IMG/VR virus record: IMGVR_UViG_3300037295_000360
Coordinates: 62,001-126,000 of that record
Source of the DNA: an uncultured virus (IMG/VR IMGVR_UViG_3300037295_000360)
Lineage: Duplodnaviria > Heunggongvirae > Uroviricota > Caudoviricetes
Reading direction: 5' to 3' (one strand)
Length of the DNA stretch: 64,000 nt
Shown: one piece after another, positions 1 through 64,000 of the stretch
Numbering within the stretch: position 1 is the first letter of the stretch
How the letters are laid out: each line of letters begins with the position of its first letter
Translations under genes and position numbers: made by a program
The notes under the pieces: generated by a model
Told to the model about the DNA's origin: nothing
What the model saw: the letters and a program-made list of their open reading frames with translations, nothing else
Databases searched by the model: none

Positions 1-1152
1 GCATGTGGTTCGATATTAACAAATAAGTATGCTGAAGGATATCCGGGAAGGAGATATTATGGAGGTTGTGAAGTTGTTGATGAAATTGAAAAGCTGGCAA
101 TAGATCGGGCAAAGGAATTGTTTGGCGCAGAATATGCAAATGTTCAACCACATTCAGGTTCGCAGGCAAATACTGCAGTTTTCTTTGCATGTTTAAAACC
201 GGGAGATAAAATACTTGGTTTTGATTTATCACATGGTGGACATTTAACACATGGTTCAGGTGTTAACTTCTCTGGAAGAATTTACACACCTTCATTTTAT
301 GGTGTTGAAGAATCTACAGGTCTTTTATGTTATGATAAAATTCAAGAAATTGCGGAGAAGGAAATGCCAAAAATGATTATAGCAGGTGCGTCTGCGTATT
401 CAAGAGATATGGATTTTAAAAGATTTAGACAAATTGCAGATAGTGTTGGTGCACTTCTACTTGCAGATATTTCACATCCATCTGGTTTAATCGCAACAGG
501 ATTATTAAATGATCCAATTCCTCATTGTCATATTGTAACAACTACTACACATAAAACCCTACGTGGTCCGAGGGGTGGATTGATTATGATGGGTAAAGAT
601 TTTGAGCATCCTTCATATAATGGCGATCTTAAAATGATGTCATACTTATTAAACATGGCAGTTTTTCCAGGAAATCAAGGAGGACCTTTGATGCATATCA
701 TTGCTGCAAAGGCAATCGCATTTGGAGAAGCACTTACCGATAATTATTTACAATATAATATTCAACTACAAAGGAATGCAAAGGCAATCGGCAAAGCATT
801 TATTAAAAGAGGATATCATATCATTTCAGGAGGTACTGATAATCACATGATATTAATTGATTTAAGAAATAAAAACATTTCTGGAAAAAAGGCTGAACGA
901 GCATTAGAACTTGCAGGTATTACTGTAAATAAAAATCTTGTTCCATTTGATGATAAGTCTCCATTTGTAACATCCGGTATTCGAATAGGAACGCCTGCCG
1001 TAACAACACGTGGACTTGTTGAACATGATATGGAATATATTGTTGAATTAATTGATATGGTAATATTAAATCATGACGATGATTTAATGATATCTAAAGT
1101 CAAGGCCCTTGTAAACAATATGATGTTTTCTAGAGAAATATTTGTATTTTAG
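1..1152 (+). CDS. glyA: Serine hydroxymethyltransferase (5' end outside window)
   Basis: Frame is open from base 1 ([24 protein letters not shown]). Motifs NVQPHSG, GGHLTHG and PLP-lysine [20 protein letters not shown] segment as in Bacteroidota GlyA. Confidence 0.97.
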
Positions 1153-1175
1153 AATAAAAGAACTATTATTAATTT

Positions 1176-1200
1176 AAACCCACTTTATGTGGGTTTTTTT
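1176..1200 (+). terminator. Intrinsic terminator
   Basis: AAACCCAC-TTTAT-GTGGGTTT followed by a T run, just after glyA. Confidence 0.8.
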
Positions 1201-1263
1201 ATGTGAATAAATAAAGAAACAAAATCACTTTTTCCCATAAAACTAGTATAAAATATACAATAT

Positions 1264-2559
1264 ATGTCAAACAATAAAACAACAACGCCATTTATCGATC
1301 AATTCGGAGAAGACCTAACAAAAATGGCAGCTGAAGGTAAATTAGATCCAATAATCGGGAGGGAAAAAGAAGTATATCGTATATGCCAAATTTTATCCCG
1401 TAGAAAAAAGAATAATCCAATTATATTAGGAGATCCTGGTGTTGGTAAAACTGCGCTGGTCGAAGCAATCGCACAACGCATTGTTGATAAAAAGGTTGCA
1501 ATGACTCTTCTTAATAAAAGAATAGTTTCGTTAAACATTGCAAATATAGTCGCGGGTACTAAATATCGTGGAGAATTTGAAGAACGAATGAAAAACATTG
1601 TTGATGAACTGAAGGAAAATAAAGACGTTATTGTGTTTATTGACGAGATTCATACAATAGTTGGTGCAGGTGGAGTGAGTGGTTCATTAGATGCGAGTAA
1701 CATTTTAAAACCAGCATTAGCAAGAGGCCAAGTACAATGTATAGGATCAACAACACTTGATGAATATAGAGAAAATATAGAAAAGGATGGAGCGCTTACT
1801 CGTAGATTCCAAGAAGTATTTATCGATCCTCCAAGTATTGAAGACACTGTCGAAATATTAAATAGAATCAAAGGTAATTATGAAGAGTATCATGCTGTTG
1901 AATATTCAGCCGAGGCGATCGAAGCGTGTGTTACACTTTCAGATAGATATATTACACAAAGAGAACTACCAGATAAGGCTATTGATATTATGGATGAGGC
2001 TGGCGCAAAGGTTCATTTATCAGAAATAAAATTACCTGAAAATATCAAAGAACTTGAAATTGAAGCCAACCTTATTAAAATAGAAAAGTTTGCTGCTGTA
2101 GAAAGTCAAGATTATGAAAAGGCAAGTAAGTTAAGAGACCTTGAACTTAGCAAAAAAGATGAAATATTAAACACCACTGCTCAGTGGGAAAAATCGTTTC
2201 GATTAAATAAAAAACAGGTAACATATGAGGATATTGCCGAAACAATATCGATGTCAACTGGAATTCCAGTTGCAAGAATGACTAACGATGAAAATCGAAT
2301 TATAGTCGACATGGAAAAGGAACTTAAGTCAATGATCATTGGACAAGACAAGGCGGTTGAAGGTCTTTGTAGGGTTATTAAAAGAAGTCGAACAGGCGTA
2401 AGCTCTCCTAAAAAACCAATCGGATCATTTATGTTTATTGGACCAACCGGTGTTGGTAAATGTTTTACCGGAGAAACTTTAATAACAATTAGAAATAAAG
2501 AAACAGGCGAAATTGAAGAGATTTCGATAAAAGATTTTAAACATAAATTAAAAAAATAG
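1264..2559 (+). CDS. clpC: ClpC-type Hsp100 ATPase, N-terminal part (NBD1, UVR/M-domain, start of NBD2) fused to a 32-aa N-intein
   Basis: GDPGVGKT, FIDEIH, LPDKAID; M-domain AVESQDYEKASKLRD; ends GPTGVGK|CFTGETLITIR...KLKK*. No N-terminal Clp-repeat domain. Confidence 0.93.
   Translation: MSNNKTTTPFIDQFGEDLTKMAAEGKLDPIIGREKEVYRICQILSRRKKNNPIILGDPGVGKTALVEAIAQRIVDKKVAMTLLNKRIVSLNIANIVAGTKYRGEFEERMKNIVDELKENKDVIVFIDEIHTIVGAGGVSGSLDASNILKPALARGQVQCIGSTTLDEYRENIEKDGALTRRFQEVFIDPPSIEDTVEILNRIKGNYEEYHAVEYSAEAIEACVTLSDRYITQRELPDKAIDIMDEAGAKVHLSEIKLPENIKELEIEANLIKIEKFAAVESQDYEKASKLRDLELSKKDEILNTTAQWEKSFRLNKKQVTYEDIAETISMSTGIPVARMTNDENRIIVDMEKELKSMIIGQDKAVEGLCRVIKRSRTGVSSPKKPIGSFMFIGPTGVGKCFTGETLITIRNKETGEIEEISIKDFKHKLKK
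2461..2556 (+). mobile_element. Split intein N-fragment (IntN, 32 aa)
   Basis: Cys directly follows the Walker A Lys. CFTGETLITIRNKETGEIEEISIKDF matches intein block A, then a stop at 2557-2559. Confidence 0.93.
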
Positions 2560-2591
2560 TCCGATGCCAGTCATTCTGATGGATATAATAT

Positions 2592-3801
2592 ATGAGAATA
2601 TTAAAAAGGATTTTAACAAAAAATGGATATGAGAAAGAAGTATTTGACATAGAAACAATTAGTGACTTTCTTTTTTATTACAATAGCATAATCAATAGCA
2701 CTGATAAATTTATAAAAATGCCAGAGCATGTTAATGAATTCATATTAGATAAAATAAATAATAATAAGGACGTAACTTATAAATCAACAAATCGTATTGT
2801 AAGTAAAATGATTAATAGTCCGAAATTTAAAACAAAAATCGAATATTGGACAATTAGGGGGTTATTCCATAGAAGAGGCTAAGATAAAAGTTTCTAAATT
2901 ACAAACAATTAATGCGAATTTATTTGCAAAGAAACGCCTGGAAAATCCAGAAGAGTATATTGGAATAATACCAAACCAATCAGAGTATTGGACTAAACTA
3001 GGTTTTTCGGAAACAGAGGCTAAGCTAAAAGTCAAAGAAAGACAAACGACATTTACTTTAGATAAATGTATTAAAAAACTAGGAGTAGACGAAGGTACTA
3101 AAAGATTTAATGATAGGCAAATTTAATGGCAAGCATTAAGAATAAAATCAGAAGGTAAAGATTGGTCATATACTGATCAATCTTTATCATTTGAAAAATA
3201 TATTAAAAGATATGGCGATGACTGGCTAATTTATAAAATTGACCATATTAAAAAAAATAAAAGATCAGAAAACATTCTAAGAATAAATGTATATTCTAAA
3301 ATAAACCAAATATGTTATGTTGAAAAACAAAATTTATTAGATTACTTATTAGAATTAAACTTTGACGAATTGTGTGAAATTATAAATAATGCAAATTCAG
3401 TAATAGAATTTATTTTAAAACTTAACCATGTTGAAATAAAATCAAAATAGTGTGCACATAATAATATTAAAAAAATAGTTACTAAAAAATGGGGTACTCG
3501 ATACTATTCAAATGGTAATTATTATCAAAGTACGGGTGAATTTGAAATTGGTTCATTTTTAGAAAAAAATAATATTGAATTTGAAATACATAAAAGATAT
3601 GAGGGTACGTATAGATTTAGTGATTTTTATATACCTTTTTTAGATTTATATGTAGAATTTATGGGAATGAAGGATGATGCATATATTGATAAAAAAAAAC
3701 AACTTAACAAAACACTATATAATATTATATGGTTTAACTCACCAGACAAAATTAAAAAACATATAAATGAAAAAATTTACGAATACAATAGATGTCAGTA
3801 A
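2592..3801 (+). pseudogene. Decayed free-standing homing endonuclease (Vsr/DUF559-like PD-(D/E)xK nuclease with N-terminal repeats)
   Basis: One extra G in the G5 run at 2857-2861, in-frame TAA at 3124-3126 and TAG at 3448-3450. The repaired frame (~402 aa) has EYW..G(Y/F)S..EAK.KV...Q twice and C-terminal QSTGEFEI...SDFYIPFLDLYVEFMG. Confidence 0.85.
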
Positions 3802-4108
3802 TTATGAAGTTCTTACTGATACGGGATTTGAAGATATTAAGAAGTTACATACAACAATCAAGTATGAGGTCTATGTTTTAAAAACAACCAATAAAACAAT
3901 AAGATGTGCTGATAATCACCTAGTATTTGATGAAAATTATAATCCAATATTTGTAAAAGATTTAAATCCAGGTGATAAAATAGTAACGACAGATTGTTTA
4001 GAAGAGGTTATGTATATTGAAAAGACAAATGAATTTGAAGAAATGTTTGATCTTGAATTACATGAAGGTAATAGAAGATACTTCACAAACGGAATACTAT
4101 CACATAAC
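3767..4108 (+). mobile_element. Split intein C-fragment (IntC, 114 aa)
   Basis: EVLTDTGF, block B IRCADNH, VKDLNPGDKI, block F MFDLEL, block G YFTNGILSHN, then Thr+1 at 4109. Confidence 0.93.
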
Positions 4109-4879
4109 ACCGAAACTGTAAAAGCCTTAGCGGAATATTACTTTGGAAATGAAAATGCGCTCATAAGAATTGATATGTCAGAATATCAAGAAAAGTTCAA
4201 TGTGAGCCGACTTATTGGAGCTCCTCCTGGATATATTGGACATGAACAAGGTGGTCAACTAACCGAACAAGTTAGACGTAAGCCATATTCGGTAATATTA
4301 TTTGATGAAATAGAAAAAGCACATCCAGATATTTTTAATACACTATTGCAAGTTCTTGATGATGGTAGATTAACTGACACTCTTGGTAGAACAATAGATT
4401 TTACTAACACTATTATCATTATGACAAGTAACGTTGGTGCAAAACGAGTTGCAGAATTTGGTGGAGGAATTGGATTCAGCAGCTCAAATACTTCTCTTAA
4501 ACTAGAAATGGAAACAGTTATTAGAAAAGAACTTAAAAATAAGTTTGCTCCTGAGTTCTTAAACAGACTTGATGAAATAGTTTTATTTGATGCACTTGCG
4601 ATTGAAAGCGTTATTAAAATTGCAGATATTGAAGTTGCAAATGTTGTTAAAAGAATGGAAAATCAAGGATATACTATAAAAATATCTAAAACTGCAATGC
4701 AACATATTGCAGAAAATGGATATGACTCACAATATGGAGCAAGGCCACTAAAGAGAGCAATACAAACGTATATTGAAGATCTATTAGCTGATTCAATTAT
4801 TGCCGGAACTATGGTTAAAGGAAATAAAGTATATAATATTTCTCACAAAAAAGGTGATGGTAAACTTTTTATCAAATAA
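3767..4879 (+). CDS. clpC: 114-aa C-intein fused to the C-terminal part of ClpC (rest of NBD2)
   Basis: ...YFTNGILSHN|TETVKALA; RIDMSEY, RLIGAPPGYIG, ILFDEIEKAH, ClpP-docking GIGF loop, GARPLKRAI. Confidence 0.93.
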   Translation: MKKFTNTIDVSNYEVLTDTGFEDIKKLHTTIKYEVYVLKTTNKTIRCADNHLVFDENYNPIFVKDLNPGDKIVTTDCLEEVMYIEKTNEFEEMFDLELHEGNRRYFTNGILSHNTETVKALAEYYFGNENALIRIDMSEYQEKFNVSRLIGAPPGYIGHEQGGQLTEQVRRKPYSVILFDEIEKAHPDIFNTLLQVLDDGRLTDTLGRTIDFTNTIIIMTSNVGAKRVAEFGGGIGFSSSNTSLKLEMETVIRKELKNKFAPEFLNRLDEIVLFDALAIESVIKIADIEVANVVKRMENQGYTIKISKTAMQHIAENGYDSQYGARPLKRAIQTYIEDLLADSIIAGTMVKGNKVYNISHKKGDGKLFIK

Positions 4880-4906
4880 TGATATAATAATAAAATAATA
4901 TAATAC

Positions 4907-5761
4907 ATGCAAAATTTTTCAAAAGTATTTCAAAATATAATTTCAGATATTAAATTAGATGGAAAGGTCTCTACACCAAGAGACTTAGAGGTTGTAGAAC
5001 TAATGTATGGTGGATATAAAGTAAATCCAATTGAGCCAATTGCGAATTTCAATGACAGAGAATTTAACTTTAAATATTTTGCAGGAGAACTTGTATGGTA
5101 TTTAAACAAAGAAACTGATGTCAATTACATTAATCAATTTTCTGGATTCTGGAAAAACATAACAAATCCAGGAACAAACGAAATCAATTCAAATTACGGT
5201 TCTCTTTTATTTGGAGAACAATTACAATGGGTATTAAATACACTTAAATCCGATAAAAATTCAAGACAGGCAATTGCTTTCTTAAATCAACCTAAATATC
5301 AAGTAAAAGGTAATAAAGATTTTGTGTGCACAATGTATCTTAATTTTTCGATTAGAGATAACATGTTGGATATGAAAGTACAAATGAGATCTAATGATAT
5401 TTTTTATGGTCTTACATTTGATGCCCCTTTCTTTGCATTAGTACAACAACATGTTCATATGTGGCTTAAGTCAACATATCCTGAATTAGAATTAGGAATA
5501 TATCATCACTACTCCGATAATATTCATTTTTATCAAAGACATTATGAATTGGCTGAAAAAATAGTAATGGATCATCCGCATGTTAATCAATATAATATGA
5601 ATTTAATTACTCCTCTGTTTAATATTGAAAATGGTAATATAATAATAACTGATCATGGTATTAAAATGATAAATAACATAAATGAAGCGGTTAATAATAA
5701 CAAAGATAAACATGAATATTATAAAATATTATGTGAATATCTTAATATAAATAAAGTATGA
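4907..5761 (+). CDS. Thymidylate-synthase-fold pyrimidine (probably dCMP) hydroxymethylase/methylase, T4 gp42-like
   Basis: NSNYG, DKNSRQA, catalytic KDFVCT, MRSNDIFYGLTFD (Asp where canonical ThyA has Asn), HFYQRH. Confidence 0.75.
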   Translation: MQNFSKVFQNIISDIKLDGKVSTPRDLEVVELMYGGYKVNPIEPIANFNDREFNFKYFAGELVWYLNKETDVNYINQFSGFWKNITNPGTNEINSNYGSLLFGEQLQWVLNTLKSDKNSRQAIAFLNQPKYQVKGNKDFVCTMYLNFSIRDNMLDMKVQMRSNDIFYGLTFDAPFFALVQQHVHMWLKSTYPELELGIYHHYSDNIHFYQRHYELAEKIVMDHPHVNQYNMNLITPLFNIENGNIIITDHGIKMINNINEAVNNNKDKHEYYKILCEYLNINKV

Positions 5762-6054
5762 TAGATAGCATGTATAAAATTCCAAATTTTAGCATAGATA
5801 TAGATGACGTAATGCTAATAGCAGATACTTCAGAATTCCATGATAACATTATAGACTTTATTGAAAAAAATATAAGTGGAGAAATTAATGAAATTGTGTT
5901 ATGCCATTTTATTGCAAAGGATGGAACTGTAATGGTTGCAAAACTCCCAAGGAGTGCATATGCCCAGGCGGTTATAAGAAGTATTGATTTCTATGTGGAA
6001 GAAGAACAGTATGAAAAATGTAATAATGTAAAACAACTTTTAGAAAAATTATAA
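5758..6054 (+). CDS. Small protein with C-terminal UVR (UvrB/UvrC)-like motif
   Basis: IDFYVEEEQYEKCNNVKQLL; immediately upstream of clpP. Confidence 0.7.
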   Translation: MIDSMYKIPNFSIDIDDVMLIADTSEFHDNIIDFIEKNISGEINEIVLCHFIAKDGTVMVAKLPRSAYAQAVIRSIDFYVEEEQYEKCNNVKQLLEKL

Positions 6055-6726
6055 ATGAACTACGAAAAGGAATTTAACAAGTATGCGATGAGCGATCACA
6101 ATGTAAGCTCATCGACTATGGAATATTATAAGAAACAAATCCAAGGATCAATGACTCCATATATTTTAGAGGAGAGAGAATTGAGAGCGACACAGATGGA
6201 TATTTTTTCAAGACTTATGATGGACCGCGTTCTATGGGTTGCCGGAACTGTGAATGATAATATGTCAACAATAGTACAGGCGCAATTAATGTTTCTGGAT
6301 TCTGTCGATAAAAGAGATATAACAATGCATATTGATTCTGGAGGAGGTTCTGTAAAATCAGGTCTTTCTATGGTTGACGTAATGGAATATATCAACTCAG
6401 ATATAAAAACAGTTAACACAGGAATGGCAGCGTCGATGGGTTCTGTATTATTAGGAGCTGGAACTAAAGGTAAGAGAAGTTCTCTAAGACACTCTACCAC
6501 TATGTTACATCAATCTTCTGGAGGATTTAGTGGAAACATTCAAGACGCAGAAATTGATTGGGCTGAATGGAAAAAAGTTAACAAAGAATTATTTAATTTG
6601 TTAGGACAATATTGTGGTAAAAAACCAGAACAAGTAATGAATGATGCGACTCGGGATTTATGGTTAAACGCCGAAGAGGCATTAAAATATGGAATTATAG
6701 ATGAAATCATTACTGCCAAGAGATAA
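6055..6726 (+). CDS. clpP: ATP-dependent Clp protease proteolytic subunit
   Basis: DIFSRL, SGGGSV, AASMG (Ser), MLHQ (His), RDLWL (Asp); Bacteroidota-type N-terminus (EFNKYA...MTPYILEER). Confidence 0.97.
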   Translation: MNYEKEFNKYAMSDHNVSSSTMEYYKKQIQGSMTPYILEERELRATQMDIFSRLMMDRVLWVAGTVNDNMSTIVQAQLMFLDSVDKRDITMHIDSGGGSVKSGLSMVDVMEYINSDIKTVNTGMAASMGSVLLGAGTKGKRSSLRHSTTMLHQSSGGFSGNIQDAEIDWAEWKKVNKELFNLLGQYCGKKPEQVMNDATRDLWLNAEEALKYGIIDEIITAKR

Positions 6727-6727
6727 T

Positions 6728-6928
6728 ATGAGAGTACACTTTTACATAATACAAAGCGACATTTATGTCTTAAATAAATTATTGGAGAAGGAACGAATAG
6801 AGCCAGGAGGTGAACCTATTAAAATAGCTGCAAATTACTTCAAAGGATCATATATGGTAGACATATCACATGACGAATATGTTAGACTAAATGACAATGA
6901 ACTATTAATATCTTTACTTTCATTATGA
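6728..6928 (+). CDS. Hypothetical protein
   Basis: ORF; start moved to the ATG at 6728, just after the clpP stop. Confidence 0.6.
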   Translation: MRVHFYIIQSDIYVLNKLLEKERIEPGGEPIKIAANYFKGSYMVDISHDEYVRLNDNELLISLLSL

Positions 6929-7239
6929 CACAAAGAGAAAAACACAGAAATCTACTCGTTGAATTAAAAAACTATCAATTAATCGATCATAACGTAAAGT
7001 TTGAAGATGTTAGTGAAAATCCAATATGGTATATGGAATACACAACAACACCCGAAAAGCAAAACGTTTTTATTAATCATTGCGTTCTTCGAATGAAAGA
7101 TGTTCTTAAAATTTCTAAAGAAGAAGCTGAGATTGAGGCAAGTTGGTTTATATTACAATGTGGACTTCCTGTTGTAACTGGAGATAAAATGGATATCCAT
7201 AAAGGTAAAAACACAACAGAATCTAGAAGAATATTATAA
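6925..7239 (+). CDS. Hypothetical protein
   Basis: 104-aa ORF with ATGA overlap. Confidence 0.7.
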   Translation: MTQREKHRNLLVELKNYQLIDHNVKFEDVSENPIWYMEYTTTPEKQNVFINHCVLRMKDVLKISKEEAEIEASWFILQCGLPVVTGDKMDIHKGKNTTESRRIL

Positions 7240-7289
7240 TATAATAAGTTTTTGTTAAATATTAGCATGTCTATGGAGATACATAGTAT

Positions 7290-7988
7290 ATGAACATCTT
7301 TAATAAAAATTGGTTAACAGAAACTCCTTACGATTACGAATTAAAACAATATAGGCTATTATCTGGAATAAAGGAAATCAAATCCCTTATATTAGATAAT
7401 AGCCTTTATTCTGCGATGTCGACAGTTGAAACAGAATTAGAAATTCTTTATAATATAAAATACAACAGGGATATAATAGATAATAATTCTAGAAAGATCA
7501 TCGGAATCGACACTGACACATTATCTTTAAAATATAAATATGAGTCCGAAACTGAGCACGAAATCATTTATAAAGTATGTGATATGGCAATTGAGCTATT
7601 AGAAGATATGTATAGATTAGTTAGAGACAAATGGAGAAATCTAGAAAAAAATTGCATAATTACTGAAATACCAAACAAAAGAACATTAAATACAACAGGC
7701 TATATAATGTATATTGATGCTAAACTTGAAAATATTGAAGTATATTCTTATAAGGAACCTTTGAGTTTTAAAATAGATTGGATTAATTTTAAAGTAAATA
7801 AGCAATTCGTAATTAAAAATAACTTACAAAGTATTGCTCAATTTATTTCAGAGAAAGAATTAGAAAGTAATAAATTTAGATTTTTTAGATTTGACGTAAA
7901 AATCAAAGGTGAAATGCCTGCACATGATGAATGTATGATTCCACTTATGCAATATTGCATATTTAACAGAATCAAACATGGTATTTAA
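7290..7988 (+). CDS. Hypothetical protein
   Basis: 232-aa ORF in gene order; no motif confidently recognised. Confidence 0.75.
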   Translation: MNIFNKNWLTETPYDYELKQYRLLSGIKEIKSLILDNSLYSAMSTVETELEILYNIKYNRDIIDNNSRKIIGIDTDTLSLKYKYESETEHEIIYKVCDMAIELLEDMYRLVRDKWRNLEKNCIITEIPNKRTLNTTGYIMYIDAKLENIEVYSYKEPLSFKIDWINFKVNKQFVIKNNLQSIAQFISEKELESNKFRFFRFDVKIKGEMPAHDECMIPLMQYCIFNRIKHGI

Positions 7989-8030
7989 GATATATACACA
8001 ATCATATCTTATTAAAAATAAATTTTAAAA

Positions 8031-9254
8031 ATGGCTTACGTAATTCAAGAAGATATCCTGGCGAGCATCGAAGAAACATTAAATGTGGTTCAAGGAAATT
8101 CTCAAACATATAGCATACAATTAGATAGGGACTTTCTTGGAAATCCAGTGTCACTGCAATATGTAACATCAATTTCGGTGGAAATATTAAATGAAACGGG
8201 TGATTTACAGCTTGTATTTGGAAATCCGGTAATTCCTGGAGTTTCACAACAATTAAATGTCGGAAGCGTAAACACAAATAATGCAGGAAATATTTCGTTT
8301 GAAATAATAGATAACATTTCAAGATACTTAGATCCTGGTGATTTATTTGCAAGGATTAGAATAGTTTATAGTAATTATTTTCCATCAGCAAAGACTTACA
8401 CCATGCCATTATTTAAAATAGGGCGCATTATTGCTGGAGAATTAGTAGACGACCCTGATGTTATAATTCCTACACCTGTTCAGGTTATTTCTAGAAAACC
8501 ATTCGGGTCTTCCGAATACATGATACAGTACATAGATTCAGATATACCTTCTAGATATGGATATATGTCAGTTAATTCACAAGATCCTTCTGCAATAAGC
8601 ATAATGACATTTAGAAATTTAGATTTAAATTTAATTAGACCTGCGTCACTTGAAAATTTTGTTGTTAACCGAATGGGAGTTGATAATATTACCGGAATTA
8701 TTACATTATTCAGTATAGACAATCCATCATTTTATGCAATATATAAAATTTTAACATCTGAAAGAATTGATGTTATTCCTGGAAATGGTGTTGACGCTGA
8801 CAGTGATGGAATTCGTTTAAAGGTTGTTCTTGAAGATTTTTCAAGAGGACCAGGTGTTAATAAATCAATATGGCAAGTAGGTGATAATGTAGCATTCAGT
8901 ATAGATGCACATGGTATTACAGTTAAACCAGAAGGAGTATTAACATATACTGACAAGAACAAAAGAGTTGCGTTTGCGACTAATGGTGCAGGTTCTCCTA
9001 CAGGAATATACATTACATATTCTCCATACAAACAATCCTATGTTATGGTAGAAGTGAATGGTATTAGTGTTGATGTAGGCGATGGAGCTAAAAATAAGAC
9101 AGTTTACTTTTCAGGAAACAATGGTGAAACTTCAATGTTAATTGGAGAAATACGAAGAGAAGATCAATTAATATGGAATGGCAATATCGCAGGATTCGAA
9201 TTAGAAGTAGGTGATGAAATAAACTTAATATATGAGATAGACTATTTAGGATAA
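8031..9254 (+). CDS. Putative virion structural protein (beta-rich)
   Basis: C-terminal VEVNG...GFELEVGDEINLIY module resembles the C-terminus of the next gene; preceded by GATATATA. Confidence 0.55.
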   Translation: MAYVIQEDILASIEETLNVVQGNSQTYSIQLDRDFLGNPVSLQYVTSISVEILNETGDLQLVFGNPVIPGVSQQLNVGSVNTNNAGNISFEIIDNISRYLDPGDLFARIRIVYSNYFPSAKTYTMPLFKIGRIIAGELVDDPDVIIPTPVQVISRKPFGSSEYMIQYIDSDIPSRYGYMSVNSQDPSAISIMTFRNLDLNLIRPASLENFVVNRMGVDNITGIITLFSIDNPSFYAIYKILTSERIDVIPGNGVDADSDGIRLKVVLEDFSRGPGVNKSIWQVGDNVAFSIDAHGITVKPEGVLTYTDKNKRVAFATNGAGSPTGIYITYSPYKQSYVMVEVNGISVDVGDGAKNKTVYFSGNNGETSMLIGEIRREDQLIWNGNIAGFELEVGDEINLIYEIDYLG

Positions 9255-9323
9255 TACTACACATTTATTAAATATATATAATAATAAACACGAATAACGT
9301 GAATTAAAAATAAAAAGAAGAAA

Positions 9324-10460
9324 ATGGCACAAATTAGGTCTAAGCAAATTGCAGACTTTTTAGCAACGGTAAACTGGGCAACGGTAACCGAAAATAAAAT
9401 AGCAGGAGCCGTAGCTACTAAGGCGTATATCGACTCAGTTACGGGTCAAATTACTGGAAATATTAACGCATCCATAGATTCATTAGAAGTTGCGCTTTCT
9501 ACTGAAATAAACTCAACAAATTCCGATGTTACTCGAATTGATGGTTCTATTTCAGCCGAAATAACTAGAGCAACTTCAAGTGAGCTTTCTATAACTAATA
9601 GGTTAACTACGGAAATTAATAGAGCTACTTCGGTAGAATCTAATCTGTCAGCAAATATTAACACTGAAAAATCGAGAATTGATGCGATTTTGACAGCATC
9701 TGACGCCGATAAAGACTCTTTTGTTGAAATAGTTTCGTTAATTAACGCAGTAGATACGACAAATGATGGCGCACTAGCCGTAGTAGTTGGTAACTTAAAC
9801 GCTGAAATTGCAGCTACAAATTCAGATGTAACTTCAATAAATACTAGAGCAAATGCGCTCGCAGCGTCCTTAAGTTCCGAAATTGTATCTACTAATAATG
9901 ATGTAACTTCAATTGATACTAGGGCAACTGCACTTGCAGCGTCCTTAAGTTCAGAAATTGTATCTACTAATAATGATGTAACTTCAATCGATGCTAGAGC
10001 AACTGCTCTCGCAGCTGCCTTAAGTTCGGAAATAGTAGCTACCAATAGCGATGTAACTTCAATAAATACTAGAGCAACCTTATTAACATCAGCTTTAAGT
10101 TCTGAAATTTCATCTACCAATTCTGACTTTGTAAGAGTCGAGGCGGTTGTATCGGTACAGGACTCTATTGAAAAGGCAAGAGCTATCGCAGCCGAAACAT
10201 CAATAACCACGAAAGTAACTTCAATTGAAAGTGCTCTTATGCAGGACTTTGAAATGTTTGAAGAAACATTTACTGGAACGATATCTTTGACATATTCTCT
10301 TATAAATCCAGTACAGGACAATAACAAGTATTTGGCTCAAGCGTATGTGAATGGTATTAAAACGTCGATAGCCTCTGTGAGTGGAACCTCGGTTGTTATC
10401 GCAAATCCAGGATATGCAATAGACGCGAACGATGTTGTTGTGATTACTTATCAATTTTAA
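9324..10460 (+). CDS. Fibre-like coiled-coil virion protein
   Basis: ATKAYID fibre motif, DSFVEIV motif, 25-aa tandem repeats, C-terminal YVNG...DVVVITY module. Confidence 0.7.
   Translation: MAQIRSKQIADFLATVNWATVTENKIAGAVATKAYIDSVTGQITGNINASIDSLEVALSTEINSTNSDVTRIDGSISAEITRATSSELSITNRLTTEINRATSVESNLSANINTEKSRIDAILTASDADKDSFVEIVSLINAVDTTNDGALAVVVGNLNAEIAATNSDVTSINTRANALAASLSSEIVSTNNDVTSIDTRATALAASLSSEIVSTNNDVTSIDARATALAAALSSEIVATNSDVTSINTRATLLTSALSSEISSTNSDFVRVEAVVSVQDSIEKARAIAAETSITTKVTSIESALMQDFEMFEETFTGTISLTYSLINPVQDNNKYLAQAYVNGIKTSIASVSGTSVVIANPGYAIDANDVVVITYQF
9819..10118 (+). repeat. Four 75-bp coding tandem repeats
   Basis: N(S/N)DVTSI(N/D)(T/A)RA...LSSEI(V/S)(S/A)T units starting at 9819, 9894, 9969 and 10044. 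Confidence 0.9.
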
Positions 10461-10478
10461 TTTTCAGCAAATAGTATT

Positions 10479-10505
10479 AAAAGGACCTTTTTAGGTCCTT
10501 TTTTT
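10479..10505 (+). terminator. Intrinsic terminator
   Basis: AAAAGGACCT-TTTT-AGGTCCTTTTTTT. Confidence 0.85.
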
Positions 10506-10539
10506 ATGTAATATATACAGTATAAAAATTAATGCTTAT

Positions 10540-11742
10540 ATGAAAATAGGAATAACTATAGGACTTTCACAAGAAAACGAATCATTATGGATTAATGGGA
10601 TAAAACTCAATGCATTATATCTAGCGCACACCCTATTACAAATCAAAGGCAACGACGTTTGGATATTAGACACATCGAACATTGTACAGGATCTATCGAA
10701 GGTAACTTGGGATACTAACATATTTAAGACTTATAAATATAAGGACAAATGGAAAGAATTAGACTTATTGATAACACTTGGAACCTCATTACCTGAAATA
10801 TATACTGCAGCTCTTAGAAAAAATAATCCAAATGCAAGGGTCGTAAAGTACCAATGTGGTAACAATTATGTAATAGACATGGAAAGAGTTTTATTTGGAG
10901 AAAGTGATGCACCTGGATTACCCGCATGGGATAAAGGTCATGACGAAACATGGATAATTCCACAGCAAGAACTACATAATAAAGAATATTTTGAATTAAT
11001 ATATAGACATGAACCTGGAAAGGTTAAGGTAGTTCCATTTATATGGGACCCTATGTTTATTGAAAAAAACAAAAAAATACTACAGTCACTTGGTAAAAAA
11101 ATACCAGAATATCAACCTCGTCCTATTTCTGAAAAGAAAATATCAGTAATGGAACCAAATTTAAACGTAGTAAAATACGCGTTAATACCGATTATGATTG
11201 TTGAATCATTTTATAGAAAATTCGGAGAAGGTTCATTTAAACAACTGTTTGTCGGAAGTGGTAATAGATTACTAAAAAACAAGTACTTTATGGGAATGTT
11301 AAAATTAATGGATATAGTTAATGCAAAAAGTCCATTAATAAAGTTTATTCCAAGATATCCGGTAACTACATTTCTTGCGGAGGAAACAGATATAGTGCTA
11401 GCTCATCAGTGGGGAAATCCATTAAATTATTCATATTTAGACGCGCTCTATTTTAATTATCCAGTAGTGCACAATGCTGATTTTATTAAAGATGCTGGAT
11501 ATTATTACAAGGACTTTGAAATTTCAGGAGGAATGAAACAACTAGACATTGCTATAAATAAACATGATTCTCAAATTAAAGAATATAAAGAAAAAAGTGA
11601 TAAAGTTTTAAATAGATACATATCGACAAATCCCGAAATAATCAAAACATATGAAATGTTAATAAGAAATCTCTGGGAGCCAGATTTACACAAACACAAA
11701 AAGACATATAAGTATAATTGGAAAACTAACCTATATAAATAA
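10540..11742 (+). CDS. DUF2827-like putative glycosyltransferase
   Basis: MKIGIT...SLWINGIKLN, VMEPNLNVVK, HQWGNPLNYSYLDALYFNYPVVHN. Confidence 0.7.
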   Translation: MKIGITIGLSQENESLWINGIKLNALYLAHTLLQIKGNDVWILDTSNIVQDLSKVTWDTNIFKTYKYKDKWKELDLLITLGTSLPEIYTAALRKNNPNARVVKYQCGNNYVIDMERVLFGESDAPGLPAWDKGHDETWIIPQQELHNKEYFELIYRHEPGKVKVVPFIWDPMFIEKNKKILQSLGKKIPEYQPRPISEKKISVMEPNLNVVKYALIPIMIVESFYRKFGEGSFKQLFVGSGNRLLKNKYFMGMLKLMDIVNAKSPLIKFIPRYPVTTFLAEETDIVLAHQWGNPLNYSYLDALYFNYPVVHNADFIKDAGYYYKDFEISGGMKQLDIAINKHDSQIKEYKEKSDKVLNRYISTNPEIIKTYEMLIRNLWEPDLHKHKKTYKYNWKTNLYK

Positions 11743-11786
11743 AATATATAATACTACAATCATTATTAAAAAGTAAGTAAACACAT

Positions 11787-14360
11787 ATGCCTCCACTAAT
11801 TAAAATCAAACAAATAGATGGGCTAGAGGAAGCGTTATCTACTATTGGAAATCAAGGATACCAAGGAAATCAGGGTATTATAGGCGCTCAAGGGCTAGTT
11901 GGACCTCAAGGATTAATTGGAAATCAAGGATTACTAGGTTTTCAAGGATTTATTGGACAACAGGGATTAGTTGGACCTCAAGGATTAGTTGGACCTCAAG
12001 GATCAGTTGGACCTCAAGGATTACTAGGTTTTCAAGGATTTATTGGACAACAGGGATTAGTTGGACCTCAAGGATTAGTTGGAAATCAAGGATCAGTTGG
12101 ACCTCAAGGATTAATTGGGTTTCAAGGATTAGTTGGACAACAGGGATTAGTTGGGTTTCAAGGATTTATTGGAGATCAGGGATTAATTGGACCTCAAGGA
12201 TTAGTTGGACCTCAAGGTTTTAAAGGAGATCAGGGATTAATTGGTTTTCAAGGATTAGTTGGACAACAGGGATTAGTTGGGTTTCAAGGATTTATTGGAG
12301 ATCAGGGATTAATTGGACCTCAAGGATTAGTTGGACCTCAAGGATTAGTTGGACAACAGGGATTTATTGGTTTTCAAGGTGCAGTTGGACCACCAACTAC
12401 CACTGCAACTGACAGTAGTAAATTACCATTATCAGGTGGTACTTTATCGGGTACAATTAAACGAACATCTTCTATTACCGGATTTCTCGAAGGCTCATAT
12501 GATAATGTCGGCGCTAATGGCGGTCATACTAATCCAATTTATACTATAGGTAGTAACTACAATCCTGCACTAACATCACTTAGCGACATGTACGGTATAG
12601 GGTATACTATTGGAGGTGGAGCTGGCGTAAGTGCTCAAGGAGCAGGTAGTGGTTGGGGAATGTATGTTGCAGCAGGCGGTAATTCAAGAATATTTTTAAG
12701 TGCATCATCAGGAAACATAGGTATTGCAGGAACATATTATGGGTCTGGCGGCGGATTAACTGGGAATGCGGGTTCATTAAGTATTGGCGGTAATGCTGCA
12801 AGAGCTTCAAGAGCAAATGGTAATTTTTACATTGATGATAATTTTGGTGTTGGTGTTGTAGGTCTCTATAATGCATCAAGATACCAAGGTGTGTTTGCGA
12901 TGGGTGATGCTTATAAACCTTCTGCTGATGGTACAAGTTTAAACAACAGTTATGGTATTGTTTGGACACATACAGATGTAGGTGGTCAATCAAAAACAGG
13001 ATTAGGTCATCAAATGCTAATTACTGAAGCTGGTGTAACTCAAACTGCAATAGGTAATGGTATATGGACGAGAGCAACTGTAACGGCAGGAACAGGAACA
13101 AATGGTGGATTTGAAAATGGAACGTATAATAATGGACACAATAATATTTGGCGATTTGGTAATGCTAAAGAATATGGTATAGGTTATTACCAGGCGTGGT
13201 CAGGAAATGTTGGTAATGTAAATCAAGATGCAATAGGATTTCATTTTGGTAATAGAGAAACACCTAGTTTCTGGGTTAGCCACAATGGGGATACAAGAGC
13301 TCGGTCATTTTCAGGAACATCATTTAATGGTTCTTTGAATGGTAATGCATCATACGCTACTGCTTTCCAGAGAAAATCTTTTACTGATGCAAACGCAGAA
13401 TTTAGTGCAACAGAAGCTGGCACTAAGAGATACTCAGGTGATAATCCGAATATTTCTAATGGTCCTGGTGGAACATGGTGGAACTATGAAACTCTTCGTC
13501 ACTCTGACGGAGGTAATTTATGGGGAACTCAAATAGCATGGGGATGGGAAGATAATGCTAATAAATTAGCAGTAAGGTGTGTGTCAGGCGGTACTTTCGG
13601 AGGATGGGCTTATTATCTTAATAGTTCAAACGTAGCAAGTTATGCATTGCCTATTGGTGGAGGAACTTTAACAGGTGCATTAACAGCACCTACGTTTAAT
13701 GGAGCATTGAATGGTAATGCAAATACTGCTAATAATATATCAGGAAACACCTTTATATTAGGAGGAGGTAGTGTTACTAATTCAGCTGCAATAGGCATGT
13801 ATTTGAATAATAATAATGATACAAATTACTGGATAGGAAAGTCTGCAGGTGCCTGGACACAACCTTTAGATGTTTCATTTTATACAGGAGTTAGATATAG
13901 CGCGTATCAAGGATATGGAGGACATGTTTTCTATACCGGAGGGTATAGGAACGTAGAAGCCTTCTCAGTAGGTAATGGAGATAACAATACACGAGTTAAT
14001 TACAATTTACTTGTTACTGGCTCAATTACAGCAAGTGGTGATATTACTGCATTTTCGGATATTAGAGTTAAAGAAAACATTAAAGTAATTCCAGATGCAA
14101 TTGAAAAGATTAAAGCGCTCCGGGGTGTTACATTTACAAGAAATGACAAAGATGATAAAATATCTCGATCATCTGGTGTTATTGCCCAGGAAGTTTTAAA
14201 GGTAATGCCAGAATTAGTTAAAGCAGACGTAACTGGAATGTACTCGGTTGCATATGGTAACATGGCGGGTCTTTTCATTGAAGCTATAAAGGAACAACAA
14301 TCACAAATAGATGAATTAAAGGAACTTGTAAGACTTCTTTTAAAAAATAAAGATAAATAA
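11787..14360 (+). CDS. Collagen-shaft tail fibre with C-terminal intramolecular chaperone (peptidase S74)
   Basis: 61 Gly-X-Y triplets, LPLSGGTLSG/LPIGGGTLTG fibre motifs, FSDIRVKENI...LRGVTF...GVIAQE autocleavage domain and terminal coiled coil. Confidence 0.9.
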   Translation: MPPLIKIKQIDGLEEALSTIGNQGYQGNQGIIGAQGLVGPQGLIGNQGLLGFQGFIGQQGLVGPQGLVGPQGSVGPQGLLGFQGFIGQQGLVGPQGLVGNQGSVGPQGLIGFQGLVGQQGLVGFQGFIGDQGLIGPQGLVGPQGFKGDQGLIGFQGLVGQQGLVGFQGFIGDQGLIGPQGLVGPQGLVGQQGFIGFQGAVGPPTTTATDSSKLPLSGGTLSGTIKRTSSITGFLEGSYDNVGANGGHTNPIYTIGSNYNPALTSLSDMYGIGYTIGGGAGVSAQGAGSGWGMYVAAGGNSRIFLSASSGNIGIAGTYYGSGGGLTGNAGSLSIGGNAARASRANGNFYIDDNFGVGVVGLYNASRYQGVFAMGDAYKPSADGTSLNNSYGIVWTHTDVGGQSKTGLGHQMLITEAGVTQTAIGNGIWTRATVTAGTGTNGGFENGTYNNGHNNIWRFGNAKEYGIGYYQAWSGNVGNVNQDAIGFHFGNRETPSFWVSHNGDTRARSFSGTSFNGSLNGNASYATAFQRKSFTDANAEFSATEAGTKRYSGDNPNISNGPGGTWWNYETLRHSDGGNLWGTQIAWGWEDNANKLAVRCVSGGTFGGWAYYLNSSNVASYALPIGGGTLTGALTAPTFNGALNGNANTANNISGNTFILGGGSVTNSAAIGMYLNNNNDTNYWIGKSAGAWTQPLDVSFYTGVRYSAYQGYGGHVFYTGGYRNVEAFSVGNGDNNTRVNYNLLVTGSITASGDITAFSDIRVKENIKVIPDAIEKIKALRGVTFTRNDKDDKISRSSGVIAQEVLKVMPELVKADVTGMYSVAYGNMAGLFIEAIKEQQSQIDELKELVRLLLKNKDK
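11847..12395 (+). repeat. Collagen-like 18-bp coding repeat (G-x-Q-G-hydrophobic-hydrophobic)
   Basis: 61 uninterrupted triplets from GNQ to GPP; DNA unit like GGACCTCAAGGATTAGTT. Confidence 0.95.
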
Positions 14361-14383
14361 TAAAAAATATAAAACAATAGAGT

Positions 14384-14860
14384 ATGGGACTTAGAATTAA
14401 TACACAAGTGGGAACATCTGATGGAATAACAAATGAGGCCTACATTAGAATTACAAATTATACTATATCAAAGACAGGGAATATGTCTCTTAATATTGAA
14501 ACTTTTTTAAATATAGAAAATTCAATAATGCCAGTGTATGGACAATATACCCCAGGGTCAATGACTTCAACCCGAAATAATCAGATCGGCGATACTTTAA
14601 CTTTATCTTTAACAAAGCAAATAGACAAGGAGGTATCTATTGAAAGAATGGTACCTACTGAAATCACATATACTGATGAGAATGGAAATATTGTTACCGA
14701 AATACGAGACATCTTAAAGACAGTAACTGAAACAATACAAGTTACTGTAGCTGATTTTTTACCTATAACAGAATCTGATATATTTACATTTGCATATGGT
14801 AAATTAAAGGAAAAGTTAGAATCAATTTTTGGAGTATCTAATATTGAAGACTTACTATAA
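14384..14860 (+). CDS. Hypothetical protein, possibly fibre-associated
   Basis: 158-aa ORF directly after the tail fibre. Confidence 0.6.
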   Translation: MGLRINTQVGTSDGITNEAYIRITNYTISKTGNMSLNIETFLNIENSIMPVYGQYTPGSMTSTRNNQIGDTLTLSLTKQIDKEVSIERMVPTEITYTDENGNIVTEIRDILKTVTETIQVTVADFLPITESDIFTFAYGKLKEKLESIFGVSNIEDLL

Positions 14861-14899
14861 ACAAGTCTACCATTGTTTATATAATAATAACAGCTATTT

Positions 14900-14924
14900 A
14901 AAGATCCTTTATCGGATCTTTTTT
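14900..14924 (+). terminator. Intrinsic terminator
   Basis: AAAGATCC-TTTATC-GGATCTTTTTT. Confidence 0.75.
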
Positions 14925-14973
14925 AGCGATATATAATAATATAATATAATAATAACTTTAACTAATAATTAGT

Positions 14974-15906
14974 ATGGCAAACATAATTAAACATGAGACT
15001 AATATGCCAGAAGTATACATGTATATTGACAGCATATCAGACCATTCCGACACGCTCCATGATATCCACGGATGGATCTGTTCAACTAAATACAATATTG
15101 AAGATATTTTAATAGATAAAAAATCTGTTTCACCTATATTTACTCCAAGGCAAGATGTGACGCTATATTACAATCCAACTGATTTAAATCCTGGTATTAA
15201 TTTTTATCTAAAAAAATCAAATGCATTTGATTCTATTCAATTAAAGGTAAAGGGGAAAAAGGAACTATTAGATATTGGCTCTATGGCAAAGTGGATCGCA
15301 TACCATTCTGGATTTAAATCTGAAGAAAAGGGATTAATTGTAGTAGATGATTTTTATTCAGACCCTGATTTTATACGTGAATGGGCAATCAAAGAAATAT
15401 ATTTTTCACCATCAAGTTATCATAAAGGAGAGAGGGCAACTGAAAGGTTTTCTATTATTGGTATGAAAGAAAAACTTGAAAAAATAATAGGTAAACCTAT
15501 TTATAATTGGAATGATGATAGTTACGCAAACGGAATATTTCAATTCTGCACAGCAGATCAGCCTATCGTTTATCATGTTGACAATCAAAATTATGCAGGT
15601 ATGGTATTTTTATCACCAGACGCTCCGGCTAATTCCGGAACTACATTTTATCGAAGTAAAGTAACTGGCGATTATTCCTTTGATAATGAAAAAAGAATGA
15701 CTGAAAGTTATGTAAATGCATTTAAGGGAAGTAATGCTGAAATGAATTTCTATGATGGAAGTCACTTTGAAAAAATTGATGAAATAGGAAACAAATATAA
15801 TCGATTAGTCCTGTTTGACGCTAAAAACATTCACGCTGCCACGCAATATTTTGGAGATAAAAAGGAAAACGCAAGACTATTTCACATGTTCTTTTTTGAC
15901 ATTTAA
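14974..15906 (+). CDS. 2OG-Fe(II) dioxygenase-like protein (DUF6445-like) with extra N-terminal domain
   Basis: IVVDDFYSDPD, HxD (YHVD), SGTTFY, NRLVLFD, distal His (NIHAA), 2OG-binding Arg (ARL). Confidence 0.75.
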   Translation: MANIIKHETNMPEVYMYIDSISDHSDTLHDIHGWICSTKYNIEDILIDKKSVSPIFTPRQDVTLYYNPTDLNPGINFYLKKSNAFDSIQLKVKGKKELLDIGSMAKWIAYHSGFKSEEKGLIVVDDFYSDPDFIREWAIKEIYFSPSSYHKGERATERFSIIGMKEKLEKIIGKPIYNWNDDSYANGIFQFCTADQPIVYHVDNQNYAGMVFLSPDAPANSGTTFYRSKVTGDYSFDNEKRMTESYVNAFKGSNAEMNFYDGSHFEKIDEIGNKYNRLVLFDAKNIHAATQYFGDKKENARLFHMFFFDI

Positions 15907-15922
15907 TTTAATAAAAAATACA

Positions 15923-17770
15923 ATGAATATTAGTATAATAACGAGATGTACACGGTTACATAATTTAAAAGAAGTTAAAAAATCAATATTTAATAATATA
16001 CCCGAAGATATTAACATTAAATGGCATGTCATGTTTGATGTAACATCACTTAAAGATATTGATGCTGAATTGCTATTTGACATCAAGGATAAAAATACAA
16101 TATATCATTTTGAAAGAGGAGATTCAGTGGGTATGTTATTTCCACAGTGTAGTAAATTAATAAAATCATTCACTGATACGTGGGTATATTTTATAGATGA
16201 CGATAACATATTACATCCTCAATTCTATAAAAATATATTTGAAATAAATCAACATCACCCATATCACAGTGTTTATGTATTTTCACAAAAGGTAGATAAA
16301 AGAGATCATAGCGGACTTACAAGTAGGATTGCTATTCCATCTGCTATGAAAGTTGGCTTAGTCGATTTAGCACAATATATTATACATTCAAATGTATATA
16401 ATAACAATGTGGAATACTCATTCGAACCTGATTATTGTGCAGATGGAATACTAATCGAAAAGTTATATAATGAAAAACCAGATATCTTCTTTTTTGTAAA
16501 AAAAGAATTGTGTTATTATAATGCTTTATCATTAAAACCATTGGCAAATGTTCCGAAGATAATATATATTGGAAAGGATATGCCAGTGCTCCGGTCTATT
16601 CAATATGTAAATTATGAGGCAGACAATTTAAATGTATTATATCTAAAAAATGACGACGATATTATATCTCAAATTGCTTCATTTAAACCAGATAGTATTG
16701 TAACTCGAGGAAATAGTTGGAAAGATTTCGAAAATCTATCTCAACTACCTTTACAATTTAGAAGAAAGTGGATTAATATGACGCATGAAAAAACAAACCA
16801 AGAAGTAGGAGAAGCTGCATACCAATGTGCCATGTTGTCAATGTTAGACATCAATGGATTAGAAGATGCGGATATGATATCTTATTTTACACCGATCTAT
16901 AATATTGGAAACAAATTATATAATACATATCAATCATTATTGAATCAGACATATTCTAATTGGGAATGGGTAATTGTCAATGATTCAACTGATGGGGGTA
17001 GGTCACTGAAAGTAGCTGAAAAGATCGCAAGTAAAGATCCTAGAGTTAAGGTATATGACTTTAGAGAAAAAAGCGGAGGGAATATTGGAGACGTTAAATG
17101 GAAATGTTGTACATTGGCAAAGGGATATCTTCTTGCAGAATTAGATCATGACGATTTATTGGTTCCATCATGTACTATGGATTTATTTAAGGCGTCGAAG
17201 AAACATCCCGAGGCCGGCTTCTTTTTTAATGATACCCTCGAGGTCAATGAACAATGGGAATCCCAAACGTATCCTGAAGGATTTGCACTTGGATATGGTA
17301 AATATAGATCTGAGGAATATAATGGAAATATTATGTCTATCGCAACTCAACATAATATTAATCCAAAAACAATTAGACATATAGTAGGGGTTCCAAATCA
17401 CGTAAGAGCATGGAGAAGATCGACATATTTTGAAATAGGAGGACATAACCGAAACTTAGCTATTGCCGATGATTATGAATTAGTAGTTAGAACCTTCTTG
17501 AAAACAATTACATGTAAGATACCTAAATTAGGATATATTCAATTTTTATATAGTAATTCAAATGGACAAAATACACATGATTTAGCGAGAGCAGATATTC
17601 AACGTAGAGTAGGAACCATATCATCATACTATAATGAACAAATTAATGATAGGTTTACTCATTTAGGGTTAAACGATTGGGCATATTCTGAAAATCCAAA
17701 CTCACCATTAAATACAGAATCTCGCTATGGAGCTGAAGAAATGGCTGCAAACATAATATATCAAGAATAG
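15923..17770 (+). CDS. Two-domain GT-A (family 2-like) glycosyltransferase
   Basis: First domain SIITRC...YFIDDDNILHP; second domain YFTPIYN...WEWVIVNDSTD...ELDHDDLL...ADDYEL. Start moved to ATG 15923. Confidence 0.88.
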   Translation: MNISIITRCTRLHNLKEVKKSIFNNIPEDINIKWHVMFDVTSLKDIDAELLFDIKDKNTIYHFERGDSVGMLFPQCSKLIKSFTDTWVYFIDDDNILHPQFYKNIFEINQHHPYHSVYVFSQKVDKRDHSGLTSRIAIPSAMKVGLVDLAQYIIHSNVYNNNVEYSFEPDYCADGILIEKLYNEKPDIFFFVKKELCYYNALSLKPLANVPKIIYIGKDMPVLRSIQYVNYEADNLNVLYLKNDDDIISQIASFKPDSIVTRGNSWKDFENLSQLPLQFRRKWINMTHEKTNQEVGEAAYQCAMLSMLDINGLEDADMISYFTPIYNIGNKLYNTYQSLLNQTYSNWEWVIVNDSTDGGRSLKVAEKIASKDPRVKVYDFREKSGGNIGDVKWKCCTLAKGYLLAELDHDDLLVPSCTMDLFKASKKHPEAGFFFNDTLEVNEQWESQTYPEGFALGYGKYRSEEYNGNIMSIATQHNINPKTIRHIVGVPNHVRAWRRSTYFEIGGHNRNLAIADDYELVVRTFLKTITCKIPKLGYIQFLYSNSNGQNTHDLARADIQRRVGTISSYYNEQINDRFTHLGLNDWAYSENPNSPLNTESRYGAEEMAANIIYQE

Positions 17771-17780
17771 TAATACTTAA

Positions 17781-17842
17781 TTTAACAAAACTTTAACACT
17801 CCATATTTTTTAATATGGAGTTTTTTGATTATATTTACATAT
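17781..17842 (+). promoter_or_regulatory. Promoter cassette, copy 1
   Basis: TTAACA at 17782 and 17793; TATATTTACATAT at 17830. Confidence 0.75.
17798..17826 (+). terminator. Intrinsic terminator inside the promoter spacer
   Basis: ACTCCATATT-TTTT-AATATGGAGT followed by a T run. Confidence 0.7.
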
Positions 17843-17871
17843 ACAAATTAAAACAACTAAACATATACAAT

Positions 17872-18120
17872 ATGGCAAAGAATTTAAAAGTACAGACTAT
17901 CAGCGTTCCAAACCCAAAAATAGGTGAAAAATATTATTTTAAATTTGCAGGAAGTCAATTCAATGGTCCTATTATTGAATTGGATGAACCATTAACGAAA
18001 ATATACGGTCATGCATGGTATTTGATGAGTGATGACAGTGAAAAACTAAATAAGCACGGCAAAAAAACAACATATCCAATATCAATTTATAACATTTTTA
18101 AAATCGATCAAAATGTATAA
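17872..18120 (+). CDS. Hypothetical protein
   Basis: Start moved to ATG 17872, because the track start (17815) lies within the terminator/promoter. Confidence 0.65.
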   Translation: MAKNLKVQTISVPNPKIGEKYYFKFAGSQFNGPIIELDEPLTKIYGHAWYLMSDDSEKLNKHGKKTTYPISIYNIFKIDQNV

Positions 18121-18838
18121 CATTCAAGAACTAAAGGCAATGATGTTTATTGATATTGAAACGGTATCAGAATATCATACATACAGAGAATTTATAGAAA
18201 AAAGACCCGGAGCAACTAAAATGTGGGAAAAAAAGGCAAATTTCTATAGAGACACTGAAAAATCATGTATTGATTTAAGGGATGATCAGATATACATTGA
18301 CAAGGCTGCTCTCAGCCCTGAATTTGCTAAAATTGTAACTATATCAATTGGTCATATTCAATTTGATGAAAACGAAATGCCAAACATGACAAGGATTAAA
18401 ACATTCAGCGGACATGATGAATCGATATTATTAACTGAATTCATGGGTACTGCTCAATCTATATTTAATAAAATTCCTAATGTAAAATTTGCAGGTCATA
18501 ATATAAAAAACTTTGACTTTCCTTTTTTACTTAAAAGAGCTATTATCAACAATGTGTTAACTCCATCTCAATTTCACCTACAAAAAAAGAAGCCATGGGA
18601 AAACTGTCTAGTAGATAGTTATGAGATTTGGAAATTTGCAGGTTGGAATAGTGCTTCACTTGATTTAATATGTGAGTGTCTTCAAATTCCTTCACCTAAA
18701 TCGGAAATGAGAGGAGATGAAACTACATTTGAATATTGGAATGGAAGCCTAGAAAAAATAGCAACATATTGCGAGTCTGACGTTAAATCGACTATAAATG
18801 TTTTTTTAAAAATGTCATACTTACCTATAATTGCATAA
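18113..18838 (+). CDS. PolB-like 3'-5' exonuclease (DEDDy)
   Basis: ExoI FIDIET, ExoII GHNIKNFDFPFL, ExoIII YCESDV. Confidence 0.9.
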   Translation: MYNIQELKAMMFIDIETVSEYHTYREFIEKRPGATKMWEKKANFYRDTEKSCIDLRDDQIYIDKAALSPEFAKIVTISIGHIQFDENEMPNMTRIKTFSGHDESILLTEFMGTAQSIFNKIPNVKFAGHNIKNFDFPFLLKRAIINNVLTPSQFHLQKKKPWENCLVDSYEIWKFAGWNSASLDLICECLQIPSPKSEMRGDETTFEYWNGSLEKIATYCESDVKSTINVFLKMSYLPIIA

Positions 18839-18840
18839 CT

Positions 18841-19692
18841 ATGAAAATATGGGCATACGTTACCGTATGGAATGAGCAAGAAATGATTTCATATTATCTA
18901 AGGCATTATTCACAGTTTTGTGAAAAGATTATTGTCTTGGATAATGAATCAACAGATGACACATGTATGATTGCTAGCACATATCCAATGGTTGAGATTA
19001 GAAAGTTCAGCACATCTGAGACGTTTAATGACTATGTACATTTAGAATTAAAACATAAATGTATTGAAGAATCAAAGGGCCTTGCTGATTATATTATAGT
19101 TAGTGACTGTGACGAATTTATAGTACATCCTAATATTAAAGAATTTTTAATTAATAATTCCCAATATTCTATATTTTATCCTGCAGGATTTCAAATGGTA
19201 TCTTCTTACTTTCCGACAAGCGATAAACAAATATATGATGAAGTACCCTATGGAGTTCCTGACCCATGGTACTCGAAACCAATTTTAATTAATCCAAATA
19301 AGGTAAACAATTTTATTTGGATTGATGGTTGTCATGAAACAACATTAGACACTGATTATATTGGAGAAATAATGCATCCTGTTCCTGTTGAAATAAGACC
19401 AGATGGGGAGTGGAATGGTCACCCATGGGGTAGATGGAGAATGCAATACAATGTATTAGAGGGGTTTAACTCATTTCCAATTAAATTACTACACTTTAAA
19501 TTTATGAGTGCAGACTACGTCACTGCTAGGTATCAATTATATTCACAAAGAAATAGTAAACAGAATAAAGAAAACGGATTAGCAACCCATTATGAGGATT
19601 CTATCGCAAATAACACTATTCAAAATCAGATAAATAAACTAATAGAGGATTCAATTACTGTAAATATTAATAATTTTGATTATACCAAATAA
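18841..19692 (+). CDS. Family 2-like glycosyltransferase
   Basis: WNEQEMI..YLRHY, LDNESTD, DxD motif VSDCDEF, LLHFK. Confidence 0.85.
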   Translation: MKIWAYVTVWNEQEMISYYLRHYSQFCEKIIVLDNESTDDTCMIASTYPMVEIRKFSTSETFNDYVHLELKHKCIEESKGLADYIIVSDCDEFIVHPNIKEFLINNSQYSIFYPAGFQMVSSYFPTSDKQIYDEVPYGVPDPWYSKPILINPNKVNNFIWIDGCHETTLDTDYIGEIMHPVPVEIRPDGEWNGHPWGRWRMQYNVLEGFNSFPIKLLHFKFMSADYVTARYQLYSQRNSKQNKENGLATHYEDSIANNTIQNQINKLIEDSITVNINNFDYTK

Positions 19693-19693
19693 T

Positions 19694-19755
19694 TTTAACA
19701 AAAAGTTAACATTTATATTTTTTTATTTTCATTTAAAATGATTATATTTACATAT
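19694..19755 (+). promoter_or_regulatory. Promoter cassette, copy 2
   Basis: TTAACA at 19695 and 19706; TATATTTACATAT at 19743. Confidence 0.75.
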
Positions 19756-19772
19756 AGTAAAACAAACAATAT

Positions 19773-20027
19773 ATGGAAAATTTTGATGCATTTGACCCGC
19801 CAATGGCAGAGTTAATTAACAACTTAAAGTTTAAGTTATGTAATGATAATTACGATGTGTTAATTTCAAAGGGAATCGACCTTGATGAAATGAAAGAAAG
19901 AGGGATGGATATCGTACCTGTTATAAATACATTACGTGAAATGATTTTATTATTTCTAGAAGTTGAAGAGTATAAAAAATGTCAAAATATTAAACAAATC
20001 ATAGATGAATATGAATATCATCTATAA
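19773..20027 (+). CDS. Small protein with C-terminal UVR-like motif
   Basis: ILLFLEVEEYKKCQNIKQII. Confidence 0.7.
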   Translation: MENFDAFDPPMAELINNLKFKLCNDNYDVLISKGIDLDEMKERGMDIVPVINTLREMILLFLEVEEYKKCQNIKQIIDEYEYHL

Positions 20028-20044
20028 TAAATAAACACACTAAT

Positions 20045-20230
20045 ATGAAAACAGAAGCAGAGAGTCTAGAAAAAATTGCAGATGCTTTATTGATAATTGC
20101 AACATGTATGCTAAATGCCCAATCAAGGGAAATAGCATTAAATTCTAAAAAAATAAAAGAATCTAGAGAATTATCTAGGGAATCTTTAAAATCATTAAAA
20201 TCAAAAACCACGTTAAATACACAAGTTTAA
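20045..20230 (+). CDS. Hypothetical protein
   Basis: 61-aa ORF in gene order. Confidence 0.55.
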   Translation: MKTEAESLEKIADALLIIATCMLNAQSREIALNSKKIKESRELSRESLKSLKSKTTLNTQV

Positions 20231-20240
20231 TTGATATGAT

Positions 20241-21044
20241 ATGATAGATCACTACAAAGTATTAGGCATATCCCATGAAGCCACACCTGAGGATATTAAA
20301 AGGGCCTACCGCAAGCTTGTAAAATTACATCACCCTGATGTTAATAATGGCAATGATACTGAGTTTAAAAAAATTGCACAGGCATATGATGCAATAACAT
20401 GTGGTGAAGGCAAAACAAAAGGATATACTAAAACCGAGTATAAGTCAACATCGGATAAACAATATAATTGGACTGACTTTTTTTCTAATGATGATTTTTC
20501 ACAAATGTTTAATAATGCATATGGAGGTGGCGTAACAAAAGGTACAGACATTAAGGTTTCAATATCGATCTCACTGGAAGAATGTTATTATGGAGCGCTA
20601 AGACACATTGACGTAGGCACTGGTGGATTTAATATTAATATACCTAAAGGAATTCCCAATGGCACAAAACTTAAAGTAAGTGGAAAAGGTGCCCTCCCTA
20701 CTAATGGTATTAGCTCAACGCCAGGTGACATTATTTTAACAGTAAATGTTATTCATGATTTAGATATTATAGTAAACGGCAATGATATACACATAGACCT
20801 CCAACTGGATTGGATTGATTTAATATTAGGAGGTGACTTTGAAATTAAAAATAAACTACAAAATGTAATTATTAAGGTTCCTCGAGGATCTTATGATTCT
20901 AAGCTTCTTAGGATAGTTGGTAAGGGAATGCCAATATATAATAATGAAGGATTTGGAAACTTATTTGTCAAATTAAGAACACGTAATATCATCTTAAACG
21001 ATAGACAAATAGAGCTATTAAATAAGATAAAATACGATATATAA
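20241..21044 (+). CDS. DnaJ/CbpA-type J-domain chaperone (no Zn finger)
   Basis: DHYKVLG...AYRKL...HHPD; C-terminal IPKG...GKG...PGD and LRIVGKGMP...GNLFV. Confidence 0.92.
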   Translation: MIDHYKVLGISHEATPEDIKRAYRKLVKLHHPDVNNGNDTEFKKIAQAYDAITCGEGKTKGYTKTEYKSTSDKQYNWTDFFSNDDFSQMFNNAYGGGVTKGTDIKVSISISLEECYYGALRHIDVGTGGFNINIPKGIPNGTKLKVSGKGALPTNGISSTPGDIILTVNVIHDLDIIVNGNDIHIDLQLDWIDLILGGDFEIKNKLQNVIIKVPRGSYDSKLLRIVGKGMPIYNNEGFGNLFVKLRTRNIILNDRQIELLNKIKYDI

Positions 21045-21097
21045 TTTATAATGATTTTAAAGCCTAAATTATATTATTAAAAAAATTTAAACCAGAG

Positions 21098-21364
21098 ATG
21101 GATGAATTAGAGGAATACAACAGCACGAATAGCAATCAATTTTTAAAAAAACTACAAAATTCTTCAAAGGAAGATATGATGGAGCTAATATACAATTCAA
21201 TAGTAGAAAGTAAAATGGGTGCGTTAAAGCATAACGGAACTATTAACGATAAAATAGAAGGGGTGCAAAGTGTATTAAATTTCTTTTTAGAAAGAGAGGC
21301 ATATGAAAAATGTTTAGAACTTAAAAAAATAATAATTAAACTAAAAACACCTTCTATAATATAA
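21098..21364 (+). CDS. Small protein with C-terminal UVR-like motif
   Basis: VLNFFLEREAYEKCLELKKII. Confidence 0.7.
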   Translation: MDELEEYNSTNSNQFLKKLQNSSKEDMMELIYNSIVESKMGALKHNGTINDKIEGVQSVLNFFLEREAYEKCLELKKIIIKLKTPSII

Positions 21365-21456
21365 TAACCTTTTAGGCTCCTGGATATTTAACATATTACC
21401 ATACAAATATATAATGTAAGTGGATTTATTTCCACTATTAAAAACAATATTCAATA

Positions 21457-21714
21457 ATGGAAAATGTAAGTGGAGAAGAAAGAGACTCTCTGATGAGATC
21501 CAGCTACAATATAATTACTAAAAGCTTTACAAAAACAGTTAACAGATTCATAGTATATCAAGATGGTAAAAACACAATAGACATTCCGCATGGAAAGGGA
21601 CAAAGAAGCATGTTCATAGATGTTCTGCTTGCTTATTTTATAGAAATCGAAGAATATGAAAAATGTGATATCTTAAAAAAACTAAAAGACCTGGTAATAA
21701 TGACAGGCGATTAA
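21457..21714 (+). CDS. Small protein with C-terminal UVR-like motif
   Basis: LLAYFIEIEEYEKCDILKKL. Confidence 0.7.
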   Translation: MENVSGEERDSLMRSSYNIITKSFTKTVNRFIVYQDGKNTIDIPHGKGQRSMFIDVLLAYFIEIEEYEKCDILKKLKDLVIMTGD

Positions 21715-21727
21715 ATATACCATAACC

Positions 21728-22441
21728 ATGCAACAAAAGAAGACTACTTCGGAATCACCGTCTGGTGTTAAAAGAATATCGGTTAAATTAGATGACATCA
21801 AAGGTGTTAATTTAAAAGATAGCCAACGAGAATACGTCCAACAGATTTTAAAAAATCAAATCACATTTTGTTCAGGTCCTGCTGGAACTTCAAAAACATA
21901 TACAGCATGCTACTCTTCATTAATGTTACTTGCAGAAAAAAAAGTAAAAAAAATAATTCTTTGTAAACCAATACAAGAATCCGGTGAAAAATTAGGATTT
22001 TTACCAGGAGATATTGCAGATAAAATAGATCCATATATGCAATCATATATTTCTAATTTTAAAAAAATTGTTGGTAATGAATTAACTGAAAGTTTAATTC
22101 ACCATGGCATAATTGAATTTAAACCGCTTGCATTTATGAGAGGAGATACCTTTGATGACTCATTTATGATTTTAGATGAAGCACAAAACGCATCCTTTTC
22201 TCAACTAACTCTCTTTGTTACAAGAATGGGTAAAACTTCCAAAGTACTAGTGAGTGGAGATATCAGTCAATACGATATTCCTAAAGCAAACACAGGTTTA
22301 CCTGGATTTATTAAATTAATGGAAGGAATAAATGGAGTAGGCCATCATCAATTTGAAATTAAAGATATTGTAAGAGCAAAAATTTTACAAGATGTTGTTA
22401 AACGATATGATAAATGGAAGCTTGAAAATCCAAATAAATAA
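21728..22441 (+). CDS. phoH: PhoH family ATPase
   Basis: GPAGTSKT, LGFLPGD, PLAFMRG, ILDEAQN, GDISQ, DIVR. Confidence 0.93.
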   Translation: MQQKKTTSESPSGVKRISVKLDDIKGVNLKDSQREYVQQILKNQITFCSGPAGTSKTYTACYSSLMLLAEKKVKKIILCKPIQESGEKLGFLPGDIADKIDPYMQSYISNFKKIVGNELTESLIHHGIIEFKPLAFMRGDTFDDSFMILDEAQNASFSQLTLFVTRMGKTSKVLVSGDISQYDIPKANTGLPGFIKLMEGINGVGHHQFEIKDIVRAKILQDVVKRYDKWKLENPNK

Positions 22442-22487
22442 AGAAACATTCTACTATCCATCTATATAACTTATATAAAACATATAG

Positions 22488-23120
22488 ATGGAAACTAGAA
22501 ATATATTACTTAAACATTCCTACTCAGGGGATTCTTCGATTATAGAAATAGGACTTGACGAGGCAGGAAGAGGTGCTCTTTCAGGACCCGTAACAGTATC
22601 GGCATGTATTATGCCATTTGGATTTGAAAACGTATTGATTAAAGATTCAAAATTATTAAACGAACAGCAACGTAAAGACGCTCGATTAATAGTAGAAGAA
22701 AACGCAATTGCATATCATATTGAACATATATATCCTGCAGAAATAGAATCAACTAATATTTTAAGAGCAACCTTAAGGGGAATGCAGAGATGCTTAGAAG
22801 AAGTTCAGAAAAAAGTAAAGTTTGATTTTATACTAGTAGACGGAGATCAATTCCATGGATTTGAAGGAAAGCCGTTTGAAACAATAGTAGGAGGAGACAA
22901 TAAATATATTTCAATCGCAGCTGCTAGTATTTTAGCAAAAACCGAAAGAGACAGTATGATGAAACAATTAGATATTGAAAATCCAGGATATGGTTGGAAC
23001 TCGAATAAAGGATATGGAACTTCAGCTCATATTAATGCCATTAAGACATTAGGTCCATGTGAAGTACACAGACCAAGTTTTATATCACACATGTTAACTT
23101 CAACCTCATCTCTTTTTTAA
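22488..23120 (+). CDS. rnhB: Ribonuclease HII
   Basis: GLDEAGRG, DSKLL, VDG, SIAAASILAK..RD, NKGYGT, HRPSF. Confidence 0.95.
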   Translation: METRNILLKHSYSGDSSIIEIGLDEAGRGALSGPVTVSACIMPFGFENVLIKDSKLLNEQQRKDARLIVEENAIAYHIEHIYPAEIESTNILRATLRGMQRCLEEVQKKVKFDFILVDGDQFHGFEGKPFETIVGGDNKYISIAAASILAKTERDSMMKQLDIENPGYGWNSNKGYGTSAHINAIKTLGPCEVHRPSFISHMLTSTSSLF

Positions 23121-23122
23121 AA

Positions 23123-23467
23123 ATGAAAAATTTAATAATAGGAATATCTATTTTTATAGTCGGACAATCGTTAGTTTGGGTACAAACTAATGGTCAATTT
23201 ATATGGCCATGGTTTAAAAGGAATCCAGTTTTAGTTGCCATGATCGGAGGATCTATTATTAGTTATTTGTTTATATTTGCTACTAAGTTAATTGCAGAAT
23301 ATTATGGTGGAATTGTTTGGCCAAGCAGATTTATAGGATTTTCATGTGGCATGCTCACATTTACTTTCTTGACTTATTTTATGCTGAACGAGGGATTAAC
23401 TACTAAAACAATAATATCACTAGGATTGGCAATATGTATCTTATGTGTTCAGCTCTTTTGGAAATAA
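23123..23467 (+). CDS. Small four-helix membrane protein (SMR/DMT-like topology)
   Basis: 114 aa with four hydrophobic segments; last loop LNEGLTTK. Confidence 0.55.
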   Translation: MKNLIIGISIFIVGQSLVWVQTNGQFIWPWFKRNPVLVAMIGGSIISYLFIFATKLIAEYYGGIVWPSRFIGFSCGMLTFTFLTYFMLNEGLTTKTIISLGLAICILCVQLFWK

Positions 23468-23470
23468 AAA

Positions 23471-23531
23471 TTTAACACAAATTTAAAAACCCTGATTTTT
23501 TAATCGGGGTTTTTTGTTTATATTTACATAT
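23471..23531 (+). promoter_or_regulatory. Promoter cassette, copy 3
   Basis: TTAACA at 23472, TTAAAA at 23483; TATATTTACATAT at 23519. Confidence 0.65.
23485..23515 (+). terminator. Intrinsic terminator inside the promoter spacer
   Basis: AAAAACCCTGATT-TTTT-AATCGGGGTTTTTT. Confidence 0.75.
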
Positions 23532-23559
23532 AACAAATTAAAACAAATGTAATGTGTAT

Positions 23560-23621
23560 ATTAACAAAAGATTAACACTAATTATTTCTTTCTTAATCAG
23601 AAAATGATTAGATTTATATAT
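23560..23621 (+). promoter_or_regulatory. Promoter cassette, copy 4
   Basis: TTAACA at 23561 and 23572; TAGATTTATATAT at 23609. Confidence 0.65.
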
Positions 23622-23651
23622 AATAATTAATCAATCTTAAACACCATCAAT

Positions 23652-23909
23652 ATGAATTATTCAATTTTTAATAGGCACGAATGCATGATAGAAGATACGC
23701 GGTATGAAATTATCTCAATTATAAAAGAAATTAGTTATTCTGATGAGATTGAAGATTCTTTATCGTTTAATCTTCAAAATTTACTATATGGCTTATTCGA
23801 TGGATATTTATACGAAGATCTTCAAATAATGGCTCTTCAACTACAAACTAAACTAGCATCCAGAGTTACAAGAATCTTCGATACATGTAACCAATATCCT
23901 AAACTTTAA
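23652..23909 (+). CDS. Hypothetical protein
   Basis: 85-aa ORF behind tandem promoter cassettes. Confidence 0.7.
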   Translation: MNYSIFNRHECMIEDTRYEIISIIKEISYSDEIEDSLSFNLQNLLYGLFDGYLYEDLQIMALQLQTKLASRVTRIFDTCNQYPKL

Positions 23910-23920
23910 AATATTTAAAC

Positions 23921-24245
23921 ATGGAAAAAAATACAACACAAATTTCTATTTTAGCAAAAATAGAAAAAATAAGAGAAGTAGTATCTGATTATTTATCTAA
24001 AAATAAAGATTACACTGGGTTAAACGGAATTACCGAACTCCAGGCAAATGGCAAATCACATTATAGGTATAGGTACTTCTATATTATGCACTAAATGGGA
24101 AATCGGATATGCTGGAGGTGGTTTTGTACAGGCAGTTGTAAATAATGATCTTAGAAACGCATTCGGAAGAGCTGACTCGACTAATGTAATCGCTTTAGTA
24201 TTTTATTGTCAATTAATGCAAAACATTGGCATGCCACGATTTTAA
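23921..24245 (+). pseudogene. Small phage gene frameshifted by a 7-bp tandem duplication
   Basis: GGCAAAT at 24043-24049 and 24050-24056. Removing one copy joins 23921-24094 (57 aa) and 24048-24245 into one 105-aa frame. Confidence 0.7.
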
Positions 24246-24256
24246 AAAACAAAAAA

Positions 24257-24673
24257 ATGAAGAGTGAAAATTTTAAAATAACGACTAGTAATATTTCTCT
24301 GTGTGAAAATGTAAGGAATACACTATTAACCACAGTGTCATTATTTAGGATGCGAAAAACAAAAGAGGAAATCATTTTAAAATTTCCAAAGTCCGGAAAT
24401 TATTATTCAGGATTAAGATTTTTAGATGATAGTACTGTCACTGACGCGATATGCAGTGGATTAGTTTCAATGGCCATCAATGACGTTTTAAATCAAAAGG
24501 ATATTATGACAAATAATGATGAAAATATTAGCACAGCTCAATATATTTCTTCTTTTATTAGTAAGATAGGAGGTAAAGGAATGGATGTCATTATATTAGA
24601 GGGATTAAGGCAATGTGCAGTCACTGATTATTTATTAGCATATAAAACAAAAACAATTAATGATATCAATTGA
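24257..24673 (+). CDS. Hypothetical protein
   Basis: ORF; ATG 24257 after an A-rich leader preferred. Confidence 0.65.
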   Translation: MKSENFKITTSNISLCENVRNTLLTTVSLFRMRKTKEEIILKFPKSGNYYSGLRFLDDSTVTDAICSGLVSMAINDVLNQKDIMTNNDENISTAQYISSFISKIGGKGMDVIILEGLRQCAVTDYLLAYKTKTINDIN

Positions 24674-24890
24674 AGAACGAATTGAAAGATTAATTAAAGC
24701 GGATTATATCGTAACATTAGATACTTCTAGCGTTTATCGTATTAATTCGATCGATCATATTGGAGGAACTATATTTGCTAATGTTGGCAGAGGATTACTA
24801 TTTCAAGATATAGAAGTTCTAACTGCAAATGAGGCATACTCTGCCGAAAGGGCGCTAATGGGTATAAGAACATTTTTATCCTCTAAATAA
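24660..24890 (+). CDS. Hypothetical protein
   Basis: 76-aa ORF in gene order. Confidence 0.6.
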   Translation: MISIEERIERLIKADYIVTLDTSSVYRINSIDHIGGTIFANVGRGLLFQDIEVLTANEAYSAERALMGIRTFLSSK

Positions 24891-24952
24891 TTTAACAAAA
24901 AATTAACACATTAAATTTTCAAAAAACTTATATATTGATTATATTTACATAT
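24891..24952 (+). promoter_or_regulatory. Promoter cassette, copy 5
   Basis: TTAACA at 24892 and 24903; TATATTTACATAT at 24940. Confidence 0.75.
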
Positions 24953-24977
24953 GATAAAAACACAAAAAAATAAAAGG

Positions 24978-25898
24978 ATGAGTGCAGATTTTGGATATTG
25001 TTGTATTAATCTAACTCTTGATAAAACAGGTGTTAAGATTGGAAGAGGAATGATTAAAAGAACATTCGATGCAAAGGGAATTAAATATGCAAGTGAATTG
25101 GCAGAGGCAAATTTAACTGATATGATTAAGATATTAGAATGGAATTATGCACAAGGAATTACAATGTATAGAATGTCATCAAGTATGTTTCCATGGAGTT
25201 CAGAATACGATTTATCAGATCTTCCAAATTACGAAGCAATCAAGGTTTTGTTAAAAAGGGCAGGTGATTATGCAAAGAAAACAAGCCAACGTTTAACATT
25301 CCATCCAGGTCCTTTTAATGTGTTAGCAAGTCCTACTCAAAAGGTAGTTGATAGTGCTATTCAAGAGCTATCACAGCATGGCGATGTTATGGATCTTATG
25401 GGTTTACCAAGAACTCATTATGCTGCTATGAATATACATGTCGGTGGTAGTTATGGCGATAAGGATTCTGCTATTCAAAGATTTGCAAAAAACTTTAAAC
25501 TACTTCCTGTAAATGTAACATCCCGTCTAGTTTTAGAGAATGATGATAAGCCAAGTCAATATGGTGTAAAAGATCTCTATAAAATCTATGAGCTATGTGG
25601 CACTCCAATTACATTTGATTATCATCACCATTTTTGCTATGATGATGTTATTTCTGAAGAAGAAGGTCTTAAATTAGCAGCGTTAACATGGCCTAAAGGT
25701 ATAAGACAATTATGCCACTACTCTTCATCTAAGCAATTGTATGAAGATACTACATCAATCCTAAGGGCACATGCTGATTATTTGTATGATCTTATTGAAA
25801 CGTACGATATGTCATTAGATATTGAGATAGAGGCCAAGGCAAAGGAATTAGCTTTAATAAAATATCACAAACAATTTATTAGTGATTCAAAATGGTAA
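24978..25898 (+). CDS. uvsE: UV damage endonuclease (UVDE)
   Basis: GYCCIN, YRMSS, RLTFHPGPFNVL, NIHVGG, LVLENDD, FDYHHH, AHADY, EIEAKAKE. Start moved to ATG 24978. Confidence 0.93.
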   Translation: MSADFGYCCINLTLDKTGVKIGRGMIKRTFDAKGIKYASELAEANLTDMIKILEWNYAQGITMYRMSSSMFPWSSEYDLSDLPNYEAIKVLLKRAGDYAKKTSQRLTFHPGPFNVLASPTQKVVDSAIQELSQHGDVMDLMGLPRTHYAAMNIHVGGSYGDKDSAIQRFAKNFKLLPVNVTSRLVLENDDKPSQYGVKDLYKIYELCGTPITFDYHHHFCYDDVISEEEGLKLAALTWPKGIRQLCHYSSSKQLYEDTTSILRAHADYLYDLIETYDMSLDIEIEAKAKELALIKYHKQFISDSKW

Positions 25899-25922
25899 TA
25901 TATATCATAAACATATAAAACG

Positions 25923-26228
25923 GTGAATGAATCTTTTGTTAAATTAAAAACAAATACTATACTTTTTACAAGAGCACTAAATAATGAATGGATTGAAACT
26001 GTAAAAGTATTAACATTAGTTAATACATCGTTCCTAAATAATACTAAATTATCTTTAGTTGAAAAAAAGAACGTGGCAAATCAACTAAAGAATATGTTAA
26101 AGACAGTACTGATATTTATGATATTTATCTTACCAGGAGGTACCGCTATTATTTTTCTAGTTTATTTTTTTAATATATCTAAGTATATTATACCGAATAG
26201 TTTCTCTTATTTAAAAAAAGATATATAA
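25923..26228 (+). CDS. Small membrane protein resembling the LETM1-like C-terminal module
   Basis: EKKNVANQL...IFILPGG...IIPNSF pattern, recognised from memory only. Confidence 0.45.
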   Translation: MNESFVKLKTNTILFTRALNNEWIETVKVLTLVNTSFLNNTKLSLVEKKNVANQLKNMLKTVLIFMIFILPGGTAIIFLVYFFNISKYIIPNSFSYLKKDI

Positions 26229-26245
26229 AATAAAATAAAATAATT

Positions 26246-26671
26246 ATGACAAGTATTAAATCATTTGAAACTTTTGTTTCAGAAACAGTAAATGTAAATT
26301 TAAAAAAGGTGGAAGACAATACCGTCGCTGAATCGATAATCAACGAAGAAGGAGAAGCTGATCTTAATGTAAAGGTAGAAGATAAAGTTATTCCAGTTTC
26401 AGAAATGCTAGATAAATGTTATGAGGCAATGCTGTCTGAGGCAAAAATGTATCAAGAAGATGCACATGACGATCATACAATAGAAACTTATATGATTGAA
26501 AATGCATCATTAGTCGCAGGTTTATCATCTAGTTGTTTGACTCAAATGAAAGAAGACATGGAAACAGAGGCATACGAAGCATGTTTAAATAGAATGTCAG
26601 AGGCTTACTCTAAGAAAATGAATGAAGTAAAAGAAATGAAACACAGGGTCGATGCAGATGACGTTGAATAA
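26246..26671 (+). CDS. Acidic protein, putative prohead core/internal protein
   Basis: N-terminus IKSFETFVSE resembles the T4 capsid-targeting sequence; further hydrophobic-x-E sites; preceded by GATATATA. Confidence 0.5.
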   Translation: MTSIKSFETFVSETVNVNLKKVEDNTVAESIINEEGEADLNVKVEDKVIPVSEMLDKCYEAMLSEAKMYQEDAHDDHTIETYMIENASLVAGLSSSCLTQMKEDMETEAYEACLNRMSEAYSKKMNEVKEMKHRVDADDVE

Positions 26672-26692
26672 TAATCTAAAAATTTACTAAAT

Positions 26693-26731
26693 AAAAAGTC
26701 TATATATAATTAACAACATATAGACTTTTTT
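26693..26731 (+). terminator. Hairpin/terminator
   Basis: AAAAAGTCTATAT-N12-ATATAGACTTTTTT. Confidence 0.6.
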
Positions 26732-26752
26732 ATTACATTAATAACAGAAAAA

Positions 26753-27217
26753 ATGCCTAGAATTAAAATAGAAACAGTGTATATGCAAGTTGCATATCAA
26801 TTTGCACAGCTTAGTTATGCTACACGAAGAAGAGTAGGCTGTATTATTGTAAAGGAAAATCAAGTCATATCATTTGGATATAATGGCATGCCATATGGTT
26901 TTAATAATATATGTGAAGATAATACGCATAGCAGCCATGCAATTGAACATGAACATCCTGCAATGATAACAACTAAAAGAGAAGTGTTACATGCTGAATC
27001 AAACGCAATAACGAAGGTTGCTAAATCGACGATGAGTTGTGATATGGCACATCTATACACAACAACATGTCCATGCTTCGATTGCGCCAAATTGATTATT
27101 CAAGCCGGAATTAAGTGTGTATATTACACTGAAGACTATAGGGATATGAGCGGAGTTGAATTACTTAAGCATGCAGGTATACCTGTTAAAAAGATATCCG
27201 TGACAAATGAGCATTAA
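26753..27217 (+). CDS. dCMP deaminase (deoxycytidylate deaminase)
   Basis: VGCIIV, GYNGMP, HAE, PCFDCAKLIIQAGI. Confidence 0.93.
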   Translation: MPRIKIETVYMQVAYQFAQLSYATRRRVGCIIVKENQVISFGYNGMPYGFNNICEDNTHSSHAIEHEHPAMITTKREVLHAESNAITKVAKSTMSCDMAHLYTTTCPCFDCAKLIIQAGIKCVYYTEDYRDMSGVELLKHAGIPVKKISVTNEH

Positions 27218-27413
27218 CAAATTAATAGTACCTGATATTAAATTACTTTCTTCATTTTTAGAAATAAATGGAAGTATTAAGTTTTTTAAAAAGTACGTAA
27301 ACAAGATAGATGTATTAATCGGAGAAGATGATGACGTTGATTTTATAGAAAAATTTGAAAAGAAGTATCGTAAAAAAACTAAGTCAAATGACGTTTTTTA
27401 TAAATTGGATTAA
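27207..27413 (+). CDS. Hypothetical protein
   Basis: 68-aa ORF overlapping the previous stop. Confidence 0.55.
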   Translation: MSINKLIVPDIKLLSSFLEINGSIKFFKKYVNKIDVLIGEDDDVDFIEKFEKKYRKKTKSNDVFYKLD

Positions 27414-27465
27414 TCAATTTTTTTTTACAGGAGTTCGACCTAATCACCATAAAAAATTAAAAGTA

Positions 27466-28002
27466 ATGGAAATAATAGAAGAGAAAGTGGAAGTTAAAAG
27501 ATATCAATGGAAAAAAGGAGATTCTTTTGGAAATGTTATAACAGTAGATTATACTGACTTGGATTTTACATATTTTACAGACGGTACTAAGATGTATAAT
27601 AATGTAATCGAAGAATTTTTAGAAGAAATAATTGGAAATGAAATTCCATTTCCAATGAGTGATGATATATCACAACTAGCTCTAGGCCTTCCGGTTGTTT
27701 CGAAGAAAAAGCAGGAAGGCGTTAAAAATGTAACATCTCCTAAAAAGGAGGTAAATAGTCCAATCGAAGAATTAGTCGCCCGTCTTTCTAAAAAAAATAT
27801 AGAACCTTTACAAGCAACTATTAATCTTAATATATTAAACCGCAATGTATTTGATATGTTAATTGAAAGTGCAGATGAAGATCGAGATGAATTAATTAAA
27901 ACCGTTATCAATGTTGCAATCTCACAGATAGAGATAAATAAACTACAAGAATATTTAACTAAAGAAGTATCAACATTTATAACTAATTATTATAATGAGT
28001 AA
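27466..28002 (+). CDS. Hypothetical protein
   Basis: ORF; ATG 27466 preferred over the TTG at 27355. Confidence 0.7.
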   Translation: MEIIEEKVEVKRYQWKKGDSFGNVITVDYTDLDFTYFTDGTKMYNNVIEEFLEEIIGNEIPFPMSDDISQLALGLPVVSKKKQEGVKNVTSPKKEVNSPIEELVARLSKKNIEPLQATINLNILNRNVFDMLIESADEDRDELIKTVINVAISQIEINKLQEYLTKEVSTFITNYYNE

Positions 28003-28387
28003 AGGAGCAACCGGCCCACGTAAAGAAAAAAGAAAGCAGTTTCAAGATGCAAACTACTTGAAGATAAAGAATATGTTCGGTAGACTATCTCCCAAGGGTG
28101 TTGCGTGGTCAAATCAAATGAGAGAACAGGGCAAGCTAGTACATGAGAATAATACTAACAGGATTAAAGATGAAATTGAAGACGAATTACAATGTAGAGT
28201 AAACCTTGTAAAGGAAACATGGATAAAATCAGGATATAACGCAGCAGAGATTAAAATGCTAGAAGAGGCTTTTTTCATAAACAATATTAAGAACAAAGAA
28301 AACCGTAAGGAAGATAATAAAAGAGCTAAATTATTAATGAAAGAAGCTTCTAATTCTTTAAAAAACAGAACAAATGCAAACAGTTAA
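27995..28387 (+). CDS. Hypothetical basic protein
   Basis: 130-aa K/R-rich ORF. Confidence 0.7.
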   Translation: MSKGATGPRKEKRKQFQDANYLKIKNMFGRLSPKGVAWSNQMREQGKLVHENNTNRIKDEIEDELQCRVNLVKETWIKSGYNAAEIKMLEEAFFINNIKNKENRKEDNKRAKLLMKEASNSLKNRTNANS

Positions 28388-28682
28388 AATAACGCTAGCG
28401 GATAACGGAGTTATCAAAACAGTGTTTGATGATAATATTAATTCAGGTGGAGAATCATTTGAATCAACTACCGTATACGAATTTGAAAATCAAGCTACTA
28501 AAATAAAATTTATAAACGAGTTATGTTTAGACATCGGGTTGTCTTTTGGTAATTCTAGAAACAAACAACAAATTAAAATAATAGAGGAATGGGGTGTTGA
28601 TTATATTCCTTCAGATTCTGCTAAAAAAGAAAAAATAAAAAACCTACAAGATGCACTAAAGATATTAGTAGGAACTACATAA
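28374..28682 (+). CDS. Hypothetical protein
   Basis: 102-aa ORF, coupled to neighbours. Confidence 0.7.
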   Translation: MQTVKITLADNGVIKTVFDDNINSGGESFESTTVYEFENQATKIKFINELCLDIGLSFGNSRNKQQIKIIEEWGVDYIPSDSAKKEKIKNLQDALKILVGTT

Positions 28683-29078
28683 ATGAATAAAACGTCGATA
28701 GAATGCATATGGAGTCCTTCTCGTAGAGATTTTAATAGATTTATTAGAAATATTGAAAAAAGTAATGTAAAAATCATAGACTACTTTTTAATAAAAAATA
28801 AATTAATTAAATCTGATCCGAGGACAGAAGAACCATGTGACTCGATAATTGGATTAGCAATTGTTAATGAGATTACTCGAATTTTATGCAATGATAGCAC
28901 GAATACTCAAGTAATCTATTTATTTAGAAATATAGATTATGAGGTAGTGAGTAATTTTAAAAATTTAATTTACAATAACATTACCGATTTTGAGTTTTCT
29001 TTAACCGTAATAAACAGTAATATTTTTATCGAAAAAAGAGTTGTAGATTTATTTGATTATATAAATAAAACAACATAA
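28683..29078 (+). CDS. Hypothetical protein
   Basis: 131-aa ORF, coupled to neighbours. Confidence 0.7.
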   Translation: MNKTSIECIWSPSRRDFNRFIRNIEKSNVKIIDYFLIKNKLIKSDPRTEEPCDSIIGLAIVNEITRILCNDSTNTQVIYLFRNIDYEVVSNFKNLIYNNITDFEFSLTVINSNIFIEKRVVDLFDYINKTT

Positions 29079-29665
29079 TGGTTAGACATAAACTTTTTTC
29101 AAAAGGAGAACTTATAAATGTACTTATATCAAATAATAGATATAGCAATATAGTGTTTCCAATTAAGGCAATTATTCATGATGTTGAATTTGATGAAAAA
29201 ATGCCAAGATATCAAATTAGAATACTTAAATTCTACGATGACTTAGACTTTCTTAAAAAGTATATGTTCGATATGAAATTTGATAGAGCATTTAGTGGAG
29301 GTTCAACTTCATTTAGAGTAGCTCGCCAACGATTTTCAAACCTAAAGGATTTTCAAAATTATATAGATTCAAAATGGGAATCATACCTAATAATAGTTGA
29401 CTCGGTTATGTGTGTTAAAACCCATGCTGAAGTTACATTGTTATATAATAATATACAAGACTTTATTATTGAAAAGACGATAAGGGACCTATATGAACTT
29501 ACACTTAGGTCAACATATTCAAAGGGTAAATATTATTATGAAAGCAGAGGAGTATTCGAGGCTCACTTGAAAAAAATGCTTGACAAAAGAGCAGGTACTT
29601 CTCATGATTATTTTGATAAATTACTATTCAGACCAAAATCAGTCGACTACGATAATTTAGAGTAG
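29078..29665 (+). CDS. Hypothetical protein
   Basis: 195-aa ORF with TAATG overlap. Confidence 0.75.
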   Translation: MVRHKLFSKGELINVLISNNRYSNIVFPIKAIIHDVEFDEKMPRYQIRILKFYDDLDFLKKYMFDMKFDRAFSGGSTSFRVARQRFSNLKDFQNYIDSKWESYLIIVDSVMCVKTHAEVTLLYNNIQDFIIEKTIRDLYELTLRSTYSKGKYYYESRGVFEAHLKKMLDKRAGTSHDYFDKLLFRPKSVDYDNLE

Positions 29666-29710
29666 TCAATATAATTAGATATATATTAAAATAAAAATAT
29701 CTAATTATTA

Positions 29711-31564
29711 ATGGAAGATAGCATACCTAAAGATTATACCGCACGACTTAAGTCAACTGTTTCTGCTAACTTTAATATAGCAAAGGAAAGTTCACTAGCT
29801 AAGGGTACAATTAGTGCAATTAACAATATATTTGGAGTAAATCTTAATACAATTAATGGTGAAGTTTCTGATGGGGTTCTTACAAGAGCAAGAACAGGAA
29901 GAATTATAAAATCACAAAAGCCACCTGATGGAACATTAGCTGCCGCATCTAAAACCGATGAACCTTTTACAATAGTAGACGGTAAAGGTACTTCACGATA
30001 TTATAACACTGAATTTGAATCAGAAAAATACGTTTCGACTGGTGCTGGTGATACTAAGAAAACAATAACAGTCGGCAAAAAACCTTATTCTGCATTTAAC
30101 AAATATTCTTTAATAAACTATCGAGGCAATCCACTCGATATATCTGAAAATGGATTTGGGATAGGAGACAAAGACAAAGGCAACATATATCAAAAAATAG
30201 ATCAAACTTCTTTAATTAATCCTACAGTGACTAAAATTATTGAAATTACAAGTTCTCTTCCTGGTAATTTTGCATACACATATCAATATTCAGATTTTGC
30301 ATTGGCGAAATATTTTGGAAGAATTCCTAATAATATGCTAATCACTTTACGTAGATTTGCATATCCAACTAAAGACGATATTATAACACCAGCTGGACTT
30401 AATGCCGATGGAACTGGAATGGTACCAATCCAACAGCCTGACATTGCTAGAGCAGTGACATGGCTCGGAGAATCAACGGGAAATACTCTTGCTGAAATAC
30501 TAAAATTTTCGCATGGTTTTAGCTTTGAAACAACTTCAGCAGGCGTACAGGAAATTACAGCAAAAACTAAAGAGTCAACTGGTAAGTTTGGAAGTTTTGT
30601 AGAAAACAGTACGGTTTTATCTGCATTAGCGAATACTGCCGCAGGCAGAGATGCAGTTGCATCTAATTCTAGAAAACAAAATGCAAGTTATGATTCATTT
30701 AAAGAAACATATCCGAATCACGTATTCGGCCCACTTAATGTTATTAAAGATGTTTTGGTTAGACAGCCTGGGCTTAAATTTGAACAAGAATTCTCACTTA
30801 AATTTGAATATGAATTAAGAAGTTTTGAAGGAGCTAATCCGAAAATAATGATGTTAGATCAGTTATCAAATATATTAGCGTTAACATATAACAACGCTCC
30901 ATTTTGGGGTGGTTCTGTCCGATATATTTCAGATGGAGCAATAACAAAACCACTGGGTAACTTAAATCTATTAAGAGGAGGAGATTATGCTGGATTTATG
31001 GGAAGTATAATAAAAGACATGGGAAGCATGTTTAAAGGTGCAACTTCGGGCGTAGGTAATTCCTTTGAAAAATTATTATCAGGGGATATTAAAGGTGGTT
31101 TAGCTGCACTTAAGGACAATAAGCTTCTTAATAATCTAATAGGTGGAAGTGCGATGGAGATGTTTAACACACCCCAGGGGGCACAGGCGGTTAACTCGTT
31201 ACTAACCGGAGATCCTACTGGACAATGGCATCTTACTGTTGGAAATCCTTTAAATCCAATAATGGTTATTGGTAATCTATGTATGACTGATTGCGAAATT
31301 AATTTTGAAGGTGTTAACACTCTTCAGGACTTTCCGGAAAAAATGGTAGTTGTTATTAAATTAAAACCAGGTAGACCCCGCGATAAAGCTGAAATAGAAT
31401 CAATGTTTAACTCAGGAAGAGGTAGATTTTACGTACAACCACATGATACCGCCGACATTAACCAAACAATTGATGTTTCAGCATATGGTAATAAAGATCT
31501 TAGAGGAGAAAGGCCTAAAACTAATGATTTTATAAATACATTTAGAAAAATAAGCAACGGATAA
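29711..31564 (+). CDS. Putative baseplate/tail-tube initiator (gp48/gp54-like)
   Basis: First gene of the baseplate block, next to a LysM/gp53-like gene; C-terminal GNLCMTDCEINF...DFP...IKLK. Inferred mainly from synteny. Confidence 0.45.
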   Translation: MEDSIPKDYTARLKSTVSANFNIAKESSLAKGTISAINNIFGVNLNTINGEVSDGVLTRARTGRIIKSQKPPDGTLAAASKTDEPFTIVDGKGTSRYYNTEFESEKYVSTGAGDTKKTITVGKKPYSAFNKYSLINYRGNPLDISENGFGIGDKDKGNIYQKIDQTSLINPTVTKIIEITSSLPGNFAYTYQYSDFALAKYFGRIPNNMLITLRRFAYPTKDDIITPAGLNADGTGMVPIQQPDIARAVTWLGESTGNTLAEILKFSHGFSFETTSAGVQEITAKTKESTGKFGSFVENSTVLSALANTAAGRDAVASNSRKQNASYDSFKETYPNHVFGPLNVIKDVLVRQPGLKFEQEFSLKFEYELRSFEGANPKIMMLDQLSNILALTYNNAPFWGGSVRYISDGAITKPLGNLNLLRGGDYAGFMGSIIKDMGSMFKGATSGVGNSFEKLLSGDIKGGLAALKDNKLLNNLIGGSAMEMFNTPQGAQAVNSLLTGDPTGQWHLTVGNPLNPIMVIGNLCMTDCEINFEGVNTLQDFPEKMVVVIKLKPGRPRDKAEIESMFNSGRGRFYVQPHDTADINQTIDVSAYGNKDLRGERPKTNDFINTFRKISNG

Positions 31565-32064
31565 TGAATTTTGAAACACTAGACCGAAAGGTACTATCAA
31601 ATGATAAGACTAAAATAAATATAACAATACCTACTGTTATCTTTGCGTCTACTACTGAAATTACTGCTGTTCATATAGTAACGCAAGATCAAGTAGGTAG
31701 AATAGACCTAATTTCTTTAATGTATTATGGCAATTCGAACTATTGTGATTACATTTTAAAATGGAATAATATTTCAAACCCATTTATATTAGTCGAAGGT
31801 GATGAATTAGAAATCCCGGACAAGGTTGCTGCTCTCGCTTCAATTATCCCAATTATTATGGTTAATAGAACTACAAATTCTATTTCTATTAGAGATCAAT
31901 TTATTGATACTAAAAGAATTCCGGCAATTGACGCAGCACGTATTGCATATTTACAAAGAAAGGCATCTCTGAAATATAATGGATCAAGACAAATATTACC
32001 TCCAAATCTTTTAAAAGAAGGAGATACTAATATTACAATATCAAACGGTATAATTACTATATAA
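31564..32064 (+). CDS. LysM-containing baseplate wedge protein (gp53-like)
   Basis: GRIDLISLMYYGNSNYCDYILKWNNISNPF...GDELEIP. Confidence 0.8.
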   Translation: MNFETLDRKVLSNDKTKINITIPTVIFASTTEITAVHIVTQDQVGRIDLISLMYYGNSNYCDYILKWNNISNPFILVEGDELEIPDKVAALASIIPIIMVNRTTNSISIRDQFIDTKRIPAIDAARIAYLQRKASLKYNGSRQILPPNLLKEGDTNITISNGIITI

Positions 32065-33567
32065 ATGGCATCAATTAACAATCATATTCTTACAATAACG
32101 GAACCTACTATAAAACTAGATGAGGTTAAATTTGCATCATTAGGTGAGAATGAAGGAAATAAGAGGGCAAATACATCATTAGGATATGATCTTATGATTT
32201 CTATTAATGGATATGTGTTTAGAGATAGTGATATATCTAACATGATAATAGATTGCCATGGCGTAATTCCAACTATCGATATTACAATAATAGACAGTCT
32301 TGGATTATTTGATGTTGATATGTTTCCAAGAGATGGGGATGTTATAAATGTAAGAATGGCGGCACAAGACAAAGTAGCATATAAGGATTTACGAATAGAT
32401 TTTGATATTATTTATGTTGAAACTCCTTTTCAAAAAAGTGATAGTTTCACTGGAGGAAAATATATATTTATGGGTAGAATGAAAATCCCTGGAATGTATT
32501 CAGAGGATTGTAAGTCATATGGTATAGGAACTTCGTTAGAACACATCGAATTAATTGCAAATGATTTAAAGTTAGGAGTAGCAACTAACATTGACGCCAC
32601 AGACGATTCAATGAATCTAGTATTGCCCTTTAATTCAGTTATTGATACATTAAACGATTTAGTTAGACACTCTTATATTGATGAAAATAGCTTTCAGACA
32701 TACAGCATCGATCCATTTTATTACATCAATTATGTTAACGTAAATAAATTAATGAATTCAGAAGAACGATTTGAATCAGTAATTCTTGCATGGGAAAATG
32801 AAATGGCAGATCGACCTGATTCGGATGATGTTGATGCTGCAATAAACAAAGCTACTACTCTATTACTATTAAGTAATCATAAAAGAAATATAGGTACCAA
32901 TTTATACATTGAAAAACAGTCTATTAAAAATAAGACAGGTGCTTCTATGAAAAAAAATGGATATAAAAGAGTTCTGCAATATTTTGAAAATGATTCAGAA
33001 GAAGGATTGGTTTCTCATGAAATCGAAGCTGCAGTTGGTAAATTAATGACGGATATCGAAGAGCCTTTAAAGGGAAGAAGAGATGAAGACAGATACAAAA
33101 ATGAAATAAAGTATAAGTATGTTGGAAGAAAGGGTGGAAGTAATGAAACATCTAATACTCATTTAAATTACGAATATTCTGCTGTAAATAATGCATACAA
33201 TATGGACGAAGTTAAAAAGATGTCACTGGATATCGAACTAAACATGTTTAATCCAGCGATACATCGATATCATAAGTTGCCAGTAATAATATACAATAAT
33301 GAACAGGGAAAGGTAGGAGCCGATAAGGTCGTAAAAGAGAAAAAAGAGAAAGACGGGTTTGATGTAATAGTACCTGATGAAAGAAATAGAGTTGATCCAA
33401 GTGAATATGTTGTTGATGAATTTTTAAGTGGATATTACATAGTAGGTGGTATGTCATATTACTATAAGGCAGGATTTAATGCAGTGAAGCAAAAAATAAA
33501 TCTTTTAAGAAGAGAATGGCCGAGTAGAGTTAATAATATAAATAAAAATACTACTGCTAAAAAATAA
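32065..33567 (+). CDS. Putative baseplate hub protein (gp27-like)
   Basis: Between gp53-like and gp5-like genes; PTIDITIIDS; C-terminal LSGYYIV...INLLRR. Confidence 0.55.
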   Translation: MASINNHILTITEPTIKLDEVKFASLGENEGNKRANTSLGYDLMISINGYVFRDSDISNMIIDCHGVIPTIDITIIDSLGLFDVDMFPRDGDVINVRMAAQDKVAYKDLRIDFDIIYVETPFQKSDSFTGGKYIFMGRMKIPGMYSEDCKSYGIGTSLEHIELIANDLKLGVATNIDATDDSMNLVLPFNSVIDTLNDLVRHSYIDENSFQTYSIDPFYYINYVNVNKLMNSEERFESVILAWENEMADRPDSDDVDAAINKATTLLLLSNHKRNIGTNLYIEKQSIKNKTGASMKKNGYKRVLQYFENDSEEGLVSHEIEAAVGKLMTDIEEPLKGRRDEDRYKNEIKYKYVGRKGGSNETSNTHLNYEYSAVNNAYNMDEVKKMSLDIELNMFNPAIHRYHKLPVIIYNNEQGKVGADKVVKEKKEKDGFDVIVPDERNRVDPSEYVVDEFLSGYYIVGGMSYYYKAGFNAVKQKINLLRREWPSRVNNINKNTTAKK

Positions 33568-33580
33568 AAATATATAAGAT

Positions 33581-34771
33581 ATGTCAGATTTTAAAACACC
33601 AAATGACTTTAGAAAAGGGTCATATCAGAGATTTCCATACCAAGACCCTACGTATCTTTCGTTTGCACTTCTTTTTGATTTCTACTCTCCTGAAAGTTCT
33701 CCATTATTGGCAGGACCGGCAGAGGCTTTTCTAAAAAATATTTCAAGTGATCCATATTATGCCGAAAGACTTGCTGATTTAAAGGCATTCAAGTCTGCAT
33801 TACAAACGATTAATAATGAATTACCATGGTACTGGCAATCATTGAATGGTTTAGAAAGGTTACAACAATATAATCCAATGAATGCATACATGGGAGGAGA
33901 TGATGCTAAGATAGAAATCGAAACATTAGAATCTTTAAATCTTCCAATTGCAGGTTTAATGCATTTATATAGAAGAGCTGTATTTGATGAACGTAAATGG
34001 AATTATATACTACCTATTAATTTGCGTCAATTTAGAATGTATGTATATGTGACTGAAGTTAGAAGTATACAAATTAATACAAAAATAGTTGTGAATGGAA
34101 TTCCTACTAAATTAAATAAAGATGCTATAAGTGGATTTCCTGAAAATTTTAAACCTAAATTAGGTGTTGAAAACAGCAATTCAAATATAGCGGGCACAGG
34201 AGCAAGACCTTATTTTATGATAGGATTAGGATACTGTGAATTTGATTTAACATCGGGAACTAATATTTTTGCAGATCTTTCAAAAAGCCCAACTGAAGTT
34301 GCCACTAATAGTATTGCAATCAAGTATGAAAAGTTAGAAAGAATAGAAGCGAGAGTATTAAATGGAATTGTTCCTCCATTACCATATACTCAACCTCAAT
34401 TATCGCCTTCTCCTGATTCTGAAATATTCTCAACAGCAACAAACGCGGCAGAATTGGCTAGAGAAAAAATTGATGGAAAAATTGATGAGGTATCTAGAAA
34501 AGGAGAGGAAGCACTTAATAACCTTGCGATTGCAAAGAAGAATCAACTAACACAGAAGGCACGCGACCTTACAATAAATAGAATACCATCGTTTGACAAT
34601 GTATTTTCAAATTTTGTCAGAGGAGTAGATAGAGCAACTGATGTTACTCAACAAACCAGAAATATAGGGATAGCAGTTCAGCAAAACGTATATGGAATTC
34701 CACCAGGCGCAACTATTGGTCAAGGATTAACACAAGGCGCAATAAATAACTTAGGAAATGTAAATGATTAA
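33581..34771 (+). CDS. Putative tail-tube-fold baseplate protein
   Basis: Synteny within the baseplate block; PWYWQSLNGL, IETLES. Confidence 0.4.
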   Translation: MSDFKTPNDFRKGSYQRFPYQDPTYLSFALLFDFYSPESSPLLAGPAEAFLKNISSDPYYAERLADLKAFKSALQTINNELPWYWQSLNGLERLQQYNPMNAYMGGDDAKIEIETLESLNLPIAGLMHLYRRAVFDERKWNYILPINLRQFRMYVYVTEVRSIQINTKIVVNGIPTKLNKDAISGFPENFKPKLGVENSNSNIAGTGARPYFMIGLGYCEFDLTSGTNIFADLSKSPTEVATNSIAIKYEKLERIEARVLNGIVPPLPYTQPQLSPSPDSEIFSTATNAAELAREKIDGKIDEVSRKGEEALNNLAIAKKNQLTQKARDLTINRIPSFDNVFSNFVRGVDRATDVTQQTRNIGIAVQQNVYGIPPGATIGQGLTQGAINNLGNVND

Positions 34772-35490
34772 TGGCAACTGATAACGAATTAGAAAAAGAT
34801 AACATTAGAGAAACGCATTGGATAGGTGAGGTTGTAGATAATATTGATCCTGTTTCTTTAGGTAGATGTAGAATTAAAGTATATGGAAAGTTTGATAAGC
34901 TTCCTATTGATTCAATTCCATGGGCAACACCCATGAATAGGGATAGTGTTGGCTTCCATAGTGTTCCGAATATAGGAACAATCGTGGCGGTTAGATTTGA
35001 TAATGGTAACATATACCATCCAGAGTATTGGTTTCAGATTAATCAAAGTAAATCATTAAAGAATGACATCCTAGATAACTCAGCTGAAGCACATAATGTA
35101 GTTTCGTTAGTATATGATGAGGTACGTAATATTAGAATATATCATTCGCCGGAAGACGGCCTTGTTATCACAAGAGGAACAGGTGCAAAGGAAAGACCTC
35201 TTATACAAATTGATGAAAATGGAAATATTAAAATATCAACCGATAATCAAATTTTTTTAGATTCCGGAAATATATTTTTAAGTAATACCGGTGAGTCAGG
35301 TGAAGATACAGCAGAGCCAGCAGTTCGTGGTGTTTCTTTACAGAAATGGTTAGATATGCTATTAGATGACTATAAAAATCATTTTCATCCAACCCCAACG
35401 GGACCATCAGGTCCTCCTACGGCAACAACACCTGTTATTATTTCGAAATTAAAGAAGACACATATTAAATATCAACAACAAAACAAATAA
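34771..35490 (+). CDS. Baseplate central spike (gp5 OB-fold / gpV-like)
   Basis: WIGEVVDNIDP..LGRCRIKVYG, IPWA, VPNIG..V.V.F.NG...P; C-terminal HFH metal-binding tip. Confidence 0.88.
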   Translation: MATDNELEKDNIRETHWIGEVVDNIDPVSLGRCRIKVYGKFDKLPIDSIPWATPMNRDSVGFHSVPNIGTIVAVRFDNGNIYHPEYWFQINQSKSLKNDILDNSAEAHNVVSLVYDEVRNIRIYHSPEDGLVITRGTGAKERPLIQIDENGNIKISTDNQIFLDSGNIFLSNTGESGEDTAEPAVRGVSLQKWLDMLLDDYKNHFHPTPTGPSGPPTATTPVIISKLKKTHIKYQQQNK

Positions 35491-35492
35491 AA

Positions 35493-36056
35493 ATGGCATC
35501 ATCAATAGAAATTTCAAAGGCGCTAGATGACTTAAACAAAGAAGGAGGAATACCTGGCTTAACATATAAGGAGGTAGTTAAAAATATTATCGATACACAA
35601 GTAAAGTCAGTTGAAAGTAAAATTAAAGAAGTATCTGATAGTGTAGAGGAAGCCGAGTCTGAATCTAATAAAATGAAAAAACAGCTTGAGGAATATTATA
35701 ATTCTCAACATGTAAAAATCATGATTAATTCAGAAATAGACAATATTAAGTCTTCATTTAAAATGGCAACTAATACCATAAAACAATTACCTATAAGTAT
35801 AAGTTCAATTGTCACAGCTGCACTTATACCTTCAGTAATAGCAGTACCGGCAGCAGTGCCTAATGTTCCACAAATAGCCATATCAACTAAAGAGAAAGTT
35901 AACACTATATCATCAATATTAAATACAATAAGCGTTATATTTTCTGGAATGTTGTCTTCATCTCTTAAAATTCAGTTTGAAATACCCGATTCTATTTTAG
36001 CAATGATAGGTGTACTTGCTATTATTAAAAATAAACTTGATGCACTTCCTGTTTAA
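35493..36056 (+). CDS. Hypothetical protein (coiled coil plus hydrophobic C-half)
   Basis: 187-aa ORF after the spike gene. Confidence 0.7.
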   Translation: MASSIEISKALDDLNKEGGIPGLTYKEVVKNIIDTQVKSVESKIKEVSDSVEEAESESNKMKKQLEEYYNSQHVKIMINSEIDNIKSSFKMATNTIKQLPISISSIVTAALIPSVIAVPAAVPNVPQIAISTKEKVNTISSILNTISVIFSGMLSSSLKIQFEIPDSILAMIGVLAIIKNKLDALPV

Positions 36057-36115
36057 ATGTACCCTAGAAAATATAATATATAACTTAATAATTTATTAAC
36101 TAACAAACAAAAAAC

Positions 36116-37327
36116 ATGATGTCAAACGACGTTACTACCGCGCAGGATTTATCAATTCAATTACTTGACTTTAATTGGTCAGAACACACAGTTGATTGCC
36201 CAACTATCTTTAGAAAACCAAATCCACATATTAAAAATAATACCACTGAGAAGGTTTACTCAAGGGATACGTATGCTCAAGAATTATTTGATTTAATGAG
36301 AAATCATGAATTGCTTTCACCCTCTATATCAGACGTTATTATTGGAGAAATGCATACTGGAAAGGTATATGCAATAGATAATGAATGGGCTTCAATCGAT
36401 GTAGGTTACAGAGAAATGATATACGTTGATATGTCAAGAGAATCTAAATTTTCTAAAGATGGACTAATTGTAGGCGCAAATGTAGATATAGAAATAACGG
36501 CCGATAGAGGTTCAAATTCTAGAGGGTTTGTATTAGGTTCAGTTGAAGCTGGAATTAAGGCAGCTACTCTCAGGGAAATATTACAAGCAGCGGAAGCTGG
36601 AAATACAGCATATAGCGGAACGGTTACTGGAATGATTCCAAACGGTGGATACTTTGTAAACATACAGGGAATTGAGTGCTTTATGCCAGGATCTTTAGCT
36701 GGAATTAATAAGCTCGCTGATTTTGAATCAGTACTAAATACTACAATGTATGTCGTACCTATGAGCTTTTCTCCCGAAAGAGGAACGGTTATAGTATCTC
36801 ATAGAAAATATTTACAAGCTCTTATTCCAAATAAAGTAGAAGATCTTAGGGAAAGTATTGGAGAAACAAAAACAGGTAAAGTCACAGGTTCTGCGAAATA
36901 CGGTGTGTTTGTTGAATTTGATGAATGTTTAACTGGAATGATTCATATAAATGATTTAAGTGTGGAAATGACTAAGAAGCACAAGTCTAGGGAAATTATG
37001 CCGGGAGATACTATTGAATTTATGGTAAAGGAAATCATTAGTGATTCTAAAATTACGTTAACCCAATTGGAGGTAGTTGAAACAGTAGATAATTGGAAAG
37101 ATATTTTGTTAAAATATCCTACGTTTCCGGTTGAAGTAATCGGAGTTATTAAATCAGTTAAGGATTACGGAGTGTTTGTCGACATAGGAGATGGTATTGT
37201 TGGATTACTACATGTTTCAGAATTGCCAGTTGGATTCGATGTTAATTCTCTTGGAAAAAATGATCCAATGACAGTTCAGGTTATTAGAATAGATGTAGAT
37301 ACTAGAAAAGTTTTCTTGAATTTATAA
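36116..37327 (+). CDS. Ribosomal protein bS1-like protein with four S1 domains
   Basis: GKVYAI...IDVGY; GTVTG...GGYFVNIQGIECFMPGS; GKVTGSAKYGVFVEF...GMIHINDL; GVIKSVKDYGVFVDIG.GIVGLLHVSEL. Confidence 0.88.
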   Translation: MMSNDVTTAQDLSIQLLDFNWSEHTVDCPTIFRKPNPHIKNNTTEKVYSRDTYAQELFDLMRNHELLSPSISDVIIGEMHTGKVYAIDNEWASIDVGYREMIYVDMSRESKFSKDGLIVGANVDIEITADRGSNSRGFVLGSVEAGIKAATLREILQAAEAGNTAYSGTVTGMIPNGGYFVNIQGIECFMPGSLAGINKLADFESVLNTTMYVVPMSFSPERGTVIVSHRKYLQALIPNKVEDLRESIGETKTGKVTGSAKYGVFVEFDECLTGMIHINDLSVEMTKKHKSREIMPGDTIEFMVKEIISDSKITLTQLEVVETVDNWKDILLKYPTFPVEVIGVIKSVKDYGVFVDIGDGIVGLLHVSELPVGFDVNSLGKNDPMTVQVIRIDVDTRKVFLNL

Positions 37328-37344
37328 ACAAATATATATACATT

Positions 37345-37376
37345 AATAAACTCCATATTTAAATATGGAGTTTATT
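37345..37376. terminator. Perfect 32-bp palindrome (terminator or operator)
   Basis: AATAAACTCCATATTT|AAATATGGAGTTTATT. Confidence 0.65.
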
Positions 37377-37455
37377 GTTTATATAATGTAGAGTATCTGA
37401 CATCAATTTATTTATTAAAGATATATAACTAACATAAGTAATATATTAATAGTAA

Positions 37456-38748
37456 ATGAATAATATCGATGATGCCAATATCTTAAAAAATGCCCTTGTT
37501 GGCGTTGAATTTGAATTCTATTCAAATTTTAGTGCCGAAGAAACAGCTAAAAAAATAGCAATTCTTTTAGGCAAAAAAATTCATGTTGAAATAAAGGCGC
37601 ACAGTGCGTTTGAAGTAACACAGGATGCATTTAAAATAGAACCTGACATGTCAGGTGGAGCAAAACTTCTTGAATTAGTAACCGGTGCACTTCCTTATTA
37701 TGCAGCACGTTTAATGATAATTAACATGTGTGCTTGGATTGATGAAAATGGATATACAAATGACAGAACATCTATTCACTTAAATTTATCATTTGATAAA
37801 TCAAAAATAGATAACAAGTATAGGATTTCTAAAATGAATGTTCTTAAATTTATTTTAGATTTTAATGAAGATCAGGTCTTTAAGTTCTTTCATGAAAGAG
37901 AAAATTCAGCATACGCCAAATCAATAAAATTTGTTTTACCAAAGGAAGATACTTACTTCTTTGATGGACACCATATTAATTCACATAACTTTATATTTCC
38001 AGATACTAAATATTATGGAATCAATTTTGACAAAAGACATAAAAACTATCTTGAATTTAGATATGTTGGAGGTGCTGACTGGCAAAAGAAAACTACAACT
38101 ATTCTATATTTAGTAGACCGTTTTCTATTACAAGTTTGGAAGTCTACTGAAAATAATGAATTTAGTAATTTAAATGCATTAGAGCTTAGGCGTATAGTTA
38201 CTAGTAATCAAAGGATTATTGATGCTAGAAAGGATTGGAAAACCATTAAGGAAAACTGGAAAGATGTTAAATTTACAGTTGATTTAAACGAAAATCCAAA
38301 AATAGTAGATATATATTGGCCTGTTGTAAAGGACAGAGTAATGCGATTATTTACACACGGTGACCTATCAAAGGGACATATTAATTATGATTCAGATAGT
38401 GGAAGAATTCAAATTGCAAACGGAAGACTCGAATATTGTGTAGATATTAGAAACTATGAATTTGTTAATTGTTTTCTTAGAGGAGAATTTACAGAATGTG
38501 ATATATATGGTTCTGATGTAAATGGGTCGGATATCCATTATTGCAATTTTTATTCAGGTACTCAGATTAATGATTCTAAAATTGACGGATCATATGTTCA
38601 TGGGTCATGTGTCACTAAGGATTGTTATGTGTATGGTAAAGGAACATTTAAAGGAACAATGAATGGAGGAATATTCAGAGAAGGAACCTACGATAAAAAA
38701 CTAGCAAAATTTAATGATGTTGAAATTATTAAATCAAAAACAATATAA
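37456..38748 (+). CDS. Putative amidoligase (COOH-NH2 ligase) with beta-solenoid-like C-terminus
   Basis: VGVEFEF, IEPDMS, ELVT, TSIHLNL, KYYGINF, YLEFRYVGG. Confidence 0.75.
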   Translation: MNNIDDANILKNALVGVEFEFYSNFSAEETAKKIAILLGKKIHVEIKAHSAFEVTQDAFKIEPDMSGGAKLLELVTGALPYYAARLMIINMCAWIDENGYTNDRTSIHLNLSFDKSKIDNKYRISKMNVLKFILDFNEDQVFKFFHERENSAYAKSIKFVLPKEDTYFFDGHHINSHNFIFPDTKYYGINFDKRHKNYLEFRYVGGADWQKKTTTILYLVDRFLLQVWKSTENNEFSNLNALELRRIVTSNQRIIDARKDWKTIKENWKDVKFTVDLNENPKIVDIYWPVVKDRVMRLFTHGDLSKGHINYDSDSGRIQIANGRLEYCVDIRNYEFVNCFLRGEFTECDIYGSDVNGSDIHYCNFYSGTQINDSKIDGSYVHGSCVTKDCYVYGKGTFKGTMNGGIFREGTYDKKLAKFNDVEIIKSKTI

Positions 38749-38764
38749 AAAATAAATAAACATT

Positions 38765-39595
38765 ATGAGTGAAACAATAGTAGGAGATATTAATTCACTA
38801 CAAAATCCAGAATGGGATACTGCATGTTTTAATAGCTTTGTAGATGAATTGGCAGATGAGGTTACAGGTTCATGTATGATTCCTATGAATCTTCCAAAAA
38901 AAGAAGTTCAAAATATAGTAAAACGTGCAAAGAAATGGTTCTATAAGAATTATGAATACTCAGTTAGAGAAGGCTTTATGGTATTGCCATACACATTATT
39001 TGAAAGTGAGCATTTTAAAAAGACAAGAAGTTTTCTTTTACCAGGTATGGATATAACTACTGGAGGAAATGAAGTATATTCAGTATATGGTTTATTTGAA
39101 GTAGGTTCTAATTGGGGAGGTACTACTGATATTAACTTTATACAAGGTGATTTTGCAATCGAACGAATGTTAATGGGTGGAATGTATGGTGGATCTAATA
39201 CCGGAGCAGCTGCTGAAAATTTACAAGCATATGTTATTAATGAAAGTTTTTTTGATTTAGCTCGACAGATTATTCAAAATCCAATATCTTTTCATTATAA
39301 TCAACTTACACATGAACTTAGAATAATGGGAGAGACACCTAGGAGAGATGTTATATTAGAAATATATGAAACTATTCCGGAATGTGCTCTCTTTCAGGAC
39401 GAAGCTTTTTTCAGATATTGTGCAGCTAAAATTAAAATATCATTAGGTCAAAAGCTAGGAATATTTGGATTTTCTCTTCCGGGAAATATTCAAATAAATC
39501 CAAATTTAATTAAAGATCTTGGTACAGAGGAATTAGAAGCAATCATTGAAGAGATTAAGAGTGACGAAGGAACTGATTGGATGATGCATTCTTAA
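38765..39595 (+). CDS. Neck/head-tail adaptor (T4 gp13-like)
   Basis: YCAAKIKISLGQKLGIF...LPGNIQIN...EELEAI. Confidence 0.7.
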   Translation: MSETIVGDINSLQNPEWDTACFNSFVDELADEVTGSCMIPMNLPKKEVQNIVKRAKKWFYKNYEYSVREGFMVLPYTLFESEHFKKTRSFLLPGMDITTGGNEVYSVYGLFEVGSNWGGTTDINFIQGDFAIERMLMGGMYGGSNTGAAAENLQAYVINESFFDLARQIIQNPISFHYNQLTHELRIMGETPRRDVILEIYETIPECALFQDEAFFRYCAAKIKISLGQKLGIFGFSLPGNIQINPNLIKDLGTEELEAIIEEIKSDEGTDWMMHS

Positions 39596-39611
39596 ACAAA
39601 TATATACAATA

Positions 39612-39965
39612 ATGGAAATATATATAAAAACAATCGAGGACCCTAATTACACTACAAATCAATTAGAAGTAGGTTCAGAGGTTCAAATGTTATTAACTCA
39701 AATAGAAAATCTTATTTTTACAAAAAGAGGTGATGTATTAGGGGATGCTGACTTTGGATTAAATCTCGAAGACTATGTATATTCATTTAGTTATAATGAT
39801 AATATGTTAAAGGGATATATTGAAAAAAGCATATCAACATATATTCCACTAGCATCAAAATACAATGTTAATGTTAATGTTGAATTTGCAACAGAAACAG
39901 AAAGAAATTTGGTATTTGTTGATATCGTAATTGACAACACATTCGGAATTCAAATTTCACTATAA
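39612..39965 (+). CDS. Baseplate gp25-like sheath initiator
   Basis: QIENLIFTKRGDVLGDADFGLNLEDY. Confidence 0.85.
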   Translation: MEIYIKTIEDPNYTTNQLEVGSEVQMLLTQIENLIFTKRGDVLGDADFGLNLEDYVYSFSYNDNMLKGYIEKSISTYIPLASKYNVNVNVEFATETERNLVFVDIVIDNTFGIQISL

Positions 39966-39977
39966 AATATAATAAAA

Positions 39978-41798
39978 ATGGAAGAACTTAAATTTTTATC
40001 AAAAACAAGAATAAAGGCTACTGAAATGATAGCAGACACTCGAACATATATCAGTAGATTATATGGAAGAGGTGGAGAGCTATTTACAACAGCTTCTCCT
40101 TTTTCTCAAATATTACAAGTATTAGCTGAGATTTCAAACCTAATTTTTTTTTATATCGAAGATGCTACGGTTGAACAAAACATATTAACCGCTCAAAATA
40201 AAGAATCTATATATGGTTTGGCGAGGCTAGCCGGTCATGATGCATTTAGAGGTTCTTCATCAATTGGTGAAATTAAAGTAAGATTAAATACAAGCGCATT
40301 TAATGAAATAGGAGGGGATGCTATTAATATATCTGCTAACTCGATTATAACTTCAACTAAAAATGGACTTGAGTATGTATTAAGAACAAGTGCTGATCAA
40401 TTTAGAATTGATAAAAACAACGCAGACTATATCTATATACCGATCATACAAGGAAAGGTGGAGAGTCAGGAAATAACAGGTACTGGTGAAAAACTCCAAT
40501 CATTCAATATAATTATTAAAAAGAATACAGATCATGATTCAGTAAGAGTTACTGTTAATAGTGAATTATGGACTAAGTATGATTCTTTATATGATATGAA
40601 AGTTGGTAGCAAAGGATATATTGTAAAGACAGGAATTTCAGGAGGATTAGATATTTATTTCGGAAATGGATCATTTGGAAATATTCCAACAGAAGGAGCC
40701 ACTATCAAAATAGACTATATTGTTACTTCAGGTTCTATTGGTAATTTATCAGGTTCTAATGATCTTAATTTTAAATTTAAAACCGAAGGATTTGATTCAT
40801 TAGGAAATTTTTATGATTTAAATAAATTATTAGAGGCTTCGTTTACAGTAGCACCTGTTATGGGAGCAGATCCAGAGCCAATTGAACTTACTAAGTTAAT
40901 AGCACCTCTACAAAGTCATTCATTTGTTTTAGCAACTCCAAAGAATTACGAAGCATTTTTATCTAAATATGGTATGTTCTCATATTTAGAAGCATACAAC
41001 ACAACTGATGATGGATATTTAGACGACGATAACGTTATTTATTTATTCATGTTACCTGATGTTTTAAGAAAACTTACAAAAAATAATGACTATTTTAATT
41101 TAAATTTAGAAGAGTTTTTCTTTTCTGAAAATGAAAAAAATGGAATTTTACGAGTTCTTGAAGAATCCGGACAACAAATGTTAACTACTGAAGTTAAAAT
41201 AGTAGAACCTAAAGTTCAATATTTTAGAATGGATATTAAGGTTAGATATTTCGAAGGATTTGATAAGACAAATTTAAGTAATGTAATTCGTTCAAAAATA
41301 TCTAATTATTTAATTAATATTACACGTAGAGATAGATTACCTAAATCTGATATTATTGCATTGTTAGAGGGTGTTGATGGAATCGATTCAGTAAATGTTA
41401 GATTTGTGTCAGAGACTGAAGAAAGTGCAAGAAGACTTGGTTATTATGTTAGTGAAACAATCACAGTAACACCAAGTATTCCATTACTTGAGGATATTGG
41501 AAATGGAAAACAAAAATATGTTTTCTTTAAAAGAACAGTAAATTCAACCAACATTACCTTTGAAAAAGGGGCAGCATTACCTGAGAATGTAATCAATCTT
41601 GATTCATTTGGAGATATCTTATTAGATAAAGAAGAAGTTGCACTTTTTAGAGGTGGATGGATGGATCGAGATGGAATTGTAGTATTGGATGATGTGAAGA
41701 TGGGAGAAATGGCTGCACTTTCTATTTATTTTGACGAGCCAGCTGTTAAAAACACAGTTTTTACTAGAATACAATCACAAAATAGAAGAGCATTATAA
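39978..41798 (+). CDS. Baseplate wedge protein (gp6-like)
   Basis: FYIEDATVEQNILTAQNKESIYGLARLAG, IYFGNGSFGNIP, GADPE; follows gp25. Confidence 0.8.
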   Translation: MEELKFLSKTRIKATEMIADTRTYISRLYGRGGELFTTASPFSQILQVLAEISNLIFFYIEDATVEQNILTAQNKESIYGLARLAGHDAFRGSSSIGEIKVRLNTSAFNEIGGDAINISANSIITSTKNGLEYVLRTSADQFRIDKNNADYIYIPIIQGKVESQEITGTGEKLQSFNIIIKKNTDHDSVRVTVNSELWTKYDSLYDMKVGSKGYIVKTGISGGLDIYFGNGSFGNIPTEGATIKIDYIVTSGSIGNLSGSNDLNFKFKTEGFDSLGNFYDLNKLLEASFTVAPVMGADPEPIELTKLIAPLQSHSFVLATPKNYEAFLSKYGMFSYLEAYNTTDDGYLDDDNVIYLFMLPDVLRKLTKNNDYFNLNLEEFFFSENEKNGILRVLEESGQQMLTTEVKIVEPKVQYFRMDIKVRYFEGFDKTNLSNVIRSKISNYLINITRRDRLPKSDIIALLEGVDGIDSVNVRFVSETEESARRLGYYVSETITVTPSIPLLEDIGNGKQKYVFFKRTVNSTNITFEKGAALPENVINLDSFGDILLDKEEVALFRGGWMDRDGIVVLDDVKMGEMAALSIYFDEPAVKNTVFTRIQSQNRRAL

Positions 41799-42067
41799 TG
41801 GATTTATTTAGTAATTTATTTAAAGTACGTAAAGTAAAAGGATACAGTTCTCGTTTGTCAATAATGGACAAACGATTACATGTAGGAAACGACTATAGAA
41901 ATAACATGTTAGTTAATTCGTTATCAAAGTATATTCAAAGAAACGATACTATGAATGATTTTGTAATAATGATTCAACATGTTGTTGCTGATTTTGTTGA
42001 TTCAGTAACATACTTGAAGGCGTATAAATCCTTTACAATCAAAAAGGACGATAAAAAAGTTAAATAA
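41798..42067 (+). CDS. Hypothetical baseplate-region protein
   Basis: 89-aa coupled ORF. Confidence 0.65.
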   Translation: MDLFSNLFKVRKVKGYSSRLSIMDKRLHVGNDYRNNMLVNSLSKYIQRNDTMNDFVIMIQHVVADFVDSVTYLKAYKSFTIKKDDKKVK

Positions 42068-42068
42068 A

Positions 42069-44825
42069 ATGGCATATAAAAATTTAAGATTTTTTGATAG
42101 TGAATCGAATGACATTAACCTTATATATAATTCAGATACGGATATATGGGAAGGTGTTTGTTATTTGCCCAAGGTATCGGTGGGTTTATATGAAACACTT
42201 ACAATTTATATACTTGAGGAGGTAAAGGGAATATTAGGAAATATTAAATATATTACTCCTATTTCAGAAAATGCCGGCAGCTCTGTTTTTAAATTTAAAT
42301 TCTTTAGTGGATATGAATTTAGTGAAGATATATTCATGTACAGTGCTTCTAATATTAATGGAGATTTAGAAATTAAAAAAGATGAATTTCAGATATTTAA
42401 TTTACTTGATTCGAATAATAGTAATTCAATAGAAGAATCAACAGGATTAAAGATAATAGAATCTGCATTACCCCTTGAGCCTATTAAATGTAATGTTGCA
42501 TTAATGAGTATGATCGACAATTATCACACGAGACTTCTTGATATTACTGAAATTAATAATGGTGTTGAGACTTTAATTGCAACTATTAGAATTTACGGAG
42601 AAACTGAAGAAGAAGATGAGAGATTAGGTGTATTACTTTCAAATATTGGAATGACGTTATCACCTAGTGAATTTATTATACTTAAGGATTCTAATATAAA
42701 TGAGTTGTCTCCTGATTGGATTCTAATGAATCAAAAAAGAAAGGAATTATTACTAGAAGCAAGCAAAATCAAACCTTTTATTGGAACATACAAGGCAATA
42801 TTAAACGCTATTGATTTTTTCGGTTATGATAAGTTAACTTTAAAAGAATATTGGTTGTATATAAATGATCAATCTGAGAATTTCGGTAAATTAAAGGCAG
42901 TTCCTGTTCCTGGACAGGATGTTGTTGGATTTTTAGCAAATAAAGATAAAGAGATCGTACTTCCTAGCTCTAATTTAAAAAAGACAAGCAGATTTTCTTT
43001 AGTGTATCGATTAAATGATGTAGATGGCGGAATTGATGAGTGGGATATTCCAACAGTTAAAGAGGCTTTTGATTATTCCCCTGAAGAAGTCTTAATTAAA
43101 TTATATGGTTTAAAAAAGAAACTACAGAGTGATTTTTTACCACTACACGCAAAAATAGTAGATATTACAGGGGAAGGGGATTACTTTTCTCAATTTAATT
43201 TAAACGTTTGGAATAATCAACATCTTATTAAATATCAACAAGCTGGAGTAAATGTTGAATTTATTAAATTTCCAGAAACTCGTCAGTTATTTATAGAAGA
43301 TCTTAGAAAAGTAGATTATAGATTAACTGGAATCAACCAAGATCTTAATTCGATATCAATCACTGATAGAATTGAAATATGTAATTCCATTACAGGATTT
43401 TATGATGGATATTACACAGCCGACATGTCAACCTATAATACTCTTAGTGGAATTCCAATTGGATGTCCTGTTGTATTAAAATCAGATTCATTTATGACAT
43501 CATGGGATTCTGCTGATTTTTCATATATGGACGCGGAAGACACTGGAGATCATATGTTAACATGGAACACATGGTGGAATCATGGTGTTTATGAAATAGA
43601 ATGGAATGTAAAGGGTCCTAATAATTATGAGAAAACTTATCGAGGTCCTGTTGGATACTGGGACAATAATGATGATTTTAAACCAGAGTATCAGGAATTT
43701 CCAATAGTATTGCCATATGAGGGAAACTATCAAGTAGAGCTTGCACTTTATGATCTTTATAATGTTCGTAGTGTATGTCGAAAAAAAGATTTTATTAACG
43801 TTAAAAATAAAAACGTTGAGATATATGGAATTTATCAAAAGATGGTTCCTGAACTAAATTGGAGCAAATATAAATATGATTGGGACGTAGTAGGAAGTGA
43901 CTGGAATTGGTCTAGGGAAAACATTACAGATTTGGATAGTATTATTGCAACGTACTACTTAACACTAGACAGGGCAAATTACGTACATGATGGTGATGAT
44001 GGAATAGAATTTTCGACAGTTAGTAGATATGTTAATAGTAGTAGTCCAACTGGATTTAGCGAAACAGCAGGACCTTATCAATGGAAAGAATTAAGAGAAC
44101 ACACATGGAATGATGGAGTTACCATTAATTGGGAAATGATGAGAATTGGAGCCGACATTAATTCTTCATTTAAAATAAACCTAAATCAAAAAACAAACGG
44201 ACATACGTTTTTTATTAAGCAAATAGATACATTAACTAATATAGAGGTATTAGACGAATATGAAATACTAAGTGTGTATCCAGTGGACCAATATGATTTA
44301 GCGGCATGGAATAATATTGCAATTGAACTTTCAAACTTGAATCCAACTGATCATCCATTGTTTTCAAAGTTTAATTACAATCCTATTATAACAGATGCAA
44401 GTGGCGATGGAATATTAGACCAATGTGATTTTATGTTAATTGTTGCAGAAATACCATCAAGAACACATGACTATTCTGCTGTAGGTTTTTCCAATACATT
44501 AGGTGGTGAAATAATTGCAAATTCTGAAGTTCACTTTGAAAGTTATAATCCTAATTTTAATAATTTACATGTAATAGACACACATGTAAATGTTAATATG
44601 TTAAATCATGTTACATTCTCATATGACAACACACGAATGCCAGGAATTATTTTACAAAAATGGACTTTAAAAAACAATAGCAAAAATGTAGATGATATAT
44701 ATTATAATAATCAATGGCTTACATATTTATTTAAACATAAAGGAGACTATACTTTAGAACTGGAATTAACAGACTCTAATGGAAATAAAAACAAAATAAA
44801 CAAAAATATATTAAAAATTATATAA
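42069..44825 (+). CDS. Baseplate wedge protein (gp7-like) with PKD/Ig-like modules
   Basis: IGTYKAILNAIDFFGY; EGNYQVELALYD and KGDYTLELELTDSNGN. Confidence 0.55.
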   Translation: MAYKNLRFFDSESNDINLIYNSDTDIWEGVCYLPKVSVGLYETLTIYILEEVKGILGNIKYITPISENAGSSVFKFKFFSGYEFSEDIFMYSASNINGDLEIKKDEFQIFNLLDSNNSNSIEESTGLKIIESALPLEPIKCNVALMSMIDNYHTRLLDITEINNGVETLIATIRIYGETEEEDERLGVLLSNIGMTLSPSEFIILKDSNINELSPDWILMNQKRKELLLEASKIKPFIGTYKAILNAIDFFGYDKLTLKEYWLYINDQSENFGKLKAVPVPGQDVVGFLANKDKEIVLPSSNLKKTSRFSLVYRLNDVDGGIDEWDIPTVKEAFDYSPEEVLIKLYGLKKKLQSDFLPLHAKIVDITGEGDYFSQFNLNVWNNQHLIKYQQAGVNVEFIKFPETRQLFIEDLRKVDYRLTGINQDLNSISITDRIEICNSITGFYDGYYTADMSTYNTLSGIPIGCPVVLKSDSFMTSWDSADFSYMDAEDTGDHMLTWNTWWNHGVYEIEWNVKGPNNYEKTYRGPVGYWDNNDDFKPEYQEFPIVLPYEGNYQVELALYDLYNVRSVCRKKDFINVKNKNVEIYGIYQKMVPELNWSKYKYDWDVVGSDWNWSRENITDLDSIIATYYLTLDRANYVHDGDDGIEFSTVSRYVNSSSPTGFSETAGPYQWKELREHTWNDGVTINWEMMRIGADINSSFKINLNQKTNGHTFFIKQIDTLTNIEVLDEYEILSVYPVDQYDLAAWNNIAIELSNLNPTDHPLFSKFNYNPIITDASGDGILDQCDFMLIVAEIPSRTHDYSAVGFSNTLGGEIIANSEVHFESYNPNFNNLHVIDTHVNVNMLNHVTFSYDNTRMPGIILQKWTLKNNSKNVDDIYYNNQWLTYLFKHKGDYTLELELTDSNGNKNKINKNILKII

Positions 44826-45392
44826 ATGGCAAATATAACATTAATGTTGGGAACCGATAGTGTTTCATCTTCTAGGCTCGTAATTAACAACAATTTTACA
44901 GCTTTAAATGAAGAATTAGCGGCTATAGCTGCACTATTCAACACAGAACAACAAACAATTGTACTTTCAGGCAAAATTACAGCATCACTATTACGTATTA
45001 ATAATGGAACTATTGATACATTATTAGTAAACGCAGCAGATATCGTTGCTAATTTACCAATAATAGCAAATAGTAGTGTTACATTGAACAATGCTCTTGT
45101 ATGTAAGATCGAAACAAATGTATCATTACTACCTGTCGCTGATTCATATCAAAGTACAACATACGTATTAGCGGGTCAATTGTTCCCTAATCCTATATTG
45201 CTTACAGATGCAATTGAAGGCCAAACATTAACATTTATTGTTGAAGATGAAGAAGTTACATTTAATACTACAAATATAAATGGAGTATCTTCAGTAACTG
45301 TGCCAGTTGCTGGTTCTATTACGCTTACTATGGTCGGAGGAGCATTCTATATTGTATCAAATACATCGAATACTGTAGTAGTATATTCATAA
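44826..45392 (+). CDS. Virion protein with gp9/gp10-like N-terminus
   Basis: GTDSVSSSRLVINNNFTALN. Confidence 0.5.
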   Translation: MANITLMLGTDSVSSSRLVINNNFTALNEELAAIAALFNTEQQTIVLSGKITASLLRINNGTIDTLLVNAADIVANLPIIANSSVTLNNALVCKIETNVSLLPVADSYQSTTYVLAGQLFPNPILLTDAIEGQTLTFIVEDEEVTFNTTNINGVSSVTVPVAGSITLTMVGGAFYIVSNTSNTVVVYS

Positions 45393-45408
45393 AAATAAAA
45401 AAGCATAA

Positions 45409-47340
45409 ATGGCTACACCATTAATAAGAATACCACAAGAACAAGGAGGAACCATGTATGCGTTTTCAAGCGCCGCTAGAGATTTGACGCGAGCATACAA
45501 TAACCCAGATATTAATTTTGAGTATTCTAAGTTTGCGTTGATAGATATTCCAGTAGTTGCAACACCAGGTAATGGTGAAAACTATATTCAATTTGAAAAT
45601 CTTTTTGAAGGAGGAGCACAAGATACACCTTATATTCCAGGCGGAGATGCTAATGTTGAATTTGCAGAAACATTTCAAAACTATGCATTAAATCTGGAAA
45701 ACTTTATATTAAGTGACGATGATTTTGATCCTTCTTTATTTTTAGCAGATTCTGAAAAGATCTTTTTTAAATGGATGAATCATATCGGTGCGCTTGATTT
45801 AAAAAATGCAACATCGCAGTATGCTGTAGGTGGTATTTCCAGAGCAATAGAACTTGAAGAAATTACAGAAACAGGAAGTAATTATAATAGATTAGTAAAA
45901 TATATTGGAAATATTGATGTTTCTAATGATAAGAACTATCAAGGAAATACTTACAACGAAATATTTATAAACGTTCCATCGTCAGTTGGATTTACACCTG
46001 ATGTTTTATTTAAGTCATCTAATTATAATACAACAGCAACATCATATTTGCCTTCTGATTTTATTAATGGTAGACAAGGTCAAACACATCCTGATGCGAA
46101 TCTAACTTTAGGGTCATTGGGCGACAGGGAATCTGATGGTGCAATTAGCCTTAATCCAGTTGACGCATATAATTATGGAATAGATTTTGATGCTTCATCA
46201 TATGCTAGAATAATAAATGATCCTTCATTAAATAATTTACTAGATTATTCTAAAAGAGGTGGAGACTTTAGGTTTAATGCAATCCTTGTTTATTATGATT
46301 TATATTCAAAGTCAAATAGTGTTAATAGATCTACCAATCTATATGGTGTTATAATACTTGATAATTTTAAAAACGATGCATCTTCAACAGGATCATATAT
46401 ACCTGAATTAACTAAGTATAAGCCAAATGAAGTTACAGGATTAAATGGTAACGCGTTTGCGTTAAAGTTAAACGTTAAATTTAACTCTTCTCTTGATAAT
46501 GTAGGTGTTGAATCTAATATAAACGATTACACTACGTTTTCGATGGACATTTTTCTAGACACAACGACTGCATTGGAAAATGCTGCTAAATTAATGATAG
46601 AAGCTAATAGTAGATATACATCTATTTTTGATAGACTTGTTGTAGTTGAAGATCTTTTATTAACAACAGCTGAATCAAATGGCGTTAAATCTAAACTTAA
46701 TGAAATAGAAATCATGCTTGAAAATGCAATATTAAATTACGCAGATTCAAGCTCTATTGTCGACATGATATCTTCTATTAATAATAGATTAAATCAGGTG
46801 ATTAATGGTGTAATTCCAAGTGAGGTTCAATATAATACAGATGTACTATCACCTGGAAATGGAATTTTAATTGATAAAACTAATCCATCTAAAATAAAAA
46901 TAGTAAATAATAATAATGGATATAATTTAAACGATTTATTTGAATTTGATTTTAATTCCATGACAACAGGAACTCTGGTTAATTTAACAAATAAATTTAA
47001 TATGACATTGGCAGCTGCAAATGGATTAATTACTAGAATTAGACCATTTGATAACTTATTAAGAATTCACACTGACGGTGGTATACCCTCTGGAGATTTA
47101 AATATATATTTAGATGATAGCATTAATCAATGGAAAAAGGGACAAACTGTTAAAATTTCATTTAAAGATGCATTAATAAATATAGGAAATAATAAAATAA
47201 ATTTCTACACAGACCGGAATAATGGATGGAAATTAAAGGCAGTAATAGGTACATCTAATCTATTAAGCATATCACCATACATTGAACTAATATGTGTTGA
47301 TGAAATAAACAAGACGTTTGAACTTGAAATTATAAGATAA
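45409..47340 (+). CDS. Putative virion structural protein
   Basis: 643-aa ORF in the structural operon. Confidence 0.6.
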   Translation: MATPLIRIPQEQGGTMYAFSSAARDLTRAYNNPDINFEYSKFALIDIPVVATPGNGENYIQFENLFEGGAQDTPYIPGGDANVEFAETFQNYALNLENFILSDDDFDPSLFLADSEKIFFKWMNHIGALDLKNATSQYAVGGISRAIELEEITETGSNYNRLVKYIGNIDVSNDKNYQGNTYNEIFINVPSSVGFTPDVLFKSSNYNTTATSYLPSDFINGRQGQTHPDANLTLGSLGDRESDGAISLNPVDAYNYGIDFDASSYARIINDPSLNNLLDYSKRGGDFRFNAILVYYDLYSKSNSVNRSTNLYGVIILDNFKNDASSTGSYIPELTKYKPNEVTGLNGNAFALKLNVKFNSSLDNVGVESNINDYTTFSMDIFLDTTTALENAAKLMIEANSRYTSIFDRLVVVEDLLLTTAESNGVKSKLNEIEIMLENAILNYADSSSIVDMISSINNRLNQVINGVIPSEVQYNTDVLSPGNGILIDKTNPSKIKIVNNNNGYNLNDLFEFDFNSMTTGTLVNLTNKFNMTLAAANGLITRIRPFDNLLRIHTDGGIPSGDLNIYLDDSINQWKKGQTVKISFKDALINIGNNKINFYTDRNNGWKLKAVIGTSNLLSISPYIELICVDEINKTFELEIIR

Positions 47341-47341
47341 T

Positions 47342-50300
47342 ATGAGCAATTCAATATCACAGTTACTTGAACAATTTCTAGAACTGAACACAAATTCACT
47401 AGAAACTTTCAATAGAATTAATGAAGCAATAACCACAGACAAGGAAACTGTGGTTATTGATTTGTTTAATCCTAACACTAATAAAACACAAACCATCCAA
47501 ATACCCGCATTTGGATATTTAAAGAGAGAAATTGAACGTTTAAATATTAATCTTAATTCACTAAGTGGATTAGAGGGATCTAATGCTAATATTAGACTTA
47601 AAGATGGTTCAATTAGAGCCGTCCATGCTTCTAGATTAAAAGGACCATCTCCTTCTATAACATCACTTGACTCTCCAACTACATTTAATACAAAGTTAAA
47701 TGCTTTTTTCGAAGATTTTTTAAATCCTTTACTTGTAATTAACTTAGATGTTACAGGACAAATTCCAGTTGAAACTGAAAAGGTATATGTTGAAAGATAT
47801 ATTTTTGATGAAAGTGATTTAAGAACTGTTACTGATTTTGATGAAATATACAAAGGAGAGAGTGAAATAGATTACTCAAGTTTTAAAACTCAATTAATAG
47901 ACAATGCATATGTATACTCTATTGATTCTGAGGTATTAAACATGCCAATGCGAATGATTCAGTATGCAGGATTGTTTGATGTTATTAAGGTAGAAAATAT
48001 TGAAAAAAACTTTATCGTTAATGGAGTAACCTCAACAAAAACTGTTAAATTATTTACGGTTAATAAGCTATCATATACTGATACTGATAAATTGTTAAAG
48101 GACACAGAGACACTAAAGATAAATGATTCATTAATTGTTAATTCCGGAAAATACAGAACAAGATATCAAGTTATTTCTATTGACAGTGCAACTTCACAAT
48201 TAGAACTTTTATTATTAGAAGGGTTTGAATCTATTAAAGTAGGTGCTAATCAGCTAGGAATATATAAGGATGTAGATACAAATCTTAATATAGAAATAAA
48301 GGTAGGATTTAATGAAAGACAAATAATTTTTGTTAAGCCAATCGATCCTACTTCAAAAATTCCAGCAGAATACTTTTCACCTGGTGTTTCTTTCTATTCA
48401 AATGAATTAGAGATAGTAAATTCTACAGGAAATAGTATGACACTCGCTGCATACTATAAAAATGAAGTTTCTGATTTTGGTCAATTTATTAAATCATTAA
48501 AGGTAGATTACATTCCACCTTCATATGTTGGAATCGTACCTAATCCTCCTGTTATTACTACTTCAAATTTTAAAGTAGTTCAGGTTAATAAGCACCTTAC
48601 CGATAACTCAACTACTGATAAAATTAAGCAGTTGAAATCTGATAAAATTTCAACAGAGCAATCTTTAAAAAGATTAGATGAATCTATTAAACAAAAAAAA
48701 TCTTTAATTAACACAAAGAAGTTTAATTCATCTGCGGAAAGGGATGTTAACACAAACGAACTTAGTTCTTTAGTGTTACAAAAGGAAACTGAATCTAAGT
48801 TATTTTCATCTATAATTACTGAAATTAAATCTTCAGCAGAATCTTCTGACTTACAAACCGTGTCACCTAAATATAGAATGAGGGGTTTCTGGTCAATACC
48901 AGAGCCTAAGAAAATAGGAAATGAAGTTTCACAAGAAGTTGTACAATTTAGAATTAGATATAGATATGCATCTACTTCAGGTAAGACTGCGATAATCGAT
49001 CAGATTAAATTTAAAGATGAAACTAATTCTACTGAAAAAACAGCTGCCTTTTCGAATTGGGTAGAAGTATTAGGTCCAGTTAGAAAAAGAAAATTAAATA
49101 GTTTGGGAATTTATTCTTGGATTATAGAAAGTGAAGAGGATGCTGACGCAGTAAACTTTAACTCGATTGATGTTTCAATTAATCCGGGAGAAGTTGTTGA
49201 ATTTATGATTAAGTCGGTTTCTGAGGCAGGATTTCCTGCAAATCCAATTGAATCATCTTGGTCAGAAATTTATAAATTTGAATTTCCACAAGGAGAAGTT
49301 AACACTGACGAAATGGCGTCAGTTATTAAGACTAACGAAATGGATGCATTGCGGGTTCAAATTCAACAGGATTTGGATTCTATTGGAGTATATTCACACG
49401 TTTCTGAATCATTTAAAGTAGATGATAAGACATATGCGCATAGTGCTAATTCAGTTGCTTCTGGCTTTTTAACATCACAACAAAATCCAATATCGGTATA
49501 CGAAAAACTATTAGAGCTTCAAAATGAAGTGCTGAGTTTACGTGCAGTGATAGAGGGAACACTTGGCGAATTATTAGTAAGAATTATTGACGAATCAGGT
49601 AATGTAACACAGGTTACAAATAACACGACGGTTCAATTGTTTGCTGGATATTATGTAAATGAAATTCCTACAACAGGCGGAAAGGGATTTATTGTCTCAA
49701 AGAATTTTAAAATAGAACTTTCAAATACAAAGGCAACTAATCTTGAATTAATTGCTAGAATAATTGGAGATACTTCTAAAGCATTGCCAGTATCTTCTAG
49801 TAATGTGATATTTGGACTAGGGGAAGGAACTCCTGAAGAATCATATAGTAACGATTCATATTATACTGGAGAAGCTAAATACGATTTAGTTCCTGTAATG
49901 TATCAGAACGTTCCAAATATAGCAGGGTCTGCTTATGATAAAACATATTTTAATATTGGGCCAAGTCAATCTACTCAATTAAAGGGACAATTTATTTATT
50001 CTAGATTTAAAAACCTAGCAAATGATGAAAACCTTTATGTAATCAATGAAGGTGATAATGGAGACATTAATCCGGATTCTTCTGGCGAAGGATATGGATA
50101 TGGATATGATTCGTACGAGTATGGACTTTCATTTAATTATAATACAGTTCCAACCATCAGTGGAGTTTCTAAGATTACTAATTTTAACAGCTCAACTATT
50201 ACACCATGGCCAAGCACTGTAAGTCCTGATGATTTTATATGGACTGGAGATTTTGATGGAGATCAATTAGCAAAAAGAACTTCAGTTTTTAATGTAACCA

Positions 50301-51013
50301 ATGCGATATATAGCAACGGTATATTTATGCATATCAATCATCCATTATTACTAAATGGTACCATATCTGCGATTAGTATTATTAGCAATGGAATGGTAGG
50401 AATGCCAAAAACAGCTCCTCTAAAATCAACAGATGCTAATGGTAAAAAACAAACACCATTAAGAATAATAGAGACAAAGAATAATTTAAATACATTAGGA
50501 CTTAGATCGACTGCTATTACTGGATTTTCGCCAGATGATCAATATCTATTAGGTGGAAAGTCATGTGGATCTTTTCTATATGTTTCTCCTCTTAATGTAG
50601 ATTCACTAATAGTTGATGCGGATAATAAGAGAGGTAAAAAAATAATACCAGGTGGAAAGGCTAATTCTGTTGTTGTTGATTTGATTTTTCAATACAGAAT
50701 GACAGATTATTATGGAGCTGGAGATAATGGAACTGGTAGAATTGCTGGAGTCATATCTTCTATTTTTACAAATCTAACATACTCTAAAAAAATAGGTATA
50801 GATATCTTAGATTTCGGAGGAAATAGCTTTCAATTTGATATTGAAGTTTATTCTAAATATACAACACAGGGTAAAAATATAAACAATATAACGAGTTCTA
50901 TGTTATCTAATTATAATACAAATTTTGATAATAGTTCGTCTTCTACTAATTCAGGAAGAAGAAAGTACTTGACTGATAATACTACAAATTTCGCATATCC
51001 AGAAATACAATAA
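47342..51013 (+). CDS. Large putative virion structural protein with central coiled coil
   Basis: 1223-aa ORF in the structural operon. Confidence 0.6.
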   Translation: MSNSISQLLEQFLELNTNSLETFNRINEAITTDKETVVIDLFNPNTNKTQTIQIPAFGYLKREIERLNINLNSLSGLEGSNANIRLKDGSIRAVHASRLKGPSPSITSLDSPTTFNTKLNAFFEDFLNPLLVINLDVTGQIPVETEKVYVERYIFDESDLRTVTDFDEIYKGESEIDYSSFKTQLIDNAYVYSIDSEVLNMPMRMIQYAGLFDVIKVENIEKNFIVNGVTSTKTVKLFTVNKLSYTDTDKLLKDTETLKINDSLIVNSGKYRTRYQVISIDSATSQLELLLLEGFESIKVGANQLGIYKDVDTNLNIEIKVGFNERQIIFVKPIDPTSKIPAEYFSPGVSFYSNELEIVNSTGNSMTLAAYYKNEVSDFGQFIKSLKVDYIPPSYVGIVPNPPVITTSNFKVVQVNKHLTDNSTTDKIKQLKSDKISTEQSLKRLDESIKQKKSLINTKKFNSSAERDVNTNELSSLVLQKETESKLFSSIITEIKSSAESSDLQTVSPKYRMRGFWSIPEPKKIGNEVSQEVVQFRIRYRYASTSGKTAIIDQIKFKDETNSTEKTAAFSNWVEVLGPVRKRKLNSLGIYSWIIESEEDADAVNFNSIDVSINPGEVVEFMIKSVSEAGFPANPIESSWSEIYKFEFPQGEVNTDEMASVIKTNEMDALRVQIQQDLDSIGVYSHVSESFKVDDKTYAHSANSVASGFLTSQQNPISVYEKLLELQNEVLSLRAVIEGTLGELLVRIIDESGNVTQVTNNTTVQLFAGYYVNEIPTTGGKGFIVSKNFKIELSNTKATNLELIARIIGDTSKALPVSSSNVIFGLGEGTPEESYSNDSYYTGEAKYDLVPVMYQNVPNIAGSAYDKTYFNIGPSQSTQLKGQFIYSRFKNLANDENLYVINEGDNGDINPDSSGEGYGYGYDSYEYGLSFNYNTVPTISGVSKITNFNSSTITPWPSTVSPDDFIWTGDFDGDQLAKRTSVFNVTNAIYSNGIFMHINHPLLLNGTISAISIISNGMVGMPKTAPLKSTDANGKKQTPLRIIETKNNLNTLGLRSTAITGFSPDDQYLLGGKSCGSFLYVSPLNVDSLIVDADNKRGKKIIPGGKANSVVVDLIFQYRMTDYYGAGDNGTGRIAGVISSIFTNLTYSKKIGIDILDFGGNSFQFDIEVYSKYTTQGKNINNITSSMLSNYNTNFDNSSSSTNSGRRKYLTDNTTNFAYPEIQ

Positions 51014-51082
51014 TATAAGATATTTTTTTGATTAGATATTCTTATAATTAGGATATATAATCTAAACAAAAGAGTATCATAC

Positions 51083-54000
51083 ATGTCTACTATAAATACA
51101 AATATTGAAAACAATTCAGTAGATAGCAAATCCTTTGCTATATTAAGAACTAATCCAAAGTTAACAAGTAATGTAAAGTTACTTGTTAACTCTATTGGTG
51201 ATTTGTACTTAAGTGCATTTAAAGCGAACAAGGAACTTTCAAGCATAGAGTATCAAAAGTTCGAAGTTTCTCCATTTGGTAAATATTCGTATGATATCTC
51301 TAAATTCTTTAGAGACTTAGCCACTACTTCAATATACCAAACTCTTAGATTATTTGACGACAATGCTGTTTATTCAAGTTATGAATTTCAGTATGAGGAT
51401 CAATATAATTATGGCGCAGCCTTTAATTCTACTAAACTATATGACGAACAATACAAAATATTTGCTCCAATATGGTTAGAGAAAAAAGTGCCTAGTAAGT
51501 TCGTAATATACAGAGTAGAGGATGTTGATTATAATTCAAACTACGAAGAAAATACAGTAGGTCAAAATTCTAGAATTTTAGAACTTTTAAAAAAGGCATC
51601 AATTGTTAAAACATTTGATCTGGGAAATTCTTCAAAAATAGGTGAGTATTTAAATAATCACGTTAACGAAAAACTCTTTCCTAAATCTTCGATTAGTATT
51701 AACTTTGGCGAGGGTTCGATGTCTTCTTTTAATGGAATAGACATTGTTAACGGAGGTTTTGCCACCAAAAGTGAACAGCTTGATAAATATTACACACAAG
51801 TAGACTATCCTGAGATATTTAGTAATGAAATTATAACGAATGGTTTTGAAAGAAATGGTTTAATTTCTGCTAATATAATAAATTTAGAGTTCTTATTTGA
51901 TGATAATGTCGCTGACGATTATAAGATATACAGATATTTTGGAATATATGCAGACGATATTGATGAAGGAACGTTCATGATAGATAATGTAACAAATAAA
52001 GGAGAAGTATTTATTAAAGATAATAGCTATGCAACATTATACGATTTAAATGATACATCGTTAGTTCCATTTGATATGATTCCATCAGGAAATGATTTTA
52101 ATATACCTTTTTTAAGATATATTAAAGATAAAGAAGGCCAATATTATAACTTAAACGGAAGTAAGTCAATTCCGAATTATAGAATGTTAGTCGAGTTAAA
52201 TAAAAGTAAAGAATCACTGTTTAATGGATTTTCTAGAAACGGCAAAAAAATTACATCAGAATCTATTATTCCAAATCCAAGAGGATTTTACAAACTAACA
52301 GTCATAGATACCCCTAGCGATAACGATAAAATTTTTATAGGAGATAAAAACGAAATAAAAATATCTGATTACAATTTAGGTGATTATTTAATAATAGCTA
52401 GTTCGGCAATTCCAGCAGGGAGAGCAATTAAAAATAAATTCTCTAGCGTAGGAAGTTTTCAGCAAATTGCAATCGCAATTGCGCAAGCAATTAAGAATGG
52501 AGAAATTATAACATATAATGTTTATGTGTCGGGGCCTTCTATTACAATAGAGGATTATGCTGCAGGTAATAATAGAATGCAAAATGCATTGGGATTATAT
52601 AATTCCAATTTAGTTGATTTTATTGAAGTTACAGGAGGTGAATTAAATAGTATTGGGTTAATAGATTCAATTTCTCATGATACTTTATTTAGTGAGTGGG
52701 ATATTTACTCAATGGTAGGTGGTTCTATAGAAGGTCAATCCATCCTAGTGAAATCAAGTGAAATCGGAAATGTAAATGTCGGAGAATGGGTAAAGCAAAA
52801 AAATAAAGATAATTATATACAGATTATTGAAATTGAAAAAGATCCTATCATTAGAGATTTTTATAGAATTATTTTAAATTCTGCTGTTTCTGTTTCAAAT
52901 GATAACGTTTTTGAAATATATGATGTCTATAAAACTTCACATGGAAGTTTTGCAGCATATGACTTTAAGGACTTTGATTTTGATTTTTATTCAACGCGTA
53001 ACTCAGATCTAGGTGATTTATCTTTAGATGTCTATTCGCATGAAAACCAAACAGTGTATGCTGGACTTAACTCTGTTTTAGGAAATGAATTGATCACTGA
53101 TGAAATAATTTTAGAAAATTATGTAAATAATGAATATGATAGACTACGAGAAAATAGTTTAAAAGAGACTTCTTTAAGAAGTAGAATAGTTCCAACTATT
53201 AATAAGTTTAAATTAAAAGATGCATTAAACGCAAGAAACTTACCATATATGTTAAATGTATGTGAAGCTTTTGGTGAAGACAATTTATCGCCTAATATTG
53301 AAATAGATTCAAATAGAAATGTTGAATTCATGAATATGGAGCATTTTTTAATTAATAAAATACCTAGTAGTCTACGAAATAATTTAGTAGATTTTAATTT
53401 TAATAATTATGTTGACTTCGCCGATGATGGAGGATTGACTATTGAAAAATTAAAAAGCACAGATTTCGATTATTTTAAAAGTCATTTTAATTGGAATGGA
53501 TATTATAATTCAGCTAATCAAACATGGTATGACAATACTGCAAAAAAACTATGGAGCAAATTTAATATAGGAAATTTAGAAAAGAATTCTTCTACCGTAT
53601 TTAGAGGGCTTAGATATGAATATTTAAAAAGAAAAGAAAATGTAAGTGAATTTCCAACAGAGTTCATAAATGATTCAAATATTAATAATTATAAGTTTGG
53701 TGTTGTGTTATCATATTATAAAGACAGAGATATTGATGACAACATTATCACTAATAATTCTGTAAACATTAAGTCTATTAAAAATGAAAAGTTTGAGTTT
53801 ATATGTATTTATATAACAGTAAATGTAGTAGATAATGATGTATCGGATATTGATAGACATTTATTATATACATTAAATGATATCAAGCTAGAGGAAGAAA
53901 TTATCGACGTCGAAATTCCATTTTGGATTGATTTTTCACTAAATCACGCTGAATTTAGTAATAGTTATCCTAACCAACCCACTGTTATTAGATCTTCTGA

Positions 54001-55489
54001 AATTACACCATTTCCTGCTGAATTTACAAAATACATAACTGTTGACGAAAATGGAGATTTTTCTTGGATTTATTTCAAAGCCGAAGGGGATACTTATGCA
54101 GTAAAGGTGATAAATGTAATTGATGATACCCAAATAACGATAGCTGGTATTCCATGGAAATTTAATACACAAACAGGACAGGCTGAAGGTATTAGAATGA
54201 ATGTAGAAGATATTCAACTAATTCCTCTTACTAATTTTAAATATTATAAAGGAGGAAAAAATGGATTTAATGTTCTATTAAATGAAATTAATGCTTATAA
54301 ATTTGCTAACAAGTTTAATAAATTTGAAAACATAGAGTATATTACGATAGAAGAAAAAGGTAATATAATTAACAACGCATACTCATTGTCAATAGAATCA
54401 GGTGTTAACATAATTAAACCGTCAATAGTTACCGCCACAAGCGACCCTGACAAACCAAGGGCGTATCAATTATTCTCAGGTGAAATTGGAAGCATAATAT
54501 CAAATAGAAAGGATGGAGGATATCTTACCATATTGCGAAGAATGAACGGTGAATATGATCCTTTATTTAATAGTGTAATTACATTCGGGGATGGATATTC
54601 TTTTAATAAAGTTAATATTAATTCAACCGAAAGAAATATATTAATGTATAAAAAATTCAATGATCTTGGAATAGCATTTGATTCATATAAAAACAATAGA
54701 GAAGATTATGGATTTATAAATAACTATTTTTATCACAAAGTGAATGATGAAAATTCTAAAAACATATTAAAATTGTCACGTACTTCTGATAAGTTGCCAA
54801 TATATCCTTTAATTGGAGAAATAGCAATTGATAAGAAGAAGCTTAACCTTTTTAAATCTAAGTATTCAAGCAATTTTTTTACGAAGGCGTTGCCTGGTGG
54901 ATTTATAAAATTAGTAAGCGGAACTCTAAGTCCAATAGAAAAAAAGAACTTTATGGCTTCAACTATTATGAAAGTTAAAGAATCATATGATATTACTCGA
55001 TATACTAATAAAAAGGAAAATACAATTGAGATACTTGATAACATTAGATTAAATAGTCTAAATACAAATTCAATTCATTGGTATGAGGATAATGCGCAAG
55101 TGTTAATGGACGTTTATTTGCCTTTTGCTATTTTGCAGGAATTAATAGAAGATGGAATTCAAGAGAGTTTTGGAAAGTATGTCGTGCCTTCATTATCATA
55201 TGGTAATGAAACTACCATAGATGACGATTTAAAGGTATATACTGATGGAAACATAATTCCACGTTTCATCATAGATTTAATAGATATTTATGGAACTAAG
55301 GGAAAGGATTTATCAACATCATTTGTATCGGTCGATAATGTTGATGATTTAAATAAAAACGGATTTGTTAAACTTACTAATTTTAACATTTTAAGTTATC
55401 AAAAGGACGGTTTAAGTTTTAGATTAATATATAATAAAATAATTGGATATTCATATAATTTTAAAATCCATGTTAAAATACAATCATAA
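51083..55489 (+). CDS. Large putative virion structural protein
   Basis: 1468-aa ORF preceded by GATATATA. Confidence 0.6.
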   Translation: MSTINTNIENNSVDSKSFAILRTNPKLTSNVKLLVNSIGDLYLSAFKANKELSSIEYQKFEVSPFGKYSYDISKFFRDLATTSIYQTLRLFDDNAVYSSYEFQYEDQYNYGAAFNSTKLYDEQYKIFAPIWLEKKVPSKFVIYRVEDVDYNSNYEENTVGQNSRILELLKKASIVKTFDLGNSSKIGEYLNNHVNEKLFPKSSISINFGEGSMSSFNGIDIVNGGFATKSEQLDKYYTQVDYPEIFSNEIITNGFERNGLISANIINLEFLFDDNVADDYKIYRYFGIYADDIDEGTFMIDNVTNKGEVFIKDNSYATLYDLNDTSLVPFDMIPSGNDFNIPFLRYIKDKEGQYYNLNGSKSIPNYRMLVELNKSKESLFNGFSRNGKKITSESIIPNPRGFYKLTVIDTPSDNDKIFIGDKNEIKISDYNLGDYLIIASSAIPAGRAIKNKFSSVGSFQQIAIAIAQAIKNGEIITYNVYVSGPSITIEDYAAGNNRMQNALGLYNSNLVDFIEVTGGELNSIGLIDSISHDTLFSEWDIYSMVGGSIEGQSILVKSSEIGNVNVGEWVKQKNKDNYIQIIEIEKDPIIRDFYRIILNSAVSVSNDNVFEIYDVYKTSHGSFAAYDFKDFDFDFYSTRNSDLGDLSLDVYSHENQTVYAGLNSVLGNELITDEIILENYVNNEYDRLRENSLKETSLRSRIVPTINKFKLKDALNARNLPYMLNVCEAFGEDNLSPNIEIDSNRNVEFMNMEHFLINKIPSSLRNNLVDFNFNNYVDFADDGGLTIEKLKSTDFDYFKSHFNWNGYYNSANQTWYDNTAKKLWSKFNIGNLEKNSSTVFRGLRYEYLKRKENVSEFPTEFINDSNINNYKFGVVLSYYKDRDIDDNIITNNSVNIKSIKNEKFEFICIYITVNVVDNDVSDIDRHLLYTLNDIKLEEEIIDVEIPFWIDFSLNHAEFSNSYPNQPTVIRSSEITPFPAEFTKYITVDENGDFSWIYFKAEGDTYAVKVINVIDDTQITIAGIPWKFNTQTGQAEGIRMNVEDIQLIPLTNFKYYKGGKNGFNVLLNEINAYKFANKFNKFENIEYITIEEKGNIINNAYSLSIESGVNIIKPSIVTATSDPDKPRAYQLFSGEIGSIISNRKDGGYLTILRRMNGEYDPLFNSVITFGDGYSFNKVNINSTERNILMYKKFNDLGIAFDSYKNNREDYGFINNYFYHKVNDENSKNILKLSRTSDKLPIYPLIGEIAIDKKKLNLFKSKYSSNFFTKALPGGFIKLVSGTLSPIEKKNFMASTIMKVKESYDITRYTNKKENTIEILDNIRLNSLNTNSIHWYEDNAQVLMDVYLPFAILQELIEDGIQESFGKYVVPSLSYGNETTIDDDLKVYTDGNIIPRFIIDLIDIYGTKGKDLSTSFVSVDNVDDLNKNGFVKLTNFNILSYQKDGLSFRLIYNKIIGYSYNFKIHVKIQS

Positions 55490-55492
55490 TTA

Positions 55493-57760
55493 ATGGCTAC
55501 TATTAATATTAAAGAATTATTTGCAAGTGACTTGAATCCAAATGAGGTCACGTGGTGGTCAATTGATAAAATTAGTAAGATTAATTATAATTTTAGTCAA
55601 ATGACAGGTGGAGGGGTTGCAGGACCTCGGGGTATATTAGGATATGGCGGTAATCCCGGACCTTTAGGAATGCAAGGTGTTAAAGGATATCAAGGTGTTG
55701 ATGGATATCAAGGGGTTAAAGGATATTCAACAGAGGATGTATGGACATATAGATTAGAGGCAAATAGTGGAATTTCTTATTTAATACCTAAATATAATGT
55801 AAACAGTATTCAAAACATAAGTCCGGTAACACTTAAGATTGGATTTGATATAAACAATGCAGAATATAATACCGCAACATCTTCTAGAGAATATGTTGTA
55901 ATTGGTAATGTGGCATCTTCAAGTCCTTCAAAAATTAATTTAAGATTACAGAGCGAAACTAAAGTTTCTGACTTTAAACTGGATGTTCAAGTAATAGACA
56001 ACATTGAACGTCAAACGCTACATATTGGAAAAATAGTAACAGCAGACGCCGGATTTAAGCAGATTATAATATCTAATAGTACTATAATTAAATCAGTAGG
56101 AGATACTCTTGATATTCTAAACGCATTAAGTCATAGTATACGTGATTTAAATATAGTAATCGGTAATACTATTCGTGAAAGTTTTGCTGAATTAAGTAGA
56201 TTTCCTGATAAATTGTCAAGGGCAAACGCTGAGTTTCAGTTTAATGTAAACGCAACCGAAGGAGATGTATTAGTTTCAAGCGATGCAAATGGTACCGTTG
56301 CATGGAAAGATAAAAACTCTCTGTTTGGTAGTTTTCCAATAGGATCTATTATTTCAATTAGAGAAAATGAGTTTAACTCATCTAATTTTTATCTTAATGA
56401 AGTAATATCACAGAGTGGGAATCCATTACCGGTATTGCGTAATAGGTATGGAAGAGGAATTCCTAATACACAATACGCTGGATGGTATTTGTGCAATGGA
56501 TTATCATGGGAAATAGAAAATGGTGTTAACTCATATTCAACACCAAATCTAAATTCTTTTCAATATACTATATCTTCTAATGAAGGAGATCAAAACGAGA
56601 TTGTATTAGGCGGAGACGGTACTTCTATTATTATGGCAGGGTATGATATATCATTAGCAGCAGTTGAATCCAATGGAGTATATAATGTTTCTTTTGATAA
56701 TGTGTTTCAGGGTAATGATGATGCTATTTCAGCAAATGACACCTTTACGTTTGGACTTCAAGATGGAAGTACAAACACAAATGCATACGTTAGTAAAATG
56801 ATTCATATTGTTTATTTAGAAAATGATAATTTAATATGGTCAGTGTCAGATAATGTATCGGAGCCACCTGTTACTAATAGTATATCATTAGGATATAGTT
56901 TTAATAATGATTCGGGTGAAATATGTAAAGTAAGCTCATCTATTGAATACACATGGAACGGAGAACCAGGTACATGGAGTACGTTTCGCGAAACATTAGA
57001 AGAAACATATCTATATAATGCAGGAACAACAAATCTTGCACCCATCGGATACTATATAGATTTAACAGATAACTCTGTGCGATTTTGGAATCCTAGAAGT
57101 CTTACATTTTCAGGTGAAGTATATTGTGCCTTTGAACAATATGAAACTACTTCTTTAGGATATTCAATGAGAGTTGATGGAATTAATGGTAATTATTCTT
57201 TTCTTCCTGGATTAAATTATTCTATAGATACTGTTTTATTTGAAAACGCCACAGTTTTGCGTGATAATAATGATTCTTTATTAAATGCGGACAGGGGATG
57301 GTATCGTAGCACTTCTACTGGAAAAAGAAGATATTGGAACGGAAGTCAATTCGAAGGTGTTATTTTTACTAAAAATTTTATTATTTCAATATCAGCGGGA
57401 AATGGAGTAACTGGATTTAATAATGTTACTAATACCCCATCAGCGTGTGGTGCTTCTAGATTGTCTAGAGAATCATTTGTAGAGTACGATACTAGTATAA
57501 TAGCTGATCTTGTATTTGTACATGATAACTCATTATTAGTATATGTTCCTATAAATTATGCCAGGATATTAAATGAAACACCTGGACTAGTTAGCGTAAT
57601 TAGTCAACCGGCACCTGGAAGCAGTTATCCATTTAAAAGAATTTATTTAAATGAAATGATTAATAGTGATTTAGAAAATAAGAATGCATTAATTAACGCA
57701 TTCAATGGTACTATTAATTTTCCTAATGAGTGTGTACCTAATCAAGAAAGCACACTTTAA
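55493..57760 (+). CDS. Tail fibre/baseplate protein with short collagen segment and tail-collar domain
   Basis: KINYNF N-terminus, Gly-X-Y run, FPIGSII...GWYLCNG...TPNLN collar motif. Confidence 0.72.
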   Translation: MATINIKELFASDLNPNEVTWWSIDKISKINYNFSQMTGGGVAGPRGILGYGGNPGPLGMQGVKGYQGVDGYQGVKGYSTEDVWTYRLEANSGISYLIPKYNVNSIQNISPVTLKIGFDINNAEYNTATSSREYVVIGNVASSSPSKINLRLQSETKVSDFKLDVQVIDNIERQTLHIGKIVTADAGFKQIIISNSTIIKSVGDTLDILNALSHSIRDLNIVIGNTIRESFAELSRFPDKLSRANAEFQFNVNATEGDVLVSSDANGTVAWKDKNSLFGSFPIGSIISIRENEFNSSNFYLNEVISQSGNPLPVLRNRYGRGIPNTQYAGWYLCNGLSWEIENGVNSYSTPNLNSFQYTISSNEGDQNEIVLGGDGTSIIMAGYDISLAAVESNGVYNVSFDNVFQGNDDAISANDTFTFGLQDGSTNTNAYVSKMIHIVYLENDNLIWSVSDNVSEPPVTNSISLGYSFNNDSGEICKVSSSIEYTWNGEPGTWSTFRETLEETYLYNAGTTNLAPIGYYIDLTDNSVRFWNPRSLTFSGEVYCAFEQYETTSLGYSMRVDGINGNYSFLPGLNYSIDTVLFENATVLRDNNDSLLNADRGWYRSTSTGKRRYWNGSQFEGVIFTKNFIISISAGNGVTGFNNVTNTPSACGASRLSRESFVEYDTSIIADLVFVHDNSLLVYVPINYARILNETPGLVSVISQPAPGSSYPFKRIYLNEMINSDLENKNALINAFNGTINFPNECVPNQESTL

Positions 57761-57798
57761 TAATAGTAATATATAGAATATAAATATAGTACATGTAA

Positions 57799-60099
57799 AT
57801 GATAATAAATCTAAAGCAAGTAAGTAATGCGGACGCTGACAATATTAAACTAGACAAAATTAATTATAATTTTGATCAACTAGTTGCAAACGGAGGAGGT
57901 CCACAGGGTCCAAGGGGAATTAAGGGTGAACTGGGCCCACAAGGTGTCACTGGCAAAAGAGGATTTCAAGGAGATAGAGGATTTCAAGGAACCCAAGGGC
58001 CTTCAGGTGATAATAATGAAGTATTTTGGAAAAATATACAAGGAGATCCTACCGTGCCAACTACTGACACTTTAGTTCCGATATATAATGGACCTAATAA
58101 TTCACCTGAAAATACATATCCACCAATAATAAGTGTTGGTTTTTTACCAGGAGATGTTCAATATGATTCAACACCTAATTTTTTAAATGGAAATCTTCCA
58201 TATCAGTGGATTATAAACAGAAAAAATCAATTTTCCTCTAATTTAAGATTCACAAGTGATGATGTTCCGGATCATTGGGTTGATTTCACAATGAAACTTA
58301 ATAGTTTAAATTCTGTGAATGAATTTACTATGGAGTTTAAATCTCAAGATGCAAATATAGAAAATACTTCATTTATATTATATGCAGAAGACCATATATT
58401 TAAATCTAATATAAATAGTGCTATTTTACTTAAAATAGGACAAAATATTACTGAATATAATACAGATACTATATTTAATTCAAAGGTAACATTTAACAAC
58501 ATATTAATTATAAAAGGAACAACAGAGTATCCGGCATCGACCGATAAAGTAGCAGTATCTGCTGATTCAGAAGGAACAGTAATATATAAAAGTGTTAAAG
58601 AGCTAGGAGGAACCGTTCCATTTGGTACTATTATTTCAGTACTTCCTTCTATTTTTAGTGATAGTACTAAATTTATAAATAATGAAGTAATAGATACCAC
58701 ACAGTTTCCTGATCTTCCAATTCGAATCAGAGTAGGTTCAGGTGTTGGTAGATATAAAGGATGGTATTTATGTAATGGACAACAATGGATTGGAGATACT
58801 GAAAGTCATATTGTTCCAAATTTAAATTCATTCAGTTACAGTATAGAAGATAATTCAATATCGAATGAACCGAGTGGTCAAGGATATTCATTTAGTACAA
58901 ACACCTTTGTGAATTTAATAGGAGGTGCAGATACTACAATGGTGGCTAGTGATTCAAATAATGGAATTTACGATGTCAATTCAGTTATTAATACTAATGA
59001 TGATTTAGTAGGAGTAATACAAGGTGGTACTATATATAAAATAAAAAGACTTCCTCAGATTATATATTTAGATGAGGTTGATTTATACTGGATGTCAGCT
59101 GGCGATGGACAGGCTTCTATTTCTAACACAACGTTTAGATTAACAGATACTAATTCATCGACAGATAGCATAAGCCCTAATCCACAAGATATAGGGTCTA
59201 CGAACAACCCACAGGGTTCATCATATCAAGTCAACTCTATTGTTAATGCACCTTCTGGATATTACTGGGTATCTGTACCTGTAATAGGGTTTCCTTCTTA
59301 TATTTCAGATGTCGTTGGAACTTTAGGTAGCGGTGCGTATCCTAGTGTGTTAAACTTAGCAATATATGTTAGCTCTCAACCTGCCAATAATACTATTATT
59401 CCATTAAGTGTTGATACATCTGATGCAATGTCACCTTCTCTTCAGAATTATTTATTACTGCATAGAAATTCTAATCCAATTAATTCAACATTAACTCCAG
59501 TACAGGATGAAAATATAATATATGACTATAGTGCAGGATATACGTTTAACATAGTGATAGATGCTATTAGTGGATATAAATTTAATGATGTTAGTAATGT
59601 TGATACGTCAGGATCAAATGTTCCACAGGGTTCTACATTTACAGTGAATAGTCAATCATTATCTAATTCAAACACAAGACTTACTAAAAATATAACAATA
59701 ACGGTTCCAAACGGCACACCTATTGGAAGCCAATTCGAATATAATGTCATAGGAGGCCCTATTGCAATCCCATGTGTTACTGTAAGTTTAGATACAACGA
59801 ATTTCATAGGAGAATGTCTTGGAAATTCAACAAATGCATCATATAGTACTTTAACGTTACAATTGTCAGCCATCACTAATGAAGATGTAGATATTACGAT
59901 TGAAATATCTGAAGCCATTTGTTTAACGTCGAGTACCGATTATGTTGTGTTAACTATTCCAGCAGGAAGCACGTCAGTACAATATAGTAACCTATCATCA
60001 GACAACGTTGATTGTGGACAGGGACAATGTGAACTACAATACAGAGAGTATATTGCAATTACATCAATTAATCCTCCAGATTACATGATATGCAGTTAA
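57799..60099 (+). CDS. Paralogous tail fibre/baseplate protein with collagen segment and tail-collar domain
   Basis: KINYNFDQL, GPQGPRG run, VPFGTII...GWYLCNG...VPNLN. Confidence 0.72.
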   Translation: MIINLKQVSNADADNIKLDKINYNFDQLVANGGGPQGPRGIKGELGPQGVTGKRGFQGDRGFQGTQGPSGDNNEVFWKNIQGDPTVPTTDTLVPIYNGPNNSPENTYPPIISVGFLPGDVQYDSTPNFLNGNLPYQWIINRKNQFSSNLRFTSDDVPDHWVDFTMKLNSLNSVNEFTMEFKSQDANIENTSFILYAEDHIFKSNINSAILLKIGQNITEYNTDTIFNSKVTFNNILIIKGTTEYPASTDKVAVSADSEGTVIYKSVKELGGTVPFGTIISVLPSIFSDSTKFINNEVIDTTQFPDLPIRIRVGSGVGRYKGWYLCNGQQWIGDTESHIVPNLNSFSYSIEDNSISNEPSGQGYSFSTNTFVNLIGGADTTMVASDSNNGIYDVNSVINTNDDLVGVIQGGTIYKIKRLPQIIYLDEVDLYWMSAGDGQASISNTTFRLTDTNSSTDSISPNPQDIGSTNNPQGSSYQVNSIVNAPSGYYWVSVPVIGFPSYISDVVGTLGSGAYPSVLNLAIYVSSQPANNTIIPLSVDTSDAMSPSLQNYLLLHRNSNPINSTLTPVQDENIIYDYSAGYTFNIVIDAISGYKFNDVSNVDTSGSNVPQGSTFTVNSQSLSNSNTRLTKNITITVPNGTPIGSQFEYNVIGGPIAIPCVTVSLDTTNFIGECLGNSTNASYSTLTLQLSAITNEDVDITIEISEAICLTSSTDYVVLTIPAGSTSVQYSNLSSDNVDCGQGQCELQYREYIAITSINPPDYMICS

Positions 60100-60128
60100 T
60101 CATTAAAAATAATTTAAATATATAAAAC

Positions 60129-60941
60129 ATGATAGATTATAAAAAATACATACCTACAAATAAAAATACCTTAGTGTTCATTGGAGTTATTTTATTTACT
60201 TTATTGTTTTTAAGACAATGTAACACAACATCTGATCTTAAAAATGAATTAGAATTAACGAAAGTTGTTGCAGATAGGGCCCTAAATAATTATAAAGCAA
60301 GTCAAGATACTATAAAAAACGAAAGAAACAAAAAAGGAGAATTAGTATCTTCTAAACTTTCATATGAGTATGACGTTAATTCTCTATCTAACATAACGAA
60401 AAATGCGGTTGCAGATTATCAACGTGCTCTTAATTTAACTAAAGATATTAAAAATATTAATTCTCTATTAAGAGCTGAAATCAGGATTAAGGATTCTATC
60501 ATTAATTCAGGTGGTGATATTGTGAGTATAAGCGATTCAACATATGTTATAACATTTGCCGACGAAAAAAACTGGGATAAATACAATTGGAGACGTTTTG
60601 ATGGAACTGTAAATCTTTTAAGAAATAAATCTATAAATGAAATTTCATTAACTTCTAGTAGGTTTAATTTTAGTCAAGGAATAGAATTAAAAGCAGCAAT
60701 AGTTAATGAAAAGGGTGTTAATTCATTAAAAATAACAACACCTTATCCTGGATTAGAGTTTACAAATATAGAAAATATTAATTTAGTAAACGATAAACTT
60801 AATAACAAAGAAAGAGTAAAACATTGGTCACTAGGGGTAGGTATCGGATATGGATTAAATTTAAATACAGATCAAATAATAACAGTAGGTCCTTCTATTA
60901 ATATAAGTATACAGTGGTCTCCGAAATGGCTTAGATTTTAA
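60129..60941 (+). CDS. Membrane-anchored coiled-coil protein (spanin-like candidate)
   Basis: N-terminal TM (LVFIGVILFTLLFL), coiled coil, C-terminal WSLGVGIGYGL...VGPSINISIQW beta-hairpin. Confidence 0.45.
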   Translation: MIDYKKYIPTNKNTLVFIGVILFTLLFLRQCNTTSDLKNELELTKVVADRALNNYKASQDTIKNERNKKGELVSSKLSYEYDVNSLSNITKNAVADYQRALNLTKDIKNINSLLRAEIRIKDSIINSGGDIVSISDSTYVITFADEKNWDKYNWRRFDGTVNLLRNKSINEISLTSSRFNFSQGIELKAAIVNEKGVNSLKITTPYPGLEFTNIENINLVNDKLNNKERVKHWSLGVGIGYGLNLNTDQIITVGPSINISIQWSPKWLRF

Positions 60942-60956
60942 TAAAATTATAAAGAA

Positions 60957-63014
60957 ATGGCAAAATCATCAAGATTCCTTAAAATAGACGAAGACATTTT
61001 ACTGGAATTTATATATCACGATCAATCAAATCCAGTATTGGCTAGGATAGAAAATGACAACAACGGAAGTCAATTAAAGTATTTAGATACAGTTGACGGC
61101 GATGGAAGTGCTTCTAGATTTTTAATTCATGAATTAGGTGCAGACGTTGTTGAATTTGATGTTAAAATCGCAAGCGGTTATGTGGTTATTAATAATTTTG
61201 CATCACGTCAACTTCTTTTAAGAAATGGAAAAACATATAAATTCAATTTAAGTGATGCATCAATAAATAATATACAGGGATTTAATATTCCAAACGGAAA
61301 CGGATACCTTATAGGATTTACATATATATACACTCCAACTACTAATGGAAAATACAAGTACACTTATGTTGATTTATCAAATACGGCATCAATTGGTGGA
61401 AATATAGAAGTTTCTAACAATGCTAATTCTCTTTTTTCAGTTCCGGAAGCACAAACCGGAAACGATATTAAAACAGCACCAGGCGAGGTAGGAAGATATT
61501 ATGCAGTTCCAACTGGTGTTGAAAATACATTAGCACTTTTAACTAATTCGCTTAATTATTTAGATTCACCTGAATGGAATGGAACATCTTCTTCTGATTT
61601 AATTGTAGTACATGTTGGCGATGTTGAATCCGTAATATACGATACTATTAAGTTACATTTAAGAACAGGTTATTCATTTAGTGCAAGAGGATATGATGGA
61701 TTTTTATTTCAAACAAAGATTAAAAGAAGCTCGGGAATCTATAACTATTTTAATTCAACTGTTTATTTAAATTTTTCAAATTTTGAAATACAAAATCCAA
61801 ATCCATTTATTTTAGGAGAATCATCATACTCTAAGTATATCGAAATTAAAGTTCCTTCCTTAGTTGATATGTATTCCTTAAACCTTGATTTTCAAGAAAG
61901 TTTTTTTGGAGCGACAGGAACTATTAATGCCATCAATAGCTCTATTAATTATGAATTTGATTTTAAACTAATTAACTCACTATTTGAAGATAATGGATAT
62001 CAATACATTAACCTAGATACTGGAAAATCCATAGTTCTTTCACAGGAAGATGAATTTATAGATCTTTCTGTCAATATAGAGCATGCAACAGACGGAGACT
62101 ACTTTAAAATATATGGAACGAAAGATGGATCACTTACTGGATTCGAAGGATATATTAATGGAAGAATTAGAAATTCAAGTGATGACATACTTGTTTTTTA
62201 TGAGGTACAAGTGAGCGAACAATTAGGACTTAATTATATTAACACATTTAACAATACATTTACACAAACAAGTCAGTTTGATGAGCCTATTATATTTAGA
62301 CCTGTTATTATGAACTCTTCTATATCAAGCAATTTTTTAATTACGGTTAATATGCGGGTTTATAATGAAACTGATAATACACAAATAGTTAAAGTAGCAT
62401 CGTTAATATATAATCAGCCTAAAAAATATGGAAAAAAACTATTAAAGTTAAATTTAAACTCTAGTTTTTCTCCAACAATAGTATATAATAAGTTACCAAA
62501 TACATCAGTCAATAGGGAATTAAATCAATTTATTAACTCAATTAGACCTGCTATAGGTGAAACTAAATATGTTCCAGTTGCATTAGACACATATGGAATA
62601 TTAGGAGCAAATACCAAGGTAACAGTTGACGGTGCTATTGTAAACTCAACATCTAATTTTATATATGAACCAGAAGGAGTTGCAATAATAAATATATCAA
62701 AAGTATCTGATAACTTTATAAAATTTAAAGTAGTACAGCCTGATGGAGATAATTACAAATCAATAAGTTTAGTTAATGCTGAAGATATGATTTTAATTAT
62801 TAAGAGTGGGAAAATTGAAGAAAGAATATCACATGATCCTTCTTTTCCGGGAATAGACATGGGAGCCGGCGAGATATTTTTTAAAGTTTCAAAGGCAATA
62901 GCTGTTAGATTTGATCAGACTGATACAAATCAAAACAAAGATATGTTTTATATAAATATTAAAAATGGAAATACGGAATCACTTCTATATTTCGGAAACG
63001 TTAACATAATATAA
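60957..63014 (+). CDS. Putative virion structural protein
   Basis: 685-aa beta-rich ORF in the structural operon. Confidence 0.55.
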   Translation: MAKSSRFLKIDEDILLEFIYHDQSNPVLARIENDNNGSQLKYLDTVDGDGSASRFLIHELGADVVEFDVKIASGYVVINNFASRQLLLRNGKTYKFNLSDASINNIQGFNIPNGNGYLIGFTYIYTPTTNGKYKYTYVDLSNTASIGGNIEVSNNANSLFSVPEAQTGNDIKTAPGEVGRYYAVPTGVENTLALLTNSLNYLDSPEWNGTSSSDLIVVHVGDVESVIYDTIKLHLRTGYSFSARGYDGFLFQTKIKRSSGIYNYFNSTVYLNFSNFEIQNPNPFILGESSYSKYIEIKVPSLVDMYSLNLDFQESFFGATGTINAINSSINYEFDFKLINSLFEDNGYQYINLDTGKSIVLSQEDEFIDLSVNIEHATDGDYFKIYGTKDGSLTGFEGYINGRIRNSSDDILVFYEVQVSEQLGLNYINTFNNTFTQTSQFDEPIIFRPVIMNSSISSNFLITVNMRVYNETDNTQIVKVASLIYNQPKKYGKKLLKLNLNSSFSPTIVYNKLPNTSVNRELNQFINSIRPAIGETKYVPVALDTYGILGANTKVTVDGAIVNSTSNFIYEPEGVAIINISKVSDNFIKFKVVQPDGDNYKSISLVNAEDMILIIKSGKIEERISHDPSFPGIDMGAGEIFFKVSKAIAVRFDQTDTNQNKDMFYINIKNGNTESLLYFGNVNII

Positions 63015-63565
63015 TGATAATAAACAGTAGAAATAATTTATTTAATATAAGATTTCCAAGGACTTTTATTCCAAAGGAGGTCGCTGATAAGTATAAAAAA
63101 TATTTAAATAGAATTCCAGGTAACTTAATAACAGAGCCTATTGATTTTATTAATTATTCTATACAAGGATGTGCTATTCCTGGAATTAGTTTTGATCCAA
63201 TATCAACATCGCAAAATGATGGAACGATAACATATCATAGAGGTTCTATTCCAATACAAAATACAATACAGCGTCAATTTTCGATTACAATGCAGCTGTT
63301 AGATGGTTATATAAACTATTGGATAATGCAAGACACTTTATTGTATTATTATTCAAAGGGTGTTAAAAACCCATTTTTAAATGATATTAAATTACAAATA
63401 ATGGATGCACAGGGAATTCATGTAATTAGTATTGTGTTTGAAAAGCCAATACTTCATGAAATTTCTGAGTTAGATTTAAATATGAGTTCTAATATTGCAG
63501 AATTTACAACATTTGAATTGAACTTTTTTTATAATAAGTTCAATTTAGTATTAGAAATAGATTAA
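63014..63565 (+). CDS. Tail tube / tail-completion fold protein (T4 gp19/gp3-like)
   Basis: IQGCAIPGISF, FSITMQL, DIKLQIMD, ISELDL, TFELNFFY. Confidence 0.6.
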   Translation: MIINSRNNLFNIRFPRTFIPKEVADKYKKYLNRIPGNLITEPIDFINYSIQGCAIPGISFDPISTSQNDGTITYHRGSIPIQNTIQRQFSITMQLLDGYINYWIMQDTLLYYYSKGVKNPFLNDIKLQIMDAQGIHVISIVFEKPILHEISELDLNMSSNIAEFTTFELNFFYNKFNLVLEID

Positions 63566-63587
63566 AAAACGTATATATATATATAAT

Positions 63588-63956
63588 ATGAAAACATTCG
63601 TAGATTACATGAAAGAACAAAATACTTCTGAATCAGATCTTTTAACTTTAAATGAATCTTTACAATCGGAATGGACTTCTGATTTAGAATTTAAAGTAGA
63701 TTCAGCATTAGAACAATTTGCTAGTACCTATTTAAAAGAAGATGGAACATATGATGTTCATCAATTCAATAATGAACTTACTAACGAGGGAATTCTAGGA
63801 AGTATTTTTGGTGGACTTACTGGTTTTGCACTTGGAAAAACAATAGGAAAAACAGTTGCTAAAATATTAGGAATCCAGTCAGGCGTAATGTATGATATGT
63901 TAACAAGTAGGCTCGTAGGGGCTGCTTTAGGAGCTTCTCTTGGTAAATCACTATAA
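63588..63956 (+). CDS. Putative internal virion protein with glycine-zipper C-terminus
   Basis: MKTFVDYMKE N-terminus; LNE and TNE sites; GILGSIFGGLTGFALG and VGAALGASLG. Confidence 0.55.
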   Translation: MKTFVDYMKEQNTSESDLLTLNESLQSEWTSDLEFKVDSALEQFASTYLKEDGTYDVHQFNNELTNEGILGSIFGGLTGFALGKTIGKTVAKILGIQSGVMYDMLTSRLVGAALGASLGKSL

Positions 63957-63966
63957 ATCACTATAA

Positions 63967-64000
63967 ATGAATTTTGTAACAATTGACTTTTCTTTAAATT
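63967..64000 (+). CDS. Partial CDS, possibly RuvC-like resolvase N-terminus
   Basis: MNFVTIDFSLN runs off the window; only 11 codons visible. Confidence 0.3.
   Translation, partial: MNFVTIDFSLN

Follow-up and report, generated by a model that had tools for sequence, protein, structure and literature searches.

A ClpC-type unfoldase gene of a salt-lake phage is cut in its second ATP-binding loop by a two-piece intein

The window analysed here is a 64,000-nucleotide stretch of an uncultured Caudoviricetes virus (positions 62,001 to 126,000 of IMG/VR record IMGVR_UViG_3300037295_000360). We show that this salt-lake phage carries a ClpC-type unfoldase in two genes. The cut lies in the second ATP-binding loop and is made by an intein in two pieces, referred to as IntN and IntC. 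The features of the locus are:

1264..2559, + strand: N-fragment ORF of 431 aa from the ORF list, ending ...FMFIGPTGVGKCFTGETLITIRNKETGEIEEISIKDFKHKLKK before the stop
3767..4879, + strand: C-fragment ORF of 370 aa, with ...NGILSHN closing its 114-residue first part and TETVKALAEYYFG following
1264..2460, + strand: N-extein, covering NBD1 with its Walker A GDPGVGKT, the AAA lid, a middle motif of UVR type, and NBD2 as far as its Walker A Lys (residue 399)
2461..2559, + strand: IntN, 32 residues from Cys1 (CFTGETLITIRNKETGEIEEISIKDFKHKLKK), TAG stop at 2557-2559
3767..4108, + strand: IntC of 114 residues, in which CADNH (His51) represents block B, Asp95 block F and SHN114 block G
4109..4879, + strand: C-extein, 256 residues plus stop, opening with the Walker A Thr as +1 nucleophile, followed by the remainder of NBD2, its GGGIGFSS loop included, and by the D2-small domain
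2592..3801, + strand: putative Vsr-like homing endonuclease pseudogene with three lesions, its end overlapping the IntC start by 35 nt
6055..6726, + strand: phage ClpP peptidase gene (NCBIfam ClpP models, E 4e-72 to 3e-54, all under their cut-offs)

The first reading frame passes through GVGK|C into the 32-residue IntN and the second opens with the 114-residue IntC closing in SHN|T, the insertion point lying between the Lys and the Thr of the NBD2 Walker A motif. This pair of ORFs and its junctions had been proposed in a first-pass annotation of the sequence and are borne out to the base, as is its count for the joined protein (399 + 256 = 655 extein residues). Because the Lys and the Thr of this Walker A motif are on separate polypeptides, an intact P-loop would need protein trans-splicing. 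The IntC gene starts behind an A/T-rich leader without a Shine-Dalgarno motif, like other genes here (SD-like motif at 3 of 50 starts), and promoter-like sites were not enriched around the two halves (28 versus 22.5 +/- 4.3).

In the first ORF, Pfam recognised AAA, AAA_lid_9 and UVR. In the second it recognised AAA_2 (residues 114-271, from profile position 16) and ClpB_D2-small (residues 279-355), so that two AAA+ modules with their lid and D2-small domains are present across the split protein. A Clp_N domain was absent from the matches listed (25 of 39 Pfam families), NBD1 beginning near residue 30. The contiguous relative L001 scored 815 against an NCBIfam cut-off of 1232 for ClpB and 721 against 993 for ClpA, i.e., below both. 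The earlier designation ClpC therefore holds for the Clp-like architecture of two AAA+ modules and not for Clp_N or a family-level score, and we use it as a loose label. The GGGIGFSS segment of the C-extein contains the tripeptide IGF, a putative ClpP-docking loop of the IGF/IGL kind. The phage ClpP gene lies 1.2 kb downstream of the split gene, as context outside the intein element, and the order ClpC-thy-orf98-ClpP is common to the window and five syntenic relatives (L001-L003, L005, L006). It is likely that this ClpP is the partner of the spliced ATPase.

These five syntenic relatives encode an uninterrupted ClpC. In the closest three (L001-L003; 657 aa in L001) the site reads GPTGVGKTETVKAL, exactly the predicted splice product, within the context ...FMFIGPTGVGKTETVKAL..., and the junction foreseen for the joined protein thus exists in uninterrupted form. 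Compared with the contiguous L001 protein, identity is 82% for the N-extein (L001 residues 1-399) and 79% for the C-extein. Searching elsewhere for the same insertion site, as had been suggested, recovered the split at the same place in two viral loci and in many protein clusters. Only 78 nt separate the halves in one of these loci (L004), and a 91-aa nuclease remnant separates them in the other (L008). Among protein clusters, an IntC with SHN|T was found in 104 of the best 120 C-fragment clusters, and all 26 N-fragment clusters end 30-37 residues past GxGK|C with Cys1 kept. When the C fragment was used to retrieve ClpC loci, the split proved rare: of 160 loci, 157 were contiguous, two were split and one was cut at a contig end. 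The metagenome contigs yielded no further split locus, the best 80 loci being contiguous throughout (80/80). As judged from the cluster sequences, the split ClpC layout is common in metagenomes.

The matches of the 114-residue IntC to inteins are, by sequence comparison, far beyond what chance would be expected to give. Against the PDB, its sequence retrieved VidaL (E 4.3e-6), CatC (5.7e-5) and gp41-1 (1.7e-4), and 854 representative proteins among 1.84 billion were related to it at E <= 1e-3. Its AlphaFold model (pLDDT 89.4) gave 42 PDB matches in Foldseek at E <= 0.001, the listed ones being inteins or intein-like Hint domains; the best were VidaL (E 6.1e-8, TM 0.78, rmsd 1.3 over 100 columns) and Cat (E 4.7e-6, TM 0.71). 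IntN alone found no PDB match by sequence. The Pfam model Intein_splicing (PF14890) reached 19.6 bits on the C fragment, under its cut-off of 35.8; it is a whole-intein model of which only the last blocks align. The proposed search with Hint models stayed under the cut-off for this Pfam family and succeeded in PDB sequence and fold comparisons, where the matches listed were inteins or intein-like Hint domains. Apart from the block B Thr, the residues expected for splicing are in place. The block F Asp, the penultimate His, the terminal Asn and the +1 residue (D95, H113, N114, T115) are invariant in alignment A1, as is His51 of block B, and the first intein residue is a Cys after GVGK both in the window and in the related N fragments (26/26). 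The Thr of the block B TxxH motif is Ala here (CADNH), as at the aligned place in VidaL (CAFNH). Of the best 150 representatives of the family, 126 have IntC at their N-terminus, inside the first 45 residues, and 102 have Thr at +1.

The two intein halves are predicted in silico to dock on each other. Co-folding IntN with IntC gave an ipSAE of 0.80, whereas the best control gave 0.02. The value passes a mark that 116 of 157 solved complexes attain, as do 2 of 215 mismatched pairs, although this pass may stem from likeness to the solved Cat and VidaL structures and would then show that likeness, not binding by this copy. The runs shared at least 81% of contacts, with a partner pLDDT of at least 79. 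The atypical geometry that had been read at this site, a short IntN with a long IntC in the NBD2 Walker A, is accordingly supported by motifs, fold, predicted docking, an empty-site orthologue and conservation. Predicted association would also suit halves that no longer splice and merely hold two ClpC pieces together as a non-covalent dimerisation module, a role for which there is a precedent in fragmented NrdA according to the consulted parts of PMC3045599; the loss of the endonuclease also makes some functional decay conceivable. Yet the residues needed for splicing are conserved (Cys1 in 26/26 N-fragment clusters; SHN and Thr+1 in 104/104 and the block B motif CADxH in 103/104 of the IntC-bearing C fragments), and a 146-residue Hint domain left between the Walker A Lys and Thr would be expected to disrupt nucleotide binding. 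We therefore regard a non-splicing module as improbable and favour trans-splicing.

The 1.2-kb spacer between the halves is one gene-length endonuclease frame broken three times, by a frameshift in the G-run 2857-2861, a TAA at 3124-3126 and a TAG at 3448-3450, and is not a working gene in this copy. The frame is 55% identical to the endonuclease of locus L083 (E 2e-30, the match reading through the TAA), matches phrog_559 (E 5.5e-6), and by BLASTP (8e-11) aligns with an annotated VSR homing endonuclease in its core; a tblastn comparison gave 3e-4. An open 402-aa form is on record (P0271), whose Atlas look-alikes lead to DUF559 with all scores under 0.9, and are leads only. A Vsr-type (EDxHD) core would have conserved Glu, Asp and His; by eye, the His after E..G could not be aligned (DDAYI versus GDAYH). 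Pfam gave nothing usable on the four spacer frames and no match on P0271. Neither P0271 nor the L008 remnant nor the last endonuclease piece had a PDB match by sequence, and a scan of viral contigs with this last piece found no relative. A hairpin before the endonuclease start, of the type described by Dassa et al. in 2009, was unsupported (z -0.33). That the TAA and TAG might be sense codons of another genetic code was considered and rejected, since table 11 leaves the 50 gene-length + strand ORFs open and the sister strains carry CAA and TGG instead.

Strain variation at the locus was examined with contigs from four other salt-lake runs (four studies), about 99% identical to the window and spanning 2300-4300, three in one piece and one (X5) in two. 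They differ from the window at 14-19 positions over 2300-4300, and in all of them the stop that ends IntN, the spacer and the start of IntC are preserved. At the three endonuclease lesions they show the open state, with one G fewer at 2857 and CAA and TGG at the two stops. The four runs have four endonuclease differences from the window in common, and three of these are the lesions that break its ORF. For runs X3, X5 and X6, no listed difference breaks the endonuclease frame; one of the four sister strains has endonuclease lesions of its own, and X4 shows an apparent homopolymer indel at 3250. The free-standing endonuclease initially read between the halves is thus a pseudogene in the window, owing to the frameshift and two stops, and, by the differences listed, open in X3, X5 and X6.

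These contigs also bear on whether the split is real. An assembly or sequencing artefact, concealing a gene with one contiguous intein or none, might be suspected of a window that comes from a metagenome assembly and has one of its endonuclease lesions in a homopolymer (the G-run at 2857-2861). We consider this extremely improbable, as the contigs of the four other runs reproduce the split, the unrelated L004 and L008 are split at the same place, and the window's own allele, by all sampled words, is present in two further runs, which are possibly its source. None of the 15 listed runs with this stretch is on record as RNA, a blank that counts neither way.

A genuine split could still belong to a dead ClpC gene, a pseudogene interrupted by junk whose two ORFs stay open by chance, and the decayed gene in the spacer lends this some colour. 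The 431- and 370-aa ORFs have nevertheless remained open while the 1.2-kb spacer gathered three lesions, and the same arrangement of two ORFs is seen again in protein clusters, 104 for the C fragment and 26 for the N fragment. Differences between strains in the exteins are synonymous in 9/9 cases (including 5/5 in the C-extein), which likewise argues against decay; the single IntN difference is synonymous (K423K), and IntC has two synonymous and three amino-acid differences (V37I, D55N, Y58H). Intein and exteins are under purifying selection, and a dead gene is very improbable.

We consider it highly probable that the locus is a fractured phage gene, in which a mobile IntN/endonuclease/IntC cassette sits in the second Walker A of a ClpC-like unfoldase and trans-splicing restores the ATPase. 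The halves would be translated separately, as 431 aa (N-extein and IntN) and 370 aa (IntC and C-extein), and docking of IntN on IntC would complete a class-1 Hint fold. A thioester at Cys1, attack by Thr+1 and cyclisation of Asn114 would then join the exteins into a protein of 655 aa whose P-loop, GPTGVGKT, is complete. This protein would form hexamers and feed the phage ClpP through its IGF loop. That splicing occurs, its chemistry, the inactivity of the unspliced halves and the partnership with ClpP are what we infer. The endonuclease may once have spread the cassette and is dead in this copy, by its frameshift and two stops; the split intein would be kept because its loss without precise deletion would destroy the ATPase. 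It is conceivable, though rather unlikely, that beyond a stranded selfish element the phage uses the split intein as a post-translational gate on a ClpC-ClpP protease. If so, active unfoldase would appear only after accumulation of both halves and with Cys1 in its reduced state, timing or conditioning proteolysis during infection, and such a gate would account for the survival of the two-piece layout in more than 100 sequence clusters after the endonuclease was lost or died. The locus catches a homing cycle within one phage population, with the endonuclease open in some strains and differently broken in two others, while intein and exteins are under purifying selection.

The element type is already known and is no new kind of system; its Clp/Hsp100 host seems unpublished, though common in metagenomes. 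The novelty claimed at first is narrowed accordingly: no paper on a Clp/Hsp100 host was found, but the geometry falls in the published range, Thr+1 is usual and the layout is common in metagenomes. The open-access full texts searched yielded no intein, split or contiguous, in ClpA, ClpB, ClpC, ClpX or Hsp100, and the supplementary COG host tables of PMC4760082 might name a Clp ATPase. The locus would thus add a protein-quality-control ATPase to a list of intein hosts dominated by DNA enzymes. It also belongs to a large natural family of atypically split inteins, of which, in the consulted parts of PMC13014065 and PMC10189870, a handful of natural members are characterised (AceL-TerL, GOS-TerL, VidaL, PolB16) in addition to the engineered consensus Cat; such inteins are valued because their IntN is short enough for peptide synthesis.

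In its geometry, the intein most closely resembles these atypically split systems, for which the available portions of PMC13014065 give an IntN range of 15-37 aa. With 32 aa against an IntC of 114 aa, the IntN here lies inside that range, as do those of its relatives (30-37 aa). Cat (PDB 6dsl) and its parents AceL-TerL and GOS-TerL share with it a class-1 Hint fold split near the N-terminus and an origin in phage environmental DNA, and CatC is the second-best PDB match of IntC both by sequence and by fold. According to the same portions of that source, the parents have a short IntN of 25-30 aa; their IntC, as here, exceeds 100 aa. Alignments to PDB sequences most likely place the split at the Cat-type 'S2' position after the first helix. 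The host of Cat and AceL-TerL is the terminase large subunit, whereas here it is a ClpC-like unfoldase with Thr at +1, and identity is only about 28%. VidaL (PDB 6vgv), the best solved match by sequence and fold, shares the Ala for the block B Thr and has, in the same portions of PMC13014065, an IntN of 16 aa split after strand beta2 ('S1'). Residue 14 of IntC aligns with residue 43 of VidaL, so the split here would lie about 13 residues further on, with an IntN twice as long.

In its genetic layout, the locus corresponds to the fractured genes of Dassa et al. 2009 which, in the excerpts of PMC2677866 available, share the order of extein-IntN, free-standing endonuclease and IntC-extein, a phage setting, overlapping frames and, here putatively, a Vsr-like endonuclease family. 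Their hosts in those excerpts are enzymes of DNA and nucleotides (a polymerase catalytic subunit, NrdA, NrdJ, DNA ligase and terminase), and the words 'Clp', 'ATPase' and 'chaperone' are absent from the paper, whereas here the host is ClpC-like and the endonuclease a pseudogene. In its insertion point, finally, the intein follows one-piece elements: the consulted sections of PMC5050341 call K|T in the P-loop a 'classic' insertion site and describe TerL1-a of mycobacteriophages at the same Lys|Thr point with Thr as the +1 nucleophile. Those of PMC4760082 place DnaB-b, MCM-a and RFC-a at this Walker A point with Thr+1. Unlike the split intein here, all four are contiguous, belong to other ATPases and splice in cis.

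The ATPase is encoded by two plus-strand ORFs, with limits and junctions exactly as the first-pass annotation had given them (a slash below marks a splice junction):

1264-2559, plus strand: N fragment (N-extein and IntN), 431 aa; GPTGVGK, then a 32-residue tail with Cys first
3767-4879, plus strand: C fragment (IntC and C-extein), 370 aa; 114 residues to SHN, then TETVKALAEYYFG
6055-6726, plus strand: ClpP gene, outside the split pair

Pfam assigns AAA, AAA_lid_9 and a UVR motif to the N fragment, and AAA_2 and ClpB_D2-small to the C fragment from residue 114 on, the AAA_2 alignment beginning at profile position 16, just past the P-loop. Joined, the exteins give 399 + 256 = 655 residues, the length proposed earlier. 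The claim that the NBD2 Lys and Thr sit on different polypeptides also stands: Lys399 ends the N-extein and Thr+1 starts the C-extein, and docking of the halves would leave them 146 residues of intein domain apart, so that NBD2 would be expected to be inactive before ligation. We propose that this is a fractured gene whose two products would be rejoined via protein trans-splicing. IntN would dock on IntC, Cys1 would form a thioester, the N-extein would be transferred to the P-loop Thr (+1) and Asn114 would cyclise, yielding a 655-aa ClpC-like ATPase with its second Walker A motif intact. We noticed a terminator-like hairpin, ACCAACCGGTGTTGGT with a T-rich tail, at 2442-2457 (plus strand), exactly over the P-loop codons where the N-extein meets IntN; as its palindrome belongs to the GPTGVG coding sequence, the hairpin may be due to chance.

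Pfam found no Clp_N domain in the protein, and a contiguous relative of the window ClpC scored under the NCBIfam cut-offs for both ClpA and ClpB; 'ClpC-like' is therefore the safe name. IGF-type loops serve ClpA and ClpC as ClpP-docking loops. Given the GGGIGFSS loop in the C-extein and the ClpP gene at 6055-6726, we expect the spliced ATPase and ClpP to form a ClpCP-type protease. The 170-kb IMG/VR virus record containing the window carries tail-fibre, baseplate, PhoH and exonuclease genes; window GC is ~30%, and all ORFs of at least 130 aa that are not nested in a longer plus-strand ORF lie on the plus strand. The ClpC locus is flanked upstream by a gene at 1-1152, cut by the window start, which we take from its translation to be serine hydroxymethyltransferase-like, and on the other side by a divergent thymidylate-synthase-like gene (4907-5761; NCBIfam E 7e-13, far under the cut-off). 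A GC bump of 0.395 in 12001-14000 coincides with the gene at 11787-14360, which codes for a tail fibre of 857 aa with collagen-like matches. Shine-Dalgarno-like motifs precede only 3/50 window gene starts, and the leaders are A/T-rich, as is typical for phages of hosts such as Bacteroidota.

The gene order ClpC, thymidylate-synthase-like gene, small ORF, ClpP is common to the window, to the viral contig loci with the most similar exteins (L001-L003, 79-82% identical) and to the more distant L005 and L006. ClpC is one unbroken gene in all of these relatives (657 aa in L001). Across the P-loop, L001-L003 read ...FMFIGPTGVGKTETVKALSEYYFG, which, judged by sequence, would be the very product expected from splicing of the window's two proteins. 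When the same insertion site was sought in phage Clp ATPases, as had been proposed, 77 of the best 80 viral loci were contiguous across the second P-loop, two (L004 and L008) were split at the same place and one (L018) was cut by a contig end; the best metagenome loci were contiguous in 80/80 cases. The contig of L018 (L018:1-774) begins exactly at N/TFLAKQ of a ClpC NBD2 extein; this copy, truncated where the contig stops, probably bears an intein too.

In a sequence search against PDB, the 114-residue IntC matched VidaL (E 4.3e-6), CatC (5.7e-5) and gp41-1 (1.7e-4), VidaL and CatC being atypically split inteins. An AlphaFold model from 15 sequences is all-beta (pLDDT 89.4), and Foldseek returned 42 PDB matches at E <= 0.001, those listed being inteins or intein-like Hint domains, with VidaL first (E 6.1e-8, TM 0.78, rmsd 1.3) and Cat second. 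The splicing residues are in place (Cys1, the block B His of CADNH, block F Asp95, His113-Asn114 and Thr+1); the usual block B Thr is replaced by Ala, as at the aligned position of VidaL. Pfam Intein_splicing reached 19.6 bits on the C fragment, under its 35.8 cut-off, and IntN alone, being too short, had no match in the PDB sequence search. Co-folding N fragment residues 393-431 with C fragment residues 1-125 gave an ipSAE of 0.80, a mark attained by 116/157 solved complexes and 2/215 mismatched pairs; the three controls scored 0.02 at best. Runs shared at least 81% of contacts, and partner pLDDT was at least 79. Since Cat and VidaL structures are solved, this pass may be due to likeness to them; the model shows that the pair resembles a split intein, which is not proof of binding by the window copy.

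Searched against 1.84 billion database proteins, IntC matches 854 representatives at E <= 1e-3, of which 478 also pass E <= 1e-10. IntC lies inside the first 45 residues in 126 of the best 150, which are therefore stand-alone IntC-extein fragments; IntC terminates in HN in 148 of the best 150, and at the +1 position 102 have Thr and 44 have Ser. A Clp-type C-extein like the window's occurs in 7 of these 150 (one of them, P0007, is probably ClpX-like), a Clp ATPase cut in the first Walker A in 2, and Pfam identified two T4-type terminases in a sample of 12. Two database proteins, P0122 and P0145, carry an IntC of the same family before the NBD1 part of Clp ATPases (SHN/TAIAEGLA...), so the first Walker A is also an insertion target. 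With all 370 aa of the C fragment as query, IntC was found before a ClpC NBD2 extein in 104 of the 120 clusters listed, with SHN/T in 104/104 and CADxH in 103/104. The N-fragment tail recovered 26 clusters, 26/26 of which terminate 30-37 residues past GxGK/C and share the pattern CxTxDTxIxIRNKxTGxIE. Together, these two sets show that both halves are maintained in register over many lineages.

Related arrangements were also seen. The 771-aa protein P0072 is a ClpC C fragment led by the same IntC, with a second, contiguous intein that has a LAGLIDADG domain and lies deeper within AAA_2 (residues ~153-557). At L083:1708-4679, a fractured PhoH-like ATPase has its N-extein, short IntN and complete Vsr-like endonuclease in a single ORF of 670 aa; an ORF for IntC and its extein (SHN/SGKT) comes next. 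At L084:1986-6252, a DnaB-like helicase gene is cut at two places. The first cut holds an atypical split intein with a short IntN and a gene for a Vsr-like endonuclease; at the second, the split intein has a long IntN and is accompanied by another endonuclease gene.

The spacer between the halves (2560-3766) holds a single gene-length frame, terminating at 3801, 35 nt into the IntC gene, with three breaks:

2857-2861, plus strand: frameshift at a G-run, ending the continuity of ORF 2592-2882
3124-3126, plus strand: TAA, in frame following the frameshift
3448-3450, plus strand: TAG, same frame as the TAA

The intact relative in L083 (55% identity, E 2e-30) aligns through the TAA, with Lys at that codon, and comparison with it shows that the frameshift interrupts a repeat unit, EYW..G.S.EEAK. 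The last piece matches phrog_559 (5.5e-6) and a Staphylococcus phage protein annotated as 'group I intron-associated VSR homing endonuclease', the latter in its catalytic core (tblastn 3e-4; 8e-11 by pairwise BLASTP); Pfam and PDB gave no match for the spacer endonuclease, and Atlas leads to DUF559 all score under 0.9. The free-standing endonuclease gene mentioned in the first-pass annotation is represented in the window by a putatively Vsr-like gene that is not intact. Vsr-like endonucleases in fractured genes were described by Dassa et al. 2009 (PMC2677866).

Fifteen salt-lake metagenome runs contain the window stretch, two of which may be its source. Contigs of four other runs from four studies (X3-X6) span 2300-4300 with 14-19 differences, as a single piece in X3, X4 and X6 and as two pieces in X5. 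They have one G fewer at 2857, C at 3124 (TAA to CAA) and G at 3449 (TAG to TGG), and are therefore open at each of the three lesions. Independently, the uninterrupted protein of 402 aa is in the protein database as P0271. The window allele is thus a recent pseudogene. In X4 the gene is damaged elsewhere, by a stop at 2991 (TGG to TGA) and by the loss of one base from an A8 run at 3250. This is a second, independent decay, although the indel, at a homopolymer site, could be an assembly error. The endonuclease has thus decayed at least twice within one phage population. By eye, the open allele has Ile in place of the relatives' His in the E..G..H motif, so the nuclease may have been inactive already before its frame broke.

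The exteins and intein halves present a different pattern between the window and X3-X6: 9/9 extein differences and the sole IntN difference are synonymous, and of the IntC differences 2 are synonymous and 3 change the amino acid (V37I, D55N, Y58H). X3-X6 keep the stop that ends IntN and the IntC start unchanged. Conservation, this selection pattern and the independent contigs speak against halves that associate and do not splice, which we consider improbable; they make a dead ClpC gene more improbable still, and an assembly artefact barely credible. Trans-splicing is our preferred reading.

We found no report of a Clp/Hsp100 ATPase as intein host in the open-access literature. 'Clp' has 0 occurrences in Dassa 2009 (PMC2677866); Novikova 2016 (PMC4760082) uses it twice in its main text, where a body passage names ClpP. 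Atypically split inteins, fractured genes with Vsr-like endonucleases and K/T P-loop insertion sites are already published (PMC13014065, PMC10189870, PMC2677866, PMC5050341, PMC4760082). Distinctive of the window locus are its site in the second P-loop, the several syntenic orthologues with an empty site, and an endonuclease seen at differing stages of decay inside one phage population. The atypical geometry claimed earlier, a short IntN with a long IntC, is borne out by 32 and 114 residues and by VidaL and Cat as top PDB matches, and published natural atypical IntNs measure 15-37 aa (PMC13014065). Such inteins are split after strand beta2 in VidaL and PolB16, and after the first helix in AceL-TerL and GOS-TerL (PMC13014065). 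Because VidaL residue 43 is the aligned counterpart of IntC residue 14, and CatN has 30 aa to the window IntN's 32, the window split site would be of the second type, after the first helix.

Follow-up and report, generated by a model that had tools for sequence, protein, structure and literature searches.

Four diverged paralogues with a weakly UVR-like hairpin near the clpCP and dnaJ genes of an uncultured caudovirus

Four motif-bearing ORFs and their neighbours

The window analysed here is a 64,000-nucleotide stretch (positions 62,001 to 126,000) of the IMG/VR record IMGVR_UViG_3300037295_000360, from an uncultured virus of the Caudoviricetes. It contains a gene block coding for ClpC and ClpP and, further 3′, dnaJ and phoH genes; among these lie four small ORFs, hereinafter P1 to P4, that share a C-terminal motif (Table 1). 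These ORFs are real, with the strand and starts given in an earlier note on this DNA, and their coordinates together with Pfam matches confirm the placements made there: P1 abuts clpP, and dnaJ has P2 on its upstream side and P3 and P4 on its downstream side. We translated the entire 170,013-bp record in six frames and searched it with a strict form of the motif, [FYLIVMW]xExEx[YFW][EKQDR][KR]Cxx[LIVM][KR], which occurs exactly four times, once at the C-terminus of each of P1–P4; the count was 0 in each of 500 residue shuffles of the 212 plus-strand ORFs, and the analytic expectation is about 6e-5 against the 4 observed.

Table 1. Features of the clpC-clpP block and the dnaJ-phoH region (positions in the window)
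Feature	Position	Strand	Description
ClpC N-terminal extein	1264-2460	+	399 aa; NBD1 and M-domain, without Clp_N (Pfam scan)
ClpC M-domain canonical UVR motif	2074-2151	+	residues 271-296, ...QDYEKASKLRD...
clpC intein-type insertion	2461-4105	+	Intein_splicing match in C-piece
ClpC C-terminal extein	4106-4879	+	NBD2, GGGIGF loop, D2-small; AAA_2 195 bits, ClpB_D2-small 85 bits
Thymidylate-synthase-like gene	4907-5761	+	PF00303 65.8 bits; between clpC and P1
P1	5758-6054	+	98 aa, pI 4.46; C-terminal motif FYVEEEQYEKCNNVK; family member
clpP	6055-6726	+	PF00574 189 bits; begins one base past P1 stop codon
P2	19773-20027	+	84 aa, pI 4.39; motif LFLEVEEYKKCQNIK; family member
dnaJ	20241-21044	+	J domain and DnaJ_C (Pfam); P2 on one side, P3 and P4 on the other
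P3	21098-21364	+	88 aa, pI 5.41; motif FFLEREAYEKCLELK; family member in the dnaJ-P4 interval
P4	21457-21714	+	85 aa, pI 5.36; motif YFIEIEEYEKCDILK; best-conserved family member
phoH	21728-22441	+	PF02562 213.8 bits; directly downstream of P4

The phage ClpC (Pfam content: AAA, AAA_lid_9, UVR, AAA_2 and ClpB_D2-small) does lack an N-domain, as had been proposed: the Pfam scan found no Clp_N, and the stop-to-stop frame opens just 4 codons upstream of the ATG. It likewise retains the M-domain UVR motif, the sole PF02151 match of the whole record (27.3 bits; 25.2 bits with hmmscan), and GGGIGF in its C-terminal part. The N-terminal extein extends as far as the Walker A motif of NBD2, GPTGVGK, where the insertion starts with an N-piece of 32 aa followed by a stop (2461-2559). 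The next 1.2 kb or so contain an ORF of 96 aa and a frame that two stops interrupt; then comes a C-piece of 113 aa with its own ATG (3767-4105), which ends in SHN before the extein Thr. This insertion is absent from the clpC orthologues, where GVGKTETVKAL is read straight through; the 12 uninterrupted versions have 658-695 codons. The nearest phage relatives of the ClpP are megaphage ClpPs, at no more than 63% identity. The thymidylate-synthase-like gene shares the ClpC-ClpP block with P1, and its stop overlaps the P1 start.

A paralogous family, its predicted fold and its UVR likeness

Of 240 candidates, 139 matched a profile of P1–P4 at E<=0.01, and a 39-sequence profile recovered at least 986 representative clusters at E<=1e-3 from 1.84 billion proteins. 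P1–P4 are thus diverged paralogues of one large unannotated family of phages and mobile elements, most of them with a Bacteroidota link, whose top 150 representatives range from 61 to 216 aa. The earlier note had described dissimilar N-termini and a design of one constant and one variable end. We found no such design: in the family-wide alignment, both a first helix (consensus AMxNxYxxxTxxxT) and the C-terminal hairpin align across subfamilies, and because the first helix is conserved, these are full-length paralogues with homologous N-terminal parts rather than modular proteins in which a constant end is joined to unrelated ones. The Cys column of the motif is at least 90% conserved in 150 family sequences, and at least 145 of 149 representatives have the Cys. 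The family is also acidic (median pI 4.41, median net charge -11), 84% of its members having a pI<5 versus 25% of the ORFs of this record.

Fold models cover P3 and P4 of the four proteins, for which alignments of 29 close relatives and 68 sequences, respectively, were available. The AlphaFold2 model of P4 (pLDDT 81.7) has helices at residues 6-23, 49-63 and 67-82 and strands at 31-36 and 39-43; P4 is accordingly predicted to be a three-helix bundle, the last two helices of which form a hairpin bearing the near-invariant EEYEKC. In this model the hairpin is packed on the first helix as one compact domain and is not a free coiled coil. The P3 model is all-helical at low confidence (pLDDT 60.3). 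Fold searches returned nothing diagnostic.

The C-terminal hairpin shows a weak but consistent resemblance to the UVR domain. The UVR assignment made in the earlier note stands as a likeness, carried by sub-threshold Pfam matches of relatives and an in-register profile alignment; P1–P4 themselves gave no match to Pfam UVR (PF02151) at E<=10. Against the Pfam cut-off of 21.5 bits, P1 and P2 orthologues matched at 13-19.8 bits, namely 17.0 for a P1 orthologue in a related record (G013) and 19.8, 16.0, 17.5 and 13.1 for P2 orthologues. In 49 related records, all five sub-threshold PF02151 matches (13.2-19.8 bits) fell on family members, and UVR was the commonest Pfam match among 150 family representatives (8/150, best E 4.7e-4); of 68 P4-type and 29 P3-type relatives, none matched UVR. 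A custom model built from 29 host UVR domains gave 14 of 153 family proteins a score of at least 10 bits, versus 1 of 4,569 background ORFs, that one being a ClpC; P1–P4 scored -0.7, 0.6, 5.4 and 0.7 bits. An hhalign alignment of the family hairpin to host UVR domains spanned 31 columns in register, placed the family Cys opposite the conserved UVR Ala and had a probability of 20.8% (P 0.0011), higher than all 31 controls (reversed, 0.7%; best of 30 column shuffles, 3.0%); at a probability of just 21%, the likeness of so short an acidic helical hairpin may also reflect convergence. Two neighbour clusters from the ESM Atlas have UVR in 17% and 13% of their members, and comparison of the family profile with the phage ClpC did not single out the M-domain.

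The family hairpin and UVR (as in UvrB, UvrC and the ClpC M-domain) are alike as helix-turn-helix elements of about 35 residues, whose second helix opens with aromatic-E-x-small-x-x-hydrophobic; some family members have such UVR-like readings as EEYEKCAKLRD or EEYERCSKIRD. They differ in that the near-invariant Cys replaces the conserved Ala, that the R-D of UVR is usually K-K or K-L, and that the family hairpin is predicted to pack, within a free-standing domain of 85 aa, on an N-terminal helix, whereas UVR is appended to an enzyme.

Gene neighbourhoods and distribution

All 14 related ClpP-positive records, like the present one, have a P1-type gene inside their ClpC-ClpP block. Of 38 evaluable related loci, 36 have a motif-bearing ORF at the P2 position upstream of dnaJ; the P3 position holds one in 39 of the 42 dnaJ-bearing loci, and a P4-type gene flanks dnaJ in all 42. 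Of 78 related loci, 42 have dnaJ no more than 3 kb upstream of the P4-type gene and 46 have phoH downstream of it. By gene position, the link to ClpCP drawn in the earlier note hence may hold for P1-type genes but is not supported for P2–P4, which travel with dnaJ and phoH and not with clpCP; a 170-kb record without ClpCP (G010) has only the three dnaJ-linked paralogues. Such adjacency is weak functional evidence, because related phages largely owe their gene order to descent. Elsewhere, GroES lies within 5 kb of a member in 11 of 13 GroES-bearing records (25 records searched), a post hoc proximity count in which the 11 represent three of five informally grouped GroES-bearing lineages, and a ClpS-like gene adjoins a member in one record (L071).

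ClpC or another Clp ATPase, ClpP and DnaJ were each found in 0 of the 6 member-carrying phage records that are at least 98% complete; any family-wide partner must therefore be a host protein or something else. Of five megaphages with both ClpP and a Clp ATPase, three lack a family member and two have one far from both genes. The earlier note had proposed ClpC adaptors and had itself taken commonness of the family in phages lacking ClpC to count against them; the co-occurrence check found the family in such phages, which weakens a general adaptor model. Nothing we found ties the family specifically to the Clp protease of this phage, and the family, taken whole, is no dedicated set of ClpC adaptors.

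Candidate functions

It is correspondingly quite unlikely that all four proteins are adaptors or regulators of phage or host ClpC, with a UVR hairpin docking tip-to-tip on the M-domain and a variable part picking substrates. The UVR-like hairpin, a phage ClpC with a canonical UVR motif and no N-domain, and the P1-type genes of the ClpC-ClpP block, taken with the G010 complement, are consistent with such a role, as are eight Bacteroidota genomes with a family homologue, each of which holds a UVR-bearing frame of 842-874 codons (putative ClpC by length and motif). There are also parallels: in chloroplasts, UVR-domain proteins are enriched among CLPC1-trap interactors, and CLPF and other trapped proteins, as excerpted from that study (PMC8889267), are UVR accessory proteins on a UVR-bearing ClpC-type unfoldase, but those of plants are of greater size and have several domains (DUF151, YccV-like, EXECUTER), and a likeness is proposed for the hairpin only. 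Among phage proteins, Gp53 is already an example of ClpC binding and ClpCP modulation, but it is a 25-kDa protein acting on host ClpC. Besides the distribution, the tie of three of the four paralogues to dnaJ and phoH, the closed three-helix domain predicted for P4, the homologous N-terminal parts and the missing profile similarity to the phage M-domain all argue against this role. Less probable still are UVR decoys directed at host nucleotide excision repair, in which the hairpin would compete for the UVR-UVR contact of UvrB and UvrC. Their UVR domains do interact (PMC8889267, in excerpt), host-type genomes have putative UvrB-like and UvrC-like UVR domains by frame length only, and the thymidylate-synthase-like gene beside P1 could hint at modified DNA; however, the UvrB/UvrC subtype likeness is not specific over the ClpC subtype, there is no linkage to repair genes, and one target would need no four paralogues.

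The acidity, small size, stand-alone nature and multiple paralogues of the family would also suit acidic decoys or anti-defence proteins that mimic DNA or inhibit host enzymes acting on nucleic acids and whose chaperone linkage is incidental, a role we regard as unlikely. In Flavobacteriales-type MAGs, a chromosomal homologue of 69 aa has NADAR-domain and PcfJ-like genes as neighbours, as is typical of mobile-element cargo, and the acidic decoy Ocr of T7 (gene 0.3) is similarly small, helical and very acidic, with a short C-terminal likeness (EEVEEYE to the family EEYE). Yet Ocr is without the Cys-bearing hairpin signature and homology to it is unsupported (hmmsearch E 4.8; hhalign probability 3.3% over 15 columns), P3 and P4 are just mildly acidic (pI 5.4), the most conserved feature is the Tyr/Lys/Cys hairpin and no acidic-residue array, and no defence or anti-defence family was matched in the libraries searched (PADLOC excepted). 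A role in virion assembly, suggested by smaller phages in which the gene immediately precedes the large terminase and has GroES nearby, appears improbable, slightly more so than the ClpC role. In two records (L050 and L060) a member directly precedes and overlaps the large-terminase gene (PHROGs-confirmed), in four others (L058, L062, L064 and L070) a ~655-codon ORF overlaps the member in a layout that is alike by ORFs only, and GroES lies 0.3-2.5 kb from a member in eight records. Against this, the jumbo-clade genes P1–P4 lie among replication and auxiliary genes and not structural ones, and we found no similarity to known scaffolding proteins or assembly chaperones.

We tentatively prefer to see P1–P4 as paralogues with a divergent UVR-type hairpin, encoded close to proteostasis genes, that serve as small docking proteins or decoys; the chloroplast UVR-domain proteins trapped on CLPC1 are a precedent for this reading too. 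Each would be a single compact helical domain in which the first helix is conserved, the middle varies (a beta hairpin in the P4 model) and the C-terminal part is a helix-turn-helix, whose second helix would start with a near-invariant (E/D)EYEKC as a divergent UVR-type motif with Cys for Ala. We infer that the conserved acidic Tyr/Cys surface of the hairpin binds a partner and may affect it, while the diverged remainder would determine the partner of each paralogue. Gene position in the present phage points to protein-quality-control machines as candidates: for P1 the N-domain-less ClpC/ClpP cassette, and for P2–P4 possibly the phage DnaJ with the host Hsp70 system. A survey of jumbo phages (PMC7824862, in excerpt) predicts that their DnaJ recruits host Hsp70; its passages on Clp, UVR, DnaJ and chaperones do not describe small UVR-like partners. 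ClpP, ClpS, ClpA/ClpX, DnaJ and Hsp10 are sporadically encoded in those phages, and proteostasis genes of this kind are found in the present phage too.

A family of small proteins with a cysteine-bearing hairpin

The window lies within a single virus contig of 170,013 bp (GC 30.7%), and because CheckV estimates this record to be only 61% complete, the full genome is probably that of a jumbo phage. Dense coding on the + strand under the standard code excludes an alternative genetic code or stop-codon recoding; the genes of the region comprise those for a ClpC-type ATPase, a thymidylate-synthase-like protein, ClpP, structural proteins, glycosyltransferases, an exonuclease, DnaJ, PhoH and RNase HII. 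The four small ORFs described in the earlier note (P1 to P4) are present as reported, with P1 abutting clpP gaplessly and overlapping the stop of the thymidylate-synthase-like gene, P2 preceding dnaJ, and P3 and P4 following it. The strict form of their shared C-terminal EEYEKC-type motif occurs exactly four times in a six-frame translation of the entire record, always at the C-termini of P1–P4 (none in 500 residue shuffles; analytic expectation 6 × 10–5). A family profile likewise returned four matches on this record, namely P1–P4; it did not recover a further frame that bears a looser version of the motif near position 26561 (ETEAYEACLNRM).

Features of the window considered in the text (positions within the window)
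Feature	Coordinates	Strand	Length	Remarks
5′-open frame	1-1152			by eye like serine hydroxymethyltransferase (glyA)
clpC	1264-4879			
intein-type insertion in clpC	2461-4105			
thymidylate-synthase-like gene	4907-5761			thymidylate-synthase match of 65.8 bits across 266 positions, low for a genuine ThyA
P1	5758-6054	+	98 aa	
clpP	6055-6726			
probable tail fibre	11787-14360		857 aa	collagen-like G-x-x repeats over ~200 residues; Peptidase_S74 intramolecular chaperone domain at the C-terminus
P2	19773-20027	+	84 aa	
dnaJ	20241-21044			
P3	21098-21364	+	88 aa	
P4	21457-21714	+	85 aa	
phoH	21728-22441			
frame with looser motif	26234-26671		145 codons	

Of 240 candidates, 139 proteins matched a profile of P1–P4 at E≤0.01. 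Sorting the 120 listed matches by type with a regular expression gave 85 P4-type, 29 P3-type, 2 P1-type and 1 P2-type proteins. Another 3 fell into an 'other' class; by inspection these are P4-type too, and the window's own P4 cluster is among them. The lone P2-type match is a cluster in which one motif residue departs from the window's P2. The cysteine is present in all 120 (118 by regular expression; P0035 and P0036 as read from the listing). A scan of IMG/VR yielded 198 relatives, of which 78 loci were retained; as it was seeded with the peptide EEYEKCxxL, part of the motif's constancy at these loci follows from the design. Without such a seed, a profile search over 1.84 billion representatives recovered 986 clusters at E≤1e-3 (108 at E≤1e-10), placing the size of the family at no fewer than 986 clusters at 50% identity. 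The best 150 of these range from 61 to 216 aa, no fewer than 145 of 149 of the best representatives show the cysteine, and its column is at least 90% conserved. Fused longer forms were absent among 8,000 scored candidates of 213–2000 aa, a weak indication that none exist. Neither Pfam nor PHROGs offers a name for the family: PHROGs assigns P1–P4 to no family, and the 150 representatives give 3 scattered single matches. Two candidate identities were rejected, namely DNA binding through AT-hook-like C-terminal tails, such tails being found in only 2 of 269 family proteins, and homology to the DNA mimic T7 Ocr (hmmsearch E 4.8; hhalign probability 3.3% over 15 columns).

P4 as modelled by AF2 (68-sequence alignment; pLDDT 81.7) comprises a helix (residues 6–23), a β-hairpin (31–36 and 39–43) and a C-terminal pair of helices (49–63 and 67–82) with pLDDT about 90, whereas the P3 model is all-helical at low confidence (pLDDT 60.3; H49–65, H69–83). 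An antiparallel helix pair with a short connecting turn, the layout of a UVR motif, is predicted in both, with lower confidence in P3. EEYEKC corresponds to P4 residues 65–70, covering the turn and the first residues of the last helix, and because Y67, C70, L73, L76 and L79/V80 are spaced three to four residues apart, a hydrophobic stripe is suggested; from this spacing we infer that the cysteine would pack at the helix–helix interface. Alignments across several subfamilies show the first helix to be conserved alongside the hairpin, which runs counter to the earlier picture of four modular proteins with variable N-termini. Searches with the P4 model recovered nothing at E≤0.001 in the PDB with Foldseek (best PipX, E 0.78), only generic helical bundles in a wide VIA-align search (Z≤8.4, with BAG domains at Z about 6, the tool's stated noise range), and only uncharacterised phage proteins in BFVD (best E 8e-3).

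Relationship of the hairpin to UVR domains

The earlier note had read the shared sequence as a UVR motif. Scored against Pfam UVR (PF02151; gathering cut-off 21.5 bits), none of the four proteins gave a match at E≤10, nor did any of 68 P4-type or 29 P3-type relatives, while P1 and P2 orthologues and distant members reached 13.1–19.8 bits, under the cut-off. Across 49 related records, the matches above the cut-off are the ClpC M-domains and one 273-aa protein; all five sub-threshold matches (13.2–19.8 bits) fall on family members, namely two orthologues of P2, one of P1 and two distant members. In two P2 orthologues UVR is the best or second-best Pfam match (17.5 and 13.1 bits), and among the 150 representatives it is the commonest Pfam family (8 of 150 at E≤10, best 4.7e-4). 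UVR also appears in 17% and 13% of the members of two ESM Atlas neighbour clusters. An independent model built on 29 UVR domains from eight Bacteroidota genomes scored at least 10 bits on 14 of 153 family proteins versus 1 of 4,569 background ORFs, that one being ClpC. In an hhalign comparison with these 29 host domains, the family hairpin aligned in register over 31 columns (probability 20.8%, P 0.0011), with the family tyrosine on an aromatic position and the family cysteine on a conserved UVR alanine; the reversed alignment reached 0.7% and 30 column shuffles at most 3.0%. Family profile searches of PDB sequences found no UVR protein, and against the phage ClpC alignment the best hhalign match lay in NBD1, not the M-domain, at a probability of ≤0.2%. 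We read the hairpin as UVR-like and probably a divergent UVR, one that falls short of formal Pfam membership. P1–P4 are four paralogues of a single family, whose members are compact, helical and marked by a UVR-like hairpin bearing cysteine in place of the canonical UVR alanine.

The 273-aa protein, from a related jumbo phage (L085; G006:C1:31691-31768), is unrelated to ClpC and has a canonical C-terminal UVR (28.1 bits; ...ENFERAAELRD...).

Genomic linkage, distribution and candidate roles

As the earlier note stated, the ClpC encoded in the same block as P1 lacks the N-terminal domain (there is no Clp_N match, and the frame opens 4 codons ahead of the ATG) and keeps both the M-domain, with a UVR at residues 271–296 (25.2 bits), and the ClpP loop (GGGIGF). 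AAA, AAA_lid_9, UVR, AAA_2 and ClpB_D2-small are all matched, as in class I Clp ATPases, and its UVR is the sole PF02151 match in the whole record (27.3 bits). The IGF-type loop of Clp ATPases contacts ClpP. The P1-type gene lies inside the ClpC–ClpP block in 14 of 14 jumbo-clade ClpP-positive records, and co-occurrence with the Clp unfoldase/protease is found for this subtype alone; in three near-identical records a glycosyltransferase-like ORF separates it from clpP. Records with the block carry four paralogues each. For the other paralogues, dnaJ lies upstream of the P4-type gene, at most 3 kb away, at 42 of 78 loci and phoH directly downstream of it at 46 of 78, with a motif-bearing ORF at the P3 position in 39/42 loci and at the P2 position in 36/38 evaluable loci. 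P1 is genetically tied to the ClpC–ClpP block, and P2–P4 to dnaJ and phoH.

Co-occurrence with ClpC does not extend to the family as a whole. Among the 49 related records, a Clp ATPase is encoded in 14, ClpP in 15 and DnaJ in 32. One 170-kb record of 70% completeness (G010) has dnaJ, phoH and three paralogues, without ClpC, ClpP or a P1-type gene; most other ClpC–ClpP-negative records are fragments that end too close upstream to judge. Six records at least 98% complete (59–119 kb) have one or two members each, and in none of them is a Clp ATPase (AAA_2), ClpP or DnaJ encoded. Conversely, the family is missing from three of five megaphages encoding ClpP and a Clp ATPase, and in the other two its member is adjacent to neither gene. 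Family members are also found in phages without ClpC, ClpP, dnaJ and phoH. A GroES gene lies 0.3–5 kb from a member in several lineages and a ClpS-like gene adjoins one; the recurrence near proteostasis genes is suggestive, though noticed post hoc and among related, non-independent records. This ClpS-like gene (L071, 10337-10624; 26.7 bits) follows its family member at a distance of ~200 bp, on a phage contig where one protein has a sorting domain for type IX secretion; the ClpP match of the record holds one in-frame TAA.

In bacterial assemblies, 15 of 18 member loci bear names of Bacteroidota; a hint of the host group comes from one locus, in a Flavobacteriaceae MAG, with 57% identity to P4. 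A conserved 69-aa protein with the same EEYEKC hairpin at its C-terminus is encoded on five MAG contigs from Flavobacteriales and Crocinitomicaceae, up to 338 kb long (L112, L116, L121, L122, L124; match ~5900–6200). The scanned flanks of its gene include NADAR-domain genes (L122, L124), PcfJ-like genes (L112, L124) and an AAA ATPase (L112), and this homologue looks like integrated mobile-element cargo. A Bacteroidales MAG (L118, 5665-6123) encodes a 152-aa protein with two EYEKC copies beside hydrogenase-maturation genes, apparently in a chromosomal setting; similar ORFs occur at three further loci (L119, L120, L125).

The interpretation offered earlier is partly supported. Its ClpC features and the UVR likeness of the hairpin are upheld; Pfam UVR membership and a family-wide role as ClpC adaptors find no support. 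A model of four adaptors with variable substrate-selecting ends is unsupported for the family and is conceivable for P1 alone. Pfam and PHROGs assign none of the known Clp adaptor families (ClpS, MecA, McsA/McsB) to P1–P4 or the 150 representatives. Prediction of a complex between ClpC residues 1–399 (12-row alignment) and P1 (13-row alignment) gave scores of 0.30 and 0.29, the tool's mark being 0.32, and was weighed neither for nor against binding. We favor a reading in which P1–P4 would be small regulators of the docking or decoy kind, binding a partner through the conserved surface of the hairpin, the likeliest partners in this phage being the adjacent proteostasis machines. ClpC M-domains make head-to-head contacts in the resting state and ClpB M-domains bind DnaK, and with such contacts ClpC-type and DnaK-linked machines would be plausible targets. 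A more far-reaching version, which we consider rather improbable, is that the family constitutes a phage and mobile-element superfamily of 'UVR-hairpin decoys' plugging into UVR/M-domain coiled-coil hubs (the ClpC M-domain, Hsp70-linked disaggregase control and the UvrB–UvrC contact), with the invariant cysteine providing thiol-dependent (redox, metal or covalent) control; here it would have radiated into four partner-specific regulators, of which P1 would switch the N-domain-less phage ClpCP on or off as virus-encoded, adaptor-gated proteolysis.

Other roles have to be set beside docking on proteostasis machines. The family is acidic (median pI 4.41, median net charge –11; pI below 5 in 84% of members versus 25% of the record's ORFs), and the proteins may be acidic anti-defence decoys; P1 and P2 are strongly acidic like the family, whereas P3 and P4 are milder (pI 5.4). 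They may also be excision-repair decoys. One study describes both an interaction between the UVR domains of UvrB and UvrC and the enrichment of UVR proteins on chloroplast CLPC1 (PMC8889267). A role as assembly helpers may be considered in view of the smaller phages, in which a member often lies immediately upstream of the large terminase; the linkages in the jumbo clade are to clpC–clpP, dnaJ and phoH.

Phage-encoded ClpP, ClpS, ClpA/ClpX, DnaJ and Hsp10 are already described for jumbo phages (PMC7824862), and SPO1 Gp53 appears in PMC6873191 as a phage adaptor-like protein for host ClpC. The present UVR-like hairpin proteins are without description in Pfam, PHROGs, the deposited phage records or the literature searched: tblastn against 50,697 such records gave one chance match for P1 at E 10 and none for P4 or a distant member, and the string EEYEKC was found in 0 papers. 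The family is large, sharply defined by the near-invariant EEYEKC and recurrent beside phage chaperone and protease genes. Should its members dock on proteostasis machines, they would reveal the way in which marine and gut Bacteroidota phages retune host protein quality control and provide a small, tractable probe of UVR/M-domain regulation; if they are generic acidic decoys, the mostly unannotated gene pool of phages still gains a named family.

The clpC insertion and other genes of the window

The intein-type insertion breaks clpC at the Walker A motif of NBD2 (junctions GVGK/C and SHN/T), whereas the frames of twelve ClpC orthologues are uninterrupted (658–695 codons). The N-terminal piece of the insertion is only 32 aa long and is followed by a stop, and the C-terminal piece of 113 aa has its own ATG; the ~1.2 kb between them holds a 96-aa ORF and a frame of roughly 330 codons broken by two stops, without any Pfam match. 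From this layout the insertion looks like a fractured or split intein. The thymidylate-synthase-like gene could encode a different pyrimidine-modifying enzyme, which would be a hint of modified DNA, and the 857-aa protein is probably a tail fibre.
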